This document shows positions 1 to 64,000 of a DNA stretch of 64,000 nucleotides, one piece after another. The number at the start of each line of letters is the position of its first letter. Positions within the stretch are counted from its first letter, which is position 1. A model generated the notes under the pieces. That model was not told the origin of the DNA. It saw only the letters and a program-made list of their open reading frames with translations, and searched no databases. Both the position numbers and the translations under genes were made by a program. Origin of the DNA: an uncultured Methanosarcinales archaeon. Lineage in GTDB: Archaea > Nanobdellota > Nanobdellia > Woesearchaeales > ARS49. The stretch spans positions 127,340 through 191,339 of the forward strand of contig CAZWVL010000001.1 of NCBI GenBank assembly GCA_964637115.1, read 5' to 3'.

Positions 1-417
1 AAATATCTTGGCATTCCTGAAGAAATTGTCTGGAGGCAACCATTCCCCGGACCTGGATTAGGCATCAGGGCTATTGGAAGACCGCTAACCAAAAAACGGC
101 TTGATTCGCTCAGACACGCCACAGACATCCTTGAAGAAGAAATCAAAAAAGCGGGCCTTGACAGGAAAATATGGCAATACTTCCCGGCGTTGCTGGGCAC
201 GAAAGCAGTTGGAGTTAAGGGAGATGCGGGCACTCATCAGGAAATCTGCGCCATAAGAGCAGTTACAAGCATAGACGGCATGACTGCAGACTGGTTCAGA
301 ATGCCACACCGAGTAATGGACGCAATTTCACGCAGAATCATGAATGAAGTTTCCGGCATTGGCAGGGTGTTATACGACGTTGGTTCAAAACCGCCGGAAA
401 CAATTGAGTTTGAATGA
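1..417 (+). CDS. guaA: GMP synthase (ATP pyrophosphatase/dimerisation part), 5'-truncated by the window edge
   Basis: Frame 1 is open from base 1 ([23 protein letters not shown]...[17 protein letters not shown]); PFPGPGL and SKPPxTIE are GMP synthase hallmark motifs. Confidence 0.93.
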
Positions 418-426
418 GGTGAAACA

Positions 427-1074
427 ATGGTACAAGACCAAATTGAAATCAAAAGAGCATTAATCAGCGTCAGCGATAAAAGCGGACTTGCAGATTTGTT
501 GAAGAAATTAGATCCGCAGCGAAGAGGAATTGAGATTATTTCAAGCGGCGGCACGGCTGGTGCCATACGAAAACTCGGCTATACGGCAATCGATGTTGAA
601 ATTTACACCGGCTATCCGGAATCACCGGGTGGATATGTAAAAACGCTACAACCAAAAATCCACAACGGCATTTTGTTGGATACTGAGGATAGAGTACACA
701 CAGAATTTATGGAAAAACATGGTGTACTGTCGATAGATCTTGTGGTCAACAACTTGTATCCTTTCAAAGAAACAGTCAAAAAGGAAGGAATCACTATTGA
801 AAAGGCAAGAGAAGACATCGACATTGGCGGATCAGCATTAATACGCGCGTCTTCGAAAAGCTACAAGAGAGTCGCAACACTCATAGACTGGCAAGACCTG
901 GAACTTCTCGAATTGTCTGGCAATTCAATCATTACGCAGTTCGATTCCAGATATAAACTTGCGCAAAAAGGGTTTGAGCACACTGCTTCGTACGATGCAG
1001 CAATTGCAGATTACCTGCTTACTCAAGGCATACAGAACAAAGTGAGGCCATTCTACTTTGGAGACAAGAAATAA
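427..1074 (+). CDS. purH: Stand-alone PurH-type IMP cyclohydrolase (MGS-like) domain, 215 aa, no AICAR transformylase half
   Basis: ALISVSDKSGL, ISSGGTA, VKTLQPKIHNGIL, DLVVNNLYPF and DIDIGG motifs; ORF ends after the IMPCH domain. Confidence 0.85.
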   Translation: MVQDQIEIKRALISVSDKSGLADLLKKLDPQRRGIEIISSGGTAGAIRKLGYTAIDVEIYTGYPESPGGYVKTLQPKIHNGILLDTEDRVHTEFMEKHGVLSIDLVVNNLYPFKETVKKEGITIEKAREDIDIGGSALIRASSKSYKRVATLIDWQDLELLELSGNSIITQFDSRYKLAQKGFEHTASYDAAIADYLLTQGIQNKVRPFYFGDKK

Positions 1075-1155
1075 TCTGCCTGAACTGAAATATTTGCTAT
1101 TGTTAAGTAGTTAAAATAGCAAGTTATTTAAGGTTGTTAGTACTATTTTTCGTCG

Positions 1156-1875
1156 ATGAAACCATATTTTGCTCCTGAACTAACGGACAAAGTGAACAGC
1201 ATATTGTGGAGCATAGGCAATGAGCAGCGCGCCATACTTACCGGAGCAGTGCTTCTTTGGGAGCAACAGGACACGCGGCAACTGGGCGACGCTTATCATG
1301 CATGGAGCGGCAAACGCGACTGCCATGTAATTAAAAAACACCTCACTGACTGCTTAGTGCCGCTAGACATTGCGGTTCACGACCCAAAACATAATACGTA
1401 CTGCCTCACCGAGAACGGCGACTATTTTGCAAAGCCAATCGCCGTTGCCGCATTACATTTTGTTGCTGAAACCAATATTTCCTTATGCGAGATATTCCCA
1501 GGATACATGCGTACAAGACGCAATTTACCTCTTGCGCGAAACACAGCTGAATTATTACTGCAGCTTTCTCTTGGTAATCAAGAAACTGAATCGCTTGAAC
1601 GAGCCATGATGGTACAAGCGCCAGTAACTTTGCTCGTAAAGAAGCTTTTGCAAAGTGATTTGAAACGACTAAGCAAAGCAGGCCTAGTTGAGTATTCTAC
1701 TGATGGCGCGCAACTTACGGGCCGCGGCCGCACAGCGTTGCCATTCTTTTATAAATTAAGAAACGCCTTTCTTGACGAAGCTTTGCTTAAGGAGTTGCAG
1801 TCTAAAACACTTGAATTAACTGCGGACATTACCACAAAAGCAATGGAAATATACCGAAAAAAATCACCGTATTAG
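1156..1875 (+). CDS. Hypothetical protein, probably two winged-helix domains
   Basis: Two wing-like segments, LVPLDIAV...TYCLTENG and LSKAGLVEY...AQLTGRG; pattern recognition only. Confidence 0.45.
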   Translation: MKPYFAPELTDKVNSILWSIGNEQRAILTGAVLLWEQQDTRQLGDAYHAWSGKRDCHVIKKHLTDCLVPLDIAVHDPKHNTYCLTENGDYFAKPIAVAALHFVAETNISLCEIFPGYMRTRRNLPLARNTAELLLQLSLGNQETESLERAMMVQAPVTLLVKKLLQSDLKRLSKAGLVEYSTDGAQLTGRGRTALPFFYKLRNAFLDEALLKELQSKTLELTADITTKAMEIYRKKSPY

Positions 1876-2589
1876 AGATGATAACAATTTCGCGCCTTCA
1901 ATTAATCTGGGGCCCGGACGATTAAGCAAAGAATCATCAATCACGAACACTTTGTTGTTCTTGACTGCCTTCAAGTCTTTCCAGCCCTCTCTTTCAGTGA
2001 TTTTTTCCTTAGGAACTCTTGTGCTTACACCGCACCAAGAAATTACGATGATGTCAGGATCAAATTTTTTGACATCTTCTGTCGTGATTAAATGGCTGAC
2101 AATGCCGCTTTTGCCCAAACTAATGCCACCGACAATTTCCACTATATCCGGCACCCAGTTGCAGGAAACAGTCATTGGCCACTCCTCAACGTAAACTTTA
2201 ACAGAAGGCGAACGCTTAAGACTTTTCAAAACATCATTCATACCGGCAACAAGATTGTCAGCTTCAGCAGCCTTGTTTACACATCTGCCGATAGCCACGA
2301 AAGAATCGAACACAGACTGCAATGTTCTCGGATCGGTATGAAGCACGTTCATACTGATGGACTGCAGCTCACTTGCCAATTTTTCCTGCACGATAGTTGA
2401 TGTGAAAATGACATCCGGCTTTGCTGCGCGCACCTTGACCAAATCAACATCAACCCAGCCACCCATTTTCTGCTTTGCAGTTGCGGCAAGCGGATAATCA
2501 CAAAACTTTGTCACGCCAACTATGTCATCATCCAAACCAAGCGCAAACAAGAGTTCGGTGATGCTTGGCGACAGGGAAACAACCCGCAT
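1864..2589 (-). CDS. BtuF-like cobalamin/Fe-siderophore substrate-binding protein without a signal peptide
   Basis: RVVSLSPSITELLFALG, VGVTKFCDYP and LNRPGPRLIEG motifs of the helical-backbone metal receptor family. Confidence 0.85.
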   Translation of the reverse strand: MRVVSLSPSITELLFALGLDDDIVGVTKFCDYPLAATAKQKMGGWVDVDLVKVRAAKPDVIFTSTIVQEKLASELQSISMNVLHTDPRTLQSVFDSFVAIGRCVNKAAEADNLVAGMNDVLKSLKRSPSVKVYVEEWPMTVSCNWVPDIVEIVGGISLGKSGIVSHLITTEDVKKFDPDIIVISWCGVSTRVPKEKITEREGWKDLKAVKNNKVFVIDDSLLNRPGPRLIEGAKLLSSLIR

Positions 2590-2607
2590 ACCGACGACAG
2601 AGATGCA

Positions 2608-2625
2608 TTAATATATAAGTTTTTC
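2608..2625. promoter_or_regulatory. Probable bidirectional archaeal TATA/BRE element
   Basis: TAATATATAAGTTTTTC lies about 20-30 nt upstream of the btuF-like start on the minus strand and upstream of a structured region on the plus strand. Confidence 0.5.
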
Positions 2626-2641
2626 AAGCCTACAGAACATA

Positions 2642-2750
2642 TCAAGAACCACCAATAATGCGTATGTTTGTGGTGGTTCTTGAGTATGCTCGGAAACCCC
2701 GTGCTTATCCAACCGGATAAAACTAGTGGTTTCCGAGCAGGGGTTTCCGA
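2642..2750 (+). ncRNA. Candidate structured 5' leader or small RNA
   Basis: 13-bp perfect inverted repeat (2642-2654/2671-2683); 12-bp helix (2687-2698/2728-2739); alternative 11-bp helix (2690-2700/2740-2750); inner hairpin TTATCC-AACC-GGATAA. Confidence 0.4.
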
Positions 2751-2753
2751 CAT

Positions 2754-3470
2754 ATGCCGACCAAACTAGCACCAGGAGTTTATGCAGTAGACGTTTGCAC
2801 GTATCTGCCAGATGTTAAAACACTCATAATTTCTGATTTACACTTGGGATATGAGGAATCGCTAGGGAAGCAGGGAGTTCTTGTGCCAAGAACACAATAT
2901 AAACGGATATTAAAACGGCTTGACTGGATACTTGAGCACGTTGCAGTTGAACACGTTGTTCTTAATGGAGATGTAAAGCACGAATTCGGCACGATTTCAA
3001 AGCAGGAATGGAGAGAAGTAAGAAGATTAATGGAGTACTTCCAGAAGAATAACATTGAGATTACTGTCGTCAGAGGAAATCACGATACCATTCTTGGACC
3101 AATTGCACGCGTTTTGCAAGTGAAAGAAGTTACAGAAGCGTGTCACAAAAACATCCTGATAACGCACGGCGACTATGTTCCAAAGAAATTATCTCCAATT
3201 ATCATCATGGGGCACGAGCATCCTGCAATAACTCTCCGAGAGAAAGCAAAATCTGAGAAATTCAAGTGTTTTATCAAGGGAAAATACAAAAAAAGTACAT
3301 TGATTGTACAACCATCAATGAATCCCCTTACTGAGGGCACTGATGTACTGAAAGAACAAGTGTTAAGTCCGCTGATAAAAGATATTCTGAGTTTTGACGT
3401 GTTTATTGTTGACGATAAAACGCACGAAGTATTGCCGTTTGGGAAAATAAGAAAACTTAGCAGTCAGTAA
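2754..3470 (+). CDS. Calcineurin-like metallophosphoesterase (archaeal ICC-like)
   Basis: ISDLHLG, LNGDVKH, RGNHD, THGD and GHEHP motifs. Confidence 0.9.
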   Translation: MPTKLAPGVYAVDVCTYLPDVKTLIISDLHLGYEESLGKQGVLVPRTQYKRILKRLDWILEHVAVEHVVLNGDVKHEFGTISKQEWREVRRLMEYFQKNNIEITVVRGNHDTILGPIARVLQVKEVTEACHKNILITHGDYVPKKLSPIIIMGHEHPAITLREKAKSEKFKCFIKGKYKKSTLIVQPSMNPLTEGTDVLKEQVLSPLIKDILSFDVFIVDDKTHEVLPFGKIRKLSSQ

Positions 3471-3600
3471 GACTCTTTATCGGTGTTGATTCATCATCGT
3501 TTGAGAACCATCTGTCGCTGCCGTCAATGTGGCCGCAGCTCTTACAGACTGTCTGCACTTCGCCAACCTTCAGTTTTTTGCATTTAGGACACTGTATCAT
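3457..3600 (-). CDS. 47-aa zinc-ribbon microprotein (not in ORF track)
   Basis: Manual translation MIQCPKCKKLKVGEVQTVCKSCGHIDGSDRWFSNDDESTPIKSLTDC*; SD-like GGTGGA upstream; paralog of 3706-3849. Confidence 0.75.
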   Translation of the reverse strand: MIQCPKCKKLKVGEVQTVCKSCGHIDGSDRWFSNDDESTPIKSLTDC

Positions 3601-3705
3601 GTTATCCACCCTTTCAATAGAGTAATTCAGAATTTACGACTTTATAAGCTTTTCGGTTTTTGTCACAATAAGGTAGTAAATTACTGTTTATTTTCTATAT
3701 ATAAA

Positions 3706-3849
3706 TTATTCTAACTCTTTAACAGAAATATTCTCATCATCCAGAGTAAACCACCTGTCGCCACCAGTGTTGAAAGTATACATGCAATACCTGCAGAAAC
3801 TCTGCATTTCTCCGATGGCCAATTTTCCGCATTGCGGACAATGTGTCAT
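3706..3849 (-). CDS. 47-aa zinc-ribbon microprotein
   Basis: MTHCPQCGKLAIGEMQSFCRYCMYTFNTGGDRWFTLDDENISVKELE*; SD-like GGGGT upstream; start chosen by alignment to its paralog. Confidence 0.75.
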   Translation of the reverse strand: MTHCPQCGKLAIGEMQSFCRYCMYTFNTGGDRWFTLDDENISVKELE

Positions 3850-3887
3850 TTTGTACCCCTTTGGAACCCCGCGGTCTCTAGAACAAG

Positions 3888-3915
3888 TCCCGCAGGCACT
3901 TGCGCACCTGCGGGA
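3888..3915. other. GC-rich hairpin between micro-ORFs
   Basis: TCCCGCAGG/CCTGCGGGA 9-bp inverted repeat; smaller hairpins at 3944-3960 and 3967-3984. Confidence 0.55.
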
Positions 3916-3983
3916 TTGTCGTAGTGAGTGAAGACTATGAATCGAGAACATTCGGTTCTCAGGCATGGAAAACTTTCAGTTTC

Positions 3984-4106
3984 CTACGCGTCTAACCAAT
4001 TATACTCGGGCACGTTTCGGTGCTCACAGGCACGGCAGACATACGGATCATTTGCTGCACTCTTGCCTATGATTTCCCCGCAACCCACGCAGTGTAGTTT
4101 TTTCAT
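3984..4106 (-). CDS. 40-aa zinc-finger microprotein (not in ORF track)
   Basis: MKKLHCVGCGEIIGKSAANDPYVCRACEHRNVPEYNWLDA*; CxxC...CxxC; ATGA overlap with the upstream ORF. Confidence 0.7.
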   Translation of the reverse strand: MKKLHCVGCGEIIGKSAANDPYVCRACEHRNVPEYNWLDA

Positions 4107-4219
4107 CGTCGCATTAACCGGCGAAGAACACTGTCAAAGTGTTCTTCGTCGCTCTGATGTAGTTTAACAAAATCCCTGATTTCCTCGACGTCCCGGATGA
4201 AGACCTTATTCGAATTCAT
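4103..4219 (-). CDS. 38-aa microprotein, antitoxin/ribbon-helix-helix-like tail (not in ORF track)
   Basis: MNSNKVFIRDVEEIRDFVKLHQSDEEHFDSVLRRLMRR*; GGGAGG SD upstream; its stop overlaps the next start (ATGA). Confidence 0.6.
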   Translation of the reverse strand: MNSNKVFIRDVEEIRDFVKLHQSDEEHFDSVLRRLMRR

Positions 4220-4400
4220 CTTCATCCTCCCAGGCATCGACCATTTCGTTGTCTGCTAGCTCCACCCCCTTCTCAAAGGCAATCTCCCATGGAGCCGCGT
4301 CATCAGCCTTATCTTCCATGATCTCAATCTGGTCCTCTTCTTCCACGCCTAGGTGGTCATTGAAATGGGCCTGCTCAACAAGTACTAGTTTTTGTTTCAT
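4206..4400 (-). CDS. 64-aa highly acidic protein
   Basis: MKQKLVLVEQ...WEIAFEKGVELADNEMVDAWEDEDEFE*; strong GGAGGTG SD. Confidence 0.75.
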   Translation of the reverse strand: MKQKLVLVEQAHFNDHLGVEEEDQIEIMEDKADDAAPWEIAFEKGVELADNEMVDAWEDEDEFE

Positions 4401-4504
4401 ACACCCCACCTCCTGATTATATTATAACCCTGAGAGTCAATATGGGAGAATTTCATTTATATTTTGTCCTGATAGAATATAAAATTTATATAAGATGGCT
4501 GAAT

Positions 4505-4619
4505 TTATAATGAGGAGAAAGATTTATATAGAAATGCCATATTTATCAGGCACTATTAACCATTTATAGTGTATAAGGGGGCATTGCTAAACTTTAAGGG
4601 GGATTATAATGAGGAGAAA
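4505..4619 (+). repeat. 16-nt direct repeat TTATAATGAGGAGAAA (4505-4520 and 4604-4619)
   Basis: Exact match 99 nt apart; the second copy contains the regulator start codon. Confidence 0.8.
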
Positions 4620-5508
4620 AGTTATACAAATAGCGGAATCAACACAACTTATATCACTCCCGCGCAAGTGGGCGCTCAAACACAGTGTAAAAAAAGCGCA
4701 AGAACTTGAGGTTGAAGAGCAAGGAAACAAGCTCGTTATCTCCACAACCACAGAAGACGAATCCAAAAAAGGAGTTCTAGATTTAAGAGACCAGCCAAAG
4801 CTCAAAAGACGCTCGGTCTGCGCAGCATATCTCAGAGGTTATGACGAGCTTGAAGTTCTGTATTCCAAGCCAGAATACATCCAAATCATCCAAAGCATCA
4901 TCCCAGAATTCACTGGATACGATATTATCAAACAAGACAAGAACAGTTGCGTCATCAAGCAAATTTCAAAACCAACAGCCGAAGAATTCGAGAATGTGTT
5001 CAATAGACTATTTCTTTTGCTTCACGACACGCTCCAAATGATGACGGACGGTTTAAAGAAAAATGACCTTGAGCAACTTAAAGGCATCCAGTTCAGAGAA
5101 GTAAACATCAACAAATACTCAAATTTCTGCAGAAGACTTGTCAACAAAGGTGGCTATTCAGCTCCGGAAATTAACAGCAGCATTTATTTCATATTGATGA
5201 GTATTGAGTTTCTTGGAGACGAATGCAAGGATTTAACGCGATACATACTTGAAGAAAAGAAATTTGACAAAGAGCTTGTACCAATTCTTGAAGAAATGAG
5301 CCTTTTATATGAAAACATGTATTTAGCATTCAAAACAAGGAGCAGAATGAAATGCGCTGAGAATGCTCTGGTGTATGACAAGCTGCATTTGCATGTTGAA
5401 AACATGTTTAGAAAGGCCAAAGCAGACCATATCGTTTACCACTACGTATCCCGCATAATCCAAATCATTGTTCAAATGCAGGAAGCAGTGCTGTTACTTT
5501 CGGTATAA
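4609..5508 (+). CDS. AbrB-domain/PhoU-like phosphate-uptake regulator
   Basis: N-terminal RKVIQIAESTQLISLPRKWA (AbrB/SpoVT-like) followed by all-helical PhoU-like repeats. Confidence 0.75.
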   Translation: MRRKVIQIAESTQLISLPRKWALKHSVKKAQELEVEEQGNKLVISTTTEDESKKGVLDLRDQPKLKRRSVCAAYLRGYDELEVLYSKPEYIQIIQSIIPEFTGYDIIKQDKNSCVIKQISKPTAEEFENVFNRLFLLLHDTLQMMTDGLKKNDLEQLKGIQFREVNINKYSNFCRRLVNKGGYSAPEINSSIYFILMSIEFLGDECKDLTRYILEEKKFDKELVPILEEMSLLYENMYLAFKTRSRMKCAENALVYDKLHLHVENMFRKAKADHIVYHYVSRIIQIIVQMQEAVLLLSV

Positions 5509-6231
5509 TCCGAAAATCTCTTTTAGAATCAGCCTGTAGCTGGCAAATCCAGCATATACTTTTTTCGCGCCGGCCTTTTTCATCTCTCCGCCCGTATATT
5601 TACTTGCGTGCAGAACACCGATTGGTATCGCTTCAACCATTTTAGCTGCTTTCATATCATTCAATGAATCTCCAAACACCGCAACTTCAGCATGATTGAA
5701 ATCATGCTTGTATTTTTCCTCAAGCATGCCAACACAACTTTCAATTGCGCGAACACGATCGCTTGCAGATACTATTGCGGTAACGTATCTACGAATTCCA
5801 GTGGCGCGCAATATTGATATACACGCTTCCTCAGGCCCGCCTGTATAAACGCCAATTGGAATATCCGCGCTTCTGAGCTCCCTAAAGAACTCCTCTACAT
5901 TTTCGCATAAATATTTATTCGGATTTTTCTCGGCCCTTATGCGCCTTGCCAATCCAGATTCGTACTCATTCTTGCACGCCAAAAATCGCCCGAATGAAGC
6001 GTCTTCTGGAACAAACACCTTATTTGCTTTCTTGTATGCGAGTTCCAAGACATCAATTATGATTTGAGTCATCGACACACCACAATATGCATTTCTTTTC
6101 AGCAAAGTCATATCCCCGTGAACTTTGAAATTTCTCCAAAGAGATTCAGCCAATGCCTTATTTGCAACATCTGTAATTTCAACCAACGTCTTATCACAAT
6201 CAAATAATGCGACCTTTGCTTTAAACATCAT
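5494..6231 (-). CDS. HAD-superfamily hydrolase (paralog B)
   Basis: Motif I LFDCDKTL, motif II YTGG, motif IV FGDSLND. Confidence 0.85.
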   Translation of the reverse strand: MMFKAKVALFDCDKTLVEITDVANKALAESLWRNFKVHGDMTLLKRNAYCGVSMTQIIIDVLELAYKKANKVFVPEDASFGRFLACKNEYESGLARRIRAEKNPNKYLCENVEEFFRELRSADIPIGVYTGGPEEACISILRATGIRRYVTAIVSASDRVRAIESCVGMLEEKYKHDFNHAEVAVFGDSLNDMKAAKMVEAIPIGVLHASKYTGGEMKKAGAKKVYAGFASYRLILKEIFGLYRK

Positions 6232-6962
6232 TACACCTTCACACCAAACACTTCGTAAATTATTTTCTTATAATCACGGAAACTTTCATAAATTTTGAAA
6301 GGCTTCTCATTCTGCAAATCCTTCTCTGAAAACAAGCTTTTTTCCAAAATGCCAACACTCTTGGCCTTGTATTTATTGGCTGAGCGAATATCATTGGGTG
6401 CGTCGCCGAACACAGCAATGTTATTTGTCGGCAGACTCCCGATTTTGGGCCGCAGGTCCTTGATGCACATGTTAATGAGCTGAACGCGGTCTACTGCGCT
6501 TTTGTGATCGCTTGTGCATGTAGCTTCAAAATAGCCTCCAAGGCCTGTTACTTCCAGAACTTTTTTATGTACATCGGAAATTCCTCCAGTAAACACCCCG
6601 CGATGAATTCCTGTTGCACGAAGAGCATCTAGGAACTGATAAACCCCAGGGCATACAAGTCTTCGCGGCTGTGTGTGCTCTGTAAGATGAGAATTCAATG
6701 CTCCTACATAATTTCTCATAGCGTCCTCAATTTTTGAATCAATGTACCAGTGTTCATAATCAGTTTTTTTTTCAACAAGCCGTGCAATTATGTATGCCAT
6801 GTGCTGGCCTGCATATTCAGAAGGGCTAAGATCGCCCAGCACACCGTGAATCCCGAACACCTTGTGCATTGTTTCGTCCAGCGCGCGGTCTACAAGGTGC
6901 GAAATCTCAATCAATGTCTTATCGGTATCGAACAGTGCAATCTGCTTATGTGCTTTTATCAT
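6231..6962 (-). CDS. HAD-superfamily hydrolase (paralog A)
   Basis: LFDTDKTL, FTGG, FGDAPND; TAATG overlap with paralog B; start could be at 6986. Confidence 0.85.
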   Translation of the reverse strand: MIKAHKQIALFDTDKTLIEISHLVDRALDETMHKVFGIHGVLGDLSPSEYAGQHMAYIIARLVEKKTDYEHWYIDSKIEDAMRNYVGALNSHLTEHTQPRRLVCPGVYQFLDALRATGIHRGVFTGGISDVHKKVLEVTGLGGYFEATCTSDHKSAVDRVQLINMCIKDLRPKIGSLPTNNIAVFGDAPNDIRSANKYKAKSVGILEKSLFSEKDLQNEKPFKIYESFRDYKKIIYEVFGVKV

Positions 6963-9660
6963 TTTGTGCAAGATCTTTCCAGCCAATGTAATTGATCAGG
7001 AAGTTACGGAGTCTAGATATGTTGAGATCCTCAAGGCGTCTCTTCACATAACCCATATGATGTGTCTTGTCGGACAACAAGTCTTCACAGAACGCTTTGT
7101 ATTTGCTATATGCTTTAAGAGTCTGATAATTGTCTTTTCGTTCGCTTCCCTCAAGCTTGTCCAAGCGGTCATATTCCTGTTTAAACGTTCCAAGCGGTTT
7201 GTAACGCTCGAGTTCTGGGTACTTCTTTTCCATTTGGCTTATCACTTGGCTTACAAGTTCCACCTCACCGTCTTTGTCACCGACAATTGTCATATGCCTG
7301 AACAATGATTCGATCTGCTGCAGGCGCCTGAACTTATCAAGCGTGAAATTTGGCTGGATGCGCGGAAGATAAGTTGTAAGCAATTCGCGTATGTTTGCCC
7401 TGCGCTTGCCGTTGGTTTCTGTGTCCAGCACTGCAGTCGCCCTCTGCTTGAAATCATCATACGCCTTGTGCCGCTCCTCAGATATCTGTTCTGCGCAATT
7501 TTTCCAGTATCCCTGCAGGCGGTCAATGACAATTCGCGCGAGCCACCTGTTAAGCAAATAATCAGTCATAACTGATTTAGAAGGCGTGTTAAACCCGACC
7601 AGTTCGTGCTCAACCGCAGTAATCGCGTCTGCAATACCAAGACGTTTGTCCCTGTTCTCAAGATCAACGCGCGATTTCCTGCTGTGCGTAATCAAGTCCA
7701 CGTGAATGTTTGGATTTTCACCCGTATACTCAACCAGATAATTGCGGATGTTGCTGTCGGTATAGAACAGCCAGAGCCACTCAGGAGAACGCAGAAGCTC
7801 ATCTTCCAAATTGCTGAGTATATATCTCAATTCTTTTTTCTTTTCTCTTCCCAAAAGAATGCGCGGTTTCCTTTCATCCTGCAAAGTCGCTGGGCGGATT
7901 TCGCCTTCAACAAGCTTGGTAAAAACGCGCTTGATGTAAAAGCCGACTTGACGATAGCGGGTGCCTCCCAGATGTATCGCATGCCTCGTTTTTCGCACGT
8001 CAGTCAAATTTGTCAAATGTTCTGTTCCAACAACCTGAAGCTTTGCACAGGCATCAATAACCCACTCCAGATGCCCGACTTTTGTTTCATCAATGCTTGC
8101 CTTGAGCTTTTTCTCAGCTTCAGGATCTTTTGCGAGTGCGTTCAGGTCCTCAAAGTATTTCGCCAGCTGCCTGCCGCGCACGCGTGGCATTATTTCGAAA
8201 ATGTCATAGAACTCAGTGTCTGATGGCTTTCCCAGCAAAGTTGCAGAGCCAGGCAGTCCGAGCTGTTCTTCTTCAGCGCCAATCTTGATTTTCAGTTTGT
8301 CGGCCTCTCCGGCAAGCTCGTTAAGATTCTTGCATTCATTTAATGCACGGTCAACGCTCACTGGAGCTTTATAACGCTTGGCGACCAAGTCATCGCTCAG
8401 CTCATATACCCTGTTCAGGCCTGTCAGCTGCATAAGGCGTGAACCCTGCACATTAACTTCGCGCTGGTCAAAAATCTGCACGATTTCCAATTCAACATTT
8501 GAGCGCGGCGTCAAGGGTTCGGAAAGAGGATCGGCCTGCTTGATGATGCGCTTGATTAAATCATTCGCCCTTGCCGCATTTTCAGGCGAACCCTCAAGAA
8601 CATACGCCTGCACCAAATATGCGAGCGCGTCATAATTGTAGTATGCACGCGGATCTGATTTCATGTACTCGTGCAGGTGGCCAAGGCCTTGCTGCAGGAG
8701 CACCTCATTATCTTTCTTTGTCTGTGCGCGCTTTGATATCGGAGTGATGGCATTTTTCTCATCATAAAGAATTACAAACGCCTTGCCCAGCAGGTAGCTA
8801 ATTTCTGTAACTGAAGAGGCTTTTCTCTTCTCCTGCAGGAAACCGATAAGCCCTTCCAAACCGTCAGAGAATTCCTTTGGCAGCGCATCCCTGCGCATTT
8901 TACGGCGCAGGAGCAATCCAGCATATGCAGTTATTGAACGCATCTCATAGCGGTGAATTTGCAATATCTGCGAATACAGAGCAACTGCTTCCCTCCACAT
9001 CCCTTTCCTTCGCTTCCATTCTGCTTCTTCGCGCATCTTCGGGATGTCTCGTCCTTGCTCTTCGGAATCATCTATGCGTACGCGCACCACGGTATCGTGC
9101 TGCGAATGCTGTTCAGCTAGCCGCAATTCTCCGAAAATTTGATCAAGATCTTGATGGACTTTCAAAACGGGCGGGAAAGTGTGCGCAGGATAATTTTTGA
9201 ATGTTGTATTAAACTCGGTTTCACGGTGAGTTATTGAAATGCATGGCGTCACTGTTTTTTCCAGGATGTTTTGAACGACCATGAAGCGCTCCCGTCCTTC
9301 TTCCGCGCTTTCGTACCCTGCGATTATGCCTGTAAGATGAAACTCTTCAGTCAACCTGTCATTGTAAAACTTCGTAAGTTCTTCAACAGTATGTCCTGGA
9401 ATAACGCGATAATTTTCAGCGCTTAATCTAAGTTTTAGCGCCTCGGCAAGCTTCTGATTAGGTTCAGAGATGAGAACAGATTTCTTTGTGTGTTCCATAA
9501 ACAGCGCCATCGATTCTTTAATCATTGTTTTTTCATCAGTAGAACGACTTCTCAGAACATATTCAACGCGACGTGTGATCTTTCTAAGCTCCTCAGCCGC
9601 TTCTGAGTTGAGCGTGAACATCGCGATTATTTTCTCTTCTAAAGATGGCGTATCACTCAT
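6946..9660 (-). CDS. About 900-aa multidomain protein: receiver-like + TPR + protein-kinase-like (APH-type) domain
   Basis: VLISEPNQKLAEALKLRLSAENYRV (receiver-like); WREAVALYSQILQ (TPR-like); VAKRY...LNEC...IMPRVRG...YTDSNIRNY...HVDL (kinase-like fold). Confidence 0.55.
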   Translation of the reverse strand: MSDTPSLEEKIIAMFTLNSEAAEELRKITRRVEYVLRSRSTDEKTMIKESMALFMEHTKKSVLISEPNQKLAEALKLRLSAENYRVIPGHTVEELTKFYNDRLTEEFHLTGIIAGYESAEEGRERFMVVQNILEKTVTPCISITHRETEFNTTFKNYPAHTFPPVLKVHQDLDQIFGELRLAEQHSQHDTVVRVRIDDSEEQGRDIPKMREEAEWKRRKGMWREAVALYSQILQIHRYEMRSITAYAGLLLRRKMRRDALPKEFSDGLEGLIGFLQEKRKASSVTEISYLLGKAFVILYDEKNAITPISKRAQTKKDNEVLLQQGLGHLHEYMKSDPRAYYNYDALAYLVQAYVLEGSPENAARANDLIKRIIKQADPLSEPLTPRSNVELEIVQIFDQREVNVQGSRLMQLTGLNRVYELSDDLVAKRYKAPVSVDRALNECKNLNELAGEADKLKIKIGAEEEQLGLPGSATLLGKPSDTEFYDIFEIMPRVRGRQLAKYFEDLNALAKDPEAEKKLKASIDETKVGHLEWVIDACAKLQVVGTEHLTNLTDVRKTRHAIHLGGTRYRQVGFYIKRVFTKLVEGEIRPATLQDERKPRILLGREKKKELRYILSNLEDELLRSPEWLWLFYTDSNIRNYLVEYTGENPNIHVDLITHSRKSRVDLENRDKRLGIADAITAVEHELVGFNTPSKSVMTDYLLNRWLARIVIDRLQGYWKNCAEQISEERHKAYDDFKQRATAVLDTETNGKRRANIRELLTTYLPRIQPNFTLDKFRRLQQIESLFRHMTIVGDKDGEVELVSQVISQMEKKYPELERYKPLGTFKQEYDRLDKLEGSERKDNYQTLKAYSKYKAFCEDLLSDKTHHMGYVKRRLEDLNISRLRNFLINYIGWKDLAQNDKST

Positions 9661-9795
9661 GCAGTACAAGTCAGGTATCTAAGATACCTCCCCCTTGGTT
9701 ACTATTGCTAAGTTACTAATACTGGAGCGCCATTTATAAAGTTTTCCTAGTCTGAGCAATAGATTTAAATACCCAAACTTCTTACATTTATTTGA

Positions 9796-10110
9796 GTGAA
9801 GATGATAACGGGGGTAAGCATGACGGGTCCAGGTACACCAGACACTTCAATAGACATTTATGTAGCTGCGCTTACGCCTGAAGAAAAGAAAGCAATGTAT
9901 GACTTGATTATGCATCGCGAAAAAACAAAAAAGACCTGGCCAGAGTTGCGCGAATCTTATCAGCGTACTGCTGATCAGATAGTTCTGTTCAGTATGCGTG
10001 GTGATTTAGAAAAAGACATTCAGCGCATTGATATACTTTCCACTTTTGAAAGCAAATATGGCGATGTTTCAAAATATTTCGCGAATGGCAAGAACGGAAA
10101 CGGCCATTAG
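9796..10110 (+). CDS. Hypothetical protein
   Basis: 104-aa ORF behind a TATA-like TTTAAATA element; no recognised motif. Confidence 0.55.
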   Translation: MKMITGVSMTGPGTPDTSIDIYVAALTPEEKKAMYDLIMHREKTKKTWPELRESYQRTADQIVLFSMRGDLEKDIQRIDILSTFESKYGDVSKYFANGKNGNGH

Positions 10111-10172
10111 TTCTTTCTTTTCAGTAGTAACAGACCGAAAAGCATATAAACCCTCGACGGAGACCTATATCC

Positions 10173-10997
10173 ATGATTGAACTCGATGTGGCTGTTGAAC
10201 TGGCGCAGAAAGCAGGCAAGCGCATAATGGAGTTATACAACGACACAACTGCGGGCATCCAGGAATGGGCAAAATTAGATCATTCAATTCTAACGCAGGC
10301 CGATGTTGATTCCAACCGCATAATTCTGGAAGGCTTGAAAGACGCGTTTCCAAGATACGCCGTTCTAAGCGAGGAAAGTGTTGACGACAAGAGAAGACTT
10401 TCCAGCGATGATTTATGGATTGTCGACCCATTGGACGGCACAAAAGACTTCAAAGGAGGAACAGGAGATTTTTCAGTACTGATAGCGTACGCCTGGCAAA
10501 AACATCCTATTGTTGCTGTCGTTTATGCGCCGGCTCTTGGCAAACTATACACTGCAGAGCTCGGAGGCGGTGCATATCTTCTTGAAAAAGGACAACAAAC
10601 AAGATTGAAAGTCTCATCTCATCCGCTTGAAGAAGCAATCATCACGCTCAGCAGAAAAGAATTTGCTCCAGATGCGGCAGAAGCAGTCAGACAACTCCTT
10701 GGAATGAAGGGATTCATACAAGCAGGCAGCATGAGCATCAAAGTCGGATACATTACGGAAGGCAAAGGAGACCTTTACGTAAATAACGATCCCGGCGCGG
10801 GCGAATGGGATTCATGCGCACCAGATCTTATCCTGACAGAAGCGGGTGGCAAAATAACTGACTACGATGGCAAACCAATCGCCTACAATAAAGAAGACCC
10901 GCACATGCCGCGCGGCATTGTTTGTTCAAACGGACCAATTCATGATGACATCCTAAAAAAGATTGAACCGATAATCCCACTCAAGCGGACATCGTGA
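10173..10997 (+). CDS. Inositol monophosphatase / CysQ-like 3'(2'),5'-bisphosphate nucleotidase, copy 1
   Basis: LSEE, WIVDPLDGTKDF and WDSCAPDLILTEAGG motifs. Confidence 0.9.
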   Translation: MIELDVAVELAQKAGKRIMELYNDTTAGIQEWAKLDHSILTQADVDSNRIILEGLKDAFPRYAVLSEESVDDKRRLSSDDLWIVDPLDGTKDFKGGTGDFSVLIAYAWQKHPIVAVVYAPALGKLYTAELGGGAYLLEKGQQTRLKVSSHPLEEAIITLSRKEFAPDAAEAVRQLLGMKGFIQAGSMSIKVGYITEGKGDLYVNNDPGAGEWDSCAPDLILTEAGGKITDYDGKPIAYNKEDPHMPRGIVCSNGPIHDDILKKIEPIIPLKRTS

Positions 10998-11818
10998 AAA
11001 TGACAGAACTCGACATCGCGGTTGAACTGACAAAAAAGGCAGGACAAAGGATAATTGAAATATACGACGCAGGAGATGTCATTGCTTGGCAAAAATCTGA
11101 CAGAACATTCCTGACTCAGGCTGATGTTGATTCAAACGACATTATCGTGGACGAATTGAAGAAGATATTTCCCTCGCACGCCATTCTTTCTGAAGAAGAG
11201 GAGGACAACAGGAGCAGACTCTCCAACGAGCATCTCTGGATTTTCGATCCGCTTGACGGAACTTCTGATTTCAGAAGCAGAACAGGAGATTTCGCTGTCA
11301 TGATTGCTTATGCTCACAAAAACGAGCCAGTATTCGGCGTTGTATATGTTCCAGTACGCGACCAGTTATACACTGCAGAAAAAGGAAAAGGCGCGTTCCT
11401 TACTGAAAGCGGAAGCACCAGACGGCTACGTGTAATACCACGCCTTCTGGAAGAATCAGTCATCGTATTAAGCAGAAAGGAATTCACACCAGAAGAAGCA
11501 CAAGAAGTTGGGCGCAAATACGGAGCAAAAGGCGCCATTCAGTCAGGAAGTTTTGGTGTAAAAGTAGGCCTAATAGCAGAAGGGAAAGCAGACTTTTACA
11601 TCAACAACGACACCAATGCAGGTGAATGGGACAGCGCTGCACCCGGGCTCATTCTGAAAGAAGCTGGAGGAACAATCACTGATTACGATGGCAAATTGCT
11701 AGCATATAACAAACCCGACCCCCACTTGCCGCGGGGAGCAATATGCAGCACGGGCCGAATACACGAAGATATCCTTAAAGCAGCCGAGAAATACGCACCA
11801 CTCAAGCCGCGCAAGTAA
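10994..11818 (+). CDS. Inositol monophosphatase / CysQ-like nucleotidase, copy 2
   Basis: LSEE, WIFDPLDGTSDF and WDSAAPGLILKEAGG; colinear with copy 1 over its full length. Confidence 0.9.
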   Translation: MKMTELDIAVELTKKAGQRIIEIYDAGDVIAWQKSDRTFLTQADVDSNDIIVDELKKIFPSHAILSEEEEDNRSRLSNEHLWIFDPLDGTSDFRSRTGDFAVMIAYAHKNEPVFGVVYVPVRDQLYTAEKGKGAFLTESGSTRRLRVIPRLLEESVIVLSRKEFTPEEAQEVGRKYGAKGAIQSGSFGVKVGLIAEGKADFYINNDTNAGEWDSAAPGLILKEAGGTITDYDGKLLAYNKPDPHLPRGAICSTGRIHEDILKAAEKYAPLKPRK

Positions 11819-11859
11819 CGACAGCAACCTTTAAAAAGATACTTCTGATTTTTAGCACT

Positions 11860-13332
11860 ATGCCAACAGAAGAAGAACTCATAGCAGAACGCAAGAGAAA
11901 AAGAGAAGAACTCTTGAAATTGGGAATTAATCCTTATCCTTACAAATACGAGCCGACGCACAAGTCAAACGAGCTTCTTGACAAGTACAAAGGATTGCAG
12001 CCTGAACAAAGAACTACTGATACAGTGAAAGTTGCGGGAAGAATTGTTGGTCTTAGAAGAATGGGCAAAGCGACATTCATGCACTTGCTTGACCAAAACG
12101 GAAAAGTGCAGATTTATTTCAAGTTTGATGACATTCCTAAGATTTACGAACAATTGAAACTAATGGACCTGGGAGACTGGTTAGGTGTTGAAGGAACAGT
12201 TTTCAAAACAAAAACAGGCGAGATAACAGTCTGGGCGAATAATTTTGAGATTCTCTGCAAAGCACTGCGCCCGCTGCCAGAGAAATGGCACGGACTAACT
12301 GACATTGAACAAAGGTACAGAAAAAGATACGTTGACTTGTTTGTAAACCCGGAAGTGCGCAAGACATTCTTCCAACGCACTAAGATACTTAATTCACTTA
12401 GGAATGAACTTGACAAAAGAGGATTCCTTGAAGTTGAAACACCAATCCTCCAGCCAATTTATGGTGGAGCTGCCGCAAAACCGTTTAAGTCGCACTTGAA
12501 CTCATTAAAAATGGACGTTTTTTTAAGAATTGCGCCAGAGTTGTATTTGAAACGATTGATTGTCGGCGGAATTGAACGGGTCTATGAGATAGGTAAGCTC
12601 TTCCGCAACGAAGACATAGACAGGACACATAATCCGGAGTTTAGTTCTATTGAAATTTACCAAGCATATGCAGACTTTAATGACGTAAGAGTACTTACCG
12701 AAGACCTATGGGTGGCAGCTGCAAAAGCAATTCATGGAAGCACAAAGTTTGAATTCCAAGGACAAGTCATAGATGTAAAAAAGCCATGGCAAACCTACAC
12801 GATGGTGGAAGCACTGAAAAAGTTTGCAGGCATTGATTCTGAAAAGTTAACAATGCAGGACATGAACAAACTCTGTCAGCAGCACAAGTTGCAAGTTGTT
12901 GCCAATCCGTCAAAAGGACAGTTAATTCAAGCCCTATTTGAAGAACTTGTTGAAGATAAACTAATACAACCAACATTCATCACACACCATCCTGTAGAAA
13001 GCACGCCTTTATGCAAACCGTGCAGAGAAGACCACCTGAAAGAACACTTTATTGAACGTTTTGAAGGATACATAGCAGGCATGGAAATAGCAAATGCATA
13101 CTCAGAATTAAATGATCCAGTGTTGCAAAGATCACTTCTTGAAGCGCAGGCAAAAGAACTCCGCGCAGGCAGCGAAGAAGCACACCCAATGGACGAAGAC
13201 TTCATCGAAGCAATAGAATACGGAATGCCGCCAACCGGCGGCTTTGCCATCGGACTAGACAGAATGATAATGCTCCTGACAAACAATCCAAGCATTAGAG
13301 ACGTACTATTTTTCCCATTTATGAAACAGTGA
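11860..13332 (+). CDS. lysS: Class II lysyl-tRNA synthetase
   Basis: OB-fold N-terminus, ETPILQ..GGAAAKPF, LRIAPELYLKRLIVGG, FRNE...HNPEF, YGMPPTGGFAIGLDR. Confidence 0.96.
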   Translation: MPTEEELIAERKRKREELLKLGINPYPYKYEPTHKSNELLDKYKGLQPEQRTTDTVKVAGRIVGLRRMGKATFMHLLDQNGKVQIYFKFDDIPKIYEQLKLMDLGDWLGVEGTVFKTKTGEITVWANNFEILCKALRPLPEKWHGLTDIEQRYRKRYVDLFVNPEVRKTFFQRTKILNSLRNELDKRGFLEVETPILQPIYGGAAAKPFKSHLNSLKMDVFLRIAPELYLKRLIVGGIERVYEIGKLFRNEDIDRTHNPEFSSIEIYQAYADFNDVRVLTEDLWVAAAKAIHGSTKFEFQGQVIDVKKPWQTYTMVEALKKFAGIDSEKLTMQDMNKLCQQHKLQVVANPSKGQLIQALFEELVEDKLIQPTFITHHPVESTPLCKPCREDHLKEHFIERFEGYIAGMEIANAYSELNDPVLQRSLLEAQAKELRAGSEEAHPMDEDFIEAIEYGMPPTGGFAIGLDRMIMLLTNNPSIRDVLFFPFMKQ

Positions 13333-13336
13333 TACA

Positions 13337-13675
13337 ATGAACAAAATAATCTTAGGACTAACGGCCAGAGTAGTGCTCTTTGGCAAAAATGGAAAAAAAG
13401 AAGTGATTGCAAGAGTTGACACAGGAGCAACAAAGAGCAGCATAGACCGAGATTTAGCAAAGGAACTTGACTTGGGGCCTACATTAACGCATACGAGAAT
13501 AAAAAGCGCGCACGGCACAAGATACAGGCCTGTCGTGACTTCCGATGTGCTTATTGGTGGTCAGATGATACACGCAGAATTCAACATCGCAGAAAGAGAA
13601 CACATGAAATACAAAGTACTAATAGGACAGAACATTTTAAAAAAGGGCTTCCTGATAGACCCGAGCAAACCATGA
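13337..13675 (+). CDS. RimK-associated retropepsin-like protease
   Basis: ARVDTGA catalytic motif and C-terminal VLIGQNIL; overlaps the rimK-like start. Confidence 0.8.
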   Translation: MNKIILGLTARVVLFGKNGKKEVIARVDTGATKSSIDRDLAKELDLGPTLTHTRIKSAHGTRYRPVVTSDVLIGGQMIHAEFNIAEREHMKYKVLIGQNILKKGFLIDPSKP

Positions 13676-14745
13676 AAGCAGCACTTATTTCACTCGGAAG
13701 TATTTCTTCGCGCTGGACAATAGAAGCGCTGAAAAAACACTTTGATACAGTAGACCACATAGACATCCAAGAATTAGAAGTTTCTCTGGGTGGCAAGAAA
13801 GGACAAGTATTGTACCAAGGCAAACCACTGCCAGAATACGACTGCATCTACGCAAAAGGAAGCTTCAGATACGCAACACTTTTGCGGGCAGTAACCACTT
13901 TACTCCAAAAAACAACTTACATGCCCCTGAAAGCAGCATCATACACAATTGGGCATGACAAAGTCTTGACTCATTTGAAATTCCAAGAAAACAATGTTCC
14001 GCAGCCAACAACATACTTAGCTTCAACAGCTGATGCGGGCAAGAAAATAATCAAAAAAGCGACCTTTCCTGTAGTAATGAAGCTTCCAGCAGGCACGCAC
14101 GGCAAAGGAGTAATGCTTGCGGACAGCGTGGAAAGCGCGAGCTCAATGATAGACGCACTGGCTCTGCTAAAACAACCATTCCTGATACAAGAATACATTG
14201 AAACAGATGGCCGCGATTATCGCGTTATTGTAGTAGGAGACAAGGTAGCTGCAGCAATGAAAAGAGTGGCTGCAAAAGGAGAAAAAAGAGCAAACATACA
14301 TTCAGGTGGCCACGGAGAAAAAGTAGAGCTTGACGAAAAAACAGCAAAAATAGCCATTTCCGCCGCAAGGGCAACTGGGTGCGATATCTGCGCTGTAGAC
14401 ATCTTAAAATCACCAAAGGGCCCCTTGGTGCTTGAAGTAAATTTGTCGCCAGGACTGCAAGGTATCACTAAAGTTACGAAAATAGACGTTGCAAAAATCA
14501 TCGCTGATTTTCTCTTCAAGCAGACAAAGGTATTCAGAGAAGGCGGCAAGGAAGCAATACTGCGAGAACTCGCAGCAGAGCAGGAAATACACGGTCCATT
14601 AGACTTCAAAGGAAACAGGATATTGCTCCCAGAAATAGTCACAATGGCATCAAAAATAAAAGAAGACGATGAAGTCATGCTCAAAGCAAAGAAAGGACAT
14701 ATAGAAATAACAAAAACAGGTTCTGTGGAAAAAGGAAAGGAATAA
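13672..14745 (+). CDS. rimK: RimK-family ATP-grasp ligase with C-terminal AbrB-like extension
   Basis: GTHGKGV, LIQEYI, DYRVIVVG, RANIHSGG, AVDIL, LEVNLSPG. Confidence 0.85.
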   Translation: MKAALISLGSISSRWTIEALKKHFDTVDHIDIQELEVSLGGKKGQVLYQGKPLPEYDCIYAKGSFRYATLLRAVTTLLQKTTYMPLKAASYTIGHDKVLTHLKFQENNVPQPTTYLASTADAGKKIIKKATFPVVMKLPAGTHGKGVMLADSVESASSMIDALALLKQPFLIQEYIETDGRDYRVIVVGDKVAAAMKRVAAKGEKRANIHSGGHGEKVELDEKTAKIAISAARATGCDICAVDILKSPKGPLVLEVNLSPGLQGITKVTKIDVAKIIADFLFKQTKVFREGGKEAILRELAAEQEIHGPLDFKGNRILLPEIVTMASKIKEDDEVMLKAKKGHIEITKTGSVEKGKE

Positions 14746-14756
14746 TTGACTGTTTT

Positions 14757-15218
14757 TTATTTGGTATGAGTTACTTCGTAATATAATATTCCATATGAAC
14801 TGCTACCTGGTCTCTTGACAAGTTTAAAATATTCTTCTGTCGGGCGTTTTTGTCTGGAAACATCAAAGGTAAGCTCCACAACCTGGCCTTCTACGCTTTC
14901 TCCCAATTCCCACTGCTTCAGTTGAAAGTTCCATTTCTGTAATGCATATTCCTCAACCGGCCCGTGTTGAACGTCAAAATTTCTTAAAACGCGCACGACA
15001 GCTTCAGGAGTGACTTCACTGAGCGCCTGCTTATCAAAAAGATTTGCTGCAGCCTCAAATTCGCCGTATGCAAGCCGGTCATACCATTCTTCCACTGTTA
15101 ACATTGCCTCATCTGCTTCCTTTTGACCAGTCTCAATCTGCTTTTGTGTGATTTGAGGAGTACAACCTGCAAGGAGAATGAAAAACCCTAGAAAGATTCC
15201 TAGTTGCAGCTTAATCAT
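14757..15218 (-). CDS. Putative lipoprotein (possible NTF2-like fold)
   Basis: Hydrophobic N-terminus ending in an LAGC lipobox. Confidence 0.6.
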   Translation of the reverse strand: MIKLQLGIFLGFFILLAGCTPQITQKQIETGQKEADEAMLTVEEWYDRLAYGEFEAAANLFDKQALSEVTPEAVVRVLRNFDVQHGPVEEYALQKWNFQLKQWELGESVEGQVVELTFDVSRQKRPTEEYFKLVKRPGSSSYGILYYEVTHTK

Positions 15219-15224
15219 AAGTTA

Positions 15225-15647
15225 CTAGCACTCGCCAATAACAATGGAGACAATCTCTCCGCCGCAGTTATCTGTGCAGACTCTCTCTGCAGCTTCTCTA
15301 GTAACTGAAGTAATTCCCTGCTCCATGCAGTTGCAAGTGTAACAACTCTGGTCAGGCAAACCTGTTTCTGCAGCCCTGCCTGCAGGGAAAGCAATAGTAC
15401 CCGGCGCTGAAACACCGCTAATGCTTCCTCCATATTCCTTTGCAGCAGGAATGACAAAATGGCCAGTAACAGGGCTTTCAGATTGGACTTCTGAGCTAAT
15501 CGCCTCGCCAGAGCTTGCCAATGGAAGATAAGCCTGGCCGGATGCAGAGTTGCCCGGTAAAAGATAGAATATAATGCCTCCCAGAGCAGTAACTGCTACT
15601 GCCAGGAAAATCAACAATTCCGCATTACCCTTTTTGGACACCATCAT
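15225..15647 (-). CDS. Class III signal peptide (pilin-like) surface protein with Cys-rich C-terminus
   Basis: SKKG|NAELLIFLAVAVTALGG; CYTCNC and CTDNC. Confidence 0.55.
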   Translation of the reverse strand: MMVSKKGNAELLIFLAVAVTALGGIIFYLLPGNSASGQAYLPLASSGEAISSEVQSESPVTGHFVIPAAKEYGGSISGVSAPGTIAFPAGRAAETGLPDQSCYTCNCMEQGITSVTREAAERVCTDNCGGEIVSIVIGEC

Positions 15648-15673
15648 TCATCACCTGCTTAATATGAAAATTT

Positions 15674-16159
15674 TTAAATGTATTGCTGCCTGAAAACACC
15701 TGGCGGCAAATCTTCTCTTGACACCTTAGGAATACCTTCTTTTTCCAATTCACGCGGATACGTCAACTCAGGACCCCCGCTCGCAATACTATTTTGCTGA
15801 ACCCTCAAATAATCAATATCATATTTCCCAGGAACCAATTGTGCACCGGCAACACGCCACTTGTTACGGCACCACGCCAAACACTGCTTAAGAAAATCAC
15901 CGCCTCTTCTTTCTAAATCCCATTCATGACGCGGTTTCTCTATAGGCGTGCCGTGACAGGTAGATTGACATTGAAGCAAACCATACTGCATTTCGCCTGG
16001 ACTGGGCATTGGAGGAACATACGCGGCACCCCAAGTGGACCTTAAGCTGAACATACCTTCTGCATTATTTTGAGGCAGCAAAACGTAGAATGCGCCTCCA
16101 AAAGCAATTACAACAATAACTAAGAATATCCACAACTCTACACTGCCTCTTTTATGCAT
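15674..16159 (-). CDS. Class III signal peptide (pilin-like) surface protein
   Basis: HKRG|SVELWIFLVIVVIAFGG; N-terminus similar to the neighbouring ORF. Confidence 0.55.
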   Translation of the reverse strand: MHKRGSVELWIFLVIVVIAFGGAFYVLLPQNNAEGMFSLRSTWGAAYVPPMPSPGEMQYGLLQCQSTCHGTPIEKPRHEWDLERRGGDFLKQCLAWCRNKWRVAGAQLVPGKYDIDYLRVQQNSIASGGPELTYPRELEKEGIPKVSREDLPPGVFRQQYI

Positions 16160-16196
16160 ATCCTGATTTCAGACGGTTTGATATAAAAAGCTTTCT

Positions 16197-16409
16197 TTAT
16201 CTATTGTGATTAAGGTGGATAACAAAACCAACAAACATAAACCAAATGACTATAAGGACTGCCATGAAAGGCGAAATAGGATCAGTGCCTGGAATACCCT
16301 GCAACGCTCCGCCAACCTGAATTGAAGAACTTGACGAAAGCCGCCAGAAAAGAAGGAATGCTGCACTGACAACAATAATCAATGCAGTATACAAATGAAC
16401 CTCTTTCAT
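16197..16409 (-). CDS. Small two-TM membrane protein
   Basis: Two hydrophobic segments; start could be at 16421. Confidence 0.55.
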   Translation of the reverse strand: MKEVHLYTALIIVVSAAFLLFWRLSSSSSIQVGGALQGIPGTDPISPFMAVLIVIWFMFVGFVIHLNHNR

Positions 16410-16471
16410 ATTGGTCTTCAAGAGCAGTTGTTATAAAAAGGTTTTTAATGTGCTGCCTGTCCGACGATAGC

Positions 16472-17152
16472 ATGAAGCTTGGCGTATTGTATTCGGGAGG
16501 CAAGGACAGCACTCTGGCATTAATTAAGGCACAACAGCACCACGAGGTTGCATGCCTAATCAGCATTATTTCTGAAAACAAGGAAAGCTTCATGTTCCAC
16601 ACTCCCAATATCGATATGACTTTATTGCAGTCACAGGCACTAGGCATTCCGTTAGTGCGCGTTACGACAAAAGGAGAAAAAGAAAAAGAGCTTGAAGATT
16701 TGAAAAAAGCGATTGATGAAGCAGTTAAGCGGTATCAGATTGAAGGAATTGTTACGGGTGCAGTCAAAAGCACTTATCAGGCAAGCAGAGTGCAAAGAAT
16801 CTGCCACGAACTGGGAATCTGGTGCTTTAATCCATTGTGGCTGATGGACCAGGTTGAATTATTGCACGAAGTCTTGCAGAAAGGAATAACGGCAATAATA
16901 TCTGGCGTTTTTGCAGAGCCATTGGACAAAAGTTATCTTGGAGCTGCAATTGACAGTAAAATGATTGAACGACTCGCTAAAGTTGGCTCTACTCACCACA
17001 TCAATCCCGCAGGCGAAGGCGGAGAAATAGAGACAACAGTGCTTGACGCGCCAATATTCAAGAAAAAAATCGTGATTACGAAGAACTCAACAGAATATGC
17101 CAATTACAGCGGTGTGTTTGCGATAGAAGATGCGAGGCTGGAACAAAAATGA
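16472..17152 (+). CDS. dph6: Diphthine--ammonia ligase (Dph6, PP-loop ATPase)
   Basis: LYSGGKDS, SFMFHTPN, TGAVKSTYQ, PAGEGGEIET; the start at MKLG is more plausible than the track's 16382. Confidence 0.9.
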   Translation: MKLGVLYSGGKDSTLALIKAQQHHEVACLISIISENKESFMFHTPNIDMTLLQSQALGIPLVRVTTKGEKEKELEDLKKAIDEAVKRYQIEGIVTGAVKSTYQASRVQRICHELGIWCFNPLWLMDQVELLHEVLQKGITAIISGVFAEPLDKSYLGAAIDSKMIERLAKVGSTHHINPAGEGGEIETTVLDAPIFKKKIVITKNSTEYANYSGVFAIEDARLEQK

Positions 17153-17661
17153 TTCTTATAATCTCGACTTGCAAAGAACATCTCAGCGAATCAGAATTTG
17201 TAAGACCAATAGCCATGTTAATAGAAAACCACAACATTTTACATTATTCAAAAGTCAAGCCAGCAGACATTAAAGCAGCAGATAAAATAATCATTGCGGG
17301 CACGGCACTGAAAGACTTCGATTATCTTGCAGGAGATTTCAGCTGGTTGAAGAAATACGACAAGCAAGTCTTAGGAATATGCGCTGGAATGCAAGTCGTT
17401 GCAAAAGAATTTGGAGTACCACTTGAGGAGCATACAACTATTGGACCGCAGAAAGTGGAAGTAATTGAAGACAATAAGCTTGCAAAAGAGGAATTTAACG
17501 CATATTTCCTCCACACTAAGACAGGAACAGGCAATTTTAAGGTACTTGCCACGTCAAATGGCAAACCGTGCATGATAAAACATAACGAAAAGGAAATATA
17601 TGGGTGCATCTTCCATCCAGAAGTTATGAACGAAGATATTATCAGGAGGTTTGTACAATGA
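17149..17661 (+). CDS. Class I glutamine amidotransferase (GMP synthase subunit A-like)
   Basis: LGICAGMQ nucleophile and IFHPE His-Glu; ATGA overlap with dph6. Confidence 0.85.
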   Translation: MILIISTCKEHLSESEFVRPIAMLIENHNILHYSKVKPADIKAADKIIIAGTALKDFDYLAGDFSWLKKYDKQVLGICAGMQVVAKEFGVPLEEHTTIGPQKVEVIEDNKLAKEEFNAYFLHTKTGTGNFKVLATSNGKPCMIKHNEKEIYGCIFHPEVMNEDIIRRFVQ

Positions 17662-18179
17662 GGTGGGTGATTTTGACGTTACTTCTCATTGCTGGGTGCA
17701 CACAAGGAGAACGCACGGCAAAATCTGAGAACCAACATCAAGATGTCCAAGAAACCTTGCAAGAAAGCCAACCAGCGGCACAAGAAATAGAGCCCGTTGA
17801 ACTTAAACTTGATAAAACGAAGTATGAAGAACTGATTAATCGACACTGTGCAGACTTCTTACAACTCGAAATACATGCTGGAAAATCCATTCAAATGCAA
17901 AAACTGGAAAAGGAAATAATGAAGATGGGAGCAAATAATTGCTACGATGACATTGCGACAGTTACAAATGAGGAAAAGCTTTGCAAACTAACAGAAGCAT
18001 TTTCGGCAAGCCAATTACATCACACTACAACGGAAGCGTATGAATATTGCTTGAAAAGCACCGGTGCCTATAACTTACGACCTGAACTTTGCGAGCAAAT
18101 AACAACAGAAGAAATCAGAAAACTTTGCTTTGCAGATTTAGAATTTTACAAGGAGGAAAAGGCAAATGCCAGTCAGTAA
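17658..18179 (+). CDS. Putative lipoprotein with Cys-containing helical repeats
   Basis: MRWVILTLLLIAGC lipobox; ATGA overlap with the upstream gene. Confidence 0.65.
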   Translation: MRWVILTLLLIAGCTQGERTAKSENQHQDVQETLQESQPAAQEIEPVELKLDKTKYEELINRHCADFLQLEIHAGKSIQMQKLEKEIMKMGANNCYDDIATVTNEEKLCKLTEAFSASQLHHTTTEAYEYCLKSTGAYNLRPELCEQITTEEIRKLCFADLEFYKEEKANASQ

Positions 18180-18477
18180 AGCCTCGTGGATAACAGTGCT
18201 GGTGGGCGCAATTATACAATTATTTACTGCTTATAGAATGGTTACGATAAAATACCTGAACTTTTTGGCAAAGTATCCCGATTCAGCATATCTTTTTCTT
18301 ATTGCCGGAGCATTATATTTTGTAATCGGCTTCTTCATGTTCTATACTGTTTTACTTTTACGCAAAGAAAAGACGTGCAGACGCGGAAGCATATTCGCAA
18401 TAATTCTAAGTATACTTGGGCTGAATATTGTTGCTCTTGTAGGAGCCATAATAGGCTTCATAAAATCACGCAAGTGA
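18166..18477 (+). CDS. Small multi-TM membrane protein
   Basis: Three to four hydrophobic segments in 103 aa. Confidence 0.65.
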   Translation: MPVSKASWITVLVGAIIQLFTAYRMVTIKYLNFLAKYPDSAYLFLIAGALYFVIGFFMFYTVLLLRKEKTCRRGSIFAIILSILGLNIVALVGAIIGFIKSRK

Positions 18478-18518
18478 TTCCCGCAAAACATAAATACTCG
18501 AACGCTCCCCGATGGTTT

Positions 18519-18950
18519 ATGAAACTTTCATTTATTCTGTTGATGTTATTTCTTATCAGCTGCGCGCCAGCTGCACAGGAAGTAACTACAAAGCCAATTG
18601 TTGAATCAAAGCCAATGGTGCAGCCGAAAATCGAAGCGCTGGAGCCCCAGGTCAAAGCTCCCCAAGTCCAGATTACAGAAACACAACCTCCACAGAAAAC
18701 AACACCGCCAAAATCAAGTTTGTCGCTGGAACAACAATGCATTGATCTTTGCGAGAATAATTGCGCAGAAACAGCACAAAATTCCTGCACGCAAAGTGAA
18801 CGTTCAACGTGCAAAGATTATTGCGGCGACAATCCAGCAGTAGACCCGTCAGCCTGCACGCAAGCCTGCTCCTATCTCAATCAGCCAAACGTCTGCAAGC
18901 AACAGATGGAACAGTTTTGCTCGGCAAATTGTGTATCGTTCTGCCACTAA
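18519..18950 (+). CDS. Cys-rich lipoprotein with Pro/Thr/Gln linker and CxxxC repeats
   Basis: MKLSFILLMLFLISC lipobox; CIDLC, CKDYC, CTQAC and CSANC. Confidence 0.7.
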   Translation: MKLSFILLMLFLISCAPAAQEVTTKPIVESKPMVQPKIEALEPQVKAPQVQITETQPPQKTTPPKSSLSLEQQCIDLCENNCAETAQNSCTQSERSTCKDYCGDNPAVDPSACTQACSYLNQPNVCKQQMEQFCSANCVSFCH

Positions 18951-19261
18951 TTAATCAACTTTACAAGTTTTTTCTTTTGTGTTTTAGAAAGCGCGGACTT
19001 GACAGCATTATCCAGCGCGCTTGATTCGCGTTTCACGTAATCGTAAGCAAGTTCAGGACGAGAAACAAGCTTGCCTGCATGAATGACGTATTTTTTCCAC
19101 GAGATATTTTTAATCTGGTAAATCAGTTCTGCAAGTTCAGCAGCTTCGGATGAATGTTTTTTTGCGTGTTCTGGCATGCGGTCCGGACTAAGATACGGTT
19201 TTCCCTGTGTTCGCTGCAAATACTGCAGGCGTGTTGCTTCGTATAATTCTCTGTCGCCCAT
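18947..19261 (-). CDS. Hypothetical protein
   Basis: 104-aa ORF co-oriented downstream of SRP54. Confidence 0.55.
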   Translation of the reverse strand: MGDRELYEATRLQYLQRTQGKPYLSPDRMPEHAKKHSSEAAELAELIYQIKNISWKKYVIHAGKLVSRPELAYDYVKRESSALDNAVKSALSKTQKKKLVKLIN

Positions 19262-19279
19262 TCTTCACTCACTATTTTG

Positions 19280-19804
19280 TTATATAAACTCGTCGTCATC
19301 AGGAGTTACCTGTCTATATGCTGGAATTAAATTCGGTTTAGGCTTTGGCTGACCATTTTCCCTGGTATATCCTGCCTGCCATTTCTTGAATTCTGGCGTT
19401 TTTTTAACGTCCTCCATCTTGGGAAGAGACGCTTCTGTAATCAACTCAATAGGGCTCTTTGAATTAATTTTCTTCGGAAGCTGCCAGTTGACAGGATGAA
19501 AAGATTCTTTCAGGCTTTTTTCAAGCTCTCTGACTTCGCGAAGAGTTTTGCCTGCGTCCTTTTCATTTATCATCAAAGAATACCAAGCAGTCAGTCCGTG
19601 ACCGCAAACAGGAATTGGCTTGAAATAAAACCGTTCTGAACGGATGTAAAAGTCGCCTTTGTCAATCTGCGTTACAACAACTCTTGTCACCTGTTCAGGC
19701 TCGTAGCAATTAAAACAATACTTTCCCTTGTTAAATCCATTATTACCTGTCATTTCACTCACCCTGACTACGTCACAAAGCACTTCTTTATCAATGTTAC
19801 TCAA
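19280..19804 (-). CDS. Hypothetical protein
   Basis: TTG start abutting the SRP54 stop; contains CFNC. Confidence 0.55.
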   Translation of the reverse strand: MSNIDKEVLCDVVRVSEMTGNNGFNKGKYCFNCYEPEQVTRVVVTQIDKGDFYIRSERFYFKPIPVCGHGLTAWYSLMINEKDAGKTLREVRELEKSLKESFHPVNWQLPKKINSKSPIELITEASLPKMEDVKKTPEFKKWQAGYTRENGQPKPKPNLIPAYRQVTPDDDEFI

Positions 19805-21157
19805 TCAAAACTTCAAATTCGGCCCAGCTTTCTTGGCCATCTTCTTCATCAGCTTCTCAGGATTCTCTCCCTTAAGCATTTTAACCATCTTCTTTGACTG
19901 CTTGTACTGCTTAATCATGTCCCTAATGTCACCAGTTGAAACACCAGAACCCTTGCTGATTCTTTCTATTCTCTGCGCGTCAATAACATCCGGCTCTTCC
20001 AATTCTCCCTTTGTCATTGAATTCATGGCGTGCTTCCACTTCTGCAGCTTGCCTTCTTGCACCTGCAATGCCTCTTTTGGCAGGCTTATGGAGCCCAAAC
20101 CAGGAATCATTTCCAAAACTTTGCCCAACGGACCCATCTTAGACATAGCTTCCATCTGACTGTAAAGGTCAATCAAATTAAACTCTCCTTTCAACAGCTT
20201 TTTCTCAATATCTTTAGCTTCTTCCTCAGTAATTGCTTCTTTGGCTTTTTCTAATAAAGCTTCCAAGTCGCCCATGCCTAAAAGTCTGCCAACAAAACCT
20301 TTGGGATTAAACTGTTCGAAATCGTCAACTTTTTCTCCAACACCTATGAATTTTATTGGAGCGCCTGTAACTGCACAAGCGCTTAAAGCTCCTCCGCCTT
20401 TTGCAGTACCGTCCATCTTCGTAACAACAACACCAGTTATAGCGCCGGCCTCGTGGAACGCTTTGGCCTGCGATTGAGCGGCCTGGCCAATGTCTGCAGA
20501 GATGACTAATAACGCTTCGTCAGGCTTAGCTAATTCGTGAACTTTCTTTAATTCTTCAATCAGGTCCTGAGATAAAGCGTCTCTGCCTGCCGTGTCAACG
20601 ATAATTAAGTCAAACTTCTTGAACTCTGGTTCAAAGTGCTTATAGATTTTTATTGGATCTTTCTCGCCTTTATTGACAAAAACAGGAACGTTAATTACCT
20701 TTCCTACCTGCTCCAACTGGTCCATAGCAGCAGGACGATGAACGTCAAGACCCAACAAGGCAACACGTTTTCCTCTTTTCATGAAATATTTTGCAATCTT
20801 GCCTGAAGTAGTTGTTTTACCTGAGCCAAACAAGCCAATAAGCATAATCTTGTTCGGCATTTTGTCGCCAAGCTTCAATTCAGATTTCTCTCCGCCCAAG
20901 AATTTAGTTAATTCCTCATAAACAATATTGATTAAATGCTCCTTCTTTGTCAAAGCGCCAGGAGTTTCCTCTTTCAGAATACGGTCCTTGATTTTTTGCG
21001 TTAATTCAAACACCAGCTTGACATTAACGTCAGCCTGCAAAAGCGCTCTCTGAATATCTTTAATTAGTTCATTAATGAGTTTTTCATCTACAAACATCGA
21101 CTTTGCAATCTTCTGCAAAGTATTCTTCAAGCTCTCAGAAAGCTTTTCCAAAACCAT
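19805..21157 (-). CDS. srp54: Signal recognition particle protein SRP54
   Basis: GLFGSGKTTT, DTAGR, TKMDGTAKGGGALS and a Met-rich M domain; start at MVLEKL (21157). Confidence 0.96.
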   Translation of the reverse strand: MVLEKLSESLKNTLQKIAKSMFVDEKLINELIKDIQRALLQADVNVKLVFELTQKIKDRILKEETPGALTKKEHLINIVYEELTKFLGGEKSELKLGDKMPNKIMLIGLFGSGKTTTSGKIAKYFMKRGKRVALLGLDVHRPAAMDQLEQVGKVINVPVFVNKGEKDPIKIYKHFEPEFKKFDLIIVDTAGRDALSQDLIEELKKVHELAKPDEALLVISADIGQAAQSQAKAFHEAGAITGVVVTKMDGTAKGGGALSACAVTGAPIKFIGVGEKVDDFEQFNPKGFVGRLLGMGDLEALLEKAKEAITEEEAKDIEKKLLKGEFNLIDLYSQMEAMSKMGPLGKVLEMIPGLGSISLPKEALQVQEGKLQKWKHAMNSMTKGELEEPDVIDAQRIERISKGSGVSTGDIRDMIKQYKQSKKMVKMLKGENPEKLMKKMAKKAGPNLKF

Positions 21158-21209
21158 ACATAAATGCCTATGAGGAGGGTTTATAAAGGTTATTGCCTGT
21201 CTGCAAAAC

Positions 21210-21551
21210 ATGGCGGCTATAGACGAGGTTGTCAAAACAATTGACGAAACCATTTCACAGGCACGAGCCACTTTTGAAGACCAATTCCAAGCCCTAAAAG
21301 CACGCCAAGAAAAACGTTCAGGTCCTGTTGCTTTTTCATCCACAAAGGGTCTAACGCAGCAATGCGTTTCTTGCAGCAAGGAAATCGTCAACTATGCCGT
21401 TTTTGGCAGATGCATCGAAGGAGAAAGAGAAGGTTTTGTCAACATCAGCTGGAATTGCAACAATTGCAAAAAACGTTTTGTTTTCATGGGCCCCAGAAGC
21501 TCAGTCGTAGATAAGCTATTGCACTTGTCTTATCAGCTAAAAGCGGCCTAA
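21210..21551 (+). CDS. Hypothetical coiled-coil + zinc-ribbon protein
   Basis: Helical N-terminus, then CVSC...CNNC. Confidence 0.55.
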   Translation: MAAIDEVVKTIDETISQARATFEDQFQALKARQEKRSGPVAFSSTKGLTQQCVSCSKEIVNYAVFGRCIEGEREGFVNISWNCNNCKKRFVFMGPRSSVVDKLLHLSYQLKAA

Positions 21552-21605
21552 ATATTCTTTTTCAGACGAGAAAAAATTATAAACCTCGCTTATTGACGGC
21601 AAGGC

Positions 21606-22367
21606 ATGACTAATTTAGCGGGGGTAGAGCATATCAAGACTCTTGGATTTCCCACAACGAAAAAGTTCGGGCTTTACCTTCCGGAGAATGTTTACGGAAT
21701 AGATCTTGATGAGCTTTACCGCGATGCACCATCAGGCGCAACCATTTATGTCAATTACCGCGGTATCAAAATCGACCACGGCCCAAATGGAATACGACCT
21801 ATCAAAATAAAAACAAGCAACGGCGTTCCCAGAGAAAAGTTTTTTGAAACATTTGAAGAAATGAGGCAAAACTGCAAATTGCCGCTCTATGACCAGATAT
21901 TCGGCGTCTGCCAAACAATTTGCCAGCTGGATGCCATCATCTCAGGCATCTGCGTCAAAGACGACCAAGACGGTTTTGGACGTTTAACAGCAGAAGCAAC
22001 TTTTGGAATGAGAAAAGGCGACTTTGACCCTCATCTTTCCATTGGAGACCAGATTGTCGGAGACAGAAGAATAGCCCATAACAGGCAGTTCAATGTCGCG
22101 CCTGTCGAAAAAATACCTTCTCAACATCAGCATCTCTATTCTCACAAAGATTTGGCAATTTATCATATGCTAGATGTTATGCGAACAACAATGAGAAACT
22201 TCGGCGAAGGAATAACTGGCATTGAATTCATGGTTGATTTGCGCAAAAGCGAAATCTTTTTTGTGGACTTCTACCACTCCAGACATCCGAACCCTGATAC
22301 GCAAGCAGGAAAACCATCCGTCTATCATACTGCTGAAGAAAAAATCGAAGCAGACAAAGCCGCGTGA
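21606..22367 (+). CDS. Hypothetical protein, tentatively a degenerate ATP-grasp (PEP-synthase N-terminal-like) fold
   Basis: IKTLGFPT, ISGICVKD...AEATFG and GIEFMVD...IFFVD loosely follow the PPDK_N motif order. Confidence 0.35.
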   Translation: MTNLAGVEHIKTLGFPTTKKFGLYLPENVYGIDLDELYRDAPSGATIYVNYRGIKIDHGPNGIRPIKIKTSNGVPREKFFETFEEMRQNCKLPLYDQIFGVCQTICQLDAIISGICVKDDQDGFGRLTAEATFGMRKGDFDPHLSIGDQIVGDRRIAHNRQFNVAPVEKIPSQHQHLYSHKDLAIYHMLDVMRTTMRNFGEGITGIEFMVDLRKSEIFFVDFYHSRHPNPDTQAGKPSVYHTAEEKIEADKAA

Positions 22368-23000
22368 CTACTTTTCCCTTGCGGCATGTATCGCGTGCTC
22401 AATAATGGAAGGAGTCCAGCCCTTTTCTGCGAGCTGCATCCTGATGTCCTTCAAAGATTTTTGATGCTCAAACTGATGCTTGACAAAATTAATTAATTCG
22501 TCCGGAGCAGGATGAATGTGCTCTTCTTTGTGGGTTTCCCTGTGGACATAATACTGCTCTCTCAGCCAGAATATAAGAATGACGATTACGATAAGCAGTA
22601 AAATGTTAAATCCGAGCAAAAAAACAATGTATGTTGGGAACCTAATTTGTGCGGGAGCTTCTAGCGACGGACGCGCGTCAACCTTATTCGCTATCGCATC
22701 AACAGTTGACTGAATCTGCACAACATTTGCCAGCATAGAACGCTGGAAACTGTCCATCTGTCCCTGCAACTGCGAGATTTCATTTGTACGCTGTTCCTGC
22801 CACACTCTGTTTTCGTTTCTTAACTCTGTAACATTGCCGCCCAATGATATAGCTGCATCCTGCAATCTTAGAATGTGAATATTATCCAACGGAAAATCAG
22901 AATACCGCTTGATTTCGCCGGAAGTATTAGTTATAAGATTCTGCTGGGCAAACACTGCGGTTGCAAGCAACAGAGCTAACAACAAAAGCCTCTTTTTCAT
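22368..23000 (-). CDS. Secreted/membrane protein: signal peptide, coiled coil, TM helix, small cytoplasmic helical domain
   Basis: MKKRLLLLALLLATAVFA; TM YIVFLLGFNILLLIVIVILIFWL; tail LAEKGWTPSIIEHA. Confidence 0.7.
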   Translation of the reverse strand: MKKRLLLLALLLATAVFAQQNLITNTSGEIKRYSDFPLDNIHILRLQDAAISLGGNVTELRNENRVWQEQRTNEISQLQGQMDSFQRSMLANVVQIQSTVDAIANKVDARPSLEAPAQIRFPTYIVFLLGFNILLLIVIVILIFWLREQYYVHRETHKEEHIHPAPDELINFVKHQFEHQKSLKDIRMQLAEKGWTPSIIEHAIHAAREK

Positions 23001-23062
23001 TATGAATAATTTTCAGAGGTAAAGGTATTTAAAGGTTGTGCAGGAAATCAACATCGCACCAC

Positions 23063-23145
23063 GGGGCTGTCTGCTAGTGGTAGGCTACATCCTTGGGGAA
23101 GATTCCAAAATGGATGTGACCCCGGTCCGATTCCGGGCAGTCCCA
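23063..23145 (+). tRNA. tRNA-Pro(GGG) with a 12-nt intron at canonical position 37/38 (23099-23110)
   Basis: Acceptor stem GGGGCTG/CAGTCCC; anticodon stem CATCC/GGATG with loop TT-GGG-G|T; T stem CCCGG/CCGGG; BHB central helix TTGG:CCAA with 3-nt bulges; no encoded CCA. Confidence 0.88.
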
Positions 23146-23155
23146 TTTGTCATAA

Positions 23156-24100
23156 TTATCTTTTCAACTGATTAAATTCATTCAGAGTTGAGACCATGCC
23201 ATACCTGCTGCTGCATTCTGCAAAGAATCTGAATGCGACTTGTGCACCTTTTCGAAATCTGAGGGCGCTACAAACAACAACTGCTCCCATTCCAAGATAG
23301 ACAAACCCTTTTAGAAGCGCCATGGCTGGAAGGCGTGCATGTTTCAGCACAGGAATGAGCATATCAAATTTGGGATTTGGGAAGTAGCGGGAGGAAAAAT
23401 CCTCACCATGCATTATCCTGATTCGCGTGCGATCTTTGCCCTGTCCGCTAATGATGCGCGAGTAGTTGATAAGCTTGTTTTCATTAAAATGCCACGAGCT
23501 GTTCGACGGAAATTTCCGAATATTAATGCCCTTCTGATGAAGCCGTGCTCCCATCTCAAATTCTGCTCCAAAAGGAAGCTCTTCAGCAAAACCTCCCATC
23601 GCGTCAAAACATTTTCTTGTCAAGGCTGAATTGTGGAAATCAAAATAATAATCATTCACCTTATAGCGTTTCAACCGCTTCCTCACGGCATAGAAAAAAT
23701 TGTCCTGCGCCATAAACACTATTGAATCGCTTGGAACAGATTGAACACCCCCTGCAGCTGCTTGAATATTCTCCTTTTGGAAAAGTTCAGCGTATCGTTT
23801 CAGCCAGATTCTATCGGGATGACAATGCGATTCGATAAAACAGAGAATTTTCCCATATGACTGTTTTACGGCTTCATTAACGAGCGCTGCACGATTCTTG
23901 CCAGGACATCGGAGGACACGCAAATGCGGATAGCGCTTTTCAATATCAGTAAGGAGCGCTTTATCTTCTTTGGAAAAGTTGCCGCAATCTGTTAAAATCA
24001 CTTCATACTTATCAGCATAATCTTGTGTACAGATCGCGTGGATGCACGGCAAAAGCGTACCCTGCGAGTCCACATCGGACACGATGATGCTGGCCTTCAT
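23156..24100 (-). CDS. GT2-family glycosyltransferase
   Basis: N-terminal ASIIV...EVILTD, RAALVNEAV, CFIESHC (DxD position) and GGFAEEL...EFEMGARL. Confidence 0.75.
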   Translation of the reverse strand: MKASIIVSDVDSQGTLLPCIHAICTQDYADKYEVILTDCGNFSKEDKALLTDIEKRYPHLRVLRCPGKNRAALVNEAVKQSYGKILCFIESHCHPDRIWLKRYAELFQKENIQAAAGGVQSVPSDSIVFMAQDNFFYAVRKRLKRYKVNDYYFDFHNSALTRKCFDAMGGFAEELPFGAEFEMGARLHQKGINIRKFPSNSSWHFNENKLINYSRIISGQGKDRTRIRIMHGEDFSSRYFPNPKFDMLIPVLKHARLPAMALLKGFVYLGMGAVVVCSALRFRKGAQVAFRFFAECSSRYGMVSTLNEFNQLKR

Positions 24101-24160
24101 TTCTTCACGCTCTCATATACATCAGGAGAACACGCGCACTATTTTAAATCCTTTTGTCGC

Positions 24161-24568
24161 TCAGCCGGGAATTATGAAACCAACAATGCCTCCGATAATG
24201 AATCCGAAGATAAAGCCTACAATCGTCACGATTAGCCAGGCAAGTGCTGACTTGCCCCACGATAGTTCGTAGAACTTTCGAATGAGCCACAAAAGCACGG
24301 CTGCGTTGATAACAAAGAACAACAAATTAAGCAGTGCGTTGCCGACAAGCACCGGATTAAAGGTTGGAAACAGGCTAAGAACAAAGCTCACTGCACCAGC
24401 AACAAAAGAAACACTGAGCGCAGTCTTAAATCCCTTTTTAGCAGAATCGCGGTCTGCACTCAACAGTTTCTGCGCAGTAAACCACAGCGCAAGCGCGTTA
24501 ATAAAAATAATGATTACGATTGTCACAATATTGATTAAAAATGTGCTTAACATTGCCATATTCACCAC
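24161..24568 (-). CDS. Four-TM membrane protein
   Basis: Almost entirely hydrophobic helices. Confidence 0.7.
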   Translation of the reverse strand: MVNMAMLSTFLINIVTIVIIIFINALALWFTAQKLLSADRDSAKKGFKTALSVSFVAGAVSFVLSLFPTFNPVLVGNALLNLLFFVINAAVLLWLIRKFYELSWGKSALAWLIVTIVGFIFGFIIGGIVGFIIPG

Positions 24569-25155
24569 CTCAACTCATGATATAGTTCGCCGTAAATGGA
24601 AAAGCTGAAAACTGTGAGCCAGAAGGCCATAAATCCCATGATTAGGAAAGGTCCTACGAACGTGAATGAAAGAAGAATGGTTGCAAAGTTCAACAGGATA
24701 GCTATAATAGTGCCAATTATGAAGACCAATAACCACGTGGCCAGATATTTCCCAGAAAAACACTTTGCAAATACACTTCTGTCAAACGCGTCCTTAAAAC
24801 GCCCGTTTGCATATGAAACCCAGGCCATAGGCAAGAAATAATACGCCAAAATTGCAAGAATAATGGATGCGACTAAAACTGGAATGTCAAATTCTTCAGT
24901 AAAAAAGCCAACTGAAAAAACGATAAGTGCAGGCAGAGCGTAGATAATCATTATTACGGAAGCAAGAAGGCCTTGAATCCACATAGCTCCAAATTGCCAC
25001 ATTGGCAGTTTTTTTCCATATATTCTTCGAGCGCACTCAAGACCATAGCCGTATGTCATAAAGTTGACAATTGGAATAAATGACAGGATAATTCCTATAG
25101 CGAGCCTGCGCCAGTCAGAAAATGTCAGCCAGAGAGATTGTTTGAATTCAACCAT
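24562..25155 (-). CDS. DUF4013-like membrane protein
   Basis: FIPIVNFMTYGYGLECAR...KKLPMW pattern plus several TM helices. Confidence 0.7.
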   Translation of the reverse strand: MVEFKQSLWLTFSDWRRLAIGIILSFIPIVNFMTYGYGLECARRIYGKKLPMWQFGAMWIQGLLASVIMIIYALPALIVFSVGFFTEEFDIPVLVASIILAILAYYFLPMAWVSYANGRFKDAFDRSVFAKCFSGKYLATWLLVFIIGTIIAILLNFATILLSFTFVGPFLIMGFMAFWLTVFSFSIYGELYHELRW

Positions 25156-25259
25156 AATAACCCCATATAGTACCGCTCTGCCCTGCTTATAAGCTTTTAT
25201 AGGCACTGAATAGTGAATACTTTATATACTAGATTTGCTCATTTCTTAGTCACTTTATA

Positions 25260-26126
25260 GTGATTAAAATGGGAAGGTTTATAAATGAAAAGCGCTTCCT
25301 CAAAGGCATGTACAGCCTGAAAGAGCTAGAAAGCAAAATGCCAGTTTATCTTGATCAGCGCGTCAAGATTGATCCGGCAATACTTGCAGAGCAGCTGAAC
25401 TTAAACGGCTGGCTGGACGAACAACTCGTAGAACAACTTCTTGGAAAGTCCAAAAAATGCGTTATAACAGTATTTGCCACTGATTACGGTGTTGAAGCGG
25501 TTGTGAAAGGCGAGTCTGCCAAAGACAAAGATGAACAATCAACATTTCCAGGATTTTATGTTGCGGCCAAGGCCAGCGATCTGACGATTCCAAAAGAGCT
25601 CGAACGTGCAACAGCTTACATAAGCAGAAAATACACGCCAAAACTCGGACGCTTCAAGATTGCCCCTGAATCTTTCCGCATTGCACGAGTTGAGCCAGAC
25701 GTCAAAAACAAACAAGCGCTCGTAGACATAATCTCGGAAAAACTTCCATTTTCAACCGAACAGGAATATTGGGATAATTACGTAACCCCAGAACTCACGA
25801 TAAGATACGATTGCGGCAGGGCAATGCGCGTGCTTGACGAGGCATTTGAACACCACTATGCCAGTGCAAGAATTCCGCACGACAAAACTGAAAAATGGGC
25901 CCGCGGAATGATGCATTCAAGTCTATACAGTTTTGTTGAAATGATGAAACAACACGGCAGACAAAATAACAAAGTGATGCAATATAAAACAAGTCAAGGC
26001 TTTTTTAACATAAGCAATCTTGACTTCTGCGTCTTTTACAATCCAGAGGTTGAAAAACAGGTCATTGCAGGCAAACGACAAGTGAAAGTTCCAGTATCAT
26101 TTATTGTAAAAGCGGAGGAACAATGA
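25260..26126 (+). CDS. Hypothetical protein, translationally coupled to the ADP-ribosylglycohydrolase
   Basis: 288-aa ORF with ATGA overlap at 26123-26126; no recognised motif. Confidence 0.65.
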   Translation: MIKMGRFINEKRFLKGMYSLKELESKMPVYLDQRVKIDPAILAEQLNLNGWLDEQLVEQLLGKSKKCVITVFATDYGVEAVVKGESAKDKDEQSTFPGFYVAAKASDLTIPKELERATAYISRKYTPKLGRFKIAPESFRIARVEPDVKNKQALVDIISEKLPFSTEQEYWDNYVTPELTIRYDCGRAMRVLDEAFEHHYASARIPHDKTEKWARGMMHSSLYSFVEMMKQHGRQNNKVMQYKTSQGFFNISNLDFCVFYNPEVEKQVIAGKRQVKVPVSFIVKAEEQ

Positions 26127-27076
26127 AACTTGAAGACCGTTCTATAGGAAGTTTTGTCGGAGGCGTAATAGGCGATGCATTCGGCATGCCAACCGAAGGA
26201 ATTGGTCCGGCAGGATTGCTGGAAAACTATGGCGGCTGCGTGTGCGATTTCGTTGACCCTGTAGCTCCACATCCAAATGGACATCTTAAAGCGGGTCAGT
26301 ACACTGACGATGGACAGCAAATGATAGCACTTGCTGAGACATTAGTAAATTGCAAGCGCTTCGACATCCACGATTTTGGCAAGCGCATCGCTGTGTGGGG
26401 AAAAAGAAACCTCACAGAGCCTGGTTACGAGCGCTTTCCAGGAGCAACCAGCATGTCTGCAGCTTATTCCTTGGAACAGGGTATAAGCCCATTTAAATCA
26501 GGAAGCACAAGCACGACAAGCTGCGGATCTGCAATGCGCGCAGGACCAATCGGCATTTATTTCCACAAAAACATCGATGACGTCACAAAATACGCACATC
26601 TATCAAGCGTTCCCACACATAATACTCAAGCGTGCAAAGAAGGCGCGGCAGTTGTCGCACTAACAGTTGCACATTTATTGCGCGATGAAAATCCTTTGGC
26701 TGCAGTACGCAAAGTAATTGAAACCGTTAATCATCCGGAATTGCGGAAGCAATGCGAAATGGCTTACGAACTCAGAGAAGCACAGCCAAAGTTAGTTGCT
26801 GACAAAATAGGCACGTCTGCAAGTGTGCTCGATACAGTGCCATTCGCACTTTACAGCTTCCTTCATTCTCCAAACGATTTTCTACAAGTAATGATAACTG
26901 CTGCAAACGCAGTTCCTGGCGACACAGACAGCTTTGGATGCATAGCGGGCAAGTTTGCAGGAGCGCATCTTGGTCTTAGCGCAATTCCAGAGCGTTTGCA
27001 AACAAGGCTTGAAGACGGGCTGAAAATAAGGGAACTTGCACTGCAACTCTACAAGTCTGCAGAAAGATTTGGATGA
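26123..27076 (+). CDS. ADP-ribosylglycohydrolase (DraG/ARH family)
   Basis: GDAFGMPTE, GQYTDDGQ, SCGSAMRAGP, PGDTDSFGCIAG. Confidence 0.92.
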   Translation: MKLEDRSIGSFVGGVIGDAFGMPTEGIGPAGLLENYGGCVCDFVDPVAPHPNGHLKAGQYTDDGQQMIALAETLVNCKRFDIHDFGKRIAVWGKRNLTEPGYERFPGATSMSAAYSLEQGISPFKSGSTSTTSCGSAMRAGPIGIYFHKNIDDVTKYAHLSSVPTHNTQACKEGAAVVALTVAHLLRDENPLAAVRKVIETVNHPELRKQCEMAYELREAQPKLVADKIGTSASVLDTVPFALYSFLHSPNDFLQVMITAANAVPGDTDSFGCIAGKFAGAHLGLSAIPERLQTRLEDGLKIRELALQLYKSAERFG

Positions 27077-27081
27077 TTTTT

Positions 27082-27501
27082 TTATTCTGGTGATACCATA
27101 ATAATGTTTTTTTCCTTAAGCAATCTGCGCAGATTGTCAATGTGCCCTTTGCATAAGTTGAATTCATTGATTGCTTCGCTTAGTTTGCCGGCTCTTGCGT
27201 GTTCAAGACCTTTGTGTATTCGCTGAACAGAAATGCTAAGCAGATAACGCGCAGCAGCAAAATAATCCTGCGGAAGACTTGGAGAAAAATGTTTATTTAT
27301 CTGCTCGGTTAATTCCCTTGTTGGACTTCTTTCGCATGCATGCATTTGAGCAGCCAGCTGGTTAGACCGGTTATAGAAGGGTACTACCTTTTCGTTGACA
27401 AGCTGAGCTGCAGCATCGTTAGACCTCAGTTTACTAACCAATGCGTCCAGGATGCTGGAAAAATCTTCCAATGCGTCTGTCATAATAGAATAAAAATTCA
27501 T
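27082..27501 (-). CDS. Hypothetical helical protein directly downstream of the giant gene
   Basis: 139-aa ORF starting 5 nt after the giant gene's stop, same strand. Confidence 0.6.
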   Translation of the reverse strand: MNFYSIMTDALEDFSSILDALVSKLRSNDAAAQLVNEKVVPFYNRSNQLAAQMHACERSPTRELTEQINKHFSPSLPQDYFAAARYLLSISVQRIHKGLEHARAGKLSEAINEFNLCKGHIDNLRRLLKEKNIIMVSPE

Positions 27502-27506
27502 TTAAT

Positions 27507-30500
27507 TTATAATGATTGCGAAGCCGATTTAAGTTTCCTGAGATTTTCCTTCAAGCGCGCAAGACGCTTGCTAAAATCATCATCTTTTGCGGAAACTTTC
27601 GGTTTTGGCCTGCGAGGACGGAATGCGAATGCCAGGCCAATAAGTACAAGAGAGATGATTGCAAATCCGGCAATTGGCATTCGAAGATCCCTAATATCCT
27701 CTATGAAGCGGCCGGCAATTTCCGGCAGCTTTCCTGACTCCGGAGTGTAACTCCACGTCTTCAGATCAACAATAACCACTTCATCACCCTCAACAACATA
27801 AAAGTCAACGTTAAACATGTGCTGGCCGGGCTCAGAGACATCCGTGATAATATTATCTGGCATGCGCTCATGCTTTGCAAACTCGATATCGGGCTCACTC
27901 GGCCCTGCTCCTTCTTTGAAACCACGCCATCTTCCCTTTTCGAAAATTTCCTTTTTGAAATTATGTCCGTGCCAGGTGCCAATCGGCTTTTTTGCCGGAG
28001 AAATAGCACTCTTTCGCAATTCCGAGCTGTGATGATACGCACAATTATCACCCACACAATCAGGCTTTACGTCTATAAGTCCATCCTCGGTCCAAATGCC
28101 ACCGCGCTCGGTCTCAAAGTCATTCAAATCATCCACAATTATTTTTCCAACACTATTTTTAAATTCAGGAGAAGATAACATAGTTAACTCGAGATAAATA
28201 CGGTATAGATTGACCACAGAAAGCTTGGATTTGGCATCTTCCCACGACTGTGAAACTGGAGGCAAGTCATACAACGTACGATCTACCGAAGGTTTATTTT
28301 TGAGGATATCGTCAATTTTTTCTGTCAATGAAGTACGGTCCAGCTCCTTTGCGTCAACCCTGAAGAGCAATGGAAGGTCGCGTGTAAGATCCACCTGTTC
28401 TCCCAGGTCCTTTAGTTTTTTGATTGTTTCCAGAGCTCTGTTTACTTCTGTCATTGTAACATCTTTGAAAGCTATAATAGAATACGCGGAAGGATAGAAT
28501 CCTGCGTCAGCAAGTGCGGCGAAAACAGGTGAAATTTGTTTAATACTGGACACGAGAGCAGATGCCATTAGCTCCTGTGCATCGGCATCAGTTTCTTTCA
28601 GGAAAGCATCGTGAAGAATCTTTACGGTTGGGTCATCCCGGAAATATTGAAGCAAAAGAGCAGCTCTGCCACGAACAGCAGAATCTGAATCTTCCAAAAG
28701 TTTCAAAAGAGTATCGACAGAACCCTTAACCTTCTCACCAGGAAGTGATGTGCTGTCCATTGCTTTAAGGGCGGCCTCACGTACCTTTGGATCTGCATCC
28801 TCAAACAGAGGAATGACATTATTTCCTAATTCATCAAGGACTTTCCCATTATCGGAGATAACTCGTGCAGCCGCTGCACGAACTTCAGGAACAGAGTCTT
28901 TCAAGCCAGCAAGGATGATTTCTTTTGCCTGATCAGTCCATATCGGAAGTCCGGCTGCTTTATACATTGACGCGCCCAGTGCCCGCAATACGCTATACCT
29001 GACTTGCTGATCAGAATCTTTTGACATCTCAACAATCCGGTTCATGTTAAATTCAATGTTGTTCAATGCTTCCAAGGCACCAGTCCTGATTGCCGGATCG
29101 CTATTCTGGAGCGCCTGTTTAAGCAGTTCAACATTTTGCTGGCCTCCAAGAGCTGCAATAACATATCTATGAAGTTTAGGATCCTTCAACCATTCAAGCC
29201 AGGATGAATCTGCCTTTACATTGATCAGTACAAGTGCTGCGCGCACTTTTACAGATGAACTTGTATCTTGAAGAAGTGCTTTTATTGCAAGTTCACGTGC
29301 GGTTTTAACAATTGACGCATCCTGACTATTGATAAAGGCTCTAAGATTTAAAACTGCAGTTGCGCGGATTTTTTCATTTGAGTTCTGCATTGCTTGTACA
29401 AGCAAGTCCAGCGCTTCTTTGGAGTCTAAAAGACTCATAAGTGCAGAAAAGGCAGCGTTTCGTAAATCATTATCGGGACTTGTGGTTTTCTCCATCAGAA
29501 TCTTGCGTGCTTCCTTGACCTTAAGTATGCCAAGTGCATCTGCGGCAGCAGCCTCTGCAGCAGAAACACCACTCTCGAGCAAACGCAGCAAGCCAGGCGC
29601 TGCCTGCTTCTTGACCTCGTCCAGTTCTGCAGGCTCAAGCGTATTTGCAGTTTCTCTAATAAAGTCTGCCGCCTTGTACCTGACATATTCATTTTCATCA
29701 TCAACAAGCTTTGCAACAGTAAGCACAATTTTTTTTGTTGGCTCAACTATTGTGAGGCTTTTAACCGCTTCAACACGGACTGCACTATGGACGTCTTTCA
29801 AACGCTTAAGCATCTCAGGAACAACATTTTGAACATTGCGGGCTCTCAACAATTTCAATGCAGCCTTGCGAACACGGAAGTCCTTATCTTCAAGTTGTTC
29901 AACAAGCTCGTCGTCATCCGGCAAAATGCTTCCTAAATTAACACCCTTTACATCACGCTCGCTTCCGTCTTTATTGAATATGATCAATTTCAACTGCTGG
30001 CCTGTGTCAGCACTAAAGAATTGGTCAACTTCCTTCTGAGACATTGCTCCTCTGTCCAACAGAGCACTCATAGTTTCCCGCTGTTCAACAGGCCCGCGCC
30101 CAGGTTCACCTGGCCCTCTTGACATTAGCGAACAGCCGGCTATGGTGCAGAAGGTTACAAGCACCATTCCTGCCTTTGCAACCCGGCTTGCCTGCTCAGC
30201 AAACCAGTCCTTGAAACCCTGAGTTTCCGGAACTGTTTCCCTGACAATATCGCTTTCGAGTTTTACTGGAGCTTCTTCAGGCACTTCAGCGGGTGCAACT
30301 TCGGCTGGCAGTTCTTCCTTTACAGGCTCTTCAATTTTCGCAGGCATTTCAACCGGCATTGCAGGCGCTTCTGCCGGCGGGGCAGCAGGAACTTCAACCT
30401 TTGGAGCAGGCCTTAATTTGCTTACAATTTTACTACCAACCGGCTTAATCAACATTTCCCACCAGAAGAATGGATTCAGAACCGAGGTAACGTCAAACAG

Positions 30501-33500
30501 TTTGACTCCTGGTTTGACGGCGACGGGCTTTTCTGGCATTGGTGGTTCAGATTCAGTTTCCTCTGCCGGCATTGCGGATGGAAGGACTAAGTCGTTCAAT
30601 AGCTCCATCGCCCTTCTGTATTCCCCGTGCTTCTGGGGAATCACCTTGTTCAGGATAATCTGTAAGTCACCTTCTGTAATTCCTCCGGGATACTTATTGA
30701 TGAATTGTTGTACAATCGCAGGAGAAATCTGATGCGATTCATCATATTTCGATGTCATGAAACCAAGATTTCCAAACAACAGCGAGAGCAATATCTTTTT
30801 CGCTTGATAATAGCGAGGCGCTGACTGGCCGACTTTCAGCAGCGCTTCTGTTCGTGCGCGCGGAGTGTTCAATTTAATTGCCACTGATATAGTATCAATC
30901 TCTCCAGTGGTAAGAGGAGTTTTCTCTCCAAAGATGAAACTGGTTTTTATCTTACCAGCTTCCTCAAACACGTTGATAGAAACTTGCGTTTCACGCATCG
31001 TGCCATCCGGCAGTTTTACGGTTATCGTAGACATAGTTTCAACATCCGAAGGATCAAGAACTGGAGCCTGGCTAAGATGAACCTCGACCGGCTGCAAGAC
31101 AGGAACGTCATCAATGGCTTTTGTAACTGCCGCTAACTTTTCTGCTTCGCTCATCTTGCCCTCTGCTACTTTGGCTGATGATTCATCATACGCTTTGGTC
31201 ACCGCGAGGCTTCTGAGCCGCGACTGCATGGTTTCTATTTCATCTTTAACCCGCTCCCTGAACACCGGCATGTCTTCTGCAGTAGAATGCGAAACAACTG
31301 CTTCAACAGTTTCAAGAATATCAAATTCGCTGCTTTCAAGTATGCCGCCGATGGCTAACGATTGTGTCGTATCAAAGAGAACCAGGGCGTCAGGGTTGAC
31401 GCGCAAAATCGCCTCAAATGCCGCACGCAACGCTTTCTTTGTTTCCTCAACGCCAACCTTCGCTTGCACTGCATTTTGGTATGCAATAAGCGAATTAATG
31501 AATGCACGGGCTTCTGAAATCCAGATGGTAACACCCGGGTTGTGAACAACAAGTTCAGGGTCAATGCGGATAACATATCGCGGCTTTACAGAACCTTGCA
31601 CGGAAAGCTTGCCCGTATCCGGATCTGTTGATACAATATAAGCCTCGACGTTCTCAGCATTAATCTCTTTTGATAATTTCAACAGCCCTGCGCTTTCTTC
31701 CTGCACGTCCTTCGGAAGCTCGATATCAACCTCTGGAGTTTCAATAACGTCATAATGGCGGCCATCAGCTCCAACTACTGACTTGTGGTTTAGAGTTTCA
31801 AGCTGTCCAGAATAAACATAGTACATTCTATCTTTTGCACGGTGTTTTAACTCCTTCTCGACAGCAGAGTTGAGCAGAACTAGTTCGATCATATATTCTC
31901 TCAGCATACTTTCCACATCAGTCAACTTATATTCACGAGGCGACGCGTGCACAACAGGGAAAAATTCATCAGCTTCAAGCTCTCCAAGACTTACTGGAAG
32001 AGTAATCTGTGTGTAATCTGCAACGCCCAACAGTGAAGAAGTTTCAATGCTCGTTTTCTTGTATGCGAGCAACGCCTCCAGATACAATGGAATTGTTCCA
32101 GCGCAGCACGTGTCCAAAAAGCGCAGTTTTTTCTGCTGAAGAAGACCTGACTGCTCAATAACACCCCAAGTCACTTCTGCTGACTTCCTGAATTCCGGAT
32201 TTTTTCCAATTTCTTCCGCGACCAGTCTGAAAAACTCCTTTTTGAAGCGGGCAAAGCCTTCAGGCGTATCAATATTCTCGCCCTTCATTGTTTTTTCTGT
32301 CTTTTTCAGCAATTCTTTTGTTCGTTCATAATTATCATCGCCCATTGATTTGCGACTTACATAAAGCGTGCCGAACTTGCGTTTCTGGCCCGTGAGGAAC
32401 TCGCGAGCCCGTTCGTATTTGTAACCAAGAATCATATCTCTCTCCAGATGAACATTAAATGGAGGCTCGATGCCTTGTGCAGAAAGCCCGGAATCCACTC
32501 CTTCAAGTTTTTCCATGAACTCAGTGATAAGCTCTGCCTGCCTTTGTGCACGCTCATGAACGTCTCCAGAGGATTCCAAGATTCTGGTCAAATCCTTTTC
32601 ATACGCCCTTTCAAGCTCAGCACCCCTGATGTCGAACAAATCCATAATTTGCTGCTTTTTGAGCTTCAATTGACGAAGTATTTCTTCAGACATAGGACCT
32701 TCCATCACTATTCTCTCCAAAGGCGAGAAAATACGTTCAAATGCGGCCTTCCATTCTTTTACAGGAATAACTTCATTTGGCTGCTGTTCATACGGCCTGC
32801 GTGCTGCCTGCTCAAATACTTCAGGCCTTCCACCAATACGCGCCCTCATTAGCGATATGAACGTGTTCTCATCAATGCCGCCCTTGATTATGTCCTCGAG
32901 CCGCTGTCCGGCCAACGGTGCCTTTTGTATTTTTTCAATTTCCCGCAAAGTGTTCCTGGCAGTCCTTACGTTGGTACGATCAACAAACAGGATAATTTGC
33001 CGCTGAGACTCTGGGCTTAGCTGCGCAAAAATCCTGATGAAACGTGAGGTAAACGCAAAAATCTTTGGCGATGCAGCAATTGCGATGAGGGAATCCAATG
33101 TATCTGAGACCACATCAGGATGAGTTTTTTCAAATAATTCCAAAGAAGGTGCGCTCGCAATGCGAGTTCGCTGCTCAAGTGGAATTGCCTTATTGACGAT
33201 GGCAACAAATACATTTGTTGGCAGTTCAGTGCCAACTACTGCGGGCTTGCCATAACCCATTCTGATGATTCCTGCAAGGGTTTCTTCAGTTAAAATCTCC
33301 GCATCGAAAACAGTGAACGTACCTTTATTCACCTCTTCCAAGAACCAATTTCTTGCAGCGGGGTCAACATAGCGAAGCGCGCTTATCATATGTTGCTTAA
33401 ACAAGAATTCGTTTTTAAGCTGGCCAAGCAGCGAGACATACCTCTGAATAAATGCAGCATCCGTCATAAGAATATTTTGGGCATTGTAAACCATCCACGT

Positions 33501-36500
33501 GCCAATTCCAGTTTCGAGGTTTTTTGAGAGTTCTTTCAAATACACTTTAACAAGTTCAGGGTCTGCATTTACAAATCTGTCAAGATTTTCCGGACGTATG
33601 ACGTTGTCAACATTGATGGAGAGGAATTCTGTAGGTACGCTCAGAATTTGAATAAGCTCCCGCTGGCCGGTCTTCATCTTTGCCAAAGTTTGGATGACTT
33701 CCGGCAGCTCCAATTTGTCCGTCTTCATCTCGAGATCAAGTTGCGCGTTACGATACGTTGATTTATACACTTCCAACGCCCCTCGCGGAATTTCTGCCTT
33801 TCTGAGCTTGGGCCAGATATTTGCAAGCGATGCTATATTTGCAATATCATAAAAGTCGATTGACACAAATATTTTATCAGCAAGTTCTGGCGCATATTTA
33901 GTCAAGTCTATGTGAGAATCTACCCCTTCTGGTGTTTTTGTAATAAAGATATGACCGTTTCCGTAAACAGCTGCCTCATATCCATTCGTGAACTTAATGA
34001 TTTCTCCAAGACCATAACTTCTTCCCTCAACTTCGAATTTTTCCTTTTCAAGCGCGGGCAAAATCATTTTTTTGAAATTTTCTTCAGCGCCTGAAGGATC
34101 AAGCTCTTCATCAACGTCAAACTCCCTGAAGATTTTGGCAAGCGGCGTTTCTTTCGGAAGCTCTTTCTTCGTCACTGGAGGCTCTGCCACTCTGGGTGCT
34201 GCAGGATGTGATTCGCGATACTTGACGATGGCGTTATGGAGGAACAGCTCTGTGATGAAAGACTGGAGCTGCGTCTCTCCCTTGGCGGGCTCAAACAGAG
34301 GCTCACGTGATGTTCCTGCATTGTCGCTCTCTACAGGGCTTAGGAAATCTTCAATATCCTGGACTGCAGCACCCTTATCACCGCTGTACATAATTGCTGG
34401 ATCGTTAAGGTTCGAGCCGTAGAAGAAGCTCGCGGTCTTGATGTTTGGATTTTTCAGTCTGATGATTGCTTCAGCAATAGGCGGAATTCTCAGGCAGCAC
34501 CAATCAATAAAGACAATTTTGTCTTGCTTGAGAACGCCGCTTTTTTCCAACTGAGCATAGGCATCATTAACTTCTTTTGCGATTTTAGGGTTCGTTTTGA
34601 CGAGCTCTGCAACCTTCTTGAATACCTGCTCACGTAAGTTGACAGAATCTTTCTTGTTTTCCTCGGCCAACTTTAACATGTAATCAAAAAGTGAGTGGTA
34701 CAGCTCGTTGATATTGCCGCGGCTGATGTATGCAGCGAACACTTCTTCTTCTGGCTTCAGCGCGCCTCTGGCTTGTATCAAAGGTGCTGAATCGCGAAGC
34801 AGGTAGACTTTTGCATATCCGGGCAGTTTCTCATCGAGTTCAGCCTCAGATGCAGGCACATCATTCATGCTAATGGGAAGTTTCCAAAACAAAAAGTCCA
34901 GATGATGCTCTAATTTTTCAGGATCCTTTAACTCCTGAAGATCTGCATCATCCGGATATTCCTTGATCAGTTGCTCGAGTTTTTTCCTGGCAAGCTTCCT
35001 GATTTCGTCTTCGCTGAAAACTTTTTTGTACGCATCAAGCTGTGCACCATTCCTGCGCAAATAATTGACAAAGTCCTGCATTGTGCCTTTAGGCGGTAAT
35101 GTTTTCAATGCGGTATAACTGTTGATGAAATCTTCTAATGTGTCGATTTTGGGCGCCATAACAGGCGGAGCTGCAGGCACTTCTTTCGCAACAGGCTTCG
35201 GCAGAAGCAGTTCGTTCAACTGGTCCATTGACTTGCTGTATTCACCGCGCTTTTGCAATGGAAGCCTCTTTAGAATGCCATCCTTGTCTTTCTCTGTCAA
35301 CCCATTTGGATACTTTTTAACGAACGCTTCAACTTCCTGCTTTGATACGGGCAGTTCATCATATTTATCAGTCAGATACGCCAGATTATTACGCATCAAT
35401 GCAAACACTATTTTCTTCATCTGATAATAGCGGGGAGAGCCAGGCTGCTGCTTCGTGACTGAACGGGGCGTGCTCAACAGTTTTGCTGCTTGCTCAACAC
35501 TAACTGCTGGAGAAGGTTTTTCGATAGCAGGCGTTTTAGCTTCAAGTTCAGCAATCTTCTTTTCTCTATCTTTCTTAAGCGTATCTTCATCAGTGAACTT
35601 TTTATCACGGTTCTCTCCATGAACAAGTTCCTCTCCAAATTTGATCTGAACTCCTTCAGTTCCGAAAACCAAAATGCCCTGCGCGTCTCCCTCCTTGGCG
35701 GCACGCGGAATAAAGTTAATACCAAATAATCCCCTATCATAATCAAGCAAGCCTTCAGATTGTCCTCCCTTTATCACACCGTGCGGCGTGTGGCCGGTAA
35801 CAATAATATTTCCGCCCATATTTATCTTGAACTCATTAATTTGTCCAGTAAGGAAACCTTCAACAGACACGGCAAGGGCGTGCAGTTCATCTGCGAGTGC
35901 ATTATGCGATTCCTTGTCATCAACACCGGTTCTCTTAAGCCTGTTGATAACATCCACCACTTTATCTTTGATAACGTTCTTGAAATCTTCTGAAACATAC
36001 ATATCATCAACATCAGAGATAATTCGTGATAGGGCCGCATTTGCTTGTGATTTGTCAAACAGTTGTTTGATAGCCCGAATCTTTTCCTCCATAGCTTTGA
36101 TGTCCTTCCCAAGCGTATCCCAATATCGGCCCCACATCATACGGTGTTGTGATTCAGATGTCTTGCCCAAATCCTCCATTGACTTTGCAGAAAAGTCCGG
36201 TGAACCGTGCACAAAAATAACATTATTGACGCGTACAGCAAAAGGCAGCCCTTCAAAGAATTTAACGTACTCCTGCCCTTCCTTGTTCTTCCTCATATGC
36301 TCGTGGAACATCGCAAATAATTGCTCATCGGGCATCGATTTGAGCTGCGTGATTATGTCTTGTTCTTGCGGCGATCCTTTCTGTGCGCCTTTGTCCTTGC
36401 GCATCTTCGCGAGGACAAACGAGAATGCGGTAGCCTTGCCGCCCTGCATCCACCACGAATTGCCCGCATACTCATACGTCACTCCTTTATCCGCCTGCTC

Positions 36501-39500
36501 AAGAGCATCGAGCAGCATCTGTTCGTGGTTGCCACGGACGACAATGACTTTTCCACCGGATGCCTCTGCCTGAGCCTGCAACTTGCGTATGAATTCTGCT
36601 GCACCATGCGCATCTTCACCTGCATCAACAATATCGCCATCAAAGACAAAGACTGCCTTTCCATTCCTGTTCTCAGGGCCAGTGTTCCAATTATCATTGG
36701 CATCAATAAAGCCAGCACGATGCATAGCTTTACGCGCAACCTGATAATTGCCCTGCACGTCACCCATCGCACCAAGACGAGCAGCACCCTCAACGACTTT
36801 CACGTGCGGCAGGTCAACTTTGAGGTATGGTTCGCCTTCTTTCAACATTTCAATTTCAGGCAGAAGAGGTTTTTTTGCCACTGGCGGTTCCGTGACTACT
36901 TTCGGTATGGCAGTTATCTTCGGGCCCTTGCCTATTTTAACAAGCTCAAATGTTTTCAATTGACTCATGTAACGCGTTGCTTCAGAGCCGTCAGGCCTAC
37001 GAATTATCAGGTCACCATCTTTATCAAGACCAAGTACCACAACATCTTCAGTAACTCCGTTCTTTTGAGTAAGTATGACTCTGCTGCCCTCAGCAAGCTC
37101 GTCTAGACGCATAACCTCGGCCCGCTTGCCCATTGCGCTGACAATGATCCTGATAGGGATATCAATTCCCAAGAAAAATATTGGAGCAATCCTTGTTGTT
37201 TCCAGCATAGCTTCACCCAATGCGCTGCCCAATGTGCGCCGTCCGGTAATCGGAACCGGCAAAGGAGTAACAGGCGCGCCAAGAATTCTTGCCTCGTACG
37301 ATTGGCGGGCCCCACGCGCATCTGCAAGCAATTTATTGTACTCCGCATCCACAAGCTTCTCAAGCTGCTTCTTCGTAGTGAGCCAGCGCTTGATTGACCG
37401 CATCTCTTCGAGAATTTTCTCACGTAGCACATTCTGAATGTCCTTGCCATATGCTGCTCGCTGAACCGGTTCCAAGTGTTCAAAGGCGTAGTCAAGAGAG
37501 GCGAGTGTGCGCTCATCAAGAGGTCCTTCTTTCAGCATTTTAATTGCAATTAGCGTCAGATCGGCTGGTGTTCCTACATAGTACAGCTTCTGTTGAATGA
37601 TTGCATTGTGAACTGCGAGCTTGTTGATCAATGTTTCAACTAGCCCAACGTCATTTCCATTTCTATATAGCGGCTTATCCGCAGTGCTGCTTTCATCAAA
37701 CTTAACATCCTCAATCGCGCCCTCAAGCACAGTTTCTGCAACGCCGCTTTCCTTTGAAAAGACAACGCGCGGATCTCTGAAATTGGAAGAATAGAAGAAT
37801 GCACCAATGTCGAGCTCCTGGCCCTTGCCGGCAAGTTCTGGAATTAACCTGGAGCCAACTTTCAACACTGCCTCGAGATAAAGCGGTATTGACCTGCAAC
37901 AAGTATCCACAAACACAATCTTGCCGGATTTCGCTGCACCAGATGTTTGCAGATAATTATACAGATATTTATGCACTTCTGCAAACTTTGCCCTAAACTC
38001 AGGATTTGTGCGCAGCAAGTCTTCTATTTCCCTGAAGAATGCCTCCTTGAACCTGTCATAATTGCCATATCCGACCTCGTCCGCAAGCCTATCTAGGATT
38101 TTTTCAATGAGCGTCCAATGCGGGCCATCGAATCCGCCAAGAGTGTCTCTGCTCACGTATGCTGCATGGACATCCGTGTCTGGATTCATTGATTTGTCCG
38201 TAACAAGCATAATGTGGCCGTCGCGTCCAAGGTAGACTTTGCTGTAGCCTGGATACTTTTCATTCAGCTCATCAATTGCCTGCGGAATTCTTCGTGCCCT
38301 TCGATTGGCCTTGAAAAGCATATCATCAAACATCTTTCTTGTAAGTCCCTCAGCAGGCAGCTGGTCACCAGGCTGTTTTGCAGACATAAGCGCCTCTGCC
38401 TTCCTGCGCGCGAGCTCGTACATTTCATCCTGCGTGAACATGCGGCCAAAGGTCTCAACATCAGCAATCTCTGCCAACATATCATCAAGAGTCCTCTGTG
38501 GATCACCTGACAAGTCCTTTCTTTGCAAATGCTTGGCAATCCTGCTTTCAAGCTCTTCTGTCGTGAACACTTTTTCAGGCGCTTCCTCAACCTCTGGTAG
38601 AAGAGGCTTCTTTGCAACTTCAGGCTCGGCAGTTACCATTTCGCCCAGTGCTTTTTGCAGCATTTCGTCTTCGTGCCTTTCAGTTTCGTCAGCAAGAGCA
38701 GGAGCTTCAGTTCTTGATTCCTCAAGCTGTTCGCGAACCACTTCGCCTTTCTTCCTGATCACAGTCTTCTCATATCTTTCAGGAGAACTTACGGTAGTTT
38801 GCTCCAACTCCTTCGTCGCAGCACCCTCAAGACCAATTTCACCTATGGCTACAGGTCCTGCCCCTGTTGATTTCAGCAAATCTACGCTATCAAACTCAGC
38901 ACTGCCTACCTGCACATTGGAATGACCGCGCGTAAACTCGAAAATATCAATCACGCGACGCGCTTCTGTTTCCAGTTCAGCAGGAGTCTTACCTTCCTTA
39001 TATCCCGACTCCATGGCACCAATAATCTCTGAAACTGCCAAAGGATTATTTGTTCCGTGCCTCTGCTGGAATTTGGCCCAGAGATCCATGAAGTTATTCT
39101 TTGAAAGCACCTTTGAATCATACTCTGCAACAGAAAGATGAGGCTTGTAAGTTTCGGGTGTGGAAAAGTCAAATATTTTCTTGACTGCTTCTCTATTTTT
39201 CTCAATATCAACACCCTTGTCTTTCAAAAGCTGCTCAACTGACTCAAAGATGGCAGTGTTTATCTGGCGTGTGATTTCAGGAGAAGCTTTTGCAACTACT
39301 GAAGTTCCCAATATGTCAAGACCGCTAAAGGTCACAACTCCGGCCTTAATCTTTTCCACGCGCTCACGCACGAGGCCTAGAAGAGCATCAATGTCCTGCG
39401 GGGAAAGCCGCACTGAAGGTCCAAAGTCCTTAGCGAGACGTTCGTTCAGCTCATTTATTTTGCCAACAAAAAATTCAGTCATATGAAGCCCTTCAGGTGC

Positions 39501-42500
39501 GTTAATATCAAATGTGTCGCTCACATATGATTCAAGATCACTCAAGATATCTTGTGAAATAACAATTCTTGAAGGCTTGACGCCGAAATACAGATTGCGA
39601 GTCATTGGTGTCCTGAGAATCTGCTCTACTATGGAATAAATTTCAGGCCTAGACCTGAGGAACTCGCGCGCTTCAGCAGACATAGTCTTCAGCAGCTCTT
39701 CCTTAAGCGGCTTCAGAATTGCCCCTGCAGCTTTCGGATCGTCCAATTTGCTGAGCGCCTCTATTACACGTGCTCTGGCAACATCCGCACCAACTTGAGG
39801 AGTATCGGTTCCAGAAATAGTGAGTTCTTTCAAATGCCCTTCAAGCTGCGCCCTGACAATGTTGATATCGACAGGCAGTCCTTTCTCCAATGCGATGCCG
39901 AGCGTCTCAAGCTCATCAGCAACTTCATTAAGTCTTGAAAAGAATGTACTGTAAGCCTGTGTGAGAGTCCTTGCGGTTTCCAAGTCGCCTTCTGCAACTG
40001 ATTTCTTGTAAAGACGCTTCAACACTTTGAAGTAGTTTTCATGAGGATCACCGACTTCAGCATACTTCTCAATCTCTTCTCTCATTATGTTTGAGTACTT
40101 CTCTCTCAATGATTTGTCAAGATACGAATAACGTCCCTGCGTGCGCAATACAGTATCTGCAACAAGATCTGCTTCGCCGCGGGTAAAGTAAACTTGCTGA
40201 AGCGCATTTATTGGCAGCGTTCTGGGGTCTGCAATCTCTATTGCATTGGTTGCAGGATCCTCAACAGCAGTGTTCAAAACAATGCTCATTGGTTTATATC
40301 TGCCGTCGTATAAAGCAACCAAATCAATCTTCCACAACACCCTGCCTCCTCGGGCAATCTCACTTGCCATTTGCTCGCGCGCGGCCTGGACAAGAGTAAT
40401 TTTCCTTCCTTCCACAATTTTCTCTCCAGCCAAGACTTCTTCGAATGTCCATTTGATCTTTTTCTTGCCTGTTGAATCAGAGCCAAGGTCTAGCACCTCA
40501 AATATGACATCTTTGCGTCCCTGCAGTCCACGCACGTATCTCTGCAGCATCGTGGCAAAGTTGGCATAAGCTTTTTCAGGAGAGCCTCGCAATCTGATAA
40601 GCGCGGCAAAGTCAATGTCGCTCGGGTACGGGTTAATGGCAGATTGTGCTGCACTACCTGCCAGGCCAACTGCAACCTCTGCATCCAATCCGTCTGTTGG
40701 AAGATCGGCCAGCTGGCGCATCTTGCGCATTTCTTGGAGTTTGACTGGATCTGCGTCAATAATTGCTTCCAAAGCGCCAAAGACTTCCTGTCCTTCAGCC
40801 GAGCGGCGGAAAATACCTGCTGGGCTCACAAGCTCAGTTCCTTCAGGCGGCAGGATATCGCTGCGGATAACAGGAGCTGGCTCAGCAACCTTCACTATTG
40901 TCAAAGTAATGTCATCATCCCTTGGAGCGTCCTGCGCAAAGTCCCTTGTGCCCCTCAAAACAGCATCTCTTATCTGCTCAGCAGTCCAGCCGTTCTGAAC
41001 TCCTGCTCTTATGATGGAAATTGTATCTGACTCAGGGTTGAGAATATGGTTGCCATTTGCATCATACATAACCTGGCCTTCTGCATCGCGTTTGAAGATA
41101 AAGTCATACTGTTCTTCACCTCTATACTGTTCATACAATCCGTCTGTAAGATGTATTAACAAGTCGCCCTTGCCAAGTTCTATTTCAACGGGCTTCTCGA
41201 CTGTAAACGGTTTGGGCAAACCTAATGGCAAGATTCCATCAATGGTTCCTGGGTACTTAGACCTGACAAGTTCCATATCGCCGTTTGCCCGAACAATAAG
41301 AACAACTTCGCCTGCAGTCACGATCTCAGCTTTTCCTGTTTCAGGATTCAGGACAGTCGCGGAGAAAGTCATGAAATCACCAGACTTGTAATATTTCCTT
41401 GTTTCAGACGCAATCAATGCTGTCAGTTTCTCTGGGTGTTCAAGCAGGTCGCGCGCAGAATCAGAAACTGCCTTGTCCGTTGATTTGTAATCTGCCGTTA
41501 TCTTCCTAATAATGTCAGCAGGAATTGATTTCAGCAAGCTTGCTTCAATGCTGTGGCCTTTTCCATCACCGTTAATAATTAACACGCGCGCCTTTCCGTC
41601 ACTGCCCGTGAAAGTGAACGTAAGCCTTGCATCGCCACCAGAAACTTCTTTTTCAGGAGAGTTGATACCAGAAATCTCAGTACTTCCAATTCTTTCTGAA
41701 CGCGCGCCGATGCTTGCCATTTCAGCATTTGCTACAAGCATTGCAACCCGTTCAGCGCGCTGCGCCTTGAACATATTGTCAAGCGCTATCTCGCGCTTTT
41801 TAACATCCTTAATCTGGTCAAGCAAGTTCTTATTTTCAGAACGAATCTGCTCCTTGATGTACTTATCAACAGCAGATAATGAAGATTTGATTGCTGATGG
41901 CAATTGATCGGACTTCCTAATTGCATCAAATGTCTCACTTAATATTGCCCTGCGCGCATCAGCGCTAAGAGCAAGCGCGGACAATGCTTCGTCAAGCACT
42001 GTCGCATCCCACAAGCCCTGCTGGATGTAAGAATTAATGATTTGCTTTACGACGCCCTCCATTGCCGGATCATACAAAACATTCGCTTTTTTCAGAACGT
42101 CCCTGACTGCGTTTTCTGCACGAACCTCCTGAATGAGAATATCGCTAATAGCTGCACGTACATCCTGCTCGCTCGTTGTTCTCTTGTAGAACGGTTCTTC
42201 AGCAATGCCCGGCAGAACAGGTTTTCTGGCCACTGCAGGCTCAACCACTTTTTCAGGAACTGCAGGCTTTGCGGCTTCTTCAGGAGCGTAAAGCTCCTGC
42301 ATTTCCTTCAAATGCTCTATCGCAGTCTTTACGCCATTGAGTTTGGATTGAGCAATCGCCGCATCACCAGCTTTTTCAATTGCGGCCTGCCTGGCTTCCA
42401 AGATTTTTTGTTGCTGAGCGCGCAACGAACTTTCAATTCCGCTGAGCTGCGACTGCAATCCTGCAGCCTCATCAAGCTTTCCTTCGCTCACGCGCTGACT

Positions 42501-45500
42501 GATTAAGCTTCTGAGCTGGCTTGTTGTCTGCACACCAGCAGACTTGAGCAAGTTTGCAATTTCCAGATACTCTGGAGACTGTGAAGCAGCTTCGTAAGCA
42601 GGCAAGGCCAACTGCAATGAATCATCAGCCTGCGCTGCACCCTGCAGTTTGACAAGCTCCTGCTTCAAATCAATATCTCCATTGTCAGCCAATGAGCTCA
42701 AGACATCAAACTTGAGCGACTCATAGTTAACTTCTGATTCGGCAGCCTTTGCACGGACATTTGCGATAAACGCTTCCTTGGCAGCATCCATACCAAGCGT
42801 GCCAAGCTCCTGCGGATTGATTGCCGCAGCTTGAACTACATTAATCATAAACTCAGTGACATCAGCCCTTACACGATCCTGCTGCAATGCCAGATTGGAC
42901 TGTTCAACCTCGATCTGAGCGCCCTCTACCTGCAGAGCGGCCACATCAACCTGAGCAGCATATGATGCGCGTTCTTCAGCAGTTACTGCCTTTGCCAAAT
43001 TCTCCTGTGCTGTGGCAAAATTATCCAGCGCATTTGTGAGCTTGTCACGCGCAGACTCAAGAGCTTCAGTGTTTTTAACAGCACTTTCACGCGCCTGTGC
43101 TGCATCTGCCTTCAAACTGTCAATCTTACGCGTTTCAACTTCGACAATACGCTTGACTGCATTATTAATAGGAGTATCGCCCTTGCTAAACTCATTATAG
43201 CTGTCCTTGCTTCTAACATCCTCAAGAATTTCCTTGAACTCCCTGAAGTTTTTAGCCTCCAAAAGAGATTTTCCTGACTTGAATGGAGCAGCATCACTGA
43301 GTGCAACTGGCTTGGCATCATAAGATCCAAGATCCTTGAAAATGTCTTTTCCAGCCTCGCCAAGCTGCTGGATTTCAGGAGAATTCAACAAGTTATCCTG
43401 CACGTACTTTGCACGGCGTTCAATCTCACTCTTCATTCTATCAACAGTTTTCTGGCCGTATGCCGAATCAAGAGATGGCTCTTTTGCTGACGTGAACTGA
43501 TCATACCTGATGAGCTGGTCCTGCAAGCCCTTGATGTTGCGCATCGCGTCTTCTCTTGATATCTCACCACGCTCTGCCCTTGCAAGCTCGCTCTTGATAG
43601 CGCGGCTGAATCCGCCACGCACAACCTGGTCAAGATCCTGCAAGTCGCTACGCTCAGTGTATTCCTTAATGCCGGCAGCCTCACGCCTCAGAGCGCTTTT
43701 CAGCAAGCTCTTGACGTCGTTAATCGAAGCATCCAAGGACCCGACTTCAATAGAGTCTCCAACATTTCTCTTCCTGCCAAGCGCCTGCTCCACATCAGTG
43801 AGGCTTGTTGATTTGTCAACAATAACCTTGAATCTTGTTTCACCGAATTCAGCGCCAACTTCCCCACGCTCCAATCTCGATTTAAACGCAGCATTTGCAT
43901 CAATGTCCCTGCTTTGAGTAGTCTTCAAATCAAGACCTTCGATTTCATTAGTAATAACTGCGCCGTTCCTGCCCTTCAGACCCTTCTCCAGCACGACCCG
44001 CTTTGGATCAACTTCTGTAGTCTTGATTTCCAGCTTGCCCTCAGCAGTCTTGACAACTTCAGACAACAAGTACTTTCCGCCAACTTCCTTTGGAGTTCTT
44101 ACGAGCAGGAAATCACCTTCTTTTGCAGTTCCTTCTAACACGCGTGATTCAAGCGCTTCACGGCCAATGCGCACTGCATCTGCATAGCCCTTGCCGGCAG
44201 CATATATATAGGAGTCAAGGCCTCCTTTCCTGAAACCATCCTCAATATAACTCTTGACGTTATCAAGAACTTTAATACGCCCTTCAAGGCCCAAATTCTC
44301 TCTTGCGTTCGGACCTTCACCTGCCTTGAGCCTTGCATCAGCACGTTGAGCATCAAACTTGAAGGCGTCAGCAACTTTCTCACCAAACTCTGCCTTAATT
44401 GCATCCCTAAGCATTTCAGGAGAGACCCATCTAAGCGCACCAGATTCAAGCAGAATGGTTTCCAAGCCGGTTGAGCCCCGGAGCGCGCCCTCAACAAGCT
44501 TCTGCGTAGCAGTCAAGGCGGTATACTTGCCAAACTCACGCAAGAAGTCCTTCATATTAGACTTTGCAGACTTGGTAGTTATTTCCAACTCGCCAAGACT
44601 TGCCTTTGCTCCTGCACCCTTAACCAATGTTTCAATAATTATATGCCTGTTGACGTCTCCAAAGCTCATACCCTCTTGAGCAACTGCACGTTCTTGCATC
44701 GGACGAACTTCTTTCACATTTCCTGCAGCATCAACAATAGTCTCGTAGCCTTTCTTCAACGATTCATCCTTGAGAACATCTTTCAACTCGCCAAGCAGTT
44801 CCTTATACTGCTTCAAGTCACCAAATCCTTTCTTCAACGCGTCAACAGTAACCTCTTTACCCAAAATCTTTGAAAGCTCACTTGCGAAATCCTTAAGCGC
44901 GCTGTCCTTGAATTCATTGAACAGATCATTCGGCTCCCTTGCAAGTTCTCTTGCAGCGCTTTCAAGGTCCTTGGCATCTGCTTCAAGGCCGCGCTTTCTT
45001 AGCTCAGCAACCTCCTTGTTCAGTTCTGCTGCCTTATCACCATTAGTCTTGAGCAAGTCCTCAATGACTTTCTTATTGTTGGCTGCAAACTCGTCCCCTA
45101 TCTTGAAACCCTTTGACTCCAGCAGTTTGAGCACATCTCCGGAAGCCTTAATCTTTGCAAGACCATCAACAGATGCAGATAATTTTTCAGTTGCAAGCGT
45201 ACGAATAAGGTCAGTCGCCTCTGCAATCTTTTGAATTTCATCAATCAAACCAGCGCGCTTCTTGAGCGCAGACATCATTCTGTCTGCAATTGAAAGTTCT
45301 TTGAAAGTTGCGCCAAAGAGCGATGCACTTGTGACGCGCTGGATTGTTGCAAAGTCAGTAATCAGCACTTTCGCATCCCTTGCTGCCTCAAGGTCAGATT
45401 CGGTCAAGTCACGGTCCTTCATCTTGCCAGTCTTTGCATCTATTTCAGTCAAGGAGAATTCTCTGACTGAGCCTTCTCCAAGAACACGCTCAACAAAGCC

Positions 45501-48500
45501 CTTGATATCCTTGTACAACGCTGAACGTTTCTGCGCCTCTGTCTGAATATTCAAGTGAGCGCCCTTGCCGAACAAAACGTCCCAAAGGATTCTATCAGGA
45601 GTGAACGTAGCAGTCTTTCCAAAGCCAGTCGGGGCCTGAATAAGAACACCTTCCTTGACAATGGCATTAATAATAGTTTCAACCTGATCAGCTCTGGGCT
45701 TCCTGCCCTCTTCTCCCTTCACGCCTTTTGATTTTGCAACTTCTGAATACACTCTTTCCAAATATGTCTGCAATTTCTTAACCAGCTCTGCTGCATTGGG
45801 CTTGCTGGCAATCTCTGGAATCTTCATCAACTCTTCGCCAAGCTTCTTTGCATCAACCTCGCGAACAGGCTTTCCGTCCGACCCCAGAACTGGTTTTCCA
45901 TCCTTACCAACAACTGGTTTGGACGCCTTGTCAACAGCGCTCTTAATCTGATCAGGTGAAGCGCCCTTGAAAGCTTCGTACATCTTTCTGCCAGTCTCAA
46001 CACCATCACGCATCCTTTCAATATTTGTCTTCTCAACTCCGAGCTTTTCCAACTGGACAGCAGCATCCTTGTTAATTCTATCAACAACAGCATCTCTGTC
46101 AACAACAGCATCTTTGCCTTTGGGCAATTTCAATAATGCATCTATTTCCTTCTCGCCAAAGCCGCGAGTGCGCAATTCATCACGCAAAACATTCGCCTCT
46201 GTCAGCTTTCCTGCAGTCGTGAGCTCATTTATTTGCCTGAGAGTTTCATACACTTTGTCAGCAGCGTGGATTTTTCCAGCTTCCATTTCAACACGCATTT
46301 CAGGAGAAGCACGCAATCCTGCTTCGTACAAGCTAACCTTTGCCGCTTCAACCAATTCCTTTCCTTCAATCTTCGCAGCAGCCTCATTCAACCTATTCTC
46401 AATATCCTTCTGGCTTTCCTTGACTGCAGAATCAACCACTTCTTTGCTGAAGAACTGCTCTCTTGTTCTCAACAAGCGCTCGCGCTCTAAACCAAGATTC
46501 TTCAAAGAATTCTTCAGCAAGTATGCTTCCTCGTAAAGTTTTCTGACTGCCGATGCTTCAGGAGCATTACGTGCTTCGAGCATTTTGGCCTTGGTAGCAA
46601 GCTCGGCAAGCGACTTCACTCCTCCAAGTTCAAGAGCTGACCGCAACTTTCCATCCAAAACATTCTGAAGATTACTGAGCTGCTTAATTTCCCTCGTATA
46701 AGCCCGCCTCTGCGCCTCTGCATCCTTTGCAGAAATCAGGCGTTCCTTGGCCTGCCTGTTAATTTCTGCAAGATCCTTGGCCAGTATTTCACGGTGGCTC
46801 GCCAAATCCTCGCTTTGCGCCTTGAGAGCATCCGAGTTCATGAAAGACCATTCCTCAATCTTTCTAGCTTCCCGCATCGCGTCCTCAACCTTCATTCGCG
46901 CAGCAAGCTCATTTCGCAATGAAGCTGCGGACAATTCATCAAGCTCACCAGAAGCTTCAAGTTCCTTATAGTAACCGTCAAGGCTCGACATCCAGATGAG
47001 AGTGTTAAAGTCGCGCAAACGTTCTGCTCTCAAAGCTTCTTCACGCGCTGAACTCAAGGTTTTTTCCGCAGCAGAAAGCTCTTCCTTGAGCACAACTTCA
47101 GGTTCTTTCAAGAATCTGTCAAGCTTGCTGAGCTTTTCACGAATCTCTGCTTCCAAACGGTCAGCTTCCTCATTCTTGCCTTCTCTTCGTAATGCCTCGG
47201 CATCTTTGGAAAGCCTGTTGATTTCATCAGTGCGCTGTCCAACCTGCTCATCTATGACTTTCTTCATTGATTCGCCGGCCTGTTCTCCAGCCTTCAAGGC
47301 GTCCGCATTCTTCGCCAAGAATTCATTATAATCCCGACTGAGCCGGTCAGCCTCGCGCTGTGCCTCGCGTGCAGCATCAGCTTTACCCTCTGCGCGCAGT
47401 CGGTCAGCTTCCTTTTGAGCATCTTTGACATTCTGGCTCTTCTCCAGCTCAGACCTGCGCAGCTGTTCAGCATTATCAAAGCCTGCCTCTTTTGCAGCAG
47501 CATCGGCTCTCTGTTGTGATTCCCGCGCTGTTTCGTGCGCTTTGTAATTGTCAGAAATACGCTGCACTTCACCAGAAGCTTCGGCAAGATTAATGCCTGC
47601 ACGCTGATAGTTAATTTCAAAGCGCTGCGCGTTAATCTGATTCTTTGCAGTTTCATAGTTTGGCGCGTTGGAGTCAAGCATGTTTTGCTGCCTGTTAAGC
47701 GCGCTTTCCTGCGCGTCAAGAGACTGACGCCTGGCGTTAAAGATTTCAGCTCTTTCTCGGGTAGTGTAATCAGCGTTAGTAAGCTGTGAAGGATCCTTGT
47801 TTAATCTCTTTGCTGCGTCCTCCACAATCTTGCCAATCTTTGCCTCGCCTGACATTCTGCCTAATTCGCTATCCATTCTTGCAAGCTCGCCAGACGCAGC
47901 CCTGAACTGTTCTGGACTGATTTCTCCTGCCTTTACGCGATTGACAAGATCCCTTTGTGCTGATTCGATCTTGCCTCTAAGACCTTCCGCTGATTTTCCG
48001 TCAAACTTGTTTTGCTCGAAATTATTGCGGGCTGATTGGAACTCCTTGCCCATTGCTTCATACTTAGGACCAAGTCTACGTGCCTCGATCTGACGAGCCA
48101 TTTCATCCAACGGCCTGCTCGCCTTGTCAACCCAGCCGTGCGTTGCTTTCAGAGCACCAAATGTCAGAAGGTTCTTGATGAAACTCTGGGCAATATGGCT
48201 CGCGTCCATTTTATCTCTCTGTTCCTGGCTTGCAGTTCCAAGCTCAAACAAGGAGAACGCACCAGACTCAATCATAAGGTTGAGCGCAAATGCCACTTTT
48301 ACACCAAAGTTCTTTCCAAGGCCCTTTGCAAAGGCTTTGCGCAATGAACTTTGAAGAGGACTCATACCGGTTGAGCCAGCCATCATTGCAGCACTCATTA
48401 TAAAGGCACGAGCACCCCAATGACCTTCATCAATCTGATCCTGCAATACAGCTGCAAAACTTCTGCCCTCTGCCAGACTTACTTTTCCTGCCTGCAATAA

Positions 48501-51500
48501 ATTGTTTGTAACGTGGAACACGGCTGCATTAGCAACGAACGTGCCAACTTTAATCGCGCCCTGGCCCCACTTGGCAGCAACCATTGTAACCCTGACAACC
48601 TTTGAAACAGCTCCAGCGACTCCCCCGCTCACAATCATAAGGCCGACGTCAATCATTGTTCCGGTGTTGAGAATACCGTCCCAGAAGTCCTCAGTATACC
48701 TGCCCTGCGAATCAAAGTTTGCCTTGAAGGGGAAATCGGTGGTGAGAAGGTTTTTCATCCTGTAACGATCTACAGCTGAAAGCCCTTTTCCAGCATTCTC
48801 AAGCTTTTGCGCAACAGTATTGCCTTCAGCACTGGCAAACTTGCCTAGCAGCCCGGCATTCTTCAAATGTTTAGCCAACTCAGCTTCAAATTCCTTTGCT
48901 CCATCAGACAAGATACCGTCTATCTTGTAGCGAGCTACTCCAATCGAATTGCCCCTCAGATATTCATCTTTATTGGCCACATTAATATCTGTAAAGGTAT
49001 TTGCATAAGCACCAGCTCTAAGCGCCCAAGCAGTCAGAGCATTAGCATAATCTTGTTCTGTCAGATAATCAGATATTTTCGGAGGCCGCAAATCAGTAGT
49101 AGGTTTGCCATTCTCGTCAAAGAACTGCCTGGTGACGGTCTGTGCAATCGCATTCGCCGCCTGCTGTGCGAGCTTGCCTCCAGTCCTCTTCAATTCATCA
49201 ATCAAATAATTAGCGTGTTCAGATATATCACGCAATGCATACCCGTCAGCAACGTTAGCATCAAGATACGGATGAGCTATCGGATAGAACGTCCTGTACT
49301 CTTCCTGCGCTTTCTGGTAATTCTTCTGTGCCATAGTGAGAGAACCTTGAGTTATCTTGGTGCTCACTGATTTGTGAAGTTTCATCGCATCAAGCAAGTC
49401 ATCTCTGGCAGTTATCAGGCTGACTTCAGCCTCATCCATATACTGCCTGGCAAGAGTTGGATCGGCAATCGCCCTGATTGCACGCGCGTTGTTATATTGA
49501 CGCTGCTGTGCCTGAACAACAGTTGAAGGAACTTTCTTGCCCATAAGATGCGCAACCTGCAAGTCCAGCAGGTTATTCAATTCCTCATTCACTTCCTTTC
49601 GCAGAGCAAGATCCTGCACTTTCAGCGCAGCCTGCAATGATTCAAAGAGTTTTGGATCAAACTTGCGCAATGCAAACATCCTTGCAGCAACATTGTCAAT
49701 AGCACGGAAAGCAGTTGTCTTGCCCTGAGCTGCATCCCTCAGCTCCCTATTGAACAAATTGAGAGTATCCTCGACAAGATTGGCAAGCTGCTGCTCAGCT
49801 TCAAGATTCTTGATAACCTTTATCTTGTCAGCAGTGAGGGAAGTGCCAACTGGCACGTAAGTAACCTTCGGGAACTTGCGGCCAACTTCTGCCAAAGTCT
49901 TTGAAGAAGCCTTCTTGCTGCCGAGGAGAAGACTTCCTTTATACTCTTCATAGAGTCTCTCCACTTCAGCCCTGGTATCGTCAGACAATTCGTATCTGTT
50001 CTTGTACGCCTCATCCCAATTGATATCACCATACCTGATATACTCCCTGGTGAACTTGTCCTTTACTGCTGCCAAAGTTTTTGAAGAAGCCTCCTTGGCG
50101 AGCTTTGCACGATCTCCCTTGACTGCTTCATAGAGCATCATAAATTCAATCGCGACATCATCCGGCAAAGCATGCCTGTTCTTGTACGCCTCATCCCAGT
50201 CGATATCGGAGGCAAAGTGCCAGTCCTTGTCTTTGAGTTTGGCCTTCAAATCTGCAGTCAGCGCATCATCCTTCTTGGCCTGCGCTGCAAATGTTTTTCC
50301 TTTAGTCTGCGCATTTGCGATTTTAGTCAACTTTAATTCGCTTAACTTGCCGACTTCAAGCACGTCGCCTTTCTTCAGTATAACGGGCTCGCCTGAATTG
50401 TCAGTAAGAAGCATATTTCCTTCCTCATCGTAGCGCACTTTCCAGCCATTTTGGTTGATCTGATTCTTGAACTGCTCAGACAGGAAATCATAAGTTTTGG
50501 CTTTCATTGCCTTCAAGACATCATCTGCGCGCACTCCATCCCACTGAACAACAGTCTTTCCTGTTTGCGGGTCAAAAGCGACAACCCCTGGTATTCCGCC
50601 ATTCTTAACATACTCTTCAAAGGCGGCAACCTGCCTGTTGTACAACTCTCCAACCCGCTCTTCAAAAGTCTTGTACTTGTCAAAGAATTCCATCGGTTGA
50701 GAATTGAGCGCGACCTTAAGCGCGTCTTTCATATTATTCTCAAACGTCATCTTATCGATGTTGGCGTCGTTGACTGACAACATTTTCATGTTGTTCATTG
50801 CGCCAGCAATGCCGTTAATCCTCTCAGTCGCGCCTTCACCCACAATAATTTCGTTAAGCACCTTTCTCATGTGGTCCTTATACTGCTGGGTGAATTCATC
50901 ATTGGGAGTTATTCTCGCACCATCAAATTTAACTCCAAGAAGACGTGCAGCTTCATCAACAGCATTCTGCAGCATCTGAAGCTTGCCGGCGTGATTTGCG
51001 TCAGGCACTTTATCAGCATCAATAATTCCCTGATTTATAGTAAGATCAGCCAGCTTCTTCCTGTAATCAAGATTGAGATTGCTTGGATCAAGTGCATCCT
51101 TGATTTTCTTACTTAAATCATCAAGGTCCTTCTGCAAATTATTGTACTTTGAATCATTCTTGATGTCTTCCTTGATCTGCTCATCAGTCTTTCCAGCAGT
51201 CTTGCCCTCATCAATCAACTGTTTGAGACGCTCATCACGCTTCTTTGCAGTCTCAGCATATTCATCCTGCAATCTGTTAAGCTTCGCGCCGCCATCCTTG
51301 AACGCAGAATCGATGCCTGTATTGTCCTTGATGTCCTTGATTTTCTTGTCAATATCCTCAAGTTCTTTTTTGGTATCTTCGAGACGTTTATTTTCATCAG
51401 CAGTCCTTGAATCCTTGTCCTTGCCCTCAAGAGCATTCTTTTCTTTCTCGAGCCTGTTCTTTTCAAGTTCAAGCTCCTGCAGCTTCTTCAAATCAGCAAT

Positions 51501-54500
51501 CGCTTTCTTGACATAATCTTCGCCAGCCTTCTCCATCTTGCTCTTGTAGCACGGTAAAAGCTCAGGCGGAATCTTGCTGACGTCAATCACATTCTTTTTG
51601 ATATACCTGCCAGTCTTGGGGTCGTACTGCTCAAGATAACCGCCTGCAATTGGCTTGTCGCTTGTCTCTCCCTTATCATTTGCCCAACGGCTCATCGGCT
51701 TCATTCCTTCAGGAGTATTGATGAACTCCTTGCCGCCCTTCTCAAAGATAGGGGTGCCATCCGGTGTCATTCCTTTGTAAGTAGCGGACTTATCCGCAGA
51801 AGTTATCTTGCCGGTATCAGCGTTCATTTCGAGACCGGCTTTTCCATACTCGGCCTGCAATTTCTTGACTATGTCCTTGGTATTGCACAAGTTCTTTGCT
51901 TGCCACTCAGGGATTTTCTTGAGAAGTTCTGCGTCTTTTGTAATCGCTTCTTCCCTAATCTTAATTTCGTCCTCCAGTCTTCTAACATCACCGGCCCTGT
52001 TCGGAGCATCTTTGGGCAGGTTTTTAAGCTGATCTTTATAATTTGGAAGAGTCTGGACTAGATTGTCATAGTGCTTTTGTGTTCCAGCCAAATCCAAATT
52101 CTCTGTGTGCGCCTTGTAAGTATCAATCAAGTCAGCAGACTGCTTGTTAAACGCTTCAAGCTGATCGACATCTGCGCTGCTCAATGAAGTGTGGAACTCT
52201 TTTGTAATCGCGTTTTGGAAGTCAATTCCGCCATCAGCCCTTGTCTGGCCTTCAAGCGGAACTCCATCAAGCGTGCGAGGGCCACCTTCCATCGACATCC
52301 TGCGCCTGCCAAGAAGCTCATTGCGCTGATCGTCAACCTTCTTGAACTCTTCACCAGTCTTTTTGATTTCCTTATTGCAGTTCTTGAAGTCGTCCATCAG
52401 CTTGTTGGCAGCGTTCTGGTCAAATTTATTCGGCTGGAATGGACTGTCTTCAACCGACTCGCTCAATGCTTTGTCCTTGTCAATAGGCTTGAACGGCTGT
52501 GCGCCATACTGCCTGATAACATCATCACACGGATTCTTCTGCTTGGGAGCAGCTTCCTGCGCCACAGTGGACCTTTTGAAACAATTATGCTTCAAAGCAT
52601 TATCATAATTATCCTTATCAGCACCAGTAAGTTTGGACGTATCAATTTCTTTGCCTGTTGCCCGGTCAACAATCTTGTAGTCCTTGCCAATCTTTCTCAT
52701 ATCATACTTGGAACCTGCACACGGGTTAACAGCAGGGTTGGTAACATTCGGAACAGTTGGAGCAGGAACTGTAGGCTTTCCAGCACTTGGAGTGGTTGAA
52801 CCAGACTGTCCGCCAGGAAGCTTTGGAGGCTTTCCAAAGTCAGGCGCAGGAGGCCAATCAACGTGCGATGGCTCTGGTTTTTTCTCTGGCTCGTAATACG
52901 GCTTATCGTTGTAGAAGCACGGGTCACAAGGATCTTGTGGAGTGCCAGGACTGGCAGGAGCTGCTGGCTTTGCAGGAGCAACTTGCGTCTGGCCAACTGC
53001 TAAGCCAGTTATGTCAAGGATCGCACCAGTTGTTGGACCTGTTCCGGACTGTCCAGTTGCCACACCTTGTGTTCCTGCCTGCTGAGGAATGCCGCCCGGA
53101 CCAGTTCCGGTTGGAACTTTCATTCCTTCAGTAGTATGTCCGGGAGTTGCAACATCTGCCAGTCCCGTCGGCTTTTTTGGCTTCTCTGGAGTTGGCGTTG
53201 GCTTTTTCTTGCCCTGCTTGACGTGACCAACATCCTTGCGTTTTGGACAGCACTTCTCATCATTGAATCCGGCTCTAATAAGGTGTACGACATTGTCCTT
53301 GTACTCAATATACTTGTAGTGAGCGTTTTCAAGCCAGACCAGTGAAATCATTGCGGAATCATACGCCTTCAGAATATCCATCGGAGTCTTTGCAGCATTT
53401 GCCTGCTTTACCGCGTCATCAGCCTGAGCGCCGGCCATATTCAAAAGAGCATTAACCTCGTCCATCGGAGGAGAGCCAAGACAGACTTTTTCTGGCACAA
53501 ATCCCATGCTTGCAAGCTTTCTTGCCTTATTTGCAAAATTCTGAGCAGATTTCTTCGGGTCAAACTTATCTAGACGGTTAGGATCATTCTTTTCTTTGTC
53601 CTGCTCTTCCTTCTGTTTCTTTTCCGCATCCTTCAGATTTTTCTCTGCATCGTTCTTTGCTTTCTGTGCTGCATCAGCATCTGCCTTGGCTTTTTCGTAC
53701 TTATTCAATAATCCAGGGTCTTTCTCCTGCAATGCTGATTTTGCCTCATCAACTTTGTTCTTAAATTCTCCAGCCCTCGGAGTGTCTTTCCACTTGTTAT
53801 AATTGTCAATGGCATCATTATACGTCTTTACAAGAGGCTCGCTGGCAATCGCATTGACCGCACTGTTTGCAGTATTGGAGTTGCCGGTCGTGCCAGACAA
53901 TGCTTGTTGCGCTGCACCAACCTGTGCGTCAAATGCTGTAGGACCTGCACCATAGTCTCCAACACCCTGTGCACCGAGATATTCTGCTGCAGAACCTGCC
54001 TGCTCAAGACCATAACCTGTCTTCTCGAATTCCTGTATGGCATCCCTCGCTGCCTTAGCAGGATCAAAGCCCTCTGGGAATTTTCCGGTCTTTGGATCCT
54101 TGAACTGGTCCTCCCAATTCTTCTTGGCTTTGTCAGCATTTGATTTTTCTTCAGCACGCTGTTCATCCGACTTGAACATCTTGTCAACCGCCATCTTCAA
54201 ATCGCCATCAAGGAACGGAGCAATGCCATCCAGGATTTTCTCAGCAGACTTCATCGCAGCCGTAGCGTGCGCCATAGCCTCGTCAGCCTTGCCCTTGTCA
54301 ATGCAACTATCTTCCTCAGCTTTTGCCCAGCCAACGTTGTCCTCAAAATGCCTCCAGAAGTTTTTCGTGGCCTCCCAATTACTGCCCTTTCTGTTTGCGT
54401 TAGAGTAAATCTCATTAAGAACTTCAGCAGGGCCAACAGGATGGTCGAATTTCTCGTAATCTGCTTCTTGTGCCGGAAGATTGCCCTTCGCAGGCTTAAC

Positions 54501-57500
54501 ATCAATCTTTCCAGAATCCATTCCTGGATTGACTGCCTCGCCACCTCTTGACATATCTAAACCAGAATTCTTCCATTGACTTGGAGGTGCAGGAAGCTTT
54601 GGCGCCACAGGAGCAGCTGGAGCTGCCTGCAAACCAGTAATCACGTTAGAGAATTCAGCAGCAATTGCGCCAGTAACAGAATTCGGCGCAGTTTCTGCAA
54701 CGTGCCCGCCAGTTATTCTTGAGACAAACGCTTCTGGAGAAACCATGGCTTGACCGTGCTCATCAGCTTCGCTGTACAAGCGTCTTACTTCCTTAGCATA
54801 TTTCACGCCAACGGCCGAATCTCTATCATCAATTCGAACCTTTTCAGTAATTTCAGGCCTGTCAGCAAGCTGATCAAGCGTTTGCGGCTCTGCACCACAA
54901 CCGCTCAAACAGCCAAGATCAGCAGAATCGCATTGTGAAAGACAATCCAATGATTGAGAATCATCCTTACAGGCATCCATTGCAGATGTCTTAAAGTCAG
55001 GAAGCAACTTGACAGACCTTTCGGCCGTTCTATAAGTGTCTGCAATCTCTGCTGATGCCTGACGCGCCTTGTCTATTCCCTCTGAAACACAAGGCGAAGG
55101 AGCACCTGCCGGCACGCAAAGAACATCAGAAGATTCTTCTTCAGCATCCTCAGCAGATTCGCGTCCTGCATTGAAACCAGCAGAAGCAGCATCGGTAAGC
55201 AAGTGAGGCTGCGATAATGCTGACTGCGCAGCTGCAAGAGCGCGAGAATCCAGCAGTTTTTTCATAACTACATCCATATTCAATGCAGCACCGCCCGTCA
55301 CACCTGTCTTCAATGGTACATTGGCGCACTCGAAAACTCTAGGCTCTGCATCCTTCAATCCAAACGCATCACGTTCGCTTGTCTCGTCACAAGCCCCGCC
55401 TTCGCACTCAGGACCATTCGCGTCAGCAGCACGACGCTCTCTAGGCTCGACGCAAGTCTTCGGATCACGGTTGTACGCAACATTCACATCAGGCCTGATA
55501 CTTGCAACGTCAACTTCAGGCAACACCTGCTGCTTTTTGACAGGAGTATCAGCGCCATACTTTTCACCCTCAACCTCGACATCTGTCTTATCAACAGCAC
55601 TTTGAGCATCACCAACATTTAGGTAATCAGTATCCTCAACCTTCTTTGACTTTCCATCCCACTTGAAAAGAGCAATGGTGTTAGAATCAATCTTGGCATT
55701 CTGAGGAATACTTCCGTCAAAAATTTCAATCATTAACGGAATACCCGCATCTCTTACAAGCGTAGCGTTCGGCTTATCGTCATACACTTGCTCATACGCT
55801 GAAGCATTAATTGCAATCACGTAATGCTCATTTGGAGCAACAATACTATTGTTCGGGAAGCTCGCAATCCAATAACCCTCAGCAAGCGCACTTGGAGATA
55901 TTGTTTGAGAAGTGTTTACAGTAATCAAGTAATAATAGAAGTTCTCAGGCTCTGAACCCTCGATTTCCTGCACGCTGACAGGCTTGTTAGTTATATAATA
56001 TGTGCTTAGATTGAGAGGTTTGTCTTCAGGATTATACAATTCAATGAATGCAGATGTCCTTAATTCATCCAAATGCTTTCCAATATCCTGATCAGATTGT
56101 GCAATCACGCCCGCTGTACCCAGGCCAACCTGAGGCTGAGGAACAATACCCAAAAGTTTCTGCGCAATAGCCTGACCAATACCAAGACCAGCACTTGCCC
56201 CGCCACCAAGTCCAGACTGAGTGCCAATGACATCTCCTGCATCAGGCAGGAGCACACTCTTATCTGCAACATCCTCAAACGATTTGTACTGAGGCTTTGC
56301 AACAGGCAGCAACCAAGTCGGATAGTTCGAGCCAGCAAGCGCAACAACAGAACCCTCATACCTGTCAACAGACTGGCCCTCAACAACAGCAGGAGCGTAG
56401 CTCAAGCTGACGATAAGGAACATCATGAACAGACCAATAATTCTCTTTCCTTTATCTTCCCTTGAATATAATGTCCTGAATATAACTAGTGCGATAATAG
56501 CAATAAGAGCTGCAAGCAAAAATCCAAGTATTCCAAAGCGCAACTTTTGCTTGGATGCCTCAAGAGGCATTTCAAGAGCAGGACTTGCAAACAACGGCGG
56601 TGAAACTTGGCTTATGATAAAGCCCATATGAGGCTCCTCAGGAGGTGGAGTCGGCTGTGTTGGCTGCTGCAACGGCTCGTTTGGCTCAAATCCTCCATCT
56701 GAAGGAACTTGAACCGGCACAAATCCTTCAGGACAAGTTGGAACACCAGGAGCTCCTCCTGGCATAGCTTGTCCAGCACAAGCTGGATGGTCTGCTCTCT
56801 CAGGAGAACCACCCTCTTTCTTGCACTTTCCTGGCTCTTTCTTATCCTTGCCTCTCTGCGCCTGCTCCTGTAACTTGTCAAGAGCTTGCCAGCCAGTAAT
56901 GCGTCCGGTTGCCTTGCCCTTGCCTTTACCCTGCGGCGATTCAGGCTTCATGCCATCGCATTCTTCGTCCTGCATCGGCTCACCAATGCATTCTTCCTGA
57001 ATTACTGCATCAATGTCAACTTCTGCTTCAAGGACTCCTTCTTTTCCACCCTCAGTTTCAACCTGGCCTTTCATTCCTGCTGCACGTTCGCGAGCTTTTT
57101 TCTCGCACTCAGGCATTTCATCAGCATCCTGAATCTGCCTGCCAGTAATTTTTTCAAACGCTGCCAGAACATTTTTCTTATCTTGTTCGGCCTTGTCTTC
57201 TTTTTCCTTCGTCTTCACGCAACAACATTGCTTCTTTGGAGGATCTCCAGGCTGCTCTGGCTGTTGAGGCGGCAAACCATCCGTGTAAAGAGGCGGCTTG
57301 AGCTCCAGTCCTTTGTGCTCGTTCGGCAACTTTGGCTGGCCACCGTGACCTGACTCTGGACAGTCCGAGCATTCTTCCTTGCACTTCTCATTTTCAACAC
57401 ACTCAGTCCTGAACAATGAAGAGCCAGCGATTTTCTTGCAAGCATCCTTGCACTGCTGAGTCGGACCCTTAGCATCACACTTGAAATGCATTTTCTTCTC

Positions 57501-60500
57501 GCCCTGCTTCTGCGAAATTCCGAAAAGCGGCTTCGTGGTCGTGCTTGTGATTCTGCAAATGCAACATCCCTTGCTCGGAGTGCACGCCGCGCCAGTCTTG
57601 TCAACCTTGCCGCCTGCCTTCTTACAATCAGAATCCAATTGACCTGCAACAACGGTTTTACCAGGCTCTGCCTTTTTCTCTGAACAGTAATCAGCACCCT
57701 TCCACTCTGCCTTTCCGTCCTTGCCGATGCAACAGCACGGTGCCTGTGTAGGAGTTGGAGTGGGGCCGCCGGCGCACGCAGGATCGTTAAGATTGGGAGT
57801 TGCGCCTCCACAAGCGCCCCAATCTGCAGGCACGTTCTGGCCAGTTGCCGTGCCAGTCTTGCAAGCAGCACCTTCCATGATTTTACCTTTATTCGGCCCG
57901 CTCGTGCAGCAACACTTCTCCGCTGATGGAGTTGGAGTGGCCAGACATTTCGTCAAGTCAGTGGTGGGCTTTCCACCGGCCTTATCGCACTCGCCGAAAT
58001 TTGCAGGGACACTTTCGCCAGTGGCAGTGCCGGTCTTGCACGCTACACCCGTCATTATCATGCCCGCTTTTGTTCCTCCCTGACAACAACATTTGTCAAC
58101 AGATGGTATTCCCGGTGGAGGTGGCGGAGGAGGCGGGGGTGGCGGAGGCGGAGGTGGAGATACTGGAGTCTTGCACGGCGTCGGAGTTGCGCACGGCGTC
58201 GGAGTAGGACAGTCTTCGTATTCATCACTACCAGTAATAGGCCCAGTAACTGTAGAGCCAGCTTCCAAACTTATAACGACTCCGCCAACAAGCGTTTGGT
58301 CGGCAGGAATGCACTCAAAGGTTCTTGGAACAGCATCCTTCAATGTAAATGCGTCGCGCTCGCTCGTCTCATCACAAGCCCCTTCTTCACACTCAGGACC
58401 ATTTGCATCTGCAGCACGGCGCTCTCTGGGCTCAATGCACGTTGCCGGATCACGGTTGTATGCAACATTCACGCCCTTCCTAATCTGCGCCAAATTAACT
58501 GTTGGAAGCACCTGCTGCTTTTCGATCGGAGTATCTTTGCCATAAATAATTCCGGAAATGCGCACACCTGACTTGTCAACAGCACTTTGAGCATTTCCAA
58601 GATTCAAATAATCAATATCAAGAATCTTAATCGTACCATTATGCCATCTGAATATTGCAATCGTGTTAGAATCTATGTTTGCATTAACAGGAATACTGCC
58701 GTTGAATAATTCTCTCATCACAGAAACATTCGTTACGGATTTATTTGTCAGCGTTGCATTTGGCTTTTCTTCATACACTTTTTCATACGCATCAGCATCA
58801 AGCGCAATCACATAATGAGTGTGAGGAGCTAAGGTAGTGTTCTCAGGGAATGCTGCAATCCAATAACCATCAGCAAGCGCACTTGGAGAAATGGTTCTTG
58901 ACTTATTTACGGAAATCAAATAGTAAGAATAGTTTTCAGGAGATAAAGAAATGTTCGTGCTATTCGGCTTATTGGTAATGTAGAAGTAATCCAGCTTAAT
59001 GCTCTCATCATCAGGATTAAAGATTTCAACGAAAGCGGCAGCCTTCAACTCCTGAAGACGCGCCTCAAGCTCCTCAGCAGAAAGTTTTGCAGTTGCCTCA
59101 GCAGTTCCAAGGGCAAAGCGAGGCTGCGCTTCCTCACCACGCATATTTTGAGCTGCTGCCTGGCCAGCAACAATTCCTGCTCCTGCACCACCAGCCAAGC
59201 CAACCTGAGTTGAGATGACATCAGAAACACCAGGAATTAGGACGCTATCATCAGCAGAATCTTCAAGTGACTTGAACTGGTCAACTGACTGGCCCTCAAT
59301 AAGTATGACGCCGAAAACTGCTGCAATGATAAGCATTGCCACAAATCCTTTCTTTCCCTTCTTGCGCAGCACAAAGTAGAGCATTACAAGAAGCAATACC
59401 AGTGCCAAAATCAACGGCCACATGTTTGATGACTCTGCAGTTACTGCTGTCGGTTTCTCGATAGAAGGAGCCAGAACCGCTTCCAACGGCGGAGAAACCT
59501 GGCTAATTATAATTCCCAGATGAGTTTTTGGTTCGAGAGTTGGCGACGGTGTGGGCGGAGGAGTTTCTTCCGGAGCAGCTTCTTCAGGGATCTCGCACGC
59601 TTGTATGCAGTCCAACATTTCATACGGCTGATCCTTGCATTCTTCAAACGCGCGCATCTTGGCATCAACACCACTGGTTGCATCACCAAGCGCAAAGCTA
59701 AGCGCGCGATCGACACAGTTCTGCTCTTCTGAAATGGTCACAGTAGGCACAATTGATTGCTCAACGGGAGTTGTATACGGTCCATAATCATACACAGACC
59801 TAGTCAACCCAGCAGGAGAAGGAACAGGCGTCCCATAATCATACACAGACCTAGTCAACCCAACACTAGAAGGAACAGGCGTCCCATAATCATACACAGT
59901 CCTAGTCAACCCAGCAGGAGAAGTAACAGGCGTCCCATAATCATACACAGTCCTAGTCAACCCAGCAGGAGAAGGAACAGGCGTCCCATAATCATACACA
60001 GTCCTAGTCAACCCAACAGGAGACTCTTTCACAGGCTGCCCGTGCGCAGCAGCACACTCCTGCATACAATCGCCCAGTCCAGACGGCACTTCTTCAGGAC
60101 CTTCTTCCGGCAGACCTTCTTCCGGACCTCCAGCACAAGCAGGATGATCCGGCTTCTCAGGCTTGCCGCCTTCCTTCACACATTTTCCAGGCTCCTTTTT
60201 CTCCTCTTTTTCGCCACCATCTTCATTCTCAGATTTTTCTTCTGGCTTTTCCTCGGCTGATGATTCAGGAGCCTGCTCATCACACTCTTCCTCTTGCATC
60301 GGCTCACCAGTGCATTCTTCCGCGATCAACTTGTCAACAGCAACTTCTGATTTCACAATGCCAGGCTTTCCAGCCTCAGCCTCAACCCGGTCCTTCATCG
60401 ATTCTGCACGCTCTCGCGCTTTCTTCTCACACTCAGCCGGAGGCCCTTTGGATTCCGGCTCTACGTCTTGAGAAGCTTGCTTCATCATTGACTCAACATT

Positions 60501-63500
60501 GAGCGCTTGACTTCCAGTAATGGACGACCTGAACTTTACTGCAGCAGATCTTTCAGGAGCAGTTGGAGGCTTGTCAAGAGCTTCTACTTTGCCATCTTCC
60601 GCTTGAGCATCTTCAGGACCGCGGCAGGTCTGCAAACAACCAAGATCTGCAGCATCGCACTTTGCCACACACTCCATAACTGGTGCATTTCCTGCACACG
60701 TTTCGCTCGCGAACTTCTTAAAGTCAGGAAGAACTTTCATCAAAGCGCCATTTTCACGAGCTGAAGATTCCTGCTCTCCCTTGAACTGCAACGCTGCAGC
60801 AATTCCATCCCGCACGCACTTTGCAGCCTTCGGCTTCACGCAACAGCACTCCTTTGGCTTAGGTCCGCCGCCACCAGGACCCTCCGCGCACTTGTCATTA
60901 GGCACGCAAGTAGGCTCTTCATAGAAGTTTTTATCACATTCCTTCTTGCAATTATCAGAAAACTTACCATTCTCACATTCGTTCTTGAACTGCTTCATGA
61001 AAGGAAGCTCAACTCCCTTTGGCGGCTTTGCCCCGAAAAGTGAAGTCTTCTTTCTCTTGCACTGGCAGCACTCTTTCTCTGCCAATTTACATTTTGGATG
61101 ACCAGATTCAACAATCTCAGCAGTGCCTCCAACACACCACGCTGCAATACCTGCATCCGCCATTGCTTTTTGCGTTTTGCAAGTTGCCTCGTCCAACGGA
61201 TCAAAGAAGAATATAGTCTTTTTATCCTTCTCGCAATAAACGCAGCAAGGCTTCTCAGGTATAGGAGTCTCACAAGGAGTTAGAGTTGGGCATGGCACCT
61301 TCGTCGGACAGGGCTTTTTCTTCTTTTTACAATTTGGATCTTCAGGGGTAGTGATTACGGGAGTTTCACCTGGCTTGCACGGTGAGGCTTGCGAGCCTTT
61401 GCATTTCGCAATCGGCGCGTCTGGAACTGGAACCCAAGTGACTTTTTTATTTTTCGTACAATAAATACAGCATCTTCCACCCGGTGTTGATGTTGGTGTT
61501 GGCGTTGGAGTATCTCCAGTCACAGTAGTAGGTGGAGGCGGCGGAGGCGGAGGTGGCTGCTGTGGAGGAGGAGGCGGAGGAGGTGGAGGCGGAGGTGGCG
61601 GGCACTCATCAGATGGAGTAGGACAAGGGCACTCTTTTGAAGTTGAAGTACTTGATCCTCCTGATGATCCGGCGCCGGGAATGTTAGGACCTGAAGCCAC
61701 ATTAGGACCTGTTGGCGGCATCGGGCCTTGCGACGGTCCCTCAAATTCTAATCCAAACATTCCACTGATTAAAGCGCCAGTTGTTTTGGAAACTTCAGGA
61801 GGAAGGCACTCAAAACTTCTAGGACTTGCGTCCCTCAATGTAAACGCGTCACGCTCGCTCGTCTCATCGCACATTAAGTCGTCACATTTTGGACCGTTTG
61901 CATAACTGGCACGGCGTTCCCTCGGTTCAAAGCACGTCGATTCATTACGAAGATACGCCACGTTCAAATCAGGTCTGACTTGTGCCAAATCAATGCTTGG
62001 AATCACCTGCTGCTTTCTAATCGGCGTATCGGCAGCATAAATAATTCCATTAACGTGAATGCTGGTCTTGTCAACAGCACCCTTAGCATCACCAACATTC
62101 AAATAATCAGTATCAGCAATCTTGACACCAGCGCCATCCCATCTGAACAATGCAACAGTGTTAACATCAATCTTAGCGTTTAAAGGAATGCTGCCATTGA
62201 AAATCTCTCTCATCACAGAAACATTACTTCCGGACTTGTTCGTAAGTGCAGCATCAGCATTATCATCATACATTTTCTCATACGCAGCGGCATCAACAGC
62301 AATCACATAATGTCCTTTTGGACCCAACACGCTGCCATTCGGGAATGCTGCAATCCAATAACCATCAGCAAGCGCGGCAGGGGAAATCGTTTGAGTCTTG
62401 TTGATAGAAATCAAGTAGTAGGAATAATTCACGGGAGACTGAGAAATGTTAGTGCTATTCGGCTTATTGGTAATGTAATAATCGTGAAGGTTAACTGGCT
62501 CGCTTCCAGGGTTGAAAATTTCGACAAAGGCAGAAGCCTTCAAATCCTGAAGACGCGCTTCAAGCTCTTCAGCAGAAACCCGCTTAGTCGCTTCAAATGT
62601 TGCAAGACCAACACGGGGCAGTGACCTGACTCCCAGCGCATTATGCACGACAGCCTGGCCAACACTAAGTCCTGCACCAGCGCCGCCGCCCAACCCTGCA
62701 TGAGTTGCAATAATGTCAAACGTGTTTAGGAGAAGAACACTTTTATCGACGACATCTTCAAACGACTTGAGTTGAGACAAGTTAACTGACTGGCCTTCAA
62801 TAAGCATAACACCGAAAACTGCTGCAATGATAAGCATTGCCACAAAGCCTTTCTTTCCCTTCTTGCGCGACATGAAATAAAGCATTACGAGCAGCAATAT
62901 CAGCGCCAAAATCCACGGCCATAGAGACGAATCAGCTTCCTTAATGGATGAAGGAAGTTCAACAGACGGCGCTGCACCTACAAAAAGCGGAGGAGAAATC
63001 TGGCTGATGATAATTCCATCGTGAGGTTCATCCGGCATTTCTGGCCGAGCAGCAGGCGGCTGTGCTGGGAACTCTTCTGCAGGAACTTCGCACGCTTTTA
63101 TGCAATCCAACATTTCCTGCGGTTGATCCTTGCACTCTTCCATCGCACGAGCTTTAGCATCAGCACCACTTGTTGCGTCACCAAGCGCACGATCAACACA
63201 ACTGGACGGAGAAGCTTTACACTTTCGCATGCAACCAAGATCAATCGGATCGCAAACAGCCACACAAGAAAGAACATTTTCCTGGCCAGCGCATGATTCT
63301 TCGACAAACTTCTTAGCATCCATCGTGATTTTAACAGAACCGCCAGCCTCTGCCTCACCCTTAACTTTCAACATCGCGTTAATGCCTTCACCAACACACA
63401 CGGCAGGCGAGTCTCCTGATTGATCAGATGAACTTTCAGTCGGAACAACTGGAGGCCGATCAAGAGTTGGCTTGCGAGCACGCTTCTTACAATCCTGCGC

Positions 63501-63998
63501 GCACAAAGTCGGATCATCAGCATTCGAACAACCAAAGACACAACCCTCATAATTGAAATCAATTAATTTTTCACCAGGACTTGCAATAACGCTGCCAGTA
63601 ACAACATCATACTTCACACCAACATCACTAGAAACTTCAACAGGAGCGACTGTAGGCGACACTTCTTCAGACTGCCCGTGTGCAGCAGCACACTCCTGCA
63701 TACAATCGCCCAATCCAGGCGGACCTTCGCCAGGTGGAATATCTTCAGGCGGATACTCTTCCGGAGGAGGCTCAGTGCACGCAGGATGATCTTCTTCCTT
63801 GCACACTCCGCCTTTGTCAACACATTTTTCTTTTTCAGATTCTTCTTCACCTTGTCCTTGCGGTGATTGTCCTCCGCCTGCTCCAGCGTCCTGACCAATC
63901 TGCTGAGGAGCACCCTGCTGGAAAACACCACCCTGACCAATTTGTTGAGGAGCACCCTGCTGGAAAACACCACCCTGACCAATTTGTTGAGGAGCACC
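27507..63998 (-). CDS. Giant multidomain membrane-anchored protein, at least 12,163 aa, 5'-truncated by the window edge
   Basis: The ORF-track frame (27507-63806) stays open upstream to 63998 (GAPQQIGQGGVFQQ...EKCVDKGGVCKEED); many coherent domain motifs are in frame. Confidence 0.93.
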   Translation of the reverse strand, partial: GAPQQIGQGGVFQQGAPQQIGQGGVFQQGAPQQIGQDAGAGGGQSPQGQGEEESEKEKCVDKGGVCKEEDHPACTEPPPEEYPPEDIPPGEGPPGLGDCMQECAAAHGQSEEVSPTVAPVEVSSDVGVKYDVVTGSVIASPGEKLIDFNYEGCVFGCSNADDPTLCAQDCKKRARKPTLDRPPVVPTESSSDQSGDSPAVCVGEGINAMLKVKGEAEAGGSVKITMDAKKFVEESCAGQENVLSCVAVCDPIDLGCMRKCKASPSSCVDRALGDATSGADAKARAMEECKDQPQEMLDCIKACEVPAEEFPAQPPAARPEMPDEPHDGIIISQISPPLFVGAAPSVELPSSIKEADSSLWPWILALILLLVMLYFMSRKKGKKGFVAMLIIAAVFGVMLIEGQSVNLSQLKSFEDVVDKSVLLLNTFDIIATHAGLGGGAGAGLSVGQAVVHNALGVRSLPRVGLATFEATKRVSAEELEARLQDLKASAFVEIFNPGSEPVNLHDYYITNKPNSTNISQSPVNYSYYLISINKTQTISPAALADGYWIAAFPNGSVLGPKGHYVIAVDAAAYEKMYDDNADAALTNKSGSNVSVMREIFNGSIPLNAKIDVNTVALFRWDGAGVKIADTDYLNVGDAKGAVDKTSIHVNGIIYAADTPIRKQQVIPSIDLAQVRPDLNVAYLRNESTCFEPRERRASYANGPKCDDLMCDETSERDAFTLRDASPRSFECLPPEVSKTTGALISGMFGLEFEGPSQGPMPPTGPNVASGPNIPGAGSSGGSSTSTSKECPCPTPSDECPPPPPPPPPPPPPQQPPPPPPPPPTTVTGDTPTPTPTSTPGGRCCIYCTKNKKVTWVPVPDAPIAKCKGSQASPCKPGETPVITTPEDPNCKKKKKPCPTKVPCPTLTPCETPIPEKPCCVYCEKDKKTIFFFDPLDEATCKTQKAMADAGIAAWCVGGTAEIVESGHPKCKLAEKECCQCKRKKTSLFGAKPPKGVELPFMKQFKNECENGKFSDNCKKECDKNFYEEPTCVPNDKCAEGPGGGGPKPKECCCVKPKAAKCVRDGIAAALQFKGEQESSARENGALMKVLPDFKKFASETCAGNAPVMECVAKCDAADLGCLQTCRGPEDAQAEDGKVEALDKPPTAPERSAAVKFRSSITGSQALNVESMMKQASQDVEPESKGPPAECEKKARERAESMKDRVEAEAGKPGIVKSEVAVDKLIAEECTGEPMQEEECDEQAPESSAEEKPEEKSENEDGGEKEEKKEPGKCVKEGGKPEKPDHPACAGGPEEGLPEEGPEEVPSGLGDCMQECAAAHGQPVKESPVGLTRTVYDYGTPVPSPAGLTRTVYDYGTPVTSPAGLTRTVYDYGTPVPSSVGLTRSVYDYGTPVPSPAGLTRSVYDYGPYTTPVEQSIVPTVTISEEQNCVDRALSFALGDATSGVDAKMRAFEECKDQPYEMLDCIQACEIPEEAAPEETPPPTPSPTLEPKTHLGIIISQVSPPLEAVLAPSIEKPTAVTAESSNMWPLILALVLLLVMLYFVLRKKGKKGFVAMLIIAAVFGVILIEGQSVDQFKSLEDSADDSVLIPGVSDVISTQVGLAGGAGAGIVAGQAAAQNMRGEEAQPRFALGTAEATAKLSAEELEARLQELKAAAFVEIFNPDDESIKLDYFYITNKPNSTNISLSPENYSYYLISVNKSRTISPSALADGYWIAAFPENTTLAPHTHYVIALDADAYEKVYEEKPNATLTNKSVTNVSVMRELFNGSIPVNANIDSNTIAIFRWHNGTIKILDIDYLNLGNAQSAVDKSGVRISGIIYGKDTPIEKQQVLPTVNLAQIRKGVNVAYNRDPATCIEPRERRAADANGPECEEGACDETSERDAFTLKDAVPRTFECIPADQTLVGGVVISLEAGSTVTGPITGSDEYEDCPTPTPCATPTPCKTPVSPPPPPPPPPPPPPPPGIPSVDKCCCQGGTKAGMIMTGVACKTGTATGESVPANFGECDKAGGKPTTDLTKCLATPTPSAEKCCCTSGPNKGKIMEGAACKTGTATGQNVPADWGACGGATPNLNDPACAGGPTPTPTQAPCCCIGKDGKAEWKGADYCSEKKAEPGKTVVAGQLDSDCKKAGGKVDKTGAACTPSKGCCICRITSTTTKPLFGISQKQGEKKMHFKCDAKGPTQQCKDACKKIAGSSLFRTECVENEKCKEECSDCPESGHGGQPKLPNEHKGLELKPPLYTDGLPPQQPEQPGDPPKKQCCCVKTKEKEDKAEQDKKNVLAAFEKITGRQIQDADEMPECEKKARERAAGMKGQVETEGGKEGVLEAEVDIDAVIQEECIGEPMQDEECDGMKPESPQGKGKGKATGRITGWQALDKLQEQAQRGKDKKEPGKCKKEGGSPERADHPACAGQAMPGGAPGVPTCPEGFVPVQVPSDGGFEPNEPLQQPTQPTPPPEEPHMGFIISQVSPPLFASPALEMPLEASKQKLRFGILGFLLAALIAIIALVIFRTLYSREDKGKRIIGLFMMFLIVSLSYAPAVVEGQSVDRYEGSVVALAGSNYPTWLLPVAKPQYKSFEDVADKSVLLPDAGDVIGTQSGLGGGASAGLGIGQAIAQKLLGIVPQPQVGLGTAGVIAQSDQDIGKHLDELRTSAFIELYNPEDKPLNLSTYYITNKPVSVQEIEGSEPENFYYYLITVNTSQTISPSALAEGYWIASFPNNSIVAPNEHYVIAINASAYEQVYDDKPNATLVRDAGIPLMIEIFDGSIPQNAKIDSNTIALFKWDGKSKKVEDTDYLNVGDAQSAVDKTDVEVEGEKYGADTPVKKQQVLPEVDVASIRPDVNVAYNRDPKTCVEPRERRAADANGPECEGGACDETSERDAFGLKDAEPRVFECANVPLKTGVTGGAALNMDVVMKKLLDSRALAAAQSALSQPHLLTDAASAGFNAGRESAEDAEEESSDVLCVPAGAPSPCVSEGIDKARQASAEIADTYRTAERSVKLLPDFKTSAMDACKDDSQSLDCLSQCDSADLGCLSGCGAEPQTLDQLADRPEITEKVRIDDRDSAVGVKYAKEVRRLYSEADEHGQAMVSPEAFVSRITGGHVAETAPNSVTGAIAAEFSNVITGLQAAPAAPVAPKLPAPPSQWKNSGLDMSRGGEAVNPGMDSGKIDVKPAKGNLPAQEADYEKFDHPVGPAEVLNEIYSNANRKGSNWEATKNFWRHFEDNVGWAKAEEDSCIDKGKADEAMAHATAAMKSAEKILDGIAPFLDGDLKMAVDKMFKSDEQRAEEKSNADKAKKNWEDQFKDPKTGKFPEGFDPAKAARDAIQEFEKTGYGLEQAGSAAEYLGAQGVGDYGAGPTAFDAQVGAAQQALSGTTGNSNTANSAVNAIASEPLVKTYNDAIDNYNKWKDTPRAGEFKNKVDEAKSALQEKDPGLLNKYEKAKADADAAQKAKNDAEKNLKDAEKKQKEEQDKEKNDPNRLDKFDPKKSAQNFANKARKLASMGFVPEKVCLGSPPMDEVNALLNMAGAQADDAVKQANAAKTPMDILKAYDSAMISLVWLENAHYKYIEYKDNVVHLIRAGFNDEKCCPKRKDVGHVKQGKKKPTPTPEKPKKPTGLADVATPGHTTEGMKVPTGTGPGGIPQQAGTQGVATGQSGTGPTTGAILDITGLAVGQTQVAPAKPAAPASPGTPQDPCDPCFYNDKPYYEPEKKPEPSHVDWPPAPDFGKPPKLPGGQSGSTTPSAGKPTVPAPTVPNVTNPAVNPCAGSKYDMRKIGKDYKIVDRATGKEIDTSKLTGADKDNYDNALKHNCFKRSTVAQEAAPKQKNPCDDVIRQYGAQPFKPIDKDKALSESVEDSPFQPNKFDQNAANKLMDDFKNCNKEIKKTGEEFKKVDDQRNELLGRRRMSMEGGPRTLDGVPLEGQTRADGGIDFQNAITKEFHTSLSSADVDQLEAFNKQSADLIDTYKAHTENLDLAGTQKHYDNLVQTLPNYKDQLKNLPKDAPNRAGDVRRLEDEIKIREEAITKDAELLKKIPEWQAKNLCNTKDIVKKLQAEYGKAGLEMNADTGKITSADKSATYKGMTPDGTPIFEKGGKEFINTPEGMKPMSRWANDKGETSDKPIAGGYLEQYDPKTGRYIKKNVIDVSKIPPELLPCYKSKMEKAGEDYVKKAIADLKKLQELELEKNRLEKEKNALEGKDKDSRTADENKRLEDTKKELEDIDKKIKDIKDNTGIDSAFKDGGAKLNRLQDEYAETAKKRDERLKQLIDEGKTAGKTDEQIKEDIKNDSKYNNLQKDLDDLSKKIKDALDPSNLNLDYRKKLADLTINQGIIDADKVPDANHAGKLQMLQNAVDEAARLLGVKFDGARITPNDEFTQQYKDHMRKVLNEIIVGEGATERINGIAGAMNNMKMLSVNDANIDKMTFENNMKDALKVALNSQPMEFFDKYKTFEERVGELYNRQVAAFEEYVKNGGIPGVVAFDPQTGKTVVQWDGVRADDVLKAMKAKTYDFLSEQFKNQINQNGWKVRYDEEGNMLLTDNSGEPVILKKGDVLEVGKLSELKLTKIANAQTKGKTFAAQAKKDDALTADLKAKLKDKDWHFASDIDWDEAYKNRHALPDDVAIEFMMLYEAVKGDRAKLAKEASSKTLAAVKDKFTREYIRYGDINWDEAYKNRYELSDDTRAEVERLYEEYKGSLLLGSKKASSKTLAEVGRKFPKVTYVPVGTSLTADKIKVIKNLEAEQQLANLVEDTLNLFNRELRDAAQGKTTAFRAIDNVAARMFALRKFDPKLFESLQAALKVQDLALRKEVNEELNNLLDLQVAHLMGKKVPSTVVQAQQRQYNNARAIRAIADPTLARQYMDEAEVSLITARDDLLDAMKLHKSVSTKITQGSLTMAQKNYQKAQEEYRTFYPIAHPYLDANVADGYALRDISEHANYLIDELKRTGGKLAQQAANAIAQTVTRQFFDENGKPTTDLRPPKISDYLTEQDYANALTAWALRAGAYANTFTDINVANKDEYLRGNSIGVARYKIDGILSDGAKEFEAELAKHLKNAGLLGKFASAEGNTVAQKLENAGKGLSAVDRYRMKNLLTTDFPFKANFDSQGRYTEDFWDGILNTGTMIDVGLMIVSGGVAGAVSKVVRVTMVAAKWGQGAIKVGTFVANAAVFHVTNNLLQAGKVSLAEGRSFAAVLQDQIDEGHWGARAFIMSAAMMAGSTGMSPLQSSLRKAFAKGLGKNFGVKVAFALNLMIESGAFSLFELGTASQEQRDKMDASHIAQSFIKNLLTFGALKATHGWVDKASRPLDEMARQIEARRLGPKYEAMGKEFQSARNNFEQNKFDGKSAEGLRGKIESAQRDLVNRVKAGEISPEQFRAASGELARMDSELGRMSGEAKIGKIVEDAAKRLNKDPSQLTNADYTTRERAEIFNARRQSLDAQESALNRQQNMLDSNAPNYETAKNQINAQRFEINYQRAGINLAEASGEVQRISDNYKAHETARESQQRADAAAKEAGFDNAEQLRRSELEKSQNVKDAQKEADRLRAEGKADAAREAQREADRLSRDYNEFLAKNADALKAGEQAGESMKKVIDEQVGQRTDEINRLSKDAEALRREGKNEEADRLEAEIREKLSKLDRFLKEPEVVLKEELSAAEKTLSSAREEALRAERLRDFNTLIWMSSLDGYYKELEASGELDELSAASLRNELAARMKVEDAMREARKIEEWSFMNSDALKAQSEDLASHREILAKDLAEINRQAKERLISAKDAEAQRRAYTREIKQLSNLQNVLDGKLRSALELGGVKSLAELATKAKMLEARNAPEASAVRKLYEEAYLLKNSLKNLGLERERLLRTREQFFSKEVVDSAVKESQKDIENRLNEAAAKIEGKELVEAAKVSLYEAGLRASPEMRVEMEAGKIHAADKVYETLRQINELTTAGKLTEANVLRDELRTRGFGEKEIDALLKLPKGKDAVVDRDAVVDRINKDAAVQLEKLGVEKTNIERMRDGVETGRKMYEAFKGASPDQIKSAVDKASKPVVGKDGKPVLGSDGKPVREVDAKKLGEELMKIPEIASKPNAAELVKKLQTYLERVYSEVAKSKGVKGEEGRKPRADQVETIINAIVKEGVLIQAPTGFGKTATFTPDRILWDVLFGKGAHLNIQTEAQKRSALYKDIKGFVERVLGEGSVREFSLTEIDAKTGKMKDRDLTESDLEAARDAKVLITDFATIQRVTSASLFGATFKELSIADRMMSALKKRAGLIDEIQKIAEATDLIRTLATEKLSASVDGLAKIKASGDVLKLLESKGFKIGDEFAANNKKVIEDLLKTNGDKAAELNKEVAELRKRGLEADAKDLESAARELAREPNDLFNEFKDSALKDFASELSKILGKEVTVDALKKGFGDLKQYKELLGELKDVLKDESLKKGYETIVDAAGNVKEVRPMQERAVAQEGMSFGDVNRHIIIETLVKGAGAKASLGELEITTKSAKSNMKDFLREFGKYTALTATQKLVEGALRGSTGLETILLESGALRWVSPEMLRDAIKAEFGEKVADAFKFDAQRADARLKAGEGPNARENLGLEGRIKVLDNVKSYIEDGFRKGGLDSYIYAAGKGYADAVRIGREALESRVLEGTAKEGDFLLVRTPKEVGGKYLLSEVVKTAEGKLEIKTTEVDPKRVVLEKGLKGRNGAVITNEIEGLDLKTTQSRDIDANAAFKSRLERGEVGAEFGETRFKVIVDKSTSLTDVEQALGRKRNVGDSIEVGSLDASINDVKSLLKSALRREAAGIKEYTERSDLQDLDQVVRGGFSRAIKSELARAERGEISREDAMRNIKGLQDQLIRYDQFTSAKEPSLDSAYGQKTVDRMKSEIERRAKYVQDNLLNSPEIQQLGEAGKDIFKDLGSYDAKPVALSDAAPFKSGKSLLEAKNFREFKEILEDVRSKDSYNEFSKGDTPINNAVKRIVEVETRKIDSLKADAAQARESAVKNTEALESARDKLTNALDNFATAQENLAKAVTAEERASYAAQVDVAALQVEGAQIEVEQSNLALQQDRVRADVTEFMINVVQAAAINPQELGTLGMDAAKEAFIANVRAKAAESEVNYESLKFDVLSSLADNGDIDLKQELVKLQGAAQADDSLQLALPAYEAASQSPEYLEIANLLKSAGVQTTSQLRSLISQRVSEGKLDEAAGLQSQLSGIESSLRAQQQKILEARQAAIEKAGDAAIAQSKLNGVKTAIEHLKEMQELYAPEEAAKPAVPEKVVEPAVARKPVLPGIAEEPFYKRTTSEQDVRAAISDILIQEVRAENAVRDVLKKANVLYDPAMEGVVKQIINSYIQQGLWDATVLDEALSALALSADARRAILSETFDAIRKSDQLPSAIKSSLSAVDKYIKEQIRSENKNLLDQIKDVKKREIALDNMFKAQRAERVAMLVANAEMASIGARSERIGSTEISGINSPEKEVSGGDARLTFTFTGSDGKARVLIINGDGKGHSIEASLLKSIPADIIRKITADYKSTDKAVSDSARDLLEHPEKLTALIASETRKYYKSGDFMTFSATVLNPETGKAEIVTAGEVVLIVRANGDMELVRSKYPGTIDGILPLGLPKPFTVEKPVEIELGKGDLLIHLTDGLYEQYRGEEQYDFIFKRDAEGQVMYDANGNHILNPESDTISIIRAGVQNGWTAEQIRDAVLRGTRDFAQDAPRDDDITLTIVKVAEPAPVIRSDILPPEGTELVSPAGIFRRSAEGQEVFGALEAIIDADPVKLQEMRKMRQLADLPTDGLDAEVAVGLAGSAAQSAINPYPSDIDFAALIRLRGSPEKAYANFATMLQRYVRGLQGRKDVIFEVLDLGSDSTGKKKIKWTFEEVLAGEKIVEGRKITLVQAAREQMASEIARGGRVLWKIDLVALYDGRYKPMSIVLNTAVEDPATNAIEIADPRTLPINALQQVYFTRGEADLVADTVLRTQGRYSYLDKSLREKYSNIMREEIEKYAEVGDPHENYFKVLKRLYKKSVAEGDLETARTLTQAYSTFFSRLNEVADELETLGIALEKGLPVDINIVRAQLEGHLKELTISGTDTPQVGADVARARVIEALSKLDDPKAAGAILKPLKEELLKTMSAEAREFLRSRPEIYSIVEQILRTPMTRNLYFGVKPSRIVISQDILSDLESYVSDTFDINAPEGLHMTEFFVGKINELNERLAKDFGPSVRLSPQDIDALLGLVRERVEKIKAGVVTFSGLDILGTSVVAKASPEITRQINTAIFESVEQLLKDKGVDIEKNREAVKKIFDFSTPETYKPHLSVAEYDSKVLSKNNFMDLWAKFQQRHGTNNPLAVSEIIGAMESGYKEGKTPAELETEARRVIDIFEFTRGHSNVQVGSAEFDSVDLLKSTGAGPVAIGEIGLEGAATKELEQTTVSSPERYEKTVIRKKGEVVREQLEESRTEAPALADETERHEDEMLQKALGEMVTAEPEVAKKPLLPEVEEAPEKVFTTEELESRIAKHLQRKDLSGDPQRTLDDMLAEIADVETFGRMFTQDEMYELARRKAEALMSAKQPGDQLPAEGLTRKMFDDMLFKANRRARRIPQAIDELNEKYPGYSKVYLGRDGHIMLVTDKSMNPDTDVHAAYVSRDTLGGFDGPHWTLIEKILDRLADEVGYGNYDRFKEAFFREIEDLLRTNPEFRAKFAEVHKYLYNYLQTSGAAKSGKIVFVDTCCRSIPLYLEAVLKVGSRLIPELAGKGQELDIGAFFYSSNFRDPRVVFSKESGVAETVLEGAIEDVKFDESSTADKPLYRNGNDVGLVETLINKLAVHNAIIQQKLYYVGTPADLTLIAIKMLKEGPLDERTLASLDYAFEHLEPVQRAAYGKDIQNVLREKILEEMRSIKRWLTTKKQLEKLVDAEYNKLLADARGARQSYEARILGAPVTPLPVPITGRRTLGSALGEAMLETTRIAPIFFLGIDIPIRIIVSAMGKRAEVMRLDELAEGSRVILTQKNGVTEDVVVLGLDKDGDLIIRRPDGSEATRYMSQLKTFELVKIGKGPKITAIPKVVTEPPVAKKPLLPEIEMLKEGEPYLKVDLPHVKVVEGAARLGAMGDVQGNYQVARKAMHRAGFIDANDNWNTGPENRNGKAVFVFDGDIVDAGEDAHGAAEFIRKLQAQAEASGGKVIVVRGNHEQMLLDALEQADKGVTYEYAGNSWWMQGGKATAFSFVLAKMRKDKGAQKGSPQEQDIITQLKSMPDEQLFAMFHEHMRKNKEGQEYVKFFEGLPFAVRVNNVIFVHGSPDFSAKSMEDLGKTSESQHRMMWGRYWDTLGKDIKAMEEKIRAIKQLFDKSQANAALSRIISDVDDMYVSEDFKNVIKDKVVDVINRLKRTGVDDKESHNALADELHALAVSVEGFLTGQINEFKINMGGNIIVTGHTPHGVIKGGQSEGLLDYDRGLFGINFIPRAAKEGDAQGILVFGTEGVQIKFGEELVHGENRDKKFTDEDTLKKDREKKIAELEAKTPAIEKPSPAVSVEQAAKLLSTPRSVTKQQPGSPRYYQMKKIVFALMRNNLAYLTDKYDELPVSKQEVEAFVKKYPNGLTEKDKDGILKRLPLQKRGEYSKSMDQLNELLLPKPVAKEVPAAPPVMAPKIDTLEDFINSYTALKTLPPKGTMQDFVNYLRRNGAQLDAYKKVFSEDEIRKLARKKLEQLIKEYPDDADLQELKDPEKLEHHLDFLFWKLPISMNDVPASEAELDEKLPGYAKVYLLRDSAPLIQARGALKPEEEVFAAYISRGNINELYHSLFDYMLKLAEENKKDSVNLREQVFKKVAELVKTNPKIAKEVNDAYAQLEKSGVLKQDKIVFIDWCCLRIPPIAEAIIRLKNPNIKTASFFYGSNLNDPAIMYSGDKGAAVQDIEDFLSPVESDNAGTSREPLFEPAKGETQLQSFITELFLHNAIVKYRESHPAAPRVAEPPVTKKELPKETPLAKIFREFDVDEELDPSGAEENFKKMILPALEKEKFEVEGRSYGLGEIIKFTNGYEAAVYGNGHIFITKTPEGVDSHIDLTKYAPELADKIFVSIDFYDIANIASLANIWPKLRKAEIPRGALEVYKSTYRNAQLDLEMKTDKLELPEVIQTLAKMKTGQRELIQILSVPTEFLSINVDNVIRPENLDRFVNADPELVKVYLKELSKNLETGIGTWMVYNAQNILMTDAAFIQRYVSLLGQLKNEFLFKQHMISALRYVDPAARNWFLEEVNKGTFTVFDAEILTEETLAGIIRMGYGKPAVVGTELPTNVFVAIVNKAIPLEQRTRIASAPSLELFEKTHPDVVSDTLDSLIAIAASPKIFAFTSRFIRIFAQLSPESQRQIILFVDRTNVRTARNTLREIEKIQKAPLAGQRLEDIIKGGIDENTFISLMRARIGGRPEVFEQAARRPYEQQPNEVIPVKEWKAAFERIFSPLERIVMEGPMSEEILRQLKLKKQQIMDLFDIRGAELERAYEKDLTRILESSGDVHERAQRQAELITEFMEKLEGVDSGLSAQGIEPPFNVHLERDMILGYKYERAREFLTGQKRKFGTLYVSRKSMGDDNYERTKELLKKTEKTMKGENIDTPEGFARFKKEFFRLVAEEIGKNPEFRKSAEVTWGVIEQSGLLQQKKLRFLDTCCAGTIPLYLEALLAYKKTSIETSSLLGVADYTQITLPVSLGELEADEFFPVVHASPREYKLTDVESMLREYMIELVLLNSAVEKELKHRAKDRMYYVYSGQLETLNHKSVVGADGRHYDVIETPEVDIELPKDVQEESAGLLKLSKEINAENVEAYIVSTDPDTGKLSVQGSVKPRYVIRIDPELVVHNPGVTIWISEARAFINSLIAYQNAVQAKVGVEETKKALRAAFEAILRVNPDALVLFDTTQSLAIGGILESSEFDILETVEAVVSHSTAEDMPVFRERVKDEIETMQSRLRSLAVTKAYDESSAKVAEGKMSEAEKLAAVTKAIDDVPVLQPVEVHLSQAPVLDPSDVETMSTITVKLPDGTMRETQVSINVFEEAGKIKTSFIFGEKTPLTTGEIDTISVAIKLNTPRARTEALLKVGQSAPRYYQAKKILLSLLFGNLGFMTSKYDESHQISPAIVQQFINKYPGGITEGDLQIILNKVIPQKHGEYRRAMELLNDLVLPSAMPAEETESEPPMPEKPVAVKPGVKLFDVTSVLNPFFWWEMLIKPVGSKIVSKLRPAPKVEVPAAPPAEAPAMPVEMPAKIEEPVKEELPAEVAPAEVPEEAPVKLESDIVRETVPETQGFKDWFAEQASRVAKAGMVLVTFCTIAGCSLMSRGPGEPGRGPVEQRETMSALLDRGAMSQKEVDQFFSADTGQQLKLIIFNKDGSERDVKGVNLGSILPDDDELVEQLEDKDFRVRKAALKLLRARNVQNVVPEMLKRLKDVHSAVRVEAVKSLTIVEPTKKIVLTVAKLVDDENEYVRYKAADFIRETANTLEPAELDEVKKQAAPGLLRLLESGVSAAEAAAADALGILKVKEARKILMEKTTSPDNDLRNAAFSALMSLLDSKEALDLLVQAMQNSNEKIRATAVLNLRAFINSQDASIVKTARELAIKALLQDTSSSVKVRAALVLINVKADSSWLEWLKDPKLHRYVIAALGGQQNVELLKQALQNSDPAIRTGALEALNNIEFNMNRIVEMSKDSDQQVRYSVLRALGASMYKAAGLPIWTDQAKEIILAGLKDSVPEVRAAAARVISDNGKVLDELGNNVIPLFEDADPKVREAALKAMDSTSLPGEKVKGSVDTLLKLLEDSDSAVRGRAALLLQYFRDDPTVKILHDAFLKETDADAQELMASALVSSIKQISPVFAALADAGFYPSAYSIIAFKDVTMTEVNRALETIKKLKDLGEQVDLTRDLPLLFRVDAKELDRTSLTEKIDDILKNKPSVDRTLYDLPPVSQSWEDAKSKLSVVNLYRIYLELTMLSSPEFKNSVGKIIVDDLNDFETERGGIWTEDGLIDVKPDCVGDNCAYHHSSELRKSAISPAKKPIGTWHGHNFKKEIFEKGRWRGFKEGAGPSEPDIEFAKHERMPDNIITDVSEPGQHMFNVDFYVVEGDEVVIVDLKTWSYTPESGKLPEIAGRFIEDIRDLRMPIAGFAIISLVLIGLAFAFRPRRPKPKVSAKDDDFSKRLARLKENLRKLKSASQSL
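27560..27700 (-). other. C-terminal TM anchor and basic tail of the giant protein
   Basis: MPIAGFAIISLVLIGLAFAF followed by RPRRPKPK. Confidence 0.8.
27770..28150 (-). other. JAB/MPN metallopeptidase-like domain (giant protein)
   Basis: ETERGG...IGTWHGH...GPSEPD matches the JAMM E / HxH / SxxD arrangement, with an insertion. Confidence 0.65.
28520..29900 (-). repeat. HEAT/PBS-lyase-like repeat array (giant protein)
   Basis: Recurring LxDxDxxVRxxA units (LEDKDFRVRKAA, LKDVHSAVRVEA, VDDENEYVRYKA, FEDADPKVREAA, LEDSDSAVRGRA). Confidence 0.9.
31840..32520 (-). other. D-x-C-C domain, copy 3 (giant protein)
   Basis: NVHLERD...LYVSRKSM...FLDTCCAGTIPLYLEALL. Confidence 0.6.
34230..34870 (-). other. 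D-x-C-C domain, copy 2 (giant protein)
   Basis: KVYLLRD...AAYISRGNI...FIDWCCLRIPPIAEAII. Confidence 0.6.
35650..36800 (-). other. PPP/calcineurin-like metallophosphoesterase domain (giant protein)
   Basis: GDVQG, DGDIVDAG, RGNHE, VHGS, TGHTP. Confidence 0.85.
37600..38300 (-). other. D-x-C-C domain, copy 1 (giant protein)
   Basis: KVYLGRD...AAYVSRDTL...FVDTCCRSIPLYLEAVL. Confidence 0.6.
39900..40740 (-). other. Pol-beta-superfamily nucleotidyltransferase-like domain (giant protein)
   Basis: GLAGS...PSDIDF (hG[GS]...DxD) and a third Asp in WKIDLV. Confidence 0.65.
40890..41660 (-). other. PP2C/SpoIIE-type phosphatase domain (giant protein)
   Basis: SGGD, NGDGKGHS, TFSATVLN, LPLGL, GDLLIHLTDGLYE, DDDIT. 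Confidence 0.88.
43750..45720 (-). other. SecA-like / SF2 ATPase domain (giant protein)
   Basis: Q-motif PRADQ, Walker A QAPTGFGKT, GAHLNIQT (SecA Ia-like), LIDEIQ, ALTAT, EQALGRKRNVGD (motif VI). Confidence 0.75.
48170..48670 (-). other. Gly/Ala-rich hydrophobic segment (possible membrane-inserting region)
   Basis: IDVGLMIVSGGVAGAV...VGTFVANAAVFHV...FIMSAAMMAGS...VAFALNLMIESGAFSLF. Confidence 0.6.
49880..50220 (-). repeat. 60-codon tandem duplication (DWDEAYKNR...ASSKTLA) in the giant-protein stalk
   Basis: Identical 23-mer CTGTTCTTGTACGCCTCATCCCA at 49996 and 50176, 180 nt apart. Confidence 0.85.
55330..56545 (-). repeat. TM hairpin + lamin-tail-like domain, unit 3
   Basis: Two TM helices...VVEGQSV; FIELYNPEDKPLNLSTYYIT. 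Confidence 0.75.
58310..59425 (-). repeat. TM hairpin + lamin-tail-like domain, unit 2
   Basis: WPLILALVLLLVMLYFVLRKKGKKGFVAMLIIAAVFGVILIEGQSV; FVEIFNPDDESIKLDYFYIT. Confidence 0.8.
59782..60023 (-). repeat. Five 51-nt in-frame tandem repeats encoding SPxGLTRxVYDYGTPVP
   Basis: CCATAATCATACACAG recurs at 59782, 59833, 59884, 59935 and 59986. Confidence 0.95.
61840..62925 (-). repeat. TM hairpin + lamin-tail-like domain, unit 1
   Basis: WPWILALILLLVMLYFMSRKKGKKGFVAMLIIAAVFGVMLIEGQSV; FVEIFNPGSEPVNLHDYYIT. Confidence 0.8.
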
Positions 63999-64000
63999 CT
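63890..64000 (-). repeat. 42-nt in-frame tandem repeat encoding GAPQQIGQGGVFQQ, running off the window edge
   Basis: Two near-identical full units plus a partial third. Confidence 0.9.

What the first reader, a model, noticed from the sequence alone, without database searches (positions are those of the whole stretch)
27507..63998. Giant (at least 12,163 aa) membrane-tethered multi-enzyme protein: candidate effector-delivery system
Seen: one uninterrupted frame of at least 36.5 kb with an ordered layout of surface-type N-terminal units, a long helical stalk, a hydrophobic segment, a SecA/SF2-like ATPase, several enzyme-like domains and a C-terminal TM anchor. Established: PP2C, PPP, Pol-beta NTase and JAB domains act on proteins or nucleotides normally found in the cytoplasm, and DPANN archaea are mostly host-dependent. 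Inference: this is a single-chain tether, motor and cargo device that modifies a host or competitor cell, resembling a polymorphic toxin carrying many cargoes.
Basis: partly seen in the sequence, partly recalled or inferred. Interest (0 to 1): 0.95.

Follow-up and report, generated by a model that had tools for sequence, protein, structure and literature searches.

The report
Giant sequon-free surface protein, Woesearchaeota
A tiny host-dependent archaeon (Woesearchaeota) encodes a real ~12,900-residue membrane-anchored protein whose sugar-coated outer modules are followed by ~7,800 residues carrying an ATPase and protein phosphatases. That stretch has almost no glycosylation sites or cysteines, which fits a chain that is exported but must stay unmodified, possibly so it can be threaded into a partner cell.

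Summary
The open frame is real: 27507-63998 (-), 12,163 aa. It continues into contig C6, where a further 795 aa begin with a signal peptide, giving about 12,940 aa. Independent metagenome contigs show no indels, and variants are 17 synonymous to 4 nonsynonymous.

Confirmed domains: three glycosylated Cys-rich LTD modules joined by conserved TM hairpins, a very divergent SF2 ATPase, PP2C, a non-canonical PPP phosphatase, HEAT repeats, and a C-terminal TM with a basic tail. SecA affinity is not specific. NTase and JAB remain motif-level leads.

New finding: residues 4151-12107 hold 1 N-X-S/T sequon against about 30 expected (genome O/E 1.03; control motifs normal) and 12 Cys against about 105 expected. 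The same zone recurs in four other giants of the order (for example 0 sequons against 76 expected over 12,040 aa). All three genomes tested have AglB.

TM parity, the positive-inside rule and sequon clusters after the last hairpin place the zone outside the cell. The giants occupy a syntenic, hypervariable locus and shuffle a shared toolkit (PPP, PP2C, kinases, FHA, HEAT, SF2).

I class this as a new variant of the giant host-contact proteins of ultra-small prokaryotes.

The parts
27507..63998 (-). Giant ORF, 12,163 aa plus stop, 5' open at the contig end. It continues on contig C6 (C6:2-2386, minus strand; 795 aa with a signal peptide).
63891..63998 (-). aa 1-36: Gln/Gly-rich tandem repeat (GAPQQIGQGGVFQQ) in which the assembly broke. 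The same repeat is on C6.
62928..63890 (-). aa 37-357: Cys-rich, acidic surface segment, paralogous to C6 N-terminal aa 316-463 and to aa 1005-1148.
62793..62927 (-). aa 358-402: TM hairpin junction 1 (TM1, SRKKGKKG loop, TM2, IEG/QSV).
   Evidence: weak DUF4131 match
61719..62792 (-). aa 403-760: LTD-bearing module 1 (Pfam LTD at aa 488-593), with 10 sequons.
59292..59423 (-). aa 1526-1569: TM hairpin junction 2.
58230..59291 (-). aa 1570-1923: LTD-type module 2 (65% identical to module 1), with 10 sequons.
56385..56537 (-). aa 2488-2538: TM hairpin junction 3.
55272..56384 (-). aa 2539-2909: LTD-type module 3 (LTD at aa 2650-2782, E 2e-5), with 5 sequons. This shows that the chain is outside after the last hairpin.
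51156..55271 (-). aa 2910-4281: transitional region. It holds the last Cys cluster (up to aa 4150) and the last two sequons (aa 3751 and 4281), and Pro content falls.
27678..51155 (-). aa 4282-12107: sequon-free, Cys-poor zone. Over aa 4151-12107 there is 1 N-X-S/T against about 30 expected (none after aa 4281) and 12 Cys against about 105 expected; 10 of the 12 Cys lie in close pairs.
48219..48701 (-). aa 5100-5260: moderately hydrophobic Gly/Ala-rich segment (small-xxx-small motifs).
43599..45713 (-). aa 6096-6800: divergent SF2-type ATPase. Motifs: I TGFGKT (6124), II DEIQ (6251), III TAT (6495), V TNEIEGLD (6683), VI QALGRKRN (6738). A helical insert of about 240 aa lies between motifs II and III.
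40887..41591 (-). aa 7470-7704: PP2C / SpoIIE-type Ser/Thr phosphatase.
   Evidence: (62 bits against a cut-off of 25)
39699..40886 (-). aa 7705-8100: NTase-like domain (GSAAQS...SDIDF). It shares this motif with a 406-aa bacterial hypothetical protein. Unconfirmed.
37599..38738 (-). aa 8421-8800: 'CC' domain copy 1 (VYLxRD ... YVSR ... FxDxCC..IP).
35505..36803 (-). aa 9066-9498: PPP/metallophosphoesterase with GDVQG and GDIVDAG in place of GDxHG and GDxxDRG. It is 44% identical to the G017 copy, which has the same substitutions.
34227..35360 (-). aa 9547-9924: 'CC' domain copy 2. This copy was modelled, with weak fold resemblance to PRPP-dependent ribofuranosyl/phosphoribosyl transferases.
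31860..32840 (-). aa 10387-10713: 'CC' domain copy 3 (35% identical to the G017 copy).
28554..29498 (-). aa 11501-11815: HEAT repeat array.
27678..28385 (-). aa 11872-12107: JAB/MPN-like region (E11962, HGH at 12010-12012, SEPD 12034; unusual 21-residue spacing). Unconfirmed.
27621..27677 (-). aa 12108-12126: C-terminal TM anchor.
27510..27620 (-). aa 12127-12163: basic cytoplasmic tail (RPRRPKPK...LRKLK). G015 has an analogous tail.

Best explanation
**What it is.** This is a genuine, native gene for a protein of about 1.4 MDa in a freshwater-sediment Woesearchaeota (DPANN) archaeon. It belongs to a hypervariable class of giant host-contact proteins found across its order.

**Shown.**
- The protein has a signal peptide and three paralogous surface modules that are Cys-, Pro- and sequon-rich and are presumably N-glycosylated and disulfide-bonded.
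- Each module ends in a conserved TM hairpin whose short basic loop lies in the cytoplasm.
- About 9,600 residues then follow without a convincing TM, ending in a single C-terminal TM and a basic cytoplasmic tail.
- Within that stretch, residues about 4282-12107 carry an SF2 ATPase, PP2C, a non-canonical PPP phosphatase, three copies of an unnamed 'CC' domain and HEAT repeats.
- That zone is almost devoid of N-X-S/T sequons and of cysteines.

**Inferred, about 0.75.** The zone is translocated to the outer face of the producer's membrane and so is exposed to the oligosaccharyltransferase AglB. Selection has removed every site at which it could be glycosylated or cross-linked.

**Inferred, about 0.4.** It is kept bare because, after the glycosylated distal modules bind a partner cell, the chain is unfolded and threaded across the partner's membrane. 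The Gly/Ala-rich hydrophobic segment may take part in this step. The ATP-dependent and phospho-signalling domains can only work on the far side, where ATP and substrates exist, and there they would rewire host phospho-signalling. The JAB-like domain next to the anchor, or signal-peptidase-like cuts at the EG/QSV junctions, could release pieces.
For: **Real gene.** (no indels, 17 synonymous to 4 nonsynonymous variants, native GC3).

**Archaeal, DPANN.** L31e is present, and the control rings only in archaea. The genome is 1.27 Mb. Its family member G017 is recorded as Candidatus Woesearchaeota.

**Topology.**
- Signal peptide.
- Three hairpins with basic loops of 8-13 residues and an acidic EGQSV exit.
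- Sequon clusters directly after each hairpin, including the last (aa 2663-2744, then 3751 and 4281), and no segment with KD at or above 1.9 until aa 12108 apart from 8937, which holds D and R.
- A basic tail after the last TM.
- G015 shows the same logic: four TMs with alternating basic loops, sequons at aa 3776-4122 after them, then none up to a C-terminal TM with a basic tail.

**Sequon and Cys avoidance.**
- G000 aa 4151-12107: 1 sequon against 29.8 expected; the minimum over 2,000 shuffles was 12.
- Control motifs are normal: [ST]xN 25/29.8, Qx[ST] 24/29.2, Dx[ST] 46/52.6, Nx[AG] 46/48.
- Genome background O/E is 1.03, and no other ORF of 600 aa or more comes near this depletion.
- Other giants: G015 0/12.9; G017 1/29.4 and 0/76.2; G157 0/52; G211 1/39.
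- AglB/STT3 is present in G000 (two copies), G015 and G017.
- Cys: 12 in 8,107 aa against a 1.3% background, mostly as CC or CxxxxC pairs.

**Cytoplasm-type, ATP-needing toolkit inside these zones.** SF2 motifs and RecA2 fold. PP2C and PPP. Pkinase and three FHA domains in G017. ABC1 and RIO-like kinases in G157. PPP, PP2C and HEAT in G211.

**Arms-race-like evolution.** The locus is syntenic but the sequence cannot be aligned. Module order is shuffled. Distribution is patchy: the PPP/CC module was found in only 1 of 76 other family genomes and in none of 14 congeners.

**Surface context.** A SpaA-repeat adhesin and a glycosylation island lie upstream.
Against: - There is no direct evidence of export, of glycosylation, or of entry into another cell. 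No host is known for this organism.
- Topology rests on hydropathy, charge rules and sequon distribution, not on a dedicated predictor or an experiment.
- G157 is awkward. Its hydrophobic segment at aa 11250 has basic residues before it and acidic ones after it, followed by a Cys-rich tail with five sequons. If that segment spans the membrane, the sequon-free zone would be cytoplasmic there.
- G211 is sequon-free on both sides of a multi-TM cluster of unknown parity.
- All recognisable zone domains are classically cytoplasmic, which by itself favours a cytoplasmic location.
- The PPP domain lacks a metal-binding His and the phosphate-binding Arg, and ATPase motif II reads DEIQ, so some domains may be pseudo-enzymes.
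- No translocation machinery was identified. The hydrophobic segment is only weakly hydrophobic.
Confidence: 0.4

Rival explanations
1. **Exported but not delivered.** The zone stays on the outer face as a very long fibre or contact-zone scaffold between symbiont and host. Its enzyme-like domains would act as binding modules or pseudo-enzymes, or work on extracellular or periplasm-like substrates. Sequons and cysteines would be avoided because glycans or stray disulfides would disturb folding or tight packing of domains that were recruited from the cytoplasm.
For: - The topology and sequon evidence are the same as for the main explanation.
- The PPP domain has non-canonical active-site motifs that are conserved in G017, and ATPase motif II is DEIQ.
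- HEAT repeats in Omnitrophota giants are predicted to be extracellular (10.1101/2023.11.21.568195).
- The genes around the locus are surface and glycosylation genes.
Against: - The complete absence of sequons over 8,000-19,000 aa is stronger than one would expect if only some glycans were harmful. Ordinary archaeal exoenzymes tolerate glycans (my own knowledge).
- SF2 ATPase motifs I, II, V and VI and several kinases are conserved, yet there is no ATP outside the cell.
Confidence: 0.3
2. **SPEARE-like layout.** Only the N-terminal third is outside. An unrecognised membrane crossing (for example the Gly/Ala-rich segment at aa 5100-5260) puts the ATPase, phosphatases and HEAT repeats in the producer's own cytoplasm as a membrane-tethered signalling or secretion scaffold, and the C-terminal TM sends the tail outwards.
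For: - All recognisable zone domains are cytoplasmic types.
- SPEARE giants have an ectodomain, a TM and a cytoplasmic helicase/VirB4-like ATPase (PMC6642349; PMC10266531).
- G157's reversed charges and glycosylated tail fit a cytoplasmic zone.
Against: - Cytoplasmic proteins of this genome show no sequon avoidance (O/E 1.03), so the 30-fold depletion would be unexplained.
- Depletion begins about 800 aa before the hydrophobic segment and holds on both sides of it.
- That segment is weakly hydrophobic and looks like a pair of segments.
- The tail after the last TM is strongly basic in both G000 and G015.
Confidence: 0.2
3. **Polyprotein.** Signal-peptidase-like cleavage after each hairpin's second helix (...IEG/QSV) cuts the chain into four separately anchored surface proteins. 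The 'giant' would then exist only as a precursor. This can be combined with any of the other readings.
For: - The junction SQ(I/V)SPPL - TM1 - basic loop - TM2 - (I/V)EG/QSV(N/D) is conserved three times. It resembles a C-terminal anchor followed by a fresh signal peptide with small residues at -1 and aliphatic residues at -3.
- SPEARE extracytoplasmic and cytoplasmic parts were found in different size fractions (PMC6642349).
Against: - There is no experimental evidence.
- The motif is conserved as part of a duplicated module, so conservation alone does not show cleavage.
- G015 and G017 have no equivalent junction motif.
Confidence: 0.25
4. **Artefact.** The frame is a chimeric or collapsed assembly, or a decaying pseudogene that happens to stay open.
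For: - The 5' 5 kb is repeat-rich and tiled only by short unitigs. The contig breaks in a tandem repeat, and one low-depth alternative joint was seen in one run.
Against: - A frame of 36.5 kb without a stop.
- Identical sequence in eight runs from two studies, no indels, and a 34-kb contig across the 3' 31 kb.
- 17 synonymous to 4 nonsynonymous variants.
- Giants at the syntenic position in G015, and similar giants in four other genomes.
Confidence: 0.03

Closest known systems
SPEARE-type giant surface proteins of Nanohaloarchaeota (Ca. Nanohaloarchaeum antarcticus, 5,998 aa; SVXNc_0300, 9,409 aa). Sources: PMC6642349, PMC10266531.
   Same: - A DPANN episymbiont protein with an N-terminal signal peptide.
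- Mostly extracytoplasmic, with membrane anchoring near the C-terminus.
- A P-loop ATPase domain.
- Strain-specific and variable.
- Proposed to mediate host attachment and transfer across the host envelope.
   Different: - No laminin-G or Ig repeats were detected here. The surface part is LTD/Cys-rich modules joined by TM hairpins.
- The ATPase lies about 5,300 aa before the C-terminal TM rather than after it, and only 37 residues follow the TM.
- This protein carries PP2C, PPP, HEAT and 'CC' domains.
- The proteome is not acidic or halophilic.
- A sequon- and Cys-free zone has not been described for SPEARE. Homology between the ATPases was not tested.
'Archaeovorin'-type giant proteins of Omnitrophota (West-Roberts et al., bioRxiv 10.1101/2023.11.21.568195).
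   Same: - A non-repetitive multi-enzyme giant of more than 10,000 aa in an ultra-small, host- or prey-dependent prokaryote.
- TM segments and a fast-evolving, divergent DEAD-type (SecA_DEAD-annotated) ATPase.
- HEAT repeats predicted to be extracellular, and Ser/Thr phosphatase domains.
- The same puzzle of cytoplasm-type domains predicted to lie outside the cell.
   Different: - Bacterial, not archaeal.
- Their characteristic glycosyl transferases and hydrolases, methyltransferases, NUDIX and peptidase C39 domains were not found here.
- The ATPase here gives no SecA_DEAD Pfam hit.
- No sequence homology was detected: one search found nothing among proteins of 5,500-17,500 aa.
MARTX-type multi-effector toxins (functional analogy only, from my own knowledge).
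   Same: One very long secreted chain carries several unrelated enzyme 'cargo' domains in tandem. Cargo sets are shuffled between strains, and a protease domain could release the cargo.
   Different: - No RTX-type repeats, no T1SS and no CPD protease.
- Membrane-anchored rather than released.
- No homology, and translocation has not been shown.
Polymorphic toxin systems (Zhang, Aravind and co-workers 2012; from my own knowledge).
   Same: A surface or secreted giant with modular, shuffled enzymatic domains. The protein-language-model lead for the last domain includes Toxin-JAB1.
   Different: - There is no variable C-terminal toxin tip followed by an immunity gene.
- The chain ends in a TM anchor.
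- The downstream gene is a convergent ADP-ribosylglycohydrolase that is not conserved at the G015 locus.

Membership tests
SPEARE-type giants (Nanohaloarchaeota) | N-terminal signal peptide and a mostly extracytoplasmic chain anchored by a TM near the C-terminus. | tested here: met
   Signal peptide on C6. TM parity, charge rules and sequon clusters. C-terminal TM at aa 12108-12126.
SPEARE-type giants (Nanohaloarchaeota) | Laminin-G and/or tandem Ig-like adhesion domains make up the ectodomain. | tested here: not met
   Pfam over the whole protein finds LTD but no Laminin_G or Ig families.
SPEARE-type giants (Nanohaloarchaeota) | A conserved helicase/VirB4-like ATPase located after the TM, in the cytoplasmic C-terminal portion. 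| tested here: not met
   The ATPase is at aa 6096-6800, and only a 37-aa tail follows the TM. Homology to the SPEARE ATPase itself was not tested because no SPEARE sequence was on hand.
Archaeovorin-type giants (Omnitrophota) | A divergent SecA_DEAD / SecA preprotein-binding domain. | tested here: inconclusive
   SF2 motifs and a RecA2 fold are present. SecA chains tie with many helicases (Z 7.5-7.8 against a top score of 8.7). There is no SecA_DEAD Pfam hit even at E up to 5.
Archaeovorin-type giants (Omnitrophota) | HEAT repeats together with glycosyl transferase/hydrolase, methyltransferase, NUDIX and peptidase domains. | tested here: not met
   HEAT is present. None of the carbohydrate-active, NUDIX or methyltransferase families was found by Pfam.
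SF2 helicase/translocase superfamily | Motifs I (GxGKT), II (DExx), III (TAT/SAT), V (TxxxxxGxD) and VI (QxxGRxxR) in that order on two RecA-like lobes. | tested here: met
   The motifs lie at aa 6124, 6251, 6495, 6683 and 6738 and are conserved in the only three relatives (DEIH/DEAH in two of them). Nearly all top-50 fold hits for lobe 2 are SF2 RecA2 domains, Z up to 8.7. Lobe 1 was modelled poorly (pLDDT below 50).
SecA | Preprotein cross-linking domain, helical scaffold/wing domains and SecA-specific motor motifs. | tested here: inconclusive
   A helical insert of about 240 aa sits between motifs II and III, where SecA's PPXD sits, but it was modelled at low confidence. There is no SecA Pfam or PDB sequence hit.
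PP2C / SpoIIE phosphatases (PF07228) | Profile match above the curated cut-off. | tested here: met
   58-62 bits against a cut-off of 25, covering positions 3-191 of 192. SpoIIE chains are the best PDB sequence hits. Catalytic residues were not checked individually.
PPP / calcineurin-like metallophosphoesterases (PF00149) | Profile match plus the canonical GDxHG, GDxxDRG and GNH(D/E) motifs. | tested here: inconclusive
   The profile match is above the cut-off (35-37.5 bits against 21.5), and PDB hits are Shewanella-type phosphatases. However, the motifs read GDVQG and GDIVDAG (His to Gln, Arg to Ala), while GNHE and GHT are intact. G017 has the same substitutions.
Pol-beta-type nucleotidyltransferases | hG[GS]-x(9-13)-DhD motif on an NTase fold, or a profile match. 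| tested here: inconclusive
   The motif GSAAQSAINPYPSDIDF is present and conserved in the one homologue, P0004. There is no Pfam or PDB profile hit. Protein-language-model similarity to NTP_transf_2 clusters is only 0.86-0.87. The fold was not modelled.
JAB/MPN (JAMM) metallopeptidases | E ... HxH-x(7-10)-SxxD motif on an MPN fold, or a profile match. | tested here: inconclusive
   E11962, HGH at 12010-12012 and SEPD at 12034 are present, but 21 residues separate HxH from SxxD. There is no Pfam hit. Protein-language-model neighbours include Toxin-JAB1 (0.90), DUF4329 and Prok-JAB (0.88). The fold was not modelled.
Polymorphic toxin systems | A variable C-terminal toxin domain immediately followed by a cognate immunity gene. 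| tested here: not met
   The chain ends in a TM with a basic tail. The next gene is convergent (ADP-ribosylglycohydrolase) and is absent from the syntenic G015 locus.

The most novel reading that the evidence does not exclude
Woesearchaeota, and perhaps other DPANN archaea, possess a previously unrecognised single-chain delivery device. It is a Sec-exported giant, anchored at its C-terminus, whose glycan-free and disulfide-free zone of 8,000-19,000 residues is threaded into the host cytoplasm, carrying its own SF2 motor and a shuffled cargo of kinases, FHA domains and PP2C/PPP phosphatases that reprogramme host phospho-signalling. If so, 'sequon deserts' would be a sequence-only signature for finding translocated effectors in archaea.
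Probability: 0.3. Interest if true: 0.95.

Novelty: new variant of a known kind. Interest (0 to 1): 0.8.

Why it matters
How DPANN archaea exploit their hosts is a long-standing open question, and no effector or delivery route is known for Woesearchaeota.

This work provides:
- a concrete, conserved class of candidate host-interaction proteins (five giants of 8,000 to about 19,600 aa in at least four families of one order);
- a simple, quantitative sequence signature, the near-total absence of N-X-S/T and of cysteine. It argues that a chain full of cytoplasm-type, ATP-dependent enzymes is nevertheless exposed to the glycosylation machinery outside the cell.

That paradox is directly testable by glycoproteomics, surface shaving and imaging in enrichment cultures. 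The signature can also be screened for in other giant proteins (SPEARE, Omnitrophota giants), where the same puzzle of apparently extracellular cytoplasmic domains has been noted but left unexplained.

Tried and rejected
- **Giant homologues by word-seeded search.** The query was the C-terminal 10,000 aa with words drawn from giant aa 5964-10963, restricted to proteins of 5,500-17,500 aa. Nothing was found.
- **CC-domain search among proteins of 209-667 aa.** Nothing was found.
- **Exhaustive phmmer of the ATPase core against 1.84 billion representatives.** There were only 3 hits, so no deep alignment could be built.
- **AlphaFold2 on shallow alignments.** The ATPase model has mean pLDDT 50 and only lobe 2 is usable. 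The CC-domain model has pLDDT 59. CC-domain fold hits (8a0c Z 7.6, 7shg Z 7.0, phosphoribosyltransferases Z 5-6; ESM Atlas TM below 0.5) are too weak to name the fold.
- **Profile searches of the ATPase and NTase-like alignments against PDB sequences and Pfam.** Nothing significant was found beyond motif I of DEAD/ResIII.
- **The search for related loci with the ATPase alignment in species-representative genomes.** No relative was found.
- **SSU rRNA.** None was found in this MAG, so the lineage was inferred from L31e and from the record title of family member G017.
- **RNA evidence.** No RNA holder is listed among the sequencing runs, so nothing can be said about expression.
- **Low-depth skipping joint.** A joint 59202 to 63877 was seen in one run with a 21-nt side. 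I regard it as repeat cross-talk, not as evidence of an alternative structure.
- **Cytoplasmic N-glycosyltransferase as the cause of sequon loss.** Rejected, because the genome-wide O/E is 1.03.
- **Composition or deamidation as the cause.** Rejected, because the reversed and neighbouring control motifs are at expectation.

Full report

Yes. The ORF listing finds one frame, 27507-63998 on the minus strand, of 12,163 aa and open at its 5' end. The window is G000:C1:127340-191339 and ends where contig C1 ends.

The first 55 bases of contig C6 are identical to window 63944-63998, inside a tandem repeat that encodes GAPQQIGQGGVFQQ. The minus strand of C6:2-2386 continues the same repeat and frame for 795 aa. 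It reaches back to a GTG followed by a typical signal peptide (…AIAIVFTLLVLSISVVSA/EQSS), PT/poly-Pro linkers and a Cys-rich domain. The minimal joined protein is 12,940 aa. The repeat copy number at the join is uncertain.

Eight public sediment or freshwater-sediment runs from two studies hold 93-98% of the sampled words. Contigs from four of them cover 44001-64000 without a single indel. One contig of 34,388 nt spans 44001-58875 and runs on beyond the 3' end of the gene. Only the repeat-rich 58.9-64 kb is tiled by short unitigs.

The listed variants are 17 synonymous to 4 nonsynonymous. GC3 (0.44) lies within the genome's range of 0.42 ± 0.05. This is a native gene under purifying selection, not an assembly chimera.

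**2. Organism and neighbourhood**

- The 1.27-Mb, 98%-complete MAG is archaeal. Ribosomal protein L31e is present, and the control rings only in archaea.
- It is not halophilic (D+E 11.7%, K+R 12.4%).
- A member of the same family, G017, is recorded as 'MAG: Candidatus Woesearchaeota archaeon isolate nzgw50'.
- Directly upstream on C6, on the same strand, lies a 2,660-aa adhesin with at least 11 SpaA-type prealbumin-fold domains. After it come three PMT-type mannosyltransferases, three GT2 glycosyltransferases and an epimerase.
- Downstream in the window are a convergent ADP-ribosylglycohydrolase, a DUF4013 membrane protein and a GT2.
- The locus is therefore a cell-surface and glycosylation island.

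**3. Anatomy** (aa numbers count from window nt 63998)

*N-terminal third.* Three paralogous modules (aa 326-760, 1501-1923 and 2457-2909; 38-65% identical) each consist of a conserved junction and an LTD-bearing domain (Pfam LTD at 488-593, and at 2650-2782 below the cut-off). Cys-rich segments precede them and are themselves paralogous. The junction reads SQ(I/V)SPPL … TM1 – basic loop (SRKKGKKG, LRKKGKKG or RTLYSREDKGKR) – TM2 – (I/V)EG/QSV(N/D).

*Rest of the chain.* No hydrophobic segment with KD at or above 1.9 follows until aa 12108, except 8937, which contains Asp and Arg. The last TM is followed by RPRRPKPK…LRKLK.

*Recognisable domains in between:*

| Region (aa) | Domain | Evidence |
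|---|---|---|
| about 4100-6100 | helix-former-rich stretch | composition only |
| 5100-5260 | Gly/Ala-rich, moderately hydrophobic segment | |
| 6096-6800 | SF2 ATPase | see section 4 |
| 7470-7704 | PP2C/SpoIIE | 62 bits against cut-off 25 |
| 7705-8100 | NTase-like region | motif only |
| 8421-8800, 9547-9924, 10387-10713 | unnamed 'CC' domain, three copies | invariant VxLxRD, YxSR, FxDxCC…P…EA |
| 9066-9498 | PPP/metallophosphoesterase | |
| 11501-11815 | HEAT repeats | |
| 11872-12107 | JAB-like region | motif only |

**4.

*ATPase.* An exhaustive phmmer search of 1.84 billion representative proteins found only three relatives. They conserve motifs I (TGFGKT), II (DEIH/DEAH; DEIQ here), III (TAT), V (TNEIEGLD) and VI (QALGRKRN). 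The AlphaFold model is poor overall (pLDDT 50), but its second lobe reaches pLDDT 60-87. Nearly all of that lobe's top 50 matches are SF2 RecA2 domains (DinG Z 8.7, Rad5, Prp43, DHX36, HrpB), with SecA tied among them at Z 7.5-7.8. Neither this protein nor its relatives hit SecA_DEAD. Only motif I scores weakly against DEAD/ResIII. So SF2 is supported and SecA specifically is not shown.

*PPP.* The match is above the Pfam cut-off, but the motifs read GDVQG and GDIVDAG instead of GDxHG and GDxxDRG. The same substitutions occur in G017, which is 44% identical.

*NTase.* The GS…DIDF motif is shared with one 406-aa bacterial hypothetical protein. There is no Pfam or PDB profile support, and only a 0.86-0.87 language-model lead.

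*JAB.* An E…HGH…SEPD motif is present with an atypical 21-residue spacing. There is no Pfam hit. Language-model neighbours include Toxin-JAB1 (0.90), DUF4329 and Prok-JAB (0.88).

Both NTase and JAB stay leads.

*CC domain.* The model has pLDDT 59. The best fold resemblances are to PRPP-dependent ribofuranosyltransferase modules (8a0c Z 7.6, 7shg Z 7.0), followed by phosphoribosyltransferases. This is too weak to assign a fold.

**5. The key new observation: a sequon desert**

Cysteine makes up 2-6.6% of the first about 2,500 aa. There are only 12 Cys in aa 4001-12107 (0.15%, against 1.3% genome-wide), and 10 of the 12 occur as CC or CxxxxC pairs.

N-glycosylation sequons (N-[^P]-[ST]) are 2.3-2.9-fold enriched in the LTD modules, where they cluster just after each hairpin. 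The last ones are at aa 3751 and 4281. Over aa 4151-12107 there is 1 against 29.8 expected (Poisson 5e-12; the minimum over 2,000 shuffles was 12).

Control motifs are at expectation: [ST]xN 25/29.8, Qx[ST] 24/29.2, Dx[ST] 46/52.6, Nx[AG] 46/48. Genome-wide O/E is 1.03, and no other ORF of 600 aa or more comes close.

The oligosaccharyltransferase AglB/STT3 is encoded in G000 (twice), G015 and G017. As far as I know, the OST is the only machinery that reads N-X-S/T (my own knowledge), and its active site faces outwards. The depletion therefore argues that this zone is exposed on the outer face and must not be glycosylated.

**6. The pattern is conserved in a class of giants**

Six-frame searches of relatives found giant frames in the same family and, through PP2C, in other families of the order (301 genomes).

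| Genome | Giant | Sequon-rich part (obs/exp) | Sequon-free part (obs/exp) | Pfam domains |
|---|---|---|---|---|
| G015 | 8,477 aa | aa 1-2000: 107/43, with phosphodiesterase, NosD β-helix, FG-GAP, α/β-hydrolase | aa 5001-8477: 0/12.9 | none found in the zone |
| G017 | 7,529 + 12,040 aa across a 10-N gap, about 19.6k aa if one gene | first 1,000 aa: 59/18.6 | 1/29.4 and 0/76.2 | SF2 relative, three FHA, PPP, Pkinase, PP2C, one CC domain |
| G157 | 11,421 aa | C-terminal tail only | 0/52 | PPP, M48 peptidase, ABC1 kinase, PP2C, RIO-like kinase |
| G211 | 7,993 aa | none | 1/39 | PPP, PP2C, at least 18 HEAT repeats |

The class therefore shares a toolkit of PPP, PP2C, kinases, FHA, HEAT and SF2. 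In the two giants that can be compared by sequence, the modules lie in different orders: G000 has PP2C, CC, PPP, CC, CC, while G017 has PPP, PP2C, CC.

**7. Evolution**

- The neighbouring class-II aaRS (Asp/Lys/Asn type) is 79% identical in G001, 65% in G015 and 56% in G017.
- Genes at window 2.7-24.5 kb are collinear with G015:C5 21.6-35.7 kb at 29-81% identity. The giant follows in the same orientation in both genomes, and a C6 gene matches one beyond the G015 giant.
- Yet the two giants share no BLAST hit below E 0.004.
- The PPP/CC module was found in only 1 of 76 other family genomes and in none of 14 congeners, several of which are 98-100% complete in 20-50 contigs.
- The same-genus fragment in G001 is only 37.5% identical in PP2C.
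- This is a positionally conserved but hypervariable, patchily retained locus. That is the opposite of housekeeping conservation.

**8. Topology**

For G000 and G015 four lines of evidence agree:
- an N-terminal signal or signal anchor;
- an even number of TMs per cluster, with basic cytoplasmic loops;
- sequon clusters after the last cluster, with no TM up to the C-terminal anchor;
- a strongly basic tail after that anchor.

The sequon desert adds a fifth, independent line. I put about 0.75 on the zone being extracytoplasmic.

Two caveats remain:
- In G157 a hydrophobic segment at aa 11250 has reversed flanking charges and is followed by a Cys-rich tail with five sequons. If that segment spans the membrane, the zone there would be cytoplasmic.
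- G211 is sequon-free on both sides of a multi-TM cluster of unknown parity.

**9. Mechanism**

The simplest reading has to explain together:
- an exported location;
- a complete ban on glycans and near-ban on disulfides;
- ATP-dependent, cytoplasm-type enzymes;
- shuffled cargo and arms-race-like divergence;
- a host-dependent lifestyle.

That reading is that the zone is unfolded and passed into a partner cell, where its enzymes act. I give it about 0.4.

Rivals, whose probabilities are not exclusive because the polyprotein reading can combine with any other:
- an exported but undelivered contact-zone scaffold with binding or pseudo-enzyme domains (0.3);
- a SPEARE-like cytoplasmic zone behind a missed TM (0.2), which leaves the sequon desert unexplained;
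- a polyprotein cut at the EG/QSV junctions (0.25, compatible with all of the above);
- an artefact (0.03).

**10. Comparison with what is known**

SPEARE giants of nanohaloarchaea have a signal peptide, a LamG/Ig ectodomain, a TM and a cytoplasmic helicase/VirB4-like ATPase (PMC6642349; PMC10266531). They are the closest archaeal kind, but two of their defining features are not met here.

Omnitrophota 'Archaeovorins' are the closest in make-up: TMs, a divergent SecA_DEAD-annotated domain, HEAT repeats predicted to be extracellular, Ser/Thr phosphatases and the same localisation puzzle (10.1101/2023.11.21.568195). They are bacterial, carry different enzymes and show no detectable homology.

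Archaeal proteins above 10,000 aa are known from metagenomes but are rare (same preprint).

My limited searches found no description of this Woesearchaeal class, nor of sequon-free zones in giant proteins.

**Verdict**

- This is a new variant of a known kind, the giant host-contact proteins of ultra-small prokaryotes.
- It comes with a new and testable signature.

Noticed in passing
L039:560-8539 (= G000:C6:2560-10539, minus strand): A 2,660-aa protein with at least 11 SpaA-type prealbumin-fold domains, Cys-rich and sequon-enriched (50 against 27 expected). It lies directly upstream of the giant's start on the same strand and is probably a co-expressed adhesin.
   Followed up: partly
L039:8729-19549 (= G000:C6:10729-21549): A protein-glycosylation island: three PMT_2 mannosyltransferases, three GT2 glycosyltransferases, an NAD-dependent epimerase, a PhyH-like dioxygenase and a cupredoxin-like protein.
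   Followed up: partly
window 26123-27076 (+): An ADP-ribosylglycohydrolase (PF03747, E 1e-66) convergent with the giant's 3' end. It is absent from the syntenic G015 locus. It could be an immunity-type or regulatory enzyme.
   Followed up: partly
L013-L015 and L020 (G017:C21:1802-60521, minus strand; JAHFOI010000002.1): Two same-strand frames of 7,529 and 12,040 aa, separated only by a 10-N scaffold gap. If they are one gene, the product is about 19.6k aa with a signal peptide, a hyper-glycosylated first 1,000 aa, and then 1 sequon against about 105 expected.
   Followed up: partly
window 62793-62927, 59292-59423, 56385-56537 (-): The three TM-hairpin junctions look like a C-terminal anchor followed by a new signal peptide (…IEG/QSV). 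The first gives a sub-threshold match to DUF4131, the ComEC N-terminal domain (E 6e-7, 29.7 bits against a cut-off of 31.6).
   Followed up: partly
window 37599-38738, 34227-35360, 31860-32840 (-); L013:14042-15334 (-): An invariant vicinal Cys-Cys in the motif FxD(T/W)CC..(I/L)P, present in all four copies of an otherwise orphan domain of about 330 aa. No homologue was found among proteins of 209-667 aa.
   Followed up: partly
L034-L036 (G157:C13:1924-36186, minus strand), aa 11250-11421: After 11,000 sequon-free residues come a hydrophobic segment with reversed flanking charges, a poly-Gly linker, and a Cys-rich tail with five sequons in 31 residues. This topology conflicts with the other giants and is unexplained.
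   Followed up: partly
G000:C2, + strand, from about 81214 (620 aa); G000:C1, + strand, from about 79856 (2,004 aa): Other Cys-rich ORFs of this genome are also sequon-depleted (0 against 6.1 expected with 40 Cys; 8 against 20.4 expected with 78 Cys). This suggests a wider class of exported but unglycosylated proteins.
   Followed up: no
window 6946-9669 (-): A 907-aa ORF with no Pfam match.
   Followed up: no
window 13672-14745 (+): A RimK-type ATP-grasp ligase, conserved in synteny with G015.
   Followed up: no

What the first reader, a model, noticed from the sequence alone, without database searches (positions are those of the whole stretch)
43750..48670. SecA-like ATPase placed just after a hydrophobic Gly/Ala-rich segment and before all cargo domains
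Seen: Walker A QAPTGFGKT, DEIQ, TAT and QALGRKRNVGD motifs in SecA/SF2 order, with a roughly 160-aa hydrophobic Gly/Ala-rich stretch upstream. Established: SecA threads polypeptides through a channel, and archaea lack canonical SecA. Inference: a built-in motor and pore could translocate the protein's own C-terminal cargo across a membrane.
Basis: partly seen in the sequence, partly recalled or inferred. Interest (0 to 1): 0.8.

Follow-up and report, generated by a model that had tools for sequence, protein, structure and literature searches.

The report
SecA-like ATPase module in archaeal giant protein
A tiny symbiotic archaeon (Woesearchaeota) encodes a protein of about 13,000 residues that carries a real, very divergent motor ATPase with some traits of the bacterial export motor SecA. 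Similar motors are already described in bacterial giant proteins. The half of the protein that holds this one completely avoids sugar-attachment sites, which suggests that half is exported.

Summary
The motifs are real, sit at the stated coordinates and are conserved in the only three relatives found among 1.84 billion protein representatives. They define a module of about 950 residues belonging to the SF2 ATPase superfamily. Its second RecA-type domain is confirmed by fold search.

A specific link to SecA is suggested but not shown.
- For: SecA and SecA2 are the top Foldseek hits, there is a GKGxH signature, SecA clusters rank near the top in protein-language-model features, and the inserts sit at SecA positions.
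- Against: the Pfam SecA_DEAD model does not match, profile comparisons give SecA no advantage over DEAD-box or DinG, and a geometry-only fold search ties SecA with DEAH and DinG helicases.

The hydrophobic Gly/Ala-rich stretch is a conserved domain. It is far too polar to be an ordinary membrane helix, and it lies about 830 residues upstream of the P-loop. Two related giant proteins carry it without the ATPase, so the pairing is not obligatory.

New here: residues 4282-12163 contain no N-x-S/T sequon (about 28 expected) and almost no cysteine, and the membrane topology places this part outside the cell.

SecA-like motors in bacterial giant proteins are published, and this scan has noted similar modules in other archaeal and CPR genomes. 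I rate this a new variant of a known kind.

The parts
27507..63998 (-). Giant ORF of at least 12,163 aa, cut at its 5' end by the contig end. It probably continues on contig C6 of the same genome, which would add 799 aa including a signal peptide.
48129..48662 (-). Moderately hydrophobic Gly/Ala/Ser-rich module, aa 5113-5290, with 3-4 helices. Conserved motifs are FHxxNN, W...AF..S.A.M.G..GM and E.GAFS.
   Evidence: the best 19-residue windows score +5.6 to +6.5, against -4.8 to +0.6 for the true membrane helices. Homologous at 25-30% identity to a segment of 8,477- and 8,713-aa giant ORFs in another genus.
46005..48128 (-). Linker of about 700 aa, aa 5291-5998. It is rich in Lys, Arg, Glu and Asp and looks like helical coiled coil.
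   Evidence: about 40% of residues are charged
43134..46004 (-). Conserved ATPase module, aa 5999-6955. Order of parts: RecA1, helical insert of about 240 aa, RecA2, C-terminal long helices.
   Evidence: 42% identity over 989 aa to P0002. Only 3 hits among 1.84 billion representatives. Alignment A1.
45612..45638 (-). Motif I, Walker A: QAPTGFGKT. A Q-motif-like PRADQ lies about 20 aa upstream.
   Evidence: Pfam DEAD matches only here, at 16.8 bits, below the family cut-off.
45555..45569 (-). GKGAH, which follows the P-loop's GKT after 14 residues. This is a SecA-type signature, but related GKQ loops occur in Mfd and PriA.
   Evidence: GK[TS]-x(8-16)-GKG-x-H is found in 54 of 86 SecA sequences, 0 of 26 DinG, 0 of 30 DEAD-box, only in SecA among 24 E. 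coli proteins (mostly SF2) matched by Pfam DEAD, and only at this site in the whole genome.
45231..45242 (-). Motif II: DEIQ. The relatives read DEIH and DEAH.
44514..45230 (-). Insert of about 240 aa between motifs II and III. SecA has its preprotein cross-linking domain, and XPD its Arch domain, at this position. It is mostly helical with two small beta hairpins.
   Evidence: Alone it resembles only tape-measure-like helical proteins in language-model features. hhalign to the C-terminal half of SecA's cross-linking domain gives E of about 0.3.
44505..44513 (-). Motif III: TAT
43653..44279 (-). RecA2-type domain, aa 6574-6782, holding motif V (EIEGLDLK, 43923-43955) and motif VI (QALGRKRNVGD, 43755-43787).
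   Evidence: The model core has pLDDT 65-88. The top 27 geometry-only hits are all SF2 proteins, Z 7.4-8.7.
43134..43652 (-). Conserved C-terminal helical extension, aa 6783-6955, including the motif DQVVRGGF. It is aligned to SecA's helical scaffold region.
   Evidence: SecA structure 2vda: Z 8.5, 234 residues aligned, model 3-285 to SecA 414-788
27510..51155 (-). Zone free of N-x-S/T sequons, aa 4282-12163. It contains the module. There is also no Cys from aa 4151 to 8699.
   Evidence: 0 observed; block shuffles give a mean of 28.6 and a minimum of 12 in 5000
27621..27677 (-). C-terminal membrane helix, aa 12108-12126, followed by a basic tail beginning RPRRPKPK.
56385..62927 (-). Three strong membrane-helix hairpins, aa 358-402, 1526-1569 and 2488-2538, each with a basic loop. 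Each is followed by a cluster of sequons.
   Evidence: The lamin tail domain (Pfam LTD) lies at aa 488-593.

Best explanation
The region encodes a real and probably active SF2-superfamily ATPase module of about 950 residues. Its layout is RecA1, a large helical insert, RecA2, then a long helical tail, and it shows several SecA-like traits.

It is an optional module within the C-terminal two-thirds of a giant surface protein that begins with a signal peptide. That part has no glycosylation sequons and almost no cysteine. The producing cell most likely exports it through the ordinary co-translational Sec route, so the ATPase is not the pump for that step.

I infer that the module works only where ATP is available, in a host cell or at a cytoplasmic bridge between the cells. 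There it would act as an ATP-driven threading motor on a linear polymer. I think polypeptide is somewhat more likely than nucleic acid as the substrate, and that the motor helps deliver or handle the unglycosylated enzyme cargo.

Shown: the motifs and their conservation, the RecA2 fold, the lack of sequons and cysteine, and the conservation of the hydrophobic module. Inferred: which side of the membrane the module sits on, its substrate and its role.
For: - **Motifs and rarity.** Motifs I, II, III, V and VI are conserved across all four family members.
- **Fold.** The RecA2 domain is confirmed: the top 27 geometry-only hits are all SF2 proteins, Z 7.4-8.7.
- **SecA-like traits.**
  - SecA or SecA2 make up 13 of the 21 Foldseek rows listed through rank 24, E 2.9e-4 to 2e-2.
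  - SecA gives the longest alignments, 222-234 residues covering its second nucleotide-binding domain plus scaffold, Z up to 8.5.
  - The GKGxH signature is present.
  - A SecA_DEAD cluster scores 0.89 and shares the most language-model features, 175.
  - Inserts lie between motifs II and III and between V and VI, as in SecA.
- **No SecA gene.** The genome has no SecA_DEAD match.
- **Exported, unmodified zone.**
  - No sequon in 7,882 aa, against a shuffle mean of 28.6. Control patterns and the genome background are normal.
  - Two AglB/STT3 oligosaccharyltransferase genes are present.
  - The relatives also have no sequons, against 8.7 expected.
  - The zone holds 10 Cys where the genome average of 1.34% would give about 100.
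- **Topology.** The hairpin loops are basic, and the C-terminal membrane helix is followed by a basic tail. A probable N-terminal signal peptide lies on contig C6.
- **Precedent.** Bacterial giant proteins carry divergent SecA-like domains next to membrane regions.
Against: - The Pfam SecA_DEAD, SecA_PP_bind and P-loop_SecA models do not match.
- hhalign gives SecA no advantage over DEAD-box, Lhr, Cas3 or DinG. It aligns only the P-loop region significantly.
- The alignment to SecA's cross-linking domain falls within the shuffle null.
- Geometry-only ranking puts DHX36, Prp43, DinG and HrpB at or above SecA.
- Foldseek on a low-confidence model can give spurious families at similar E-values.
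- Motif V lacks the Arg of SecA's GRGTD. This comparison is from memory.
- The module was not found in 60 relatives. The 8,477-aa related giant ORF read here has the hydrophobic domain and a sequon-free zone but no P-loop; the second (8,713 aa) shares the hydrophobic domain but was not examined further. A motor is therefore not required by this protein design.
- An ATPase outside the cell has no ATP. The proposed action in a host is pure inference.
Confidence: 0.4

Rival explanations
1. The module is a nucleic-acid helicase or translocase effector. In this view it is one more enzyme cargo, alongside the PP2C and metallophosphatase domains, and acts on host RNA or DNA after delivery. It would have nothing to do with protein translocation.
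For: - It has a Q-motif-like element, DExH/Q and QxxGRxR motifs, and the only Pfam and PHROG signals are DEAD, ResIII and 'DNA helicase'.
- hhalign scores for DEAD-box, Lhr and Cas3 are at least as high as for SecA.
- The top geometry-only fold hits are DEAH/RHA and DinG helicases.
- The best language-model hit is a DEAD/ResIII/Helicase_C_2 cluster at 0.90.
- Its presence in some giant proteins and absence from others fits a swappable effector.
Against: - No nucleic-acid-binding accessory domain was detected.
- XPD/DinG membership fails, because there are no cysteines for an Fe-S cluster.
- Foldseek prefers SecA.
- The GKGxH signature and the long helical tail resemble SecA.
Confidence: 0.3
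2. The protein has a split topology like the published DPANN and bacterial giant proteins. The hydrophobic stretch crosses the producer's membrane, the ATPase and everything after it are cytoplasmic, and the motor powers export or assembly of the N-terminal ectodomain or of other proteins.
For: - The order 'membrane segment, then ATPase' recurs in Omnitrophota giant proteins and in the giant surface (SPEARE) proteins of nanohaloarchaea, where the ATPase is said to face the cytosol.
- ATPase, PP2C and HEAT domains are typically cytoplasmic.
- ATP is available only inside the cell.
Against: - The hydrophobic helices score +5.6 to +6.5, against -4.8 to +0.6 for the true membrane helices.
- A cytoplasmic location gives no reason for the complete lack of sequons or the lack of cysteine, which begin about 830 residues before the stretch.
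- The basic tail after the last membrane helix argues that the preceding part is outside.
- At least one related giant protein carries the hydrophobic domain without any P-loop.
Confidence: 0.2
3. The module is a structural or regulatory pseudo-enzyme. It would bind nucleotide as a switch, or not at all, and would have no motor function.
For: - The divergence is extreme: no family profile matches.
- Motif II reads DEIQ rather than DExH or DExD, and the second Arg of motif VI is shifted by one position.
Against: All catalytic motifs are intact and conserved among members that share only 28-47% identity.
Confidence: 0.07

Closest known systems
Divergent SecA_DEAD and SecA preprotein-binding domains inside bacterial giant proteins (Omnitrophota, Actinobacteriota). 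West-Roberts et al. 2023, bioRxiv 10.1101/2023.11.21.568195.
   Same: A giant protein with several membrane segments carries an embedded, fast-evolving SecA-like SF2 ATPase downstream of hydrophobic or membrane segments, alongside Ser/Thr phosphatase domains. The authors propose that the motor serves translocation of the giant protein itself.
   Different: - Those domains are detected by Pfam SecA models and are said to lack the scaffold and wing. This one fails the Pfam models but has a long helical tail.
- The host here is an archaeon with no SecA at all.
- This module lies in a sequon-free, cysteine-free zone that is predicted to be outside the cell.
Canonical SecA and SecA2 preprotein translocase ATPases (PDB 6gox, 2vda, 2fsg, 4uaq, 1nkt, 1tf2)
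   Same: - SF2 motif order, and GKGxH after the P-loop.
- Large insert between motifs II and III, and an insert between V and VI.
- QxxGRxxxxGD in motif VI.
- A RecA2 domain followed by long helices.
- Top Foldseek hits.
   Different: - No profile match and no recognisable preprotein cross-linking domain.
- The wing domain and two-helix finger were not identified.
- Motif V reads EGLD rather than GRGTD.
- It is embedded in a protein of about 13,000 aa rather than being a soluble partner of SecYEG.
Giant surface (SPEARE-type) proteins of DPANN archaea. Hamm et al. 2019; Reva et al. 2023, PMC10266531.
   Same: A DPANN archaeon encodes a giant ectodomain with a Sec signal peptide, glycosylation or adhesion modules, a coiled coil and an embedded P-loop ATPase, and is thought to act at the host contact.
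   Different: - The SPEARE ATPase is of VirB4/TraG (HerA-like) type, follows a single membrane helix and faces the cytosol.
- Here the ATPase is SF2, there are three membrane hairpins plus a C-terminal anchor, and about 5,000 aa of further enzyme and HEAT domains follow.
XPD/DinG (Rad3-type) SF2 helicases
   Same: - A DExH motif II and a large insert between motifs II and III, at the position of the Arch domain.
- An EG[IL]D-type motif V and a QAxGRxxR-type motif VI.
- The best language-model hit and DinG among the top geometry-only hits.
   Different: - There is no cysteine at all in the module, so no 4Fe-4S domain.
- No match to the Helicase_C_2 or DEAD_2 profiles.
- The strand that precedes motif VI is placed as in SecA and DEAD-box proteins.

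Membership tests
SF2 ATPase superfamily | Motifs I (GxGKT), II (DExx), III (S/TAT), V and VI (QxxGRxxR) in order on two RecA-like domains | tested here: met
   All motifs are present and conserved in the four family members.
SF2 ATPase superfamily | RecA-like fold of the second domain | tested here: met
   The model core has pLDDT 65-88. The top 27 of 48,161 chains are all SF2 proteins, Z 7.4-8.7.
SF2 ATPase superfamily | RecA-like fold of the first domain | tested here: inconclusive
   The model is below pLDDT 50 across this domain. Foldseek on it returns FtsY and SRP54, which is not meaningful.
SecA family | Match to the SecA_DEAD sequence profile (PF07517) | tested here: not met
   No match in the whole genome at E up to 10, while the control genomes do match. 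It is absent from the hmmscan output at E up to 10.
SecA family | Preprotein cross-linking domain inserted between motifs II and III | tested here: inconclusive
   An insert of about 240 aa sits at the right place. However, hhalign to SecA residues 352-447 scores 17-19 (E about 0.3), inside the shuffle null. hmmsearch is not consistent across family members. Language-model features of the insert are uninformative.
SecA family | Second nucleotide-binding domain followed by a long helical scaffold | tested here: inconclusive
   Foldseek's top hits are SecA and SecA2 (E 2.9e-4, probability 1.00). SecA gives the longest alignments, Z 8.5. But its Z is tied with DEAH, DinG and RIG-I helicases, and the model's mean pLDDT is 58.9.
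SecA family | GKGVH-type signature after the P-loop | tested here: met
   GKGAH here and GKGKH in P0002. The pattern occurs in 54 of 86 SecA, 0 of 56 DinG or DEAD-box, and only in SecA among 24 E. coli proteins matched by Pfam DEAD. The motif is short and was chosen after seeing the alignment.
SecA family | Two-helix finger, wing domain and binding to SecY | not testable with these tools
   No confident model covers the relevant parts.
XPD/DinG helicases | Four-cysteine 4Fe-4S domain between motifs Ia and II | tested here: not met
   There is no Cys between aa 4151 and 8699.
DEAD-box helicases | D-E-A-D motif II and a full Pfam DEAD plus Helicase_C match | tested here: not met
   Motif II reads DEIQ, DEIH or DEAH. 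Pfam DEAD reaches 16.8 bits (cut-off 26) over the P-loop only, and there is no Helicase_C match.
SPEARE-type giant proteins of DPANN | HerA/VirB4-like ATPase directly after a single membrane helix at the C-terminal end | tested here: not met
   The ATPase here is SF2 by motifs and fold. The architecture is also different.
Giant proteins with an embedded SecA-like domain (West-Roberts et al.) | A giant ORF with several membrane segments and a divergent SecA-like ATPase downstream of hydrophobic segments | tested here: inconclusive
   The architecture matches. Whether the ATPase is truly of SecA type is unresolved, as set out in the SecA rows above.

The most novel reading that the evidence does not exclude
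A DPANN archaeon exports a cargo chain of about 7,900 residues that is kept free of glycosylation sites and cysteine. The conserved Gly/Ala-rich module inserts into a host membrane. The SecA-like ATPase is the first globular domain behind that module, so it enters the host cytoplasm first. There it uses host ATP as a trans-side ratchet to pull in the phosphatase and HEAT cargo. This would be a self-delivering multi-effector protein with its own motor, in a domain of life that lacks SecA.
Probability: 0.1. Interest if true: 0.9.

Novelty: new variant of a known kind. Interest (0 to 1): 0.6.

Why it matters
How ultra-small symbiotic archaea act on their hosts is largely unknown.

If the reading here holds, it would show three things. 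First, the design 'giant protein with an embedded SecA-like motor', published only for bacteria, also occurs in archaea, which have no SecA. Second, the motor is an exchangeable module rather than a core part. Third, the motor sits in a part of the protein that is under very strong selection to stay free of N-glycans and cysteine.

That last signature is simple and can be searched for in other genomes. It could mark polypeptides that must cross a second membrane, and so turn 'effector delivery by DPANN archaea' into a testable hypothesis.

Tried and rejected
- **Sequence searches of the ATPase that gave nothing useful.**
  - PDB by sequence, with the single protein and with the family profile: only a coiled-coil hit and a P-loop hit at E 0.67.
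  - NCBIfam: nothing. PHROGs: only weak 'DNA helicase' hits at the P-loop.
  - The search for homologous proteins, twice: no hits, because the candidate lists were crowded out.
- **First AlphaFold model (751 aa).** Mean pLDDT was 48, which is unusable. Foldseek on it returned FtsY and SRP54, which I treat as noise. A geometry-only search gave only weak RecA-like matches.
- **hhalign artefact.** The apparent score of 35 for the alignment to SecA's cross-linking domain was a listing artefact. That score belonged to the P-loop hit. The true score is 17-19. I therefore do not use the 0 of 45 shuffles result.
- **Language-model search with the insert alone.** It returned tape-measure-like helical proteins with low recognition.
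- **Hydrophobic segment as a single-protein query.** It found nothing in 300 genomes. Homologues appeared only through BLAST against a related giant ORF and then a two-sequence profile.
- **Complex prediction.** Not used, because this report makes no binding claim.

Full report
**Gene and organism.**
The finding lies inside a single open frame on the minus strand, 27507-63998, of at least 12,163 aa. The contig ends at the window's end.

Contig C6 of the same genome starts with the same 42-nt repeat; its first 54 nt match C1's end. It carries a 799-aa frame that runs off its start. That frame begins with a typical signal peptide, followed by Pro/Thr-rich linkers and Cys-rich modules. The true protein is therefore probably about 13,000 aa and is targeted to the Sec pathway. 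The join is likely but not proven.

The neighbouring genes are ordinary chromosomal genes: SRP54, LysRS and an archaeal-type Dph6. Earlier notes of this scan call the genome a Woesearchaeote of the DPANN group.

**The observation.**

A full scan of 1.84 billion protein representatives found only three relatives. They are P0002 (47% identical, from an archaeal assembly), P0003 and P0004. All of them keep the motifs: GFGKT, DEIH or DEAH, TAT, EG[LF]D and QAxGRxR.

Homology to P0002 spans aa 5999-6955 of the giant protein, at 42% identity over 989 aa. This defines a module of about 950 residues: RecA1, an insert of about 240 aa, RecA2, then a conserved helical tail. The module was not found in 60 relatives of the same genus, family and order.

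**SF2 membership.**
Pfam sees only the P-loop: DEAD at 16.8 bits and ResIII at 12.3 bits, both below their cut-offs.

A model of RecA2 plus the tail has a core pLDDT of 65-88. Aligned by geometry alone against 48,161 PDB representatives, its top 27 hits are all SF2 proteins. They include DHX36 (Z 8.7), Prp43 (8.5), DinG (8.4), HrpB (8.3) and SecA (8.0). Membership of the SF2 superfamily is therefore established.

**Is it SecA-like?**

Evidence for:
- Foldseek (structural alphabet plus sequence) ranks SecA or SecA2 from at least six species first. They are 13 of the 21 rows listed through rank 24, with a best E of 2.9e-4.
- SecA gives the longest structural alignments, 222-234 residues covering its second nucleotide-binding domain plus helical scaffold, Z up to 8.5.
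- GKGAH follows the P-loop's GKT after 14 residues. This pattern occurs in 54 of 86 SecA sequences, in none of 56 DinG or DEAD-box sequences, and nowhere else in this genome.
- A SecA_DEAD cluster is a near-top language-model neighbour and shares the most features.
- Inserts lie between motifs II and III and between V and VI, as in SecA.

Evidence against:
- The SecA_DEAD profile finds nothing in the genome, even at E up to 10.
- hhalign of the family profile against single E. coli SF2 proteins scores DEAD-box, Lhr and Cas3 (40-44) above SecA (35.5), and only at the P-loop.
- I built family alignments from fetched loci. Against these, SecA, DinG and DEAD-box all match only the P-loop, at E of about 1e-3.
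- An appealing alignment of the insert's C-terminal part to SecA's cross-linking domain has a true score of only 17-19. That lies inside a column-shuffle null with mean 14.7 and maximum 22.6. hmmsearch does not support it consistently either.
- Foldseek on the poor full-length model returned FtsY and SRP54 at E of about 4e-3. E-values of this size on low-confidence models therefore need caution.

XPD/DinG membership fails, because the module contains no cysteine for an Fe-S cluster. My estimate is roughly even odds that the module is closer to SecA than to any helicase family.

**The hydrophobic stretch.**
Residues 5113-5290 contain three or four Gly/Ala/Ser-rich helices. The protein's seven clear membrane helices score -4.8 to +0.6. 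The stretch is therefore unlikely to stop transfer in the Sec translocon.

It is nevertheless a conserved domain. It aligns at 25-30% identity, with polar motifs such as FHxxNN, to a segment of giant ORFs of 8,477 and 8,713 aa in another genus of the same family. A scan of the 8,477-aa ORF found no SF2-type P-loop or DExH pair, and the ATPase query did not match its genome. The 8,713-aa ORF was not examined for an ATPase. The pairing of hydrophobic module and ATPase is therefore not obligatory.

About 700 residues of charged coiled coil separate the stretch from the start of the ATPase module. The gap to the P-loop is about 830 residues.

**An unexpected signature.**
N-x-S/T sequons number 27 in aa 1-4281. 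They cluster just after each of the three membrane hairpins. From aa 4282 to the end, 7,882 aa, there are none. Shuffling residues within 100-aa blocks gives a mean of 28.6 and a minimum of 12 in 5,000 trials.

Control patterns are at expectation: [ST]-x-N 23 observed against 27.9 expected, N-x-A 27 against 28.1, and D-x-[ST] 44 against 49.8. The genome as a whole is also at expectation, 1,311 observed against 1,228.

The three relatives likewise have no sequons, against 8.7 expected. The giant ORF of the other genus has none in its last 4,000 aa or so, against about 15 expected. Cysteine is absent from aa 4151 to 8699. The genome encodes two AglB/STT3 oligosaccharyltransferases.

**Topology.**
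The loops of all three hairpins are basic, and the last membrane helix is followed by a strongly basic tail. By the positive-inside rule (established knowledge), everything between the hairpins and the C-terminal anchor lies outside the cell.

Selection against sequons makes sense only for a chain that is exposed to AglB. I therefore infer that the C-terminal two-thirds, including the ATPase, is exported and must stay free of glycans and disulfides. This is consistent with a later passage through a narrow pore.

**Mechanism.**
The ribosome and SRP/Sec pathway can export the chain co-translationally, so a cis-side pump is not needed. An ATPase outside the cell has no ATP in any case.

The module is optional within this protein design and lies among the enzyme domains. 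I therefore favour the view that it is part of the exported cargo and works only where ATP is available, in a host cell or at a cytoplasmic bridge. It would act there as a threading motor.

Whether the substrate is polypeptide (the SecA-like reading) or nucleic acid (the helicase reading) remains open. A split topology with a cytoplasmic motor, as proposed for bacterial and SPEARE-type giant proteins, remains a serious rival. It does not, however, explain the sequon and cysteine voids.

**Comparison and novelty.**
West-Roberts et al. 2023 already report that most bacterial giant proteins carry divergent SecA_DEAD domains next to membrane regions. They suggest these domains export the giant protein itself.

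DPANN giant surface proteins with embedded ATPases are also published, but those ATPases are of VirB4/HerA type.

This scan has already noted SecA-like modules in another archaeal giant protein and in a CPR bacterial one. None is similar in sequence to this module.

I found no paper describing an archaeal SecA-like module or the sequon-free zone. I therefore class this as a new variant of a known kind.

Noticed in passing
window 27510-51155 (aa 4282-12163): This zone has no N-x-S/T sequons at all, against about 28 expected. It has no cysteine between aa 4151 and 8699. The N-terminal third, in contrast, holds 27 sequons and 136 cysteines.
   Followed up: yes
G000 contig C6, nt 2-2398, minus strand: This is the probable missing N-terminus of the giant protein. 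It is a 799-aa frame with a signal peptide, Pro/Thr-rich linkers and 34 Cys, and it ends in the same 42-nt repeat as the window's end.
   Followed up: partly
window 56385-62927 (aa 358-402, 1526-1569, 2488-2538): Three internally duplicated units, each a membrane hairpin with a basic loop followed by a cluster of sequons. The first two hairpins are almost identical in sequence. The first unit contains a lamin tail domain.
   Followed up: no
L218-L220 (G015:C5:36449-61879) and L224 (G330:C7): Giant ORFs of 8,477 and 8,713 aa in another genus share the hydrophobic module. In the 8,477-aa ORF, the one read through here, the N-terminus is rich in sequons, the C-terminal half has none, and the protein ends in a membrane helix with a basic tail; no P-loop ATPase was found in it.
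   Followed up: partly
window aa 8700/8701, 9834/9835, 10631/10632, 11284/11289, 11981/11986: The only cysteines in the C-terminal 8,000 aa occur as five pairs: three adjacent CC doublets and two CxxxxC pairs.
   Followed up: no
window 27082-27501, minus strand: A 139-aa ORF starts 5 nt after the giant gene's stop codon, so it is probably co-transcribed. It matches no Pfam or NCBIfam family and looks helical.
   Followed up: no
window 26123-27076, plus strand: An ADP-ribosylglycohydrolase gene sits next to the giant gene's 3' end.
   Followed up: no
L001 (GCA_038884675.1, contig of 4,964 bp): The closest relative of the ATPase is called as a 1,330-aa gene. An overlapping open frame in another reading frame precedes it. 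This may be a frameshifted fragment of a larger gene.
   Followed up: partly
G001:C57:3696-4727: A genome of the same genus holds a 40%-identical copy of the PP2C region on a 5.5-kb contig, but the ATPase was not found there. The assembly is fragmented, so absence is not shown.
   Followed up: no

What the first reader, a model, noticed from the sequence alone, without database searches (positions are those of the whole stretch)
55330..62925. Three repeated TM-hairpin junctions that resemble 'anchor + new signal peptide': possible polyprotein processing
Seen: each unit (about 3-3.5 kb) has a TM helix, a short basic loop (RKKGKKG in units 1-2), a second TM helix and an invariant EGQSV, which is kept even in the diverged third hairpin; a lamin-tail-like domain follows. 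Established: KKG followed by a hydrophobic helix is the class III (prepilin peptidase) signal pattern, and a hairpin keeps both flanks on the same side of the membrane. Inference: the chain may be cut at KKG|F or EG|QSV into separately anchored surface subunits, or be stitched repeatedly to the membrane.
Basis: partly seen in the sequence, partly recalled or inferred. Interest (0 to 1): 0.8.

Follow-up and report, generated by a model that had tools for sequence, protein, structure and literature searches.

The report
Membrane hairpins inside giant archaeal protein
Three short two-helix membrane loops in a roughly 13,000-residue surface protein of a small-genome archaeon match the spot where a relative has a gene boundary (membrane anchor, then export signal), which makes them the first comparatively supported candidate sites where such a giant chain restarts export and may be cut into subunits.

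Summary
A single minus-strand frame (window 27507-63998, 12,163 codons, continuing on another contig) contains three paralogous junctions. Each has a conserved strand HxGxIISQ[IV]SPPL, a TM helix, a basic loop, a second TM helix, an invariant EGQSV, a Gly-rich linker and a lamin-tail domain (LTD).

The only relatives found are two contigs of one metagenome. There, the counterpart of junction 3 is a true gene boundary: gene A ends in a 7-TM anchor (..KRKK*), and gene B, overlapping by ATGA, starts with a canonical Sec signal peptide (..APALVEA|QV) that aligns with our TM2 and EGQSV. The counterpart of junction 1 is fused but has 8 TM helices.

The LTDs lack their first strand. Fold comparison and a controlled complex prediction place the upstream IISQVSPPL strand in that position, so each hairpin interrupts an LTD.

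The "anchor + signal peptide" reading is therefore supported. The class III (KKG|F) reading is not, because J3 and both relatives lack that motif. Cleavage by type I signal peptidase after EG is plausible (about 0.45) but unproven. Permanent, uncut stitches are almost as likely (about 0.40). The feature is a new variant of known internal-signal and polyprotein designs.

The parts
27507..63998 (-). Giant open reading frame (12,163 codons in the window; 5' end continues on contig C6). The first ~4,000 aa are Cys-rich ectodomain. The rest is Cys-free and carries SpoIIE/PP2C, metallophosphatase and HEAT domains, ending in a C-terminal TM.
62982..63023 (-). J1 donor strand HDGIIISQISPPLF (aa 326-339), predicted first beta-strand of the following LTD
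62871..62924 (-). J1 TM1 (aa 359-376), stop-transfer/anchor helix
62847..62870 (-). J1 cytoplasmic loop SRKKGKKG. The ATG two codons before RKK is possibly a relic start codon.
62784..62846 (-). J1 TM2 (aa 385-400, signal-peptide-like h-region of 16 residues) plus EGQSV. Candidate type I signal peptidase site is IEG|QSV.
61806..62783 (-). J1 Gly-rich linker (aa 406-489) and LTD lacking strand A, plus Cys knot EPRERRA..CDETSERD..FEC (aa 490-731)
59481..59522 (-). J2 donor strand HLGIIISQVSPPLE (aa 1493-1506)
59283..59423 (-). J2 hairpin: TM1 aa 1526-1543, loop LRKKGKKG (GTG at the position of J1's ATG), TM2 aa 1552-1567, EGQSV
58311..59282 (-). J2 linker (aa 1573-1654) and LTD plus Cys knot (aa 1655-1896). 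The AF2 model has pLDDT about 90 over the LTD.
56589..56630 (-). J3 donor strand HMGFIISQVSPPLF (aa 2457-2470)
56367..56537 (-). J3 hairpin: TM1 aa 2488-2507, loop RTLYSREDKGKR, TM2 aa 2520-2539 (IIGLFMMFLIVSLSYAPAVV), EGQSV. It is the ortholog of the gene A / gene B boundary of the relative.
55326..56366 (-). J3 linker (aa 2545-2649) and LTD plus Cys knot (aa 2650-2891). It is 51% identical to the N-terminal 387 aa of the relative's gene B.

Best explanation
Each junction is a stop-transfer anchor (TM1), a short basic cytoplasmic loop, and an internal Sec-type export signal (TM2). This insert sits inside a lamin-tail domain, between its first strand (HxGxIISQ[IV]SPPL, before TM1) and the rest of the domain (after TM2 and an 85-105 aa Gly-rich linker).

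During Sec-dependent export of the ~4,000-aa ectodomain, TM1 halts translocation and TM2 restarts it. Both flanks therefore end up outside, and the upstream strand completes the downstream LTD by strand donation.

TM2 keeps the features of a cleavable signal peptide: a basic n-region, a 15-16 residue h-region, and I/V at -3 and G at -1 in [IV]EG|QSV. I therefore think the precursor is most likely cut on the outer face by one of the archaeal type I signal peptidases. That would yield four membrane-anchored polypeptides that stay chained non-covalently, which is the state the relative encodes directly as two genes.

Shown: the anatomy, the paralogy, the homology of TM2 to a real N-terminal signal, and the missing first LTD strand. 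Predicted: the strand docking. Inferred only: the topology and the cleavage itself.
For: (1) Relative contig Ga0247727_10005488. Gene A (P0010) has Cys-rich repeats, GLIISQVSPPF and a 7-TM anchor, and ends ..NKISKRKK*. Gene B (7,339 aa called) overlaps it by ATGA, has GAGG 8 nt upstream and an in-frame stop 21 nt upstream. It begins with a canonical signal peptide that aligns with our J3 loop/TM2/EGQSV, at 51% identity over 387 aa and collinear beyond.

(2) -1 = G/A and -3 = I/V are kept in J1, J2, J3 and gene B. Pro sits at -5 in J3 and in gene B. EGQSV is invariant although J3's helices have diverged.

(3) The h-regions of 15-16 residues lie within the range of this organism's own N-terminal signals, including the giant's own ..LVLSISVVSA|EQ and ..LLAIPLFSSA|QE of another Cys-rich protein.

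(4) The genome encodes three archaeal type I signal peptidase homologs.

(5) The hairpin is the most conserved block between units 1 and 2.

(6) Loops carry 5 K/R. Flanks are acidic, Cys-rich or LTD, which are typical exported modules.

(7) LTD profile matches start at profile position 22-25 in all modules. In the AF2 model, lamin Ig domains align from model residue 13-14, that is, they include the IISQVSPPL strand (Z 6.9, rmsd 2.7-2.9, 100-102 aligned).

(8) Complex prediction of gene A's strand segment with gene B's LTD module: score 0.88, best of 3 controls 0.00. That mark was reached by 58 of 80 solved complexes and 2 of 110 mismatched pairs. The runs share at least 59% of contacts and the partner's pLDDT is at least 49. 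The interface is exactly the conserved motif against AAAFIELYNP.

(9) 74 representative LTD homologs carry a signal peptide directly before a complete LTD (..DHLLISEVVVTPTEGEFIEIYNP).

(10) Precedent for signal-peptidase cleavage after the second helix of a TM hairpin in a cellular protein: astrotactins (10.1101/493858).
Against: No proteomic or biochemical data exist, so cleavage rests on motif features only, and the (-3,-1) rule is permissive.

In J1 and J2 the hydrophobic run extends to -3, leaving a very short c-region.

The relative's fused junction (L012) lacks E[GA]Q (..SLALAAIGAPLGQ), although ALA|A is a possible site there.

The hairpin interrupts a single domain, so the chain need not be cut to function.

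EGQSV could be conserved for structural reasons.

Only two organisms carry the module, so the comparative depth is minimal.

The complex prediction used my own shallow alignments, and the partner's own fold is uncertain. Halves of a split gene tend to pass such tests. Solved structures of peptides or strands added to lamin Ig domains exist (7yvd and 7crg), so a memory effect cannot be excluded.

Whether gene B's N-terminal signal is itself cleaved is also unknown.
Confidence: 0.45

Rival explanations
1. Same architecture and origin, but no cleavage. The hairpins are permanent stitches: stop-transfer plus re-start elements inserted in the first loop of each LTD. They break export of a 4,000-aa ectodomain into ~1,000-aa stages and tie each LTD to the membrane, and the protein remains one chain.
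For: The hairpin lies within one domain, with strand A before it and strands B onward after it, so continuity is natural. The relative keeps one junction fused with 8 TM helices and without the EGQ motif. Multi-pass proteins are generally not cut. TM1 and TM2 are similar in length. The (-3,-1) pattern is easily met by chance.
Against: The ortholog of TM2 works as an N-terminal signal of a separate protein with a canonical c-region, so continuity is dispensable. The invariance of EGQSV beside a diverged helix and the short h-regions are not explained by a plain anchor.
Confidence: 0.4
2. Cleavage by the class III (prepilin/archaellin) peptidase at KKG|F on the cytoplasmic face.
For: J1 and J2 match [KR]G|hydrophobic. 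The genome has one A24 peptidase and many pilin-like N-termini such as MKRG|QL.., MNKKKG|QI...
Against: J3 (KGKR-IIGLF), gene B (..GMRK-LIGLL) and the relative's fused junction (KIKGK-TFLS) lack a G/A at -1 directly before the helix. The site is internal, behind another TM helix, which is unprecedented for A24 peptidases. What follows is an LTD, not a pilin fold. The pattern itself is unspecific.
Confidence: 0.03
3. Separate proteins are made by internal translation starts in the loops (ATG in J1, GTG in J2). Each would then have an ordinary N-terminal signal peptide, with no proteolysis needed.
For: ATG (J1) and GTG (J2) sit at the same aligned position, two codons before RKKGKKG. The relative uses a real start at the equivalent place.
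Against: J3 has no start codon at that position. No Shine-Dalgarno-like motif precedes the J1/J2 codons, whereas the relative has GAGG. The frame is continuous, so full-length translation would still occur.
Confidence: 0.04
4. Assembly or sequencing artefact: the junctions are really gene boundaries, and stops or frameshifts were lost in a metagenome-assembled genome.
For: The genome is a 27-contig MAG. The gene contains repeats, and one contig break lies in it. In the relative a single-base change would fuse genes A and B.
Against: All three junctions are in frame within 36.5 kb without a stop. Their sequence (2 TM helices) differs in structure from the relative's boundary (7 TM + stop + signal), so they are not simple indel errors. 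The relative also has a fused junction.
Confidence: 0.03

Closest known systems
Signal-peptidase-processed TM hairpins of viral polyproteins (flavivirus prM/E/NS1, pestivirus and bunyavirus glycoprotein precursors; established knowledge, reviews PMC7926653 and PMC4974537 surfaced)
   Same: A stop-transfer helix, a very short basic cytoplasmic loop, and a second helix acting as an internal signal for the next ectodomain. A small -1/-3 site lies at the exoplasmic end. The upstream product keeps the hairpin as its anchor.
   Different: This is a cellular archaeal gene, not a virus. Cleavage is unproven. The hairpin lies inside one Ig-like domain rather than between independent proteins. The peptidase would be an archaeal Sec11-type enzyme in the cytoplasmic membrane.
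Astrotactin-1/2 (10.1101/493858)
   Same: A cellular protein with an N-terminal signal, an ectodomain, two TM helices and a large ectodomain. Signal peptidase cuts after the second helix and the fragments stay associated.
   Different: A vertebrate ER protein with a single hairpin, whose fragments are held by a disulfide. Here there are three hairpins and a predicted strand-donation contact.
Prokaryotic and organellar polyproteins with internal signal peptides: Bradyrhizobium FbcH cytochrome b/c1 and thylakoid PsbY (from my own knowledge, not retrieved here)
   Same: One reading frame and an internal signal sequence, cut by a type I signal peptidase to give separate membrane proteins.
   Different: Small bacterial or plastid proteins. 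No repeated junctions and no split domain.
Giant surface proteins of DPANN archaea (SPEARE-type, up to 9,409 aa; PMC10266531) and giant Omnitrophota proteins (10.1101/2023.11.21.568195)
   Same: A giant membrane-associated protein in a small-genome, probably host-dependent organism, with an N-terminal Sec signal, a large ectodomain, and cytoplasmic-type enzyme or ATPase parts. Whether such proteins are cleaved is stated there as an open question, with cleavage points unknown.
   Different: No sequence relationship was found. At 12,163+ aa it is longer than the archaeal examples cited there. Here specific candidate processing sites are defined and supported by a split ortholog.
Donor-strand complementation in chaperone-usher pili and archaeal threads, bundling pili and cannulae (PMC9715654, PMC12337348, 10.1101/2024.12.30.630787)
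   Same: An Ig-like fold lacking one strand is completed by a strand from the neighbouring polypeptide or segment. In archaea the subunits are Sec/signal-peptidase substrates.
   Different: This is not a filament. The donor strand comes from the membrane-proximal end of the preceding module, across a TM hairpin. The contact is predicted, not solved.

Membership tests
Sec-type (class I) signal peptide cut by type I signal peptidase | Positively charged n-region directly before the hydrophobic core | tested here: met
   SRKKGKKG, LRKKGKKG and REDKGKR precede TM2
Sec-type (class I) signal peptide cut by type I signal peptidase | Short h-region (about 7-17 residues) rather than a 20+ residue anchor | tested here: met
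   16 residues in J1/J2. In J3 and in gene B of the relative, 15 residues before the APA(V/L)VE(G/A) c-region
Sec-type (class I) signal peptide cut by type I signal peptidase | Small uncharged residue at -1 and small or aliphatic residue at -3 | tested here: met
   IEG|Q, IEG|Q, VEG|Q, and VEA|Q in the relative. No trained predictor (SignalP) was available.
Sec-type (class I) signal peptide cut by type I signal peptidase | Located at the N-terminus of the translated protein | tested here: not met
   Internal in this genome, at aa 385, 1552 and 2520. N-terminal only in the ortholog gene B.
Sec-type (class I) signal peptide cut by type I signal peptidase | Actual removal by signal peptidase | not testable with these tools
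   Needs N-terminomics or a cleavage assay. The genome does encode three TIGR02228-type peptidases.
Class III (prepilin/archaellin) signal peptide | [KR]-[GA] immediately before the hydrophobic stretch, conserved among homologs | tested here: not met
   Present in J1/J2 only. Absent in J3, gene B and the L012 junction.
Class III (prepilin/archaellin) signal peptide | Short leader at the N-terminus, followed by a pilin-type domain | tested here: not met
   Internal position behind TM1, followed by an LTD
Class III (prepilin/archaellin) signal peptide | A24 peptidase present in the genome | tested here: met
   PF01478 hit at C3:7090-7419, 55.3 bits
Lamin tail domain (PF00932) | Profile match above the curated cut-off | tested here: met
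   53.8 bits against 34.3 for the protein. Single copies score 19.6-28.3 bits in the genome scan. A custom HMM built from 74 homologs gives E 1e-36 to 5e-42.
Lamin tail domain (PF00932) | Ig-like beta-sandwich fold | tested here: met
   AF2 pLDDT is about 90 over the domain. Lamin A/C and B1 Ig domains: Foldseek prob 0.97; VIA Z 6.9, rmsd 2.7-2.9, 100-102 aligned. DUF4876 4q1z: Z 12.7, rmsd 4.4, 217 aligned.
Lamin tail domain (PF00932) | Contiguous domain that includes its first strand | tested here: not met
   Matches start at profile position 22-25. The first strand is predicted to come from the IISQVSPPL motif before the hairpin.
Signal-peptidase-processed polyprotein | Products can exist as separate polypeptides | tested here: met
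   The relative encodes the two sides of J3 as two genes
Signal-peptidase-processed polyprotein | Demonstrated endoproteolysis of the precursor | not testable with these tools
   No proteomic data are available
Donor-strand complementation | The missing strand is supplied by another segment or chain | tested here: inconclusive
   Prediction only. Score 0.88 against best control 0.00; that mark was reached by 58 of 80 solved complexes and 2 of 110 mismatched pairs; at least 59% shared contacts; partner pLDDT at least 49; my own alignments. It is consistent with the monomer model.

The most novel reading that the evidence does not exclude
A cellular polyprotein in an archaeon. A precursor of about 13,000 aa is threaded through the Sec channel in stages. 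Type I signal peptidase cuts it at three internal signal peptides into four separately anchored subunits. These subunits remain chained on the cell surface because each donates the first beta-strand of the next subunit's lamin-tail domain. This would be the first defined processing map for a prokaryotic giant protein.
Probability: 0.35. Interest if true: 0.8.

Novelty: new variant of a known kind. Interest (0 to 1): 0.62.

Why it matters
Whether the giant proteins of small-celled, host-dependent prokaryotes act as one chain or are cut is an explicitly open question. The preprint on giant genes states that cleavage points are unknown (10.1101/2023.11.21.568195). This locus gives three precise, experimentally addressable candidate sites. 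It also comes with a natural control, a relative in which one site is a real gene boundary.

It suggests how a Sec system can export an ectodomain of thousands of residues: in ~1,000-aa stages separated by stop-transfer and re-start hairpins.

It shows an unusual protein topology, an Ig-like domain interrupted between its first two strands by a membrane hairpin (or by 8 TM helices, or by a gene boundary). This links gene fusion and fission with strand donation.

If cleavage is confirmed, viral-type polyprotein processing by signal peptidase would have a cellular archaeal counterpart.

Tried and rejected
1. Searches for relatives mostly came back empty. There was no match to the junction module in 40 close genomes (14 of the same genus) or in 400 genomes of the order. 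The species-representative genome collection gave only distant bacterial LTDs. Three searches of the 5.8-billion-protein collection and one exhaustive search of representatives gave only LTD-level hits plus P0010. The 7,339-aa gene B did not appear in those searches either, so very long proteins seem not to be covered, and rarity among giants is not shown.

2. Sorting enzymes. No exosortase/archaeosortase (PF09721) hit was found, but the control rang only in M. jannaschii, so sensitivity is poor. IISQVSPPL as a sortase-type signal was dropped once it was predicted to be an LTD strand.

3. The relative's 7-TM anchor matched no Pfam family and gave no usable Atlas neighbour.

4. The near-threshold DUF4131 (ComEC N-terminal) match to hairpin J1 (30.2 bits against 31.6) was judged a hydrophobic-composition match.

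5. A dedicated extra signal peptidase was rejected. Relatives that lack the module also have 1-4 paralogs. One of those genomes, G010, is unpublished, but the range holds without it.

6. Pilin_N (PF07790) gave no hit, so I used a regex scan instead.

7. Splicing the motif in silico onto the LTD raised the custom-HMM score by only 0.6-3.9 bits. The identity of the motif with strand A therefore rests on structure prediction, not on sequence statistics.

8. Gene conversion as the sole cause of J1/J2 hairpin identity: codon identity among identical residues is only mildly raised (0.73-0.81 against 0.4-0.75), so this is undecided.

9. No 16S rRNA gene is in the assembly, and the window holds no Rfam family or tRNA.

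Full report
WHAT IS THERE

The finding lies inside one enormous minus-strand frame, window 27507-63998, with 12,163 codons and no stop. The window ends at the end of contig C1. The frame continues on C6:2-2398, which supplies about 800 more residues. These begin with a Sec-type signal (..AIAIVFTLLVLSISVVSA|EQSS), and the contig break falls in a Gln-rich tandem repeat shared by both contig ends.

The genome is a 1.27-Mb, 27-contig assembly. It is archaeal: ribosomal protein S8e is present, a family that rang only in the archaeal controls, and archaeal-type signal peptidases are present. Earlier notes of this scan call it a Woesearchaeota/DPANN archaeon. I did not verify the phylum.

THE OBSERVATION

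A hydropathy scan and motif search locate three TM hairpins:
- J1: aa 359-400
- J2: aa 1526-1567
- J3: aa 2488-2539

The loops are SRKKGKKG, LRKKGKKG and RTLYSREDKGKR. Each hairpin is followed by EGQSV, and the spacing is 3501 and 2916 nt. EGQSV, KKGKKG and SQxSPPL occur nowhere else in the genome's six frames.

An alignment of the three units shows a ~430-aa module in this order:
- P..HxGxIISQ[IV]SPPL
- TM1
- basic loop
- TM2
- EGQSV
- a Gly-rich linker (D[VI]IxTQxGLxGGAxAG..GQA)
- an LTD
- a Cys knot (EPRERRA..CDETSERDAF..FEC)

The LTD call is supported by Pfam (53.8 bits against a 34.3 cut-off). It is also supported by an AF2 model (pLDDT about 90 over the domain) whose closest solved folds are lamin A/C and B1 Ig domains and DUF4876.

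Between units 1 and 2 the hairpin is the best-conserved stretch, at 87-90% identity for both protein and DNA against 50-80% in the LTD. In J3 the helices are diverged but EGQSV is intact.

TOPOLOGY (INFERRED)

The loops carry five Lys/Arg each, which by the positive-inside rule places them in the cytoplasm. The flanks are acidic. The first ~4,000 residues hold all but about ten of the protein's cysteines, whereas residues ~4,200-12,163 are almost Cys-free and carry cytoplasmic-type domains (SpoIIE/PP2C, metallophosphatase, HEAT). Both flanks of each hairpin should therefore be outside the cell.

RELATIVES

The module is very rare in what could be searched. It was absent from 40 close genomes, from 400 genomes of the order, and from the species-representative collection. 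Protein searches returned only LTD-level homologs plus one informative protein, P0010. Giant proteins appear not to be indexed in those collections, so this is not evidence of uniqueness among giants.

P0010 lies on metagenome contig Ga0247727_10005488. It carries the same CCC-rich repeats, then ..PHKGLIISQVSPPF.., a TM helix, KNARRRK, six more TM helices, and ends ..NKISKRKK*. The next gene (7,339 aa called) overlaps it by ATGA. It has GAGG 8 nt upstream and an in-frame stop 21 nt upstream of its ATG.

That gene begins MKRLLKQGMRK-LIGLLMISLVFSLSI-APALVEA|QVIG. It then continues with the same linker, LTD and Cys knot, at 51% identity to our aa 2518-2891, and stays collinear for at least 1,000 further residues. 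The counterpart of J3 is therefore a genuine gene boundary. Our TM1 corresponds to the first helix of a C-terminal anchor. Our TM2 plus EGQSV corresponds to a textbook Sec signal peptide with its c-region.

A second contig of the same metagenome (L012) holds the N-terminal part of the relative's giant gene:
- a signal peptide
- two Hint domains
- Cys-rich and Gln-rich regions matching ours
- ..HEGIIISQISPPL..
- eight TM helices in frame
- the linker and LTD

That junction is fused, as ours are, but with 8 helices instead of 2, and it lacks the EGQ motif (..GSLALAAIGAPLGQ..). A tree of the five LTD modules groups J1, J2 and the L012 module (support 83/95) and leaves J3 and gene B outside. This is consistent with J1/J2 corresponding to the L012 junction and J3 to gene B.

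Helix counts are 7 + 1 (split) and 8 (fused) in the relative, and 2 in ours. All are even, so every version keeps both flanks on the same side of the membrane.

THE JUNCTION LIES INSIDE A DOMAIN

In all five modules the LTD profile match starts at profile position 22-25. A helix, not a strand, precedes AFVEIFNP in the model. By contrast, 74 representative homologs have a signal peptide followed directly by a complete LTD, with consensus ..DHLLISEVVVTPTEGEFIEIYNP... The missing piece resembles IIISQ[IV]SPP.

In the AF2 model of aa 1480-1925 the motif forms a strand with pLDDT about 86. Lamin Ig domains align from model residue 13-14, so the alignment includes that strand (Z 6.9, rmsd 2.7-2.9, 100-102 residues aligned).

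I then ran a controlled complex prediction using the relative's naturally separate pieces: gene A's 61-aa juxtamembrane segment and gene B's LTD module. It gave a score of 0.88, with the best of 3 controls at 0.00. That mark was reached by 58 of 80 solved complexes and by 2 of 110 mismatched pairs. The runs agree in at least 59% of contacts, and the partner's pLDDT is at least 49. The confident interface is exactly PHKGLIISQVSPPFA against AAAFIELYNP, the first strand present in the module.

Caveats on that prediction:
- The alignments were my own and shallow.
- Halves of a split gene tend to pass such tests.
- Solved structures of strands or peptides added to lamin Ig domains exist (7yvd, 7crg), so model memory cannot be excluded.
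- Sequence statistics alone do not establish that the motif is strand A: an in silico splice gained only 0.6-3.9 bits.

HOW IT MOST LIKELY WORKS

TM1 stops translocation and TM2 restarts it. The ectodomain is thus exported in ~1,000-aa stages, and each LTD is completed by the strand that precedes the hairpin.

Whether TM2 is then cut is the open step. The case for cleavage:
- A basic n-region, a 15-16 residue h-region, G at -1 and I/V at -3 in all three junctions, and A/V at those positions in gene B.
- Pro at -5 in J3 and in gene B.
- The island of invariance at EGQSV.
- h-region lengths like those of this organism's own N-terminal signals.
- Three type I signal peptidases in the genome, though this number is ordinary for the lineage.
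- The relative shows that a chain break at this point is compatible with function.
- Signal peptidase is known to cut after the second helix of such hairpins, both in astrotactins (10.1101/493858) and in viral polyproteins.

The case against cleavage:
- The (-3,-1) rule is permissive.
- J1 and J2 have almost no c-region.
- The relative's fused junction lacks the motif.
- A hairpin inside a single domain needs no cut.

My odds are: cut by signal peptidase I 0.45, uncut stitches 0.40, class III cut 0.03, internal initiation 0.04, artefact 0.03.

THE CLASS III IDEA

KKG|F fits the generic pattern only in J1 and J2. J3, gene B and the L012 junction do not fit it. The pattern hits about 80 frames in this genome, including lipoprotein-like signals. 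The site is internal, and an LTD follows it rather than a pilin fold.

COMPARISON AND NOVELTY

Internal signal peptides cut by signal peptidase are known from viral polyproteins and astrotactins, and (from my own knowledge) from FbcH and PsbY. Strand donation is known from usher pili and from archaeal threads, bundling pili and cannulae (PMC9715654, PMC12337348, 10.1101/2024.12.30.630787). Giant DPANN surface proteins are also known (PMC10266531).

What is new here is the combination:
- repeated anchor-plus-signal hairpins inside a >12,000-aa archaeal protein;
- each hairpin interrupting an Ig-like domain;
- an ortholog in which the interruption is a gene boundary.

It also speaks to the question, stated as open for giant genes, of whether and where such proteins are cleaved (10.1101/2023.11.21.568195). 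I class it as a new variant of a known kind, with interest 0.62. The evidence is purely computational and rests on two organisms.

Noticed in passing
window 63800-63998, and genome contigs C1 end / C6:2-2398: The giant gene is broken by the assembly inside a Gln-rich tandem repeat (GAPQQIGQGGVFQQ). Its true N-terminus lies on contig C6: a GTG start, a Sec signal ..VVSA|EQ, then Thr/Pro and poly-Pro linkers. The total is therefore about 12,950 aa or more.
   Followed up: partly
window 27507-51400 versus 51400-63998: Cysteines are confined to the first ~4,000 residues (up to 26 per 300 aa) and are almost absent from aa ~4,200 to the end. The likely outside-to-inside switch is a weakly hydrophobic Gly/Ala-rich region at aa 5109-5253 (window about 48240-48670).
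   Followed up: partly
L012:2140-2930 (relative contig Ga0247727_10027740): The relative's giant protein carries two tandem Hint/intein-like domains (PT-HINT 2.2e-21, Hint_2 5.3e-11) right after its N-terminal Thr/Pro linker. Our protein has none at that place. This would be a second, autocatalytic way of processing.
   Followed up: no
L009:2950-3662 and L012:5340-5920: A conserved 6-helix membrane domain (PVLP[YF]AxLTxGSxLGxLGSFAIP..) lies between TM1 and the signal-like helix in both junctions of the relative. It has no Pfam or Atlas match, and it is absent from all three junctions of this genome.
   Followed up: partly
window 62532-62783, 59037-59282, 56052-56366: The linker after EGQSV holds a strongly conserved glycine-zipper-like segment (D[VI]IxTQxGLGGGAGAGLxxGQAxAQ). 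It is weakly hydrophobic and poorly modelled (pLDDT 40-60). Its role is unknown; it might lie on or dip into the membrane.
   Followed up: no
window 59560-59830: Five tandem copies of an 18-aa repeat (GLTRTVYDYGTPVPSPA) occur only in unit 2, upstream of junction J2.
   Followed up: no
window 27082-27501 (-): A 139-aa helical ORF with no Pfam or NCBIfam match starts 6 nt after the giant gene's stop and is probably co-transcribed with it.
   Followed up: partly
window 30500-42260: Other first-stage notes on this window list a recurrent EPxVAKKPxLP linker between the cytoplasmic domains, a SecA-like ATPase and a C-terminal JAMM motif. These are possible further processing or export elements of the same protein, not examined here.
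   Followed up: no
genome C4 (minus strand, 1,699-aa frame) and C3:25124-25462: Another large exported protein starts MRRAIIITTIIAAILLAIPLFSSA|QEVGCCCDP and shares the CCC motif of the giant's ectodomain. A separate 282-aa frame holds a complete LTD (profile positions 4-108, 69 bits).
   Followed up: no
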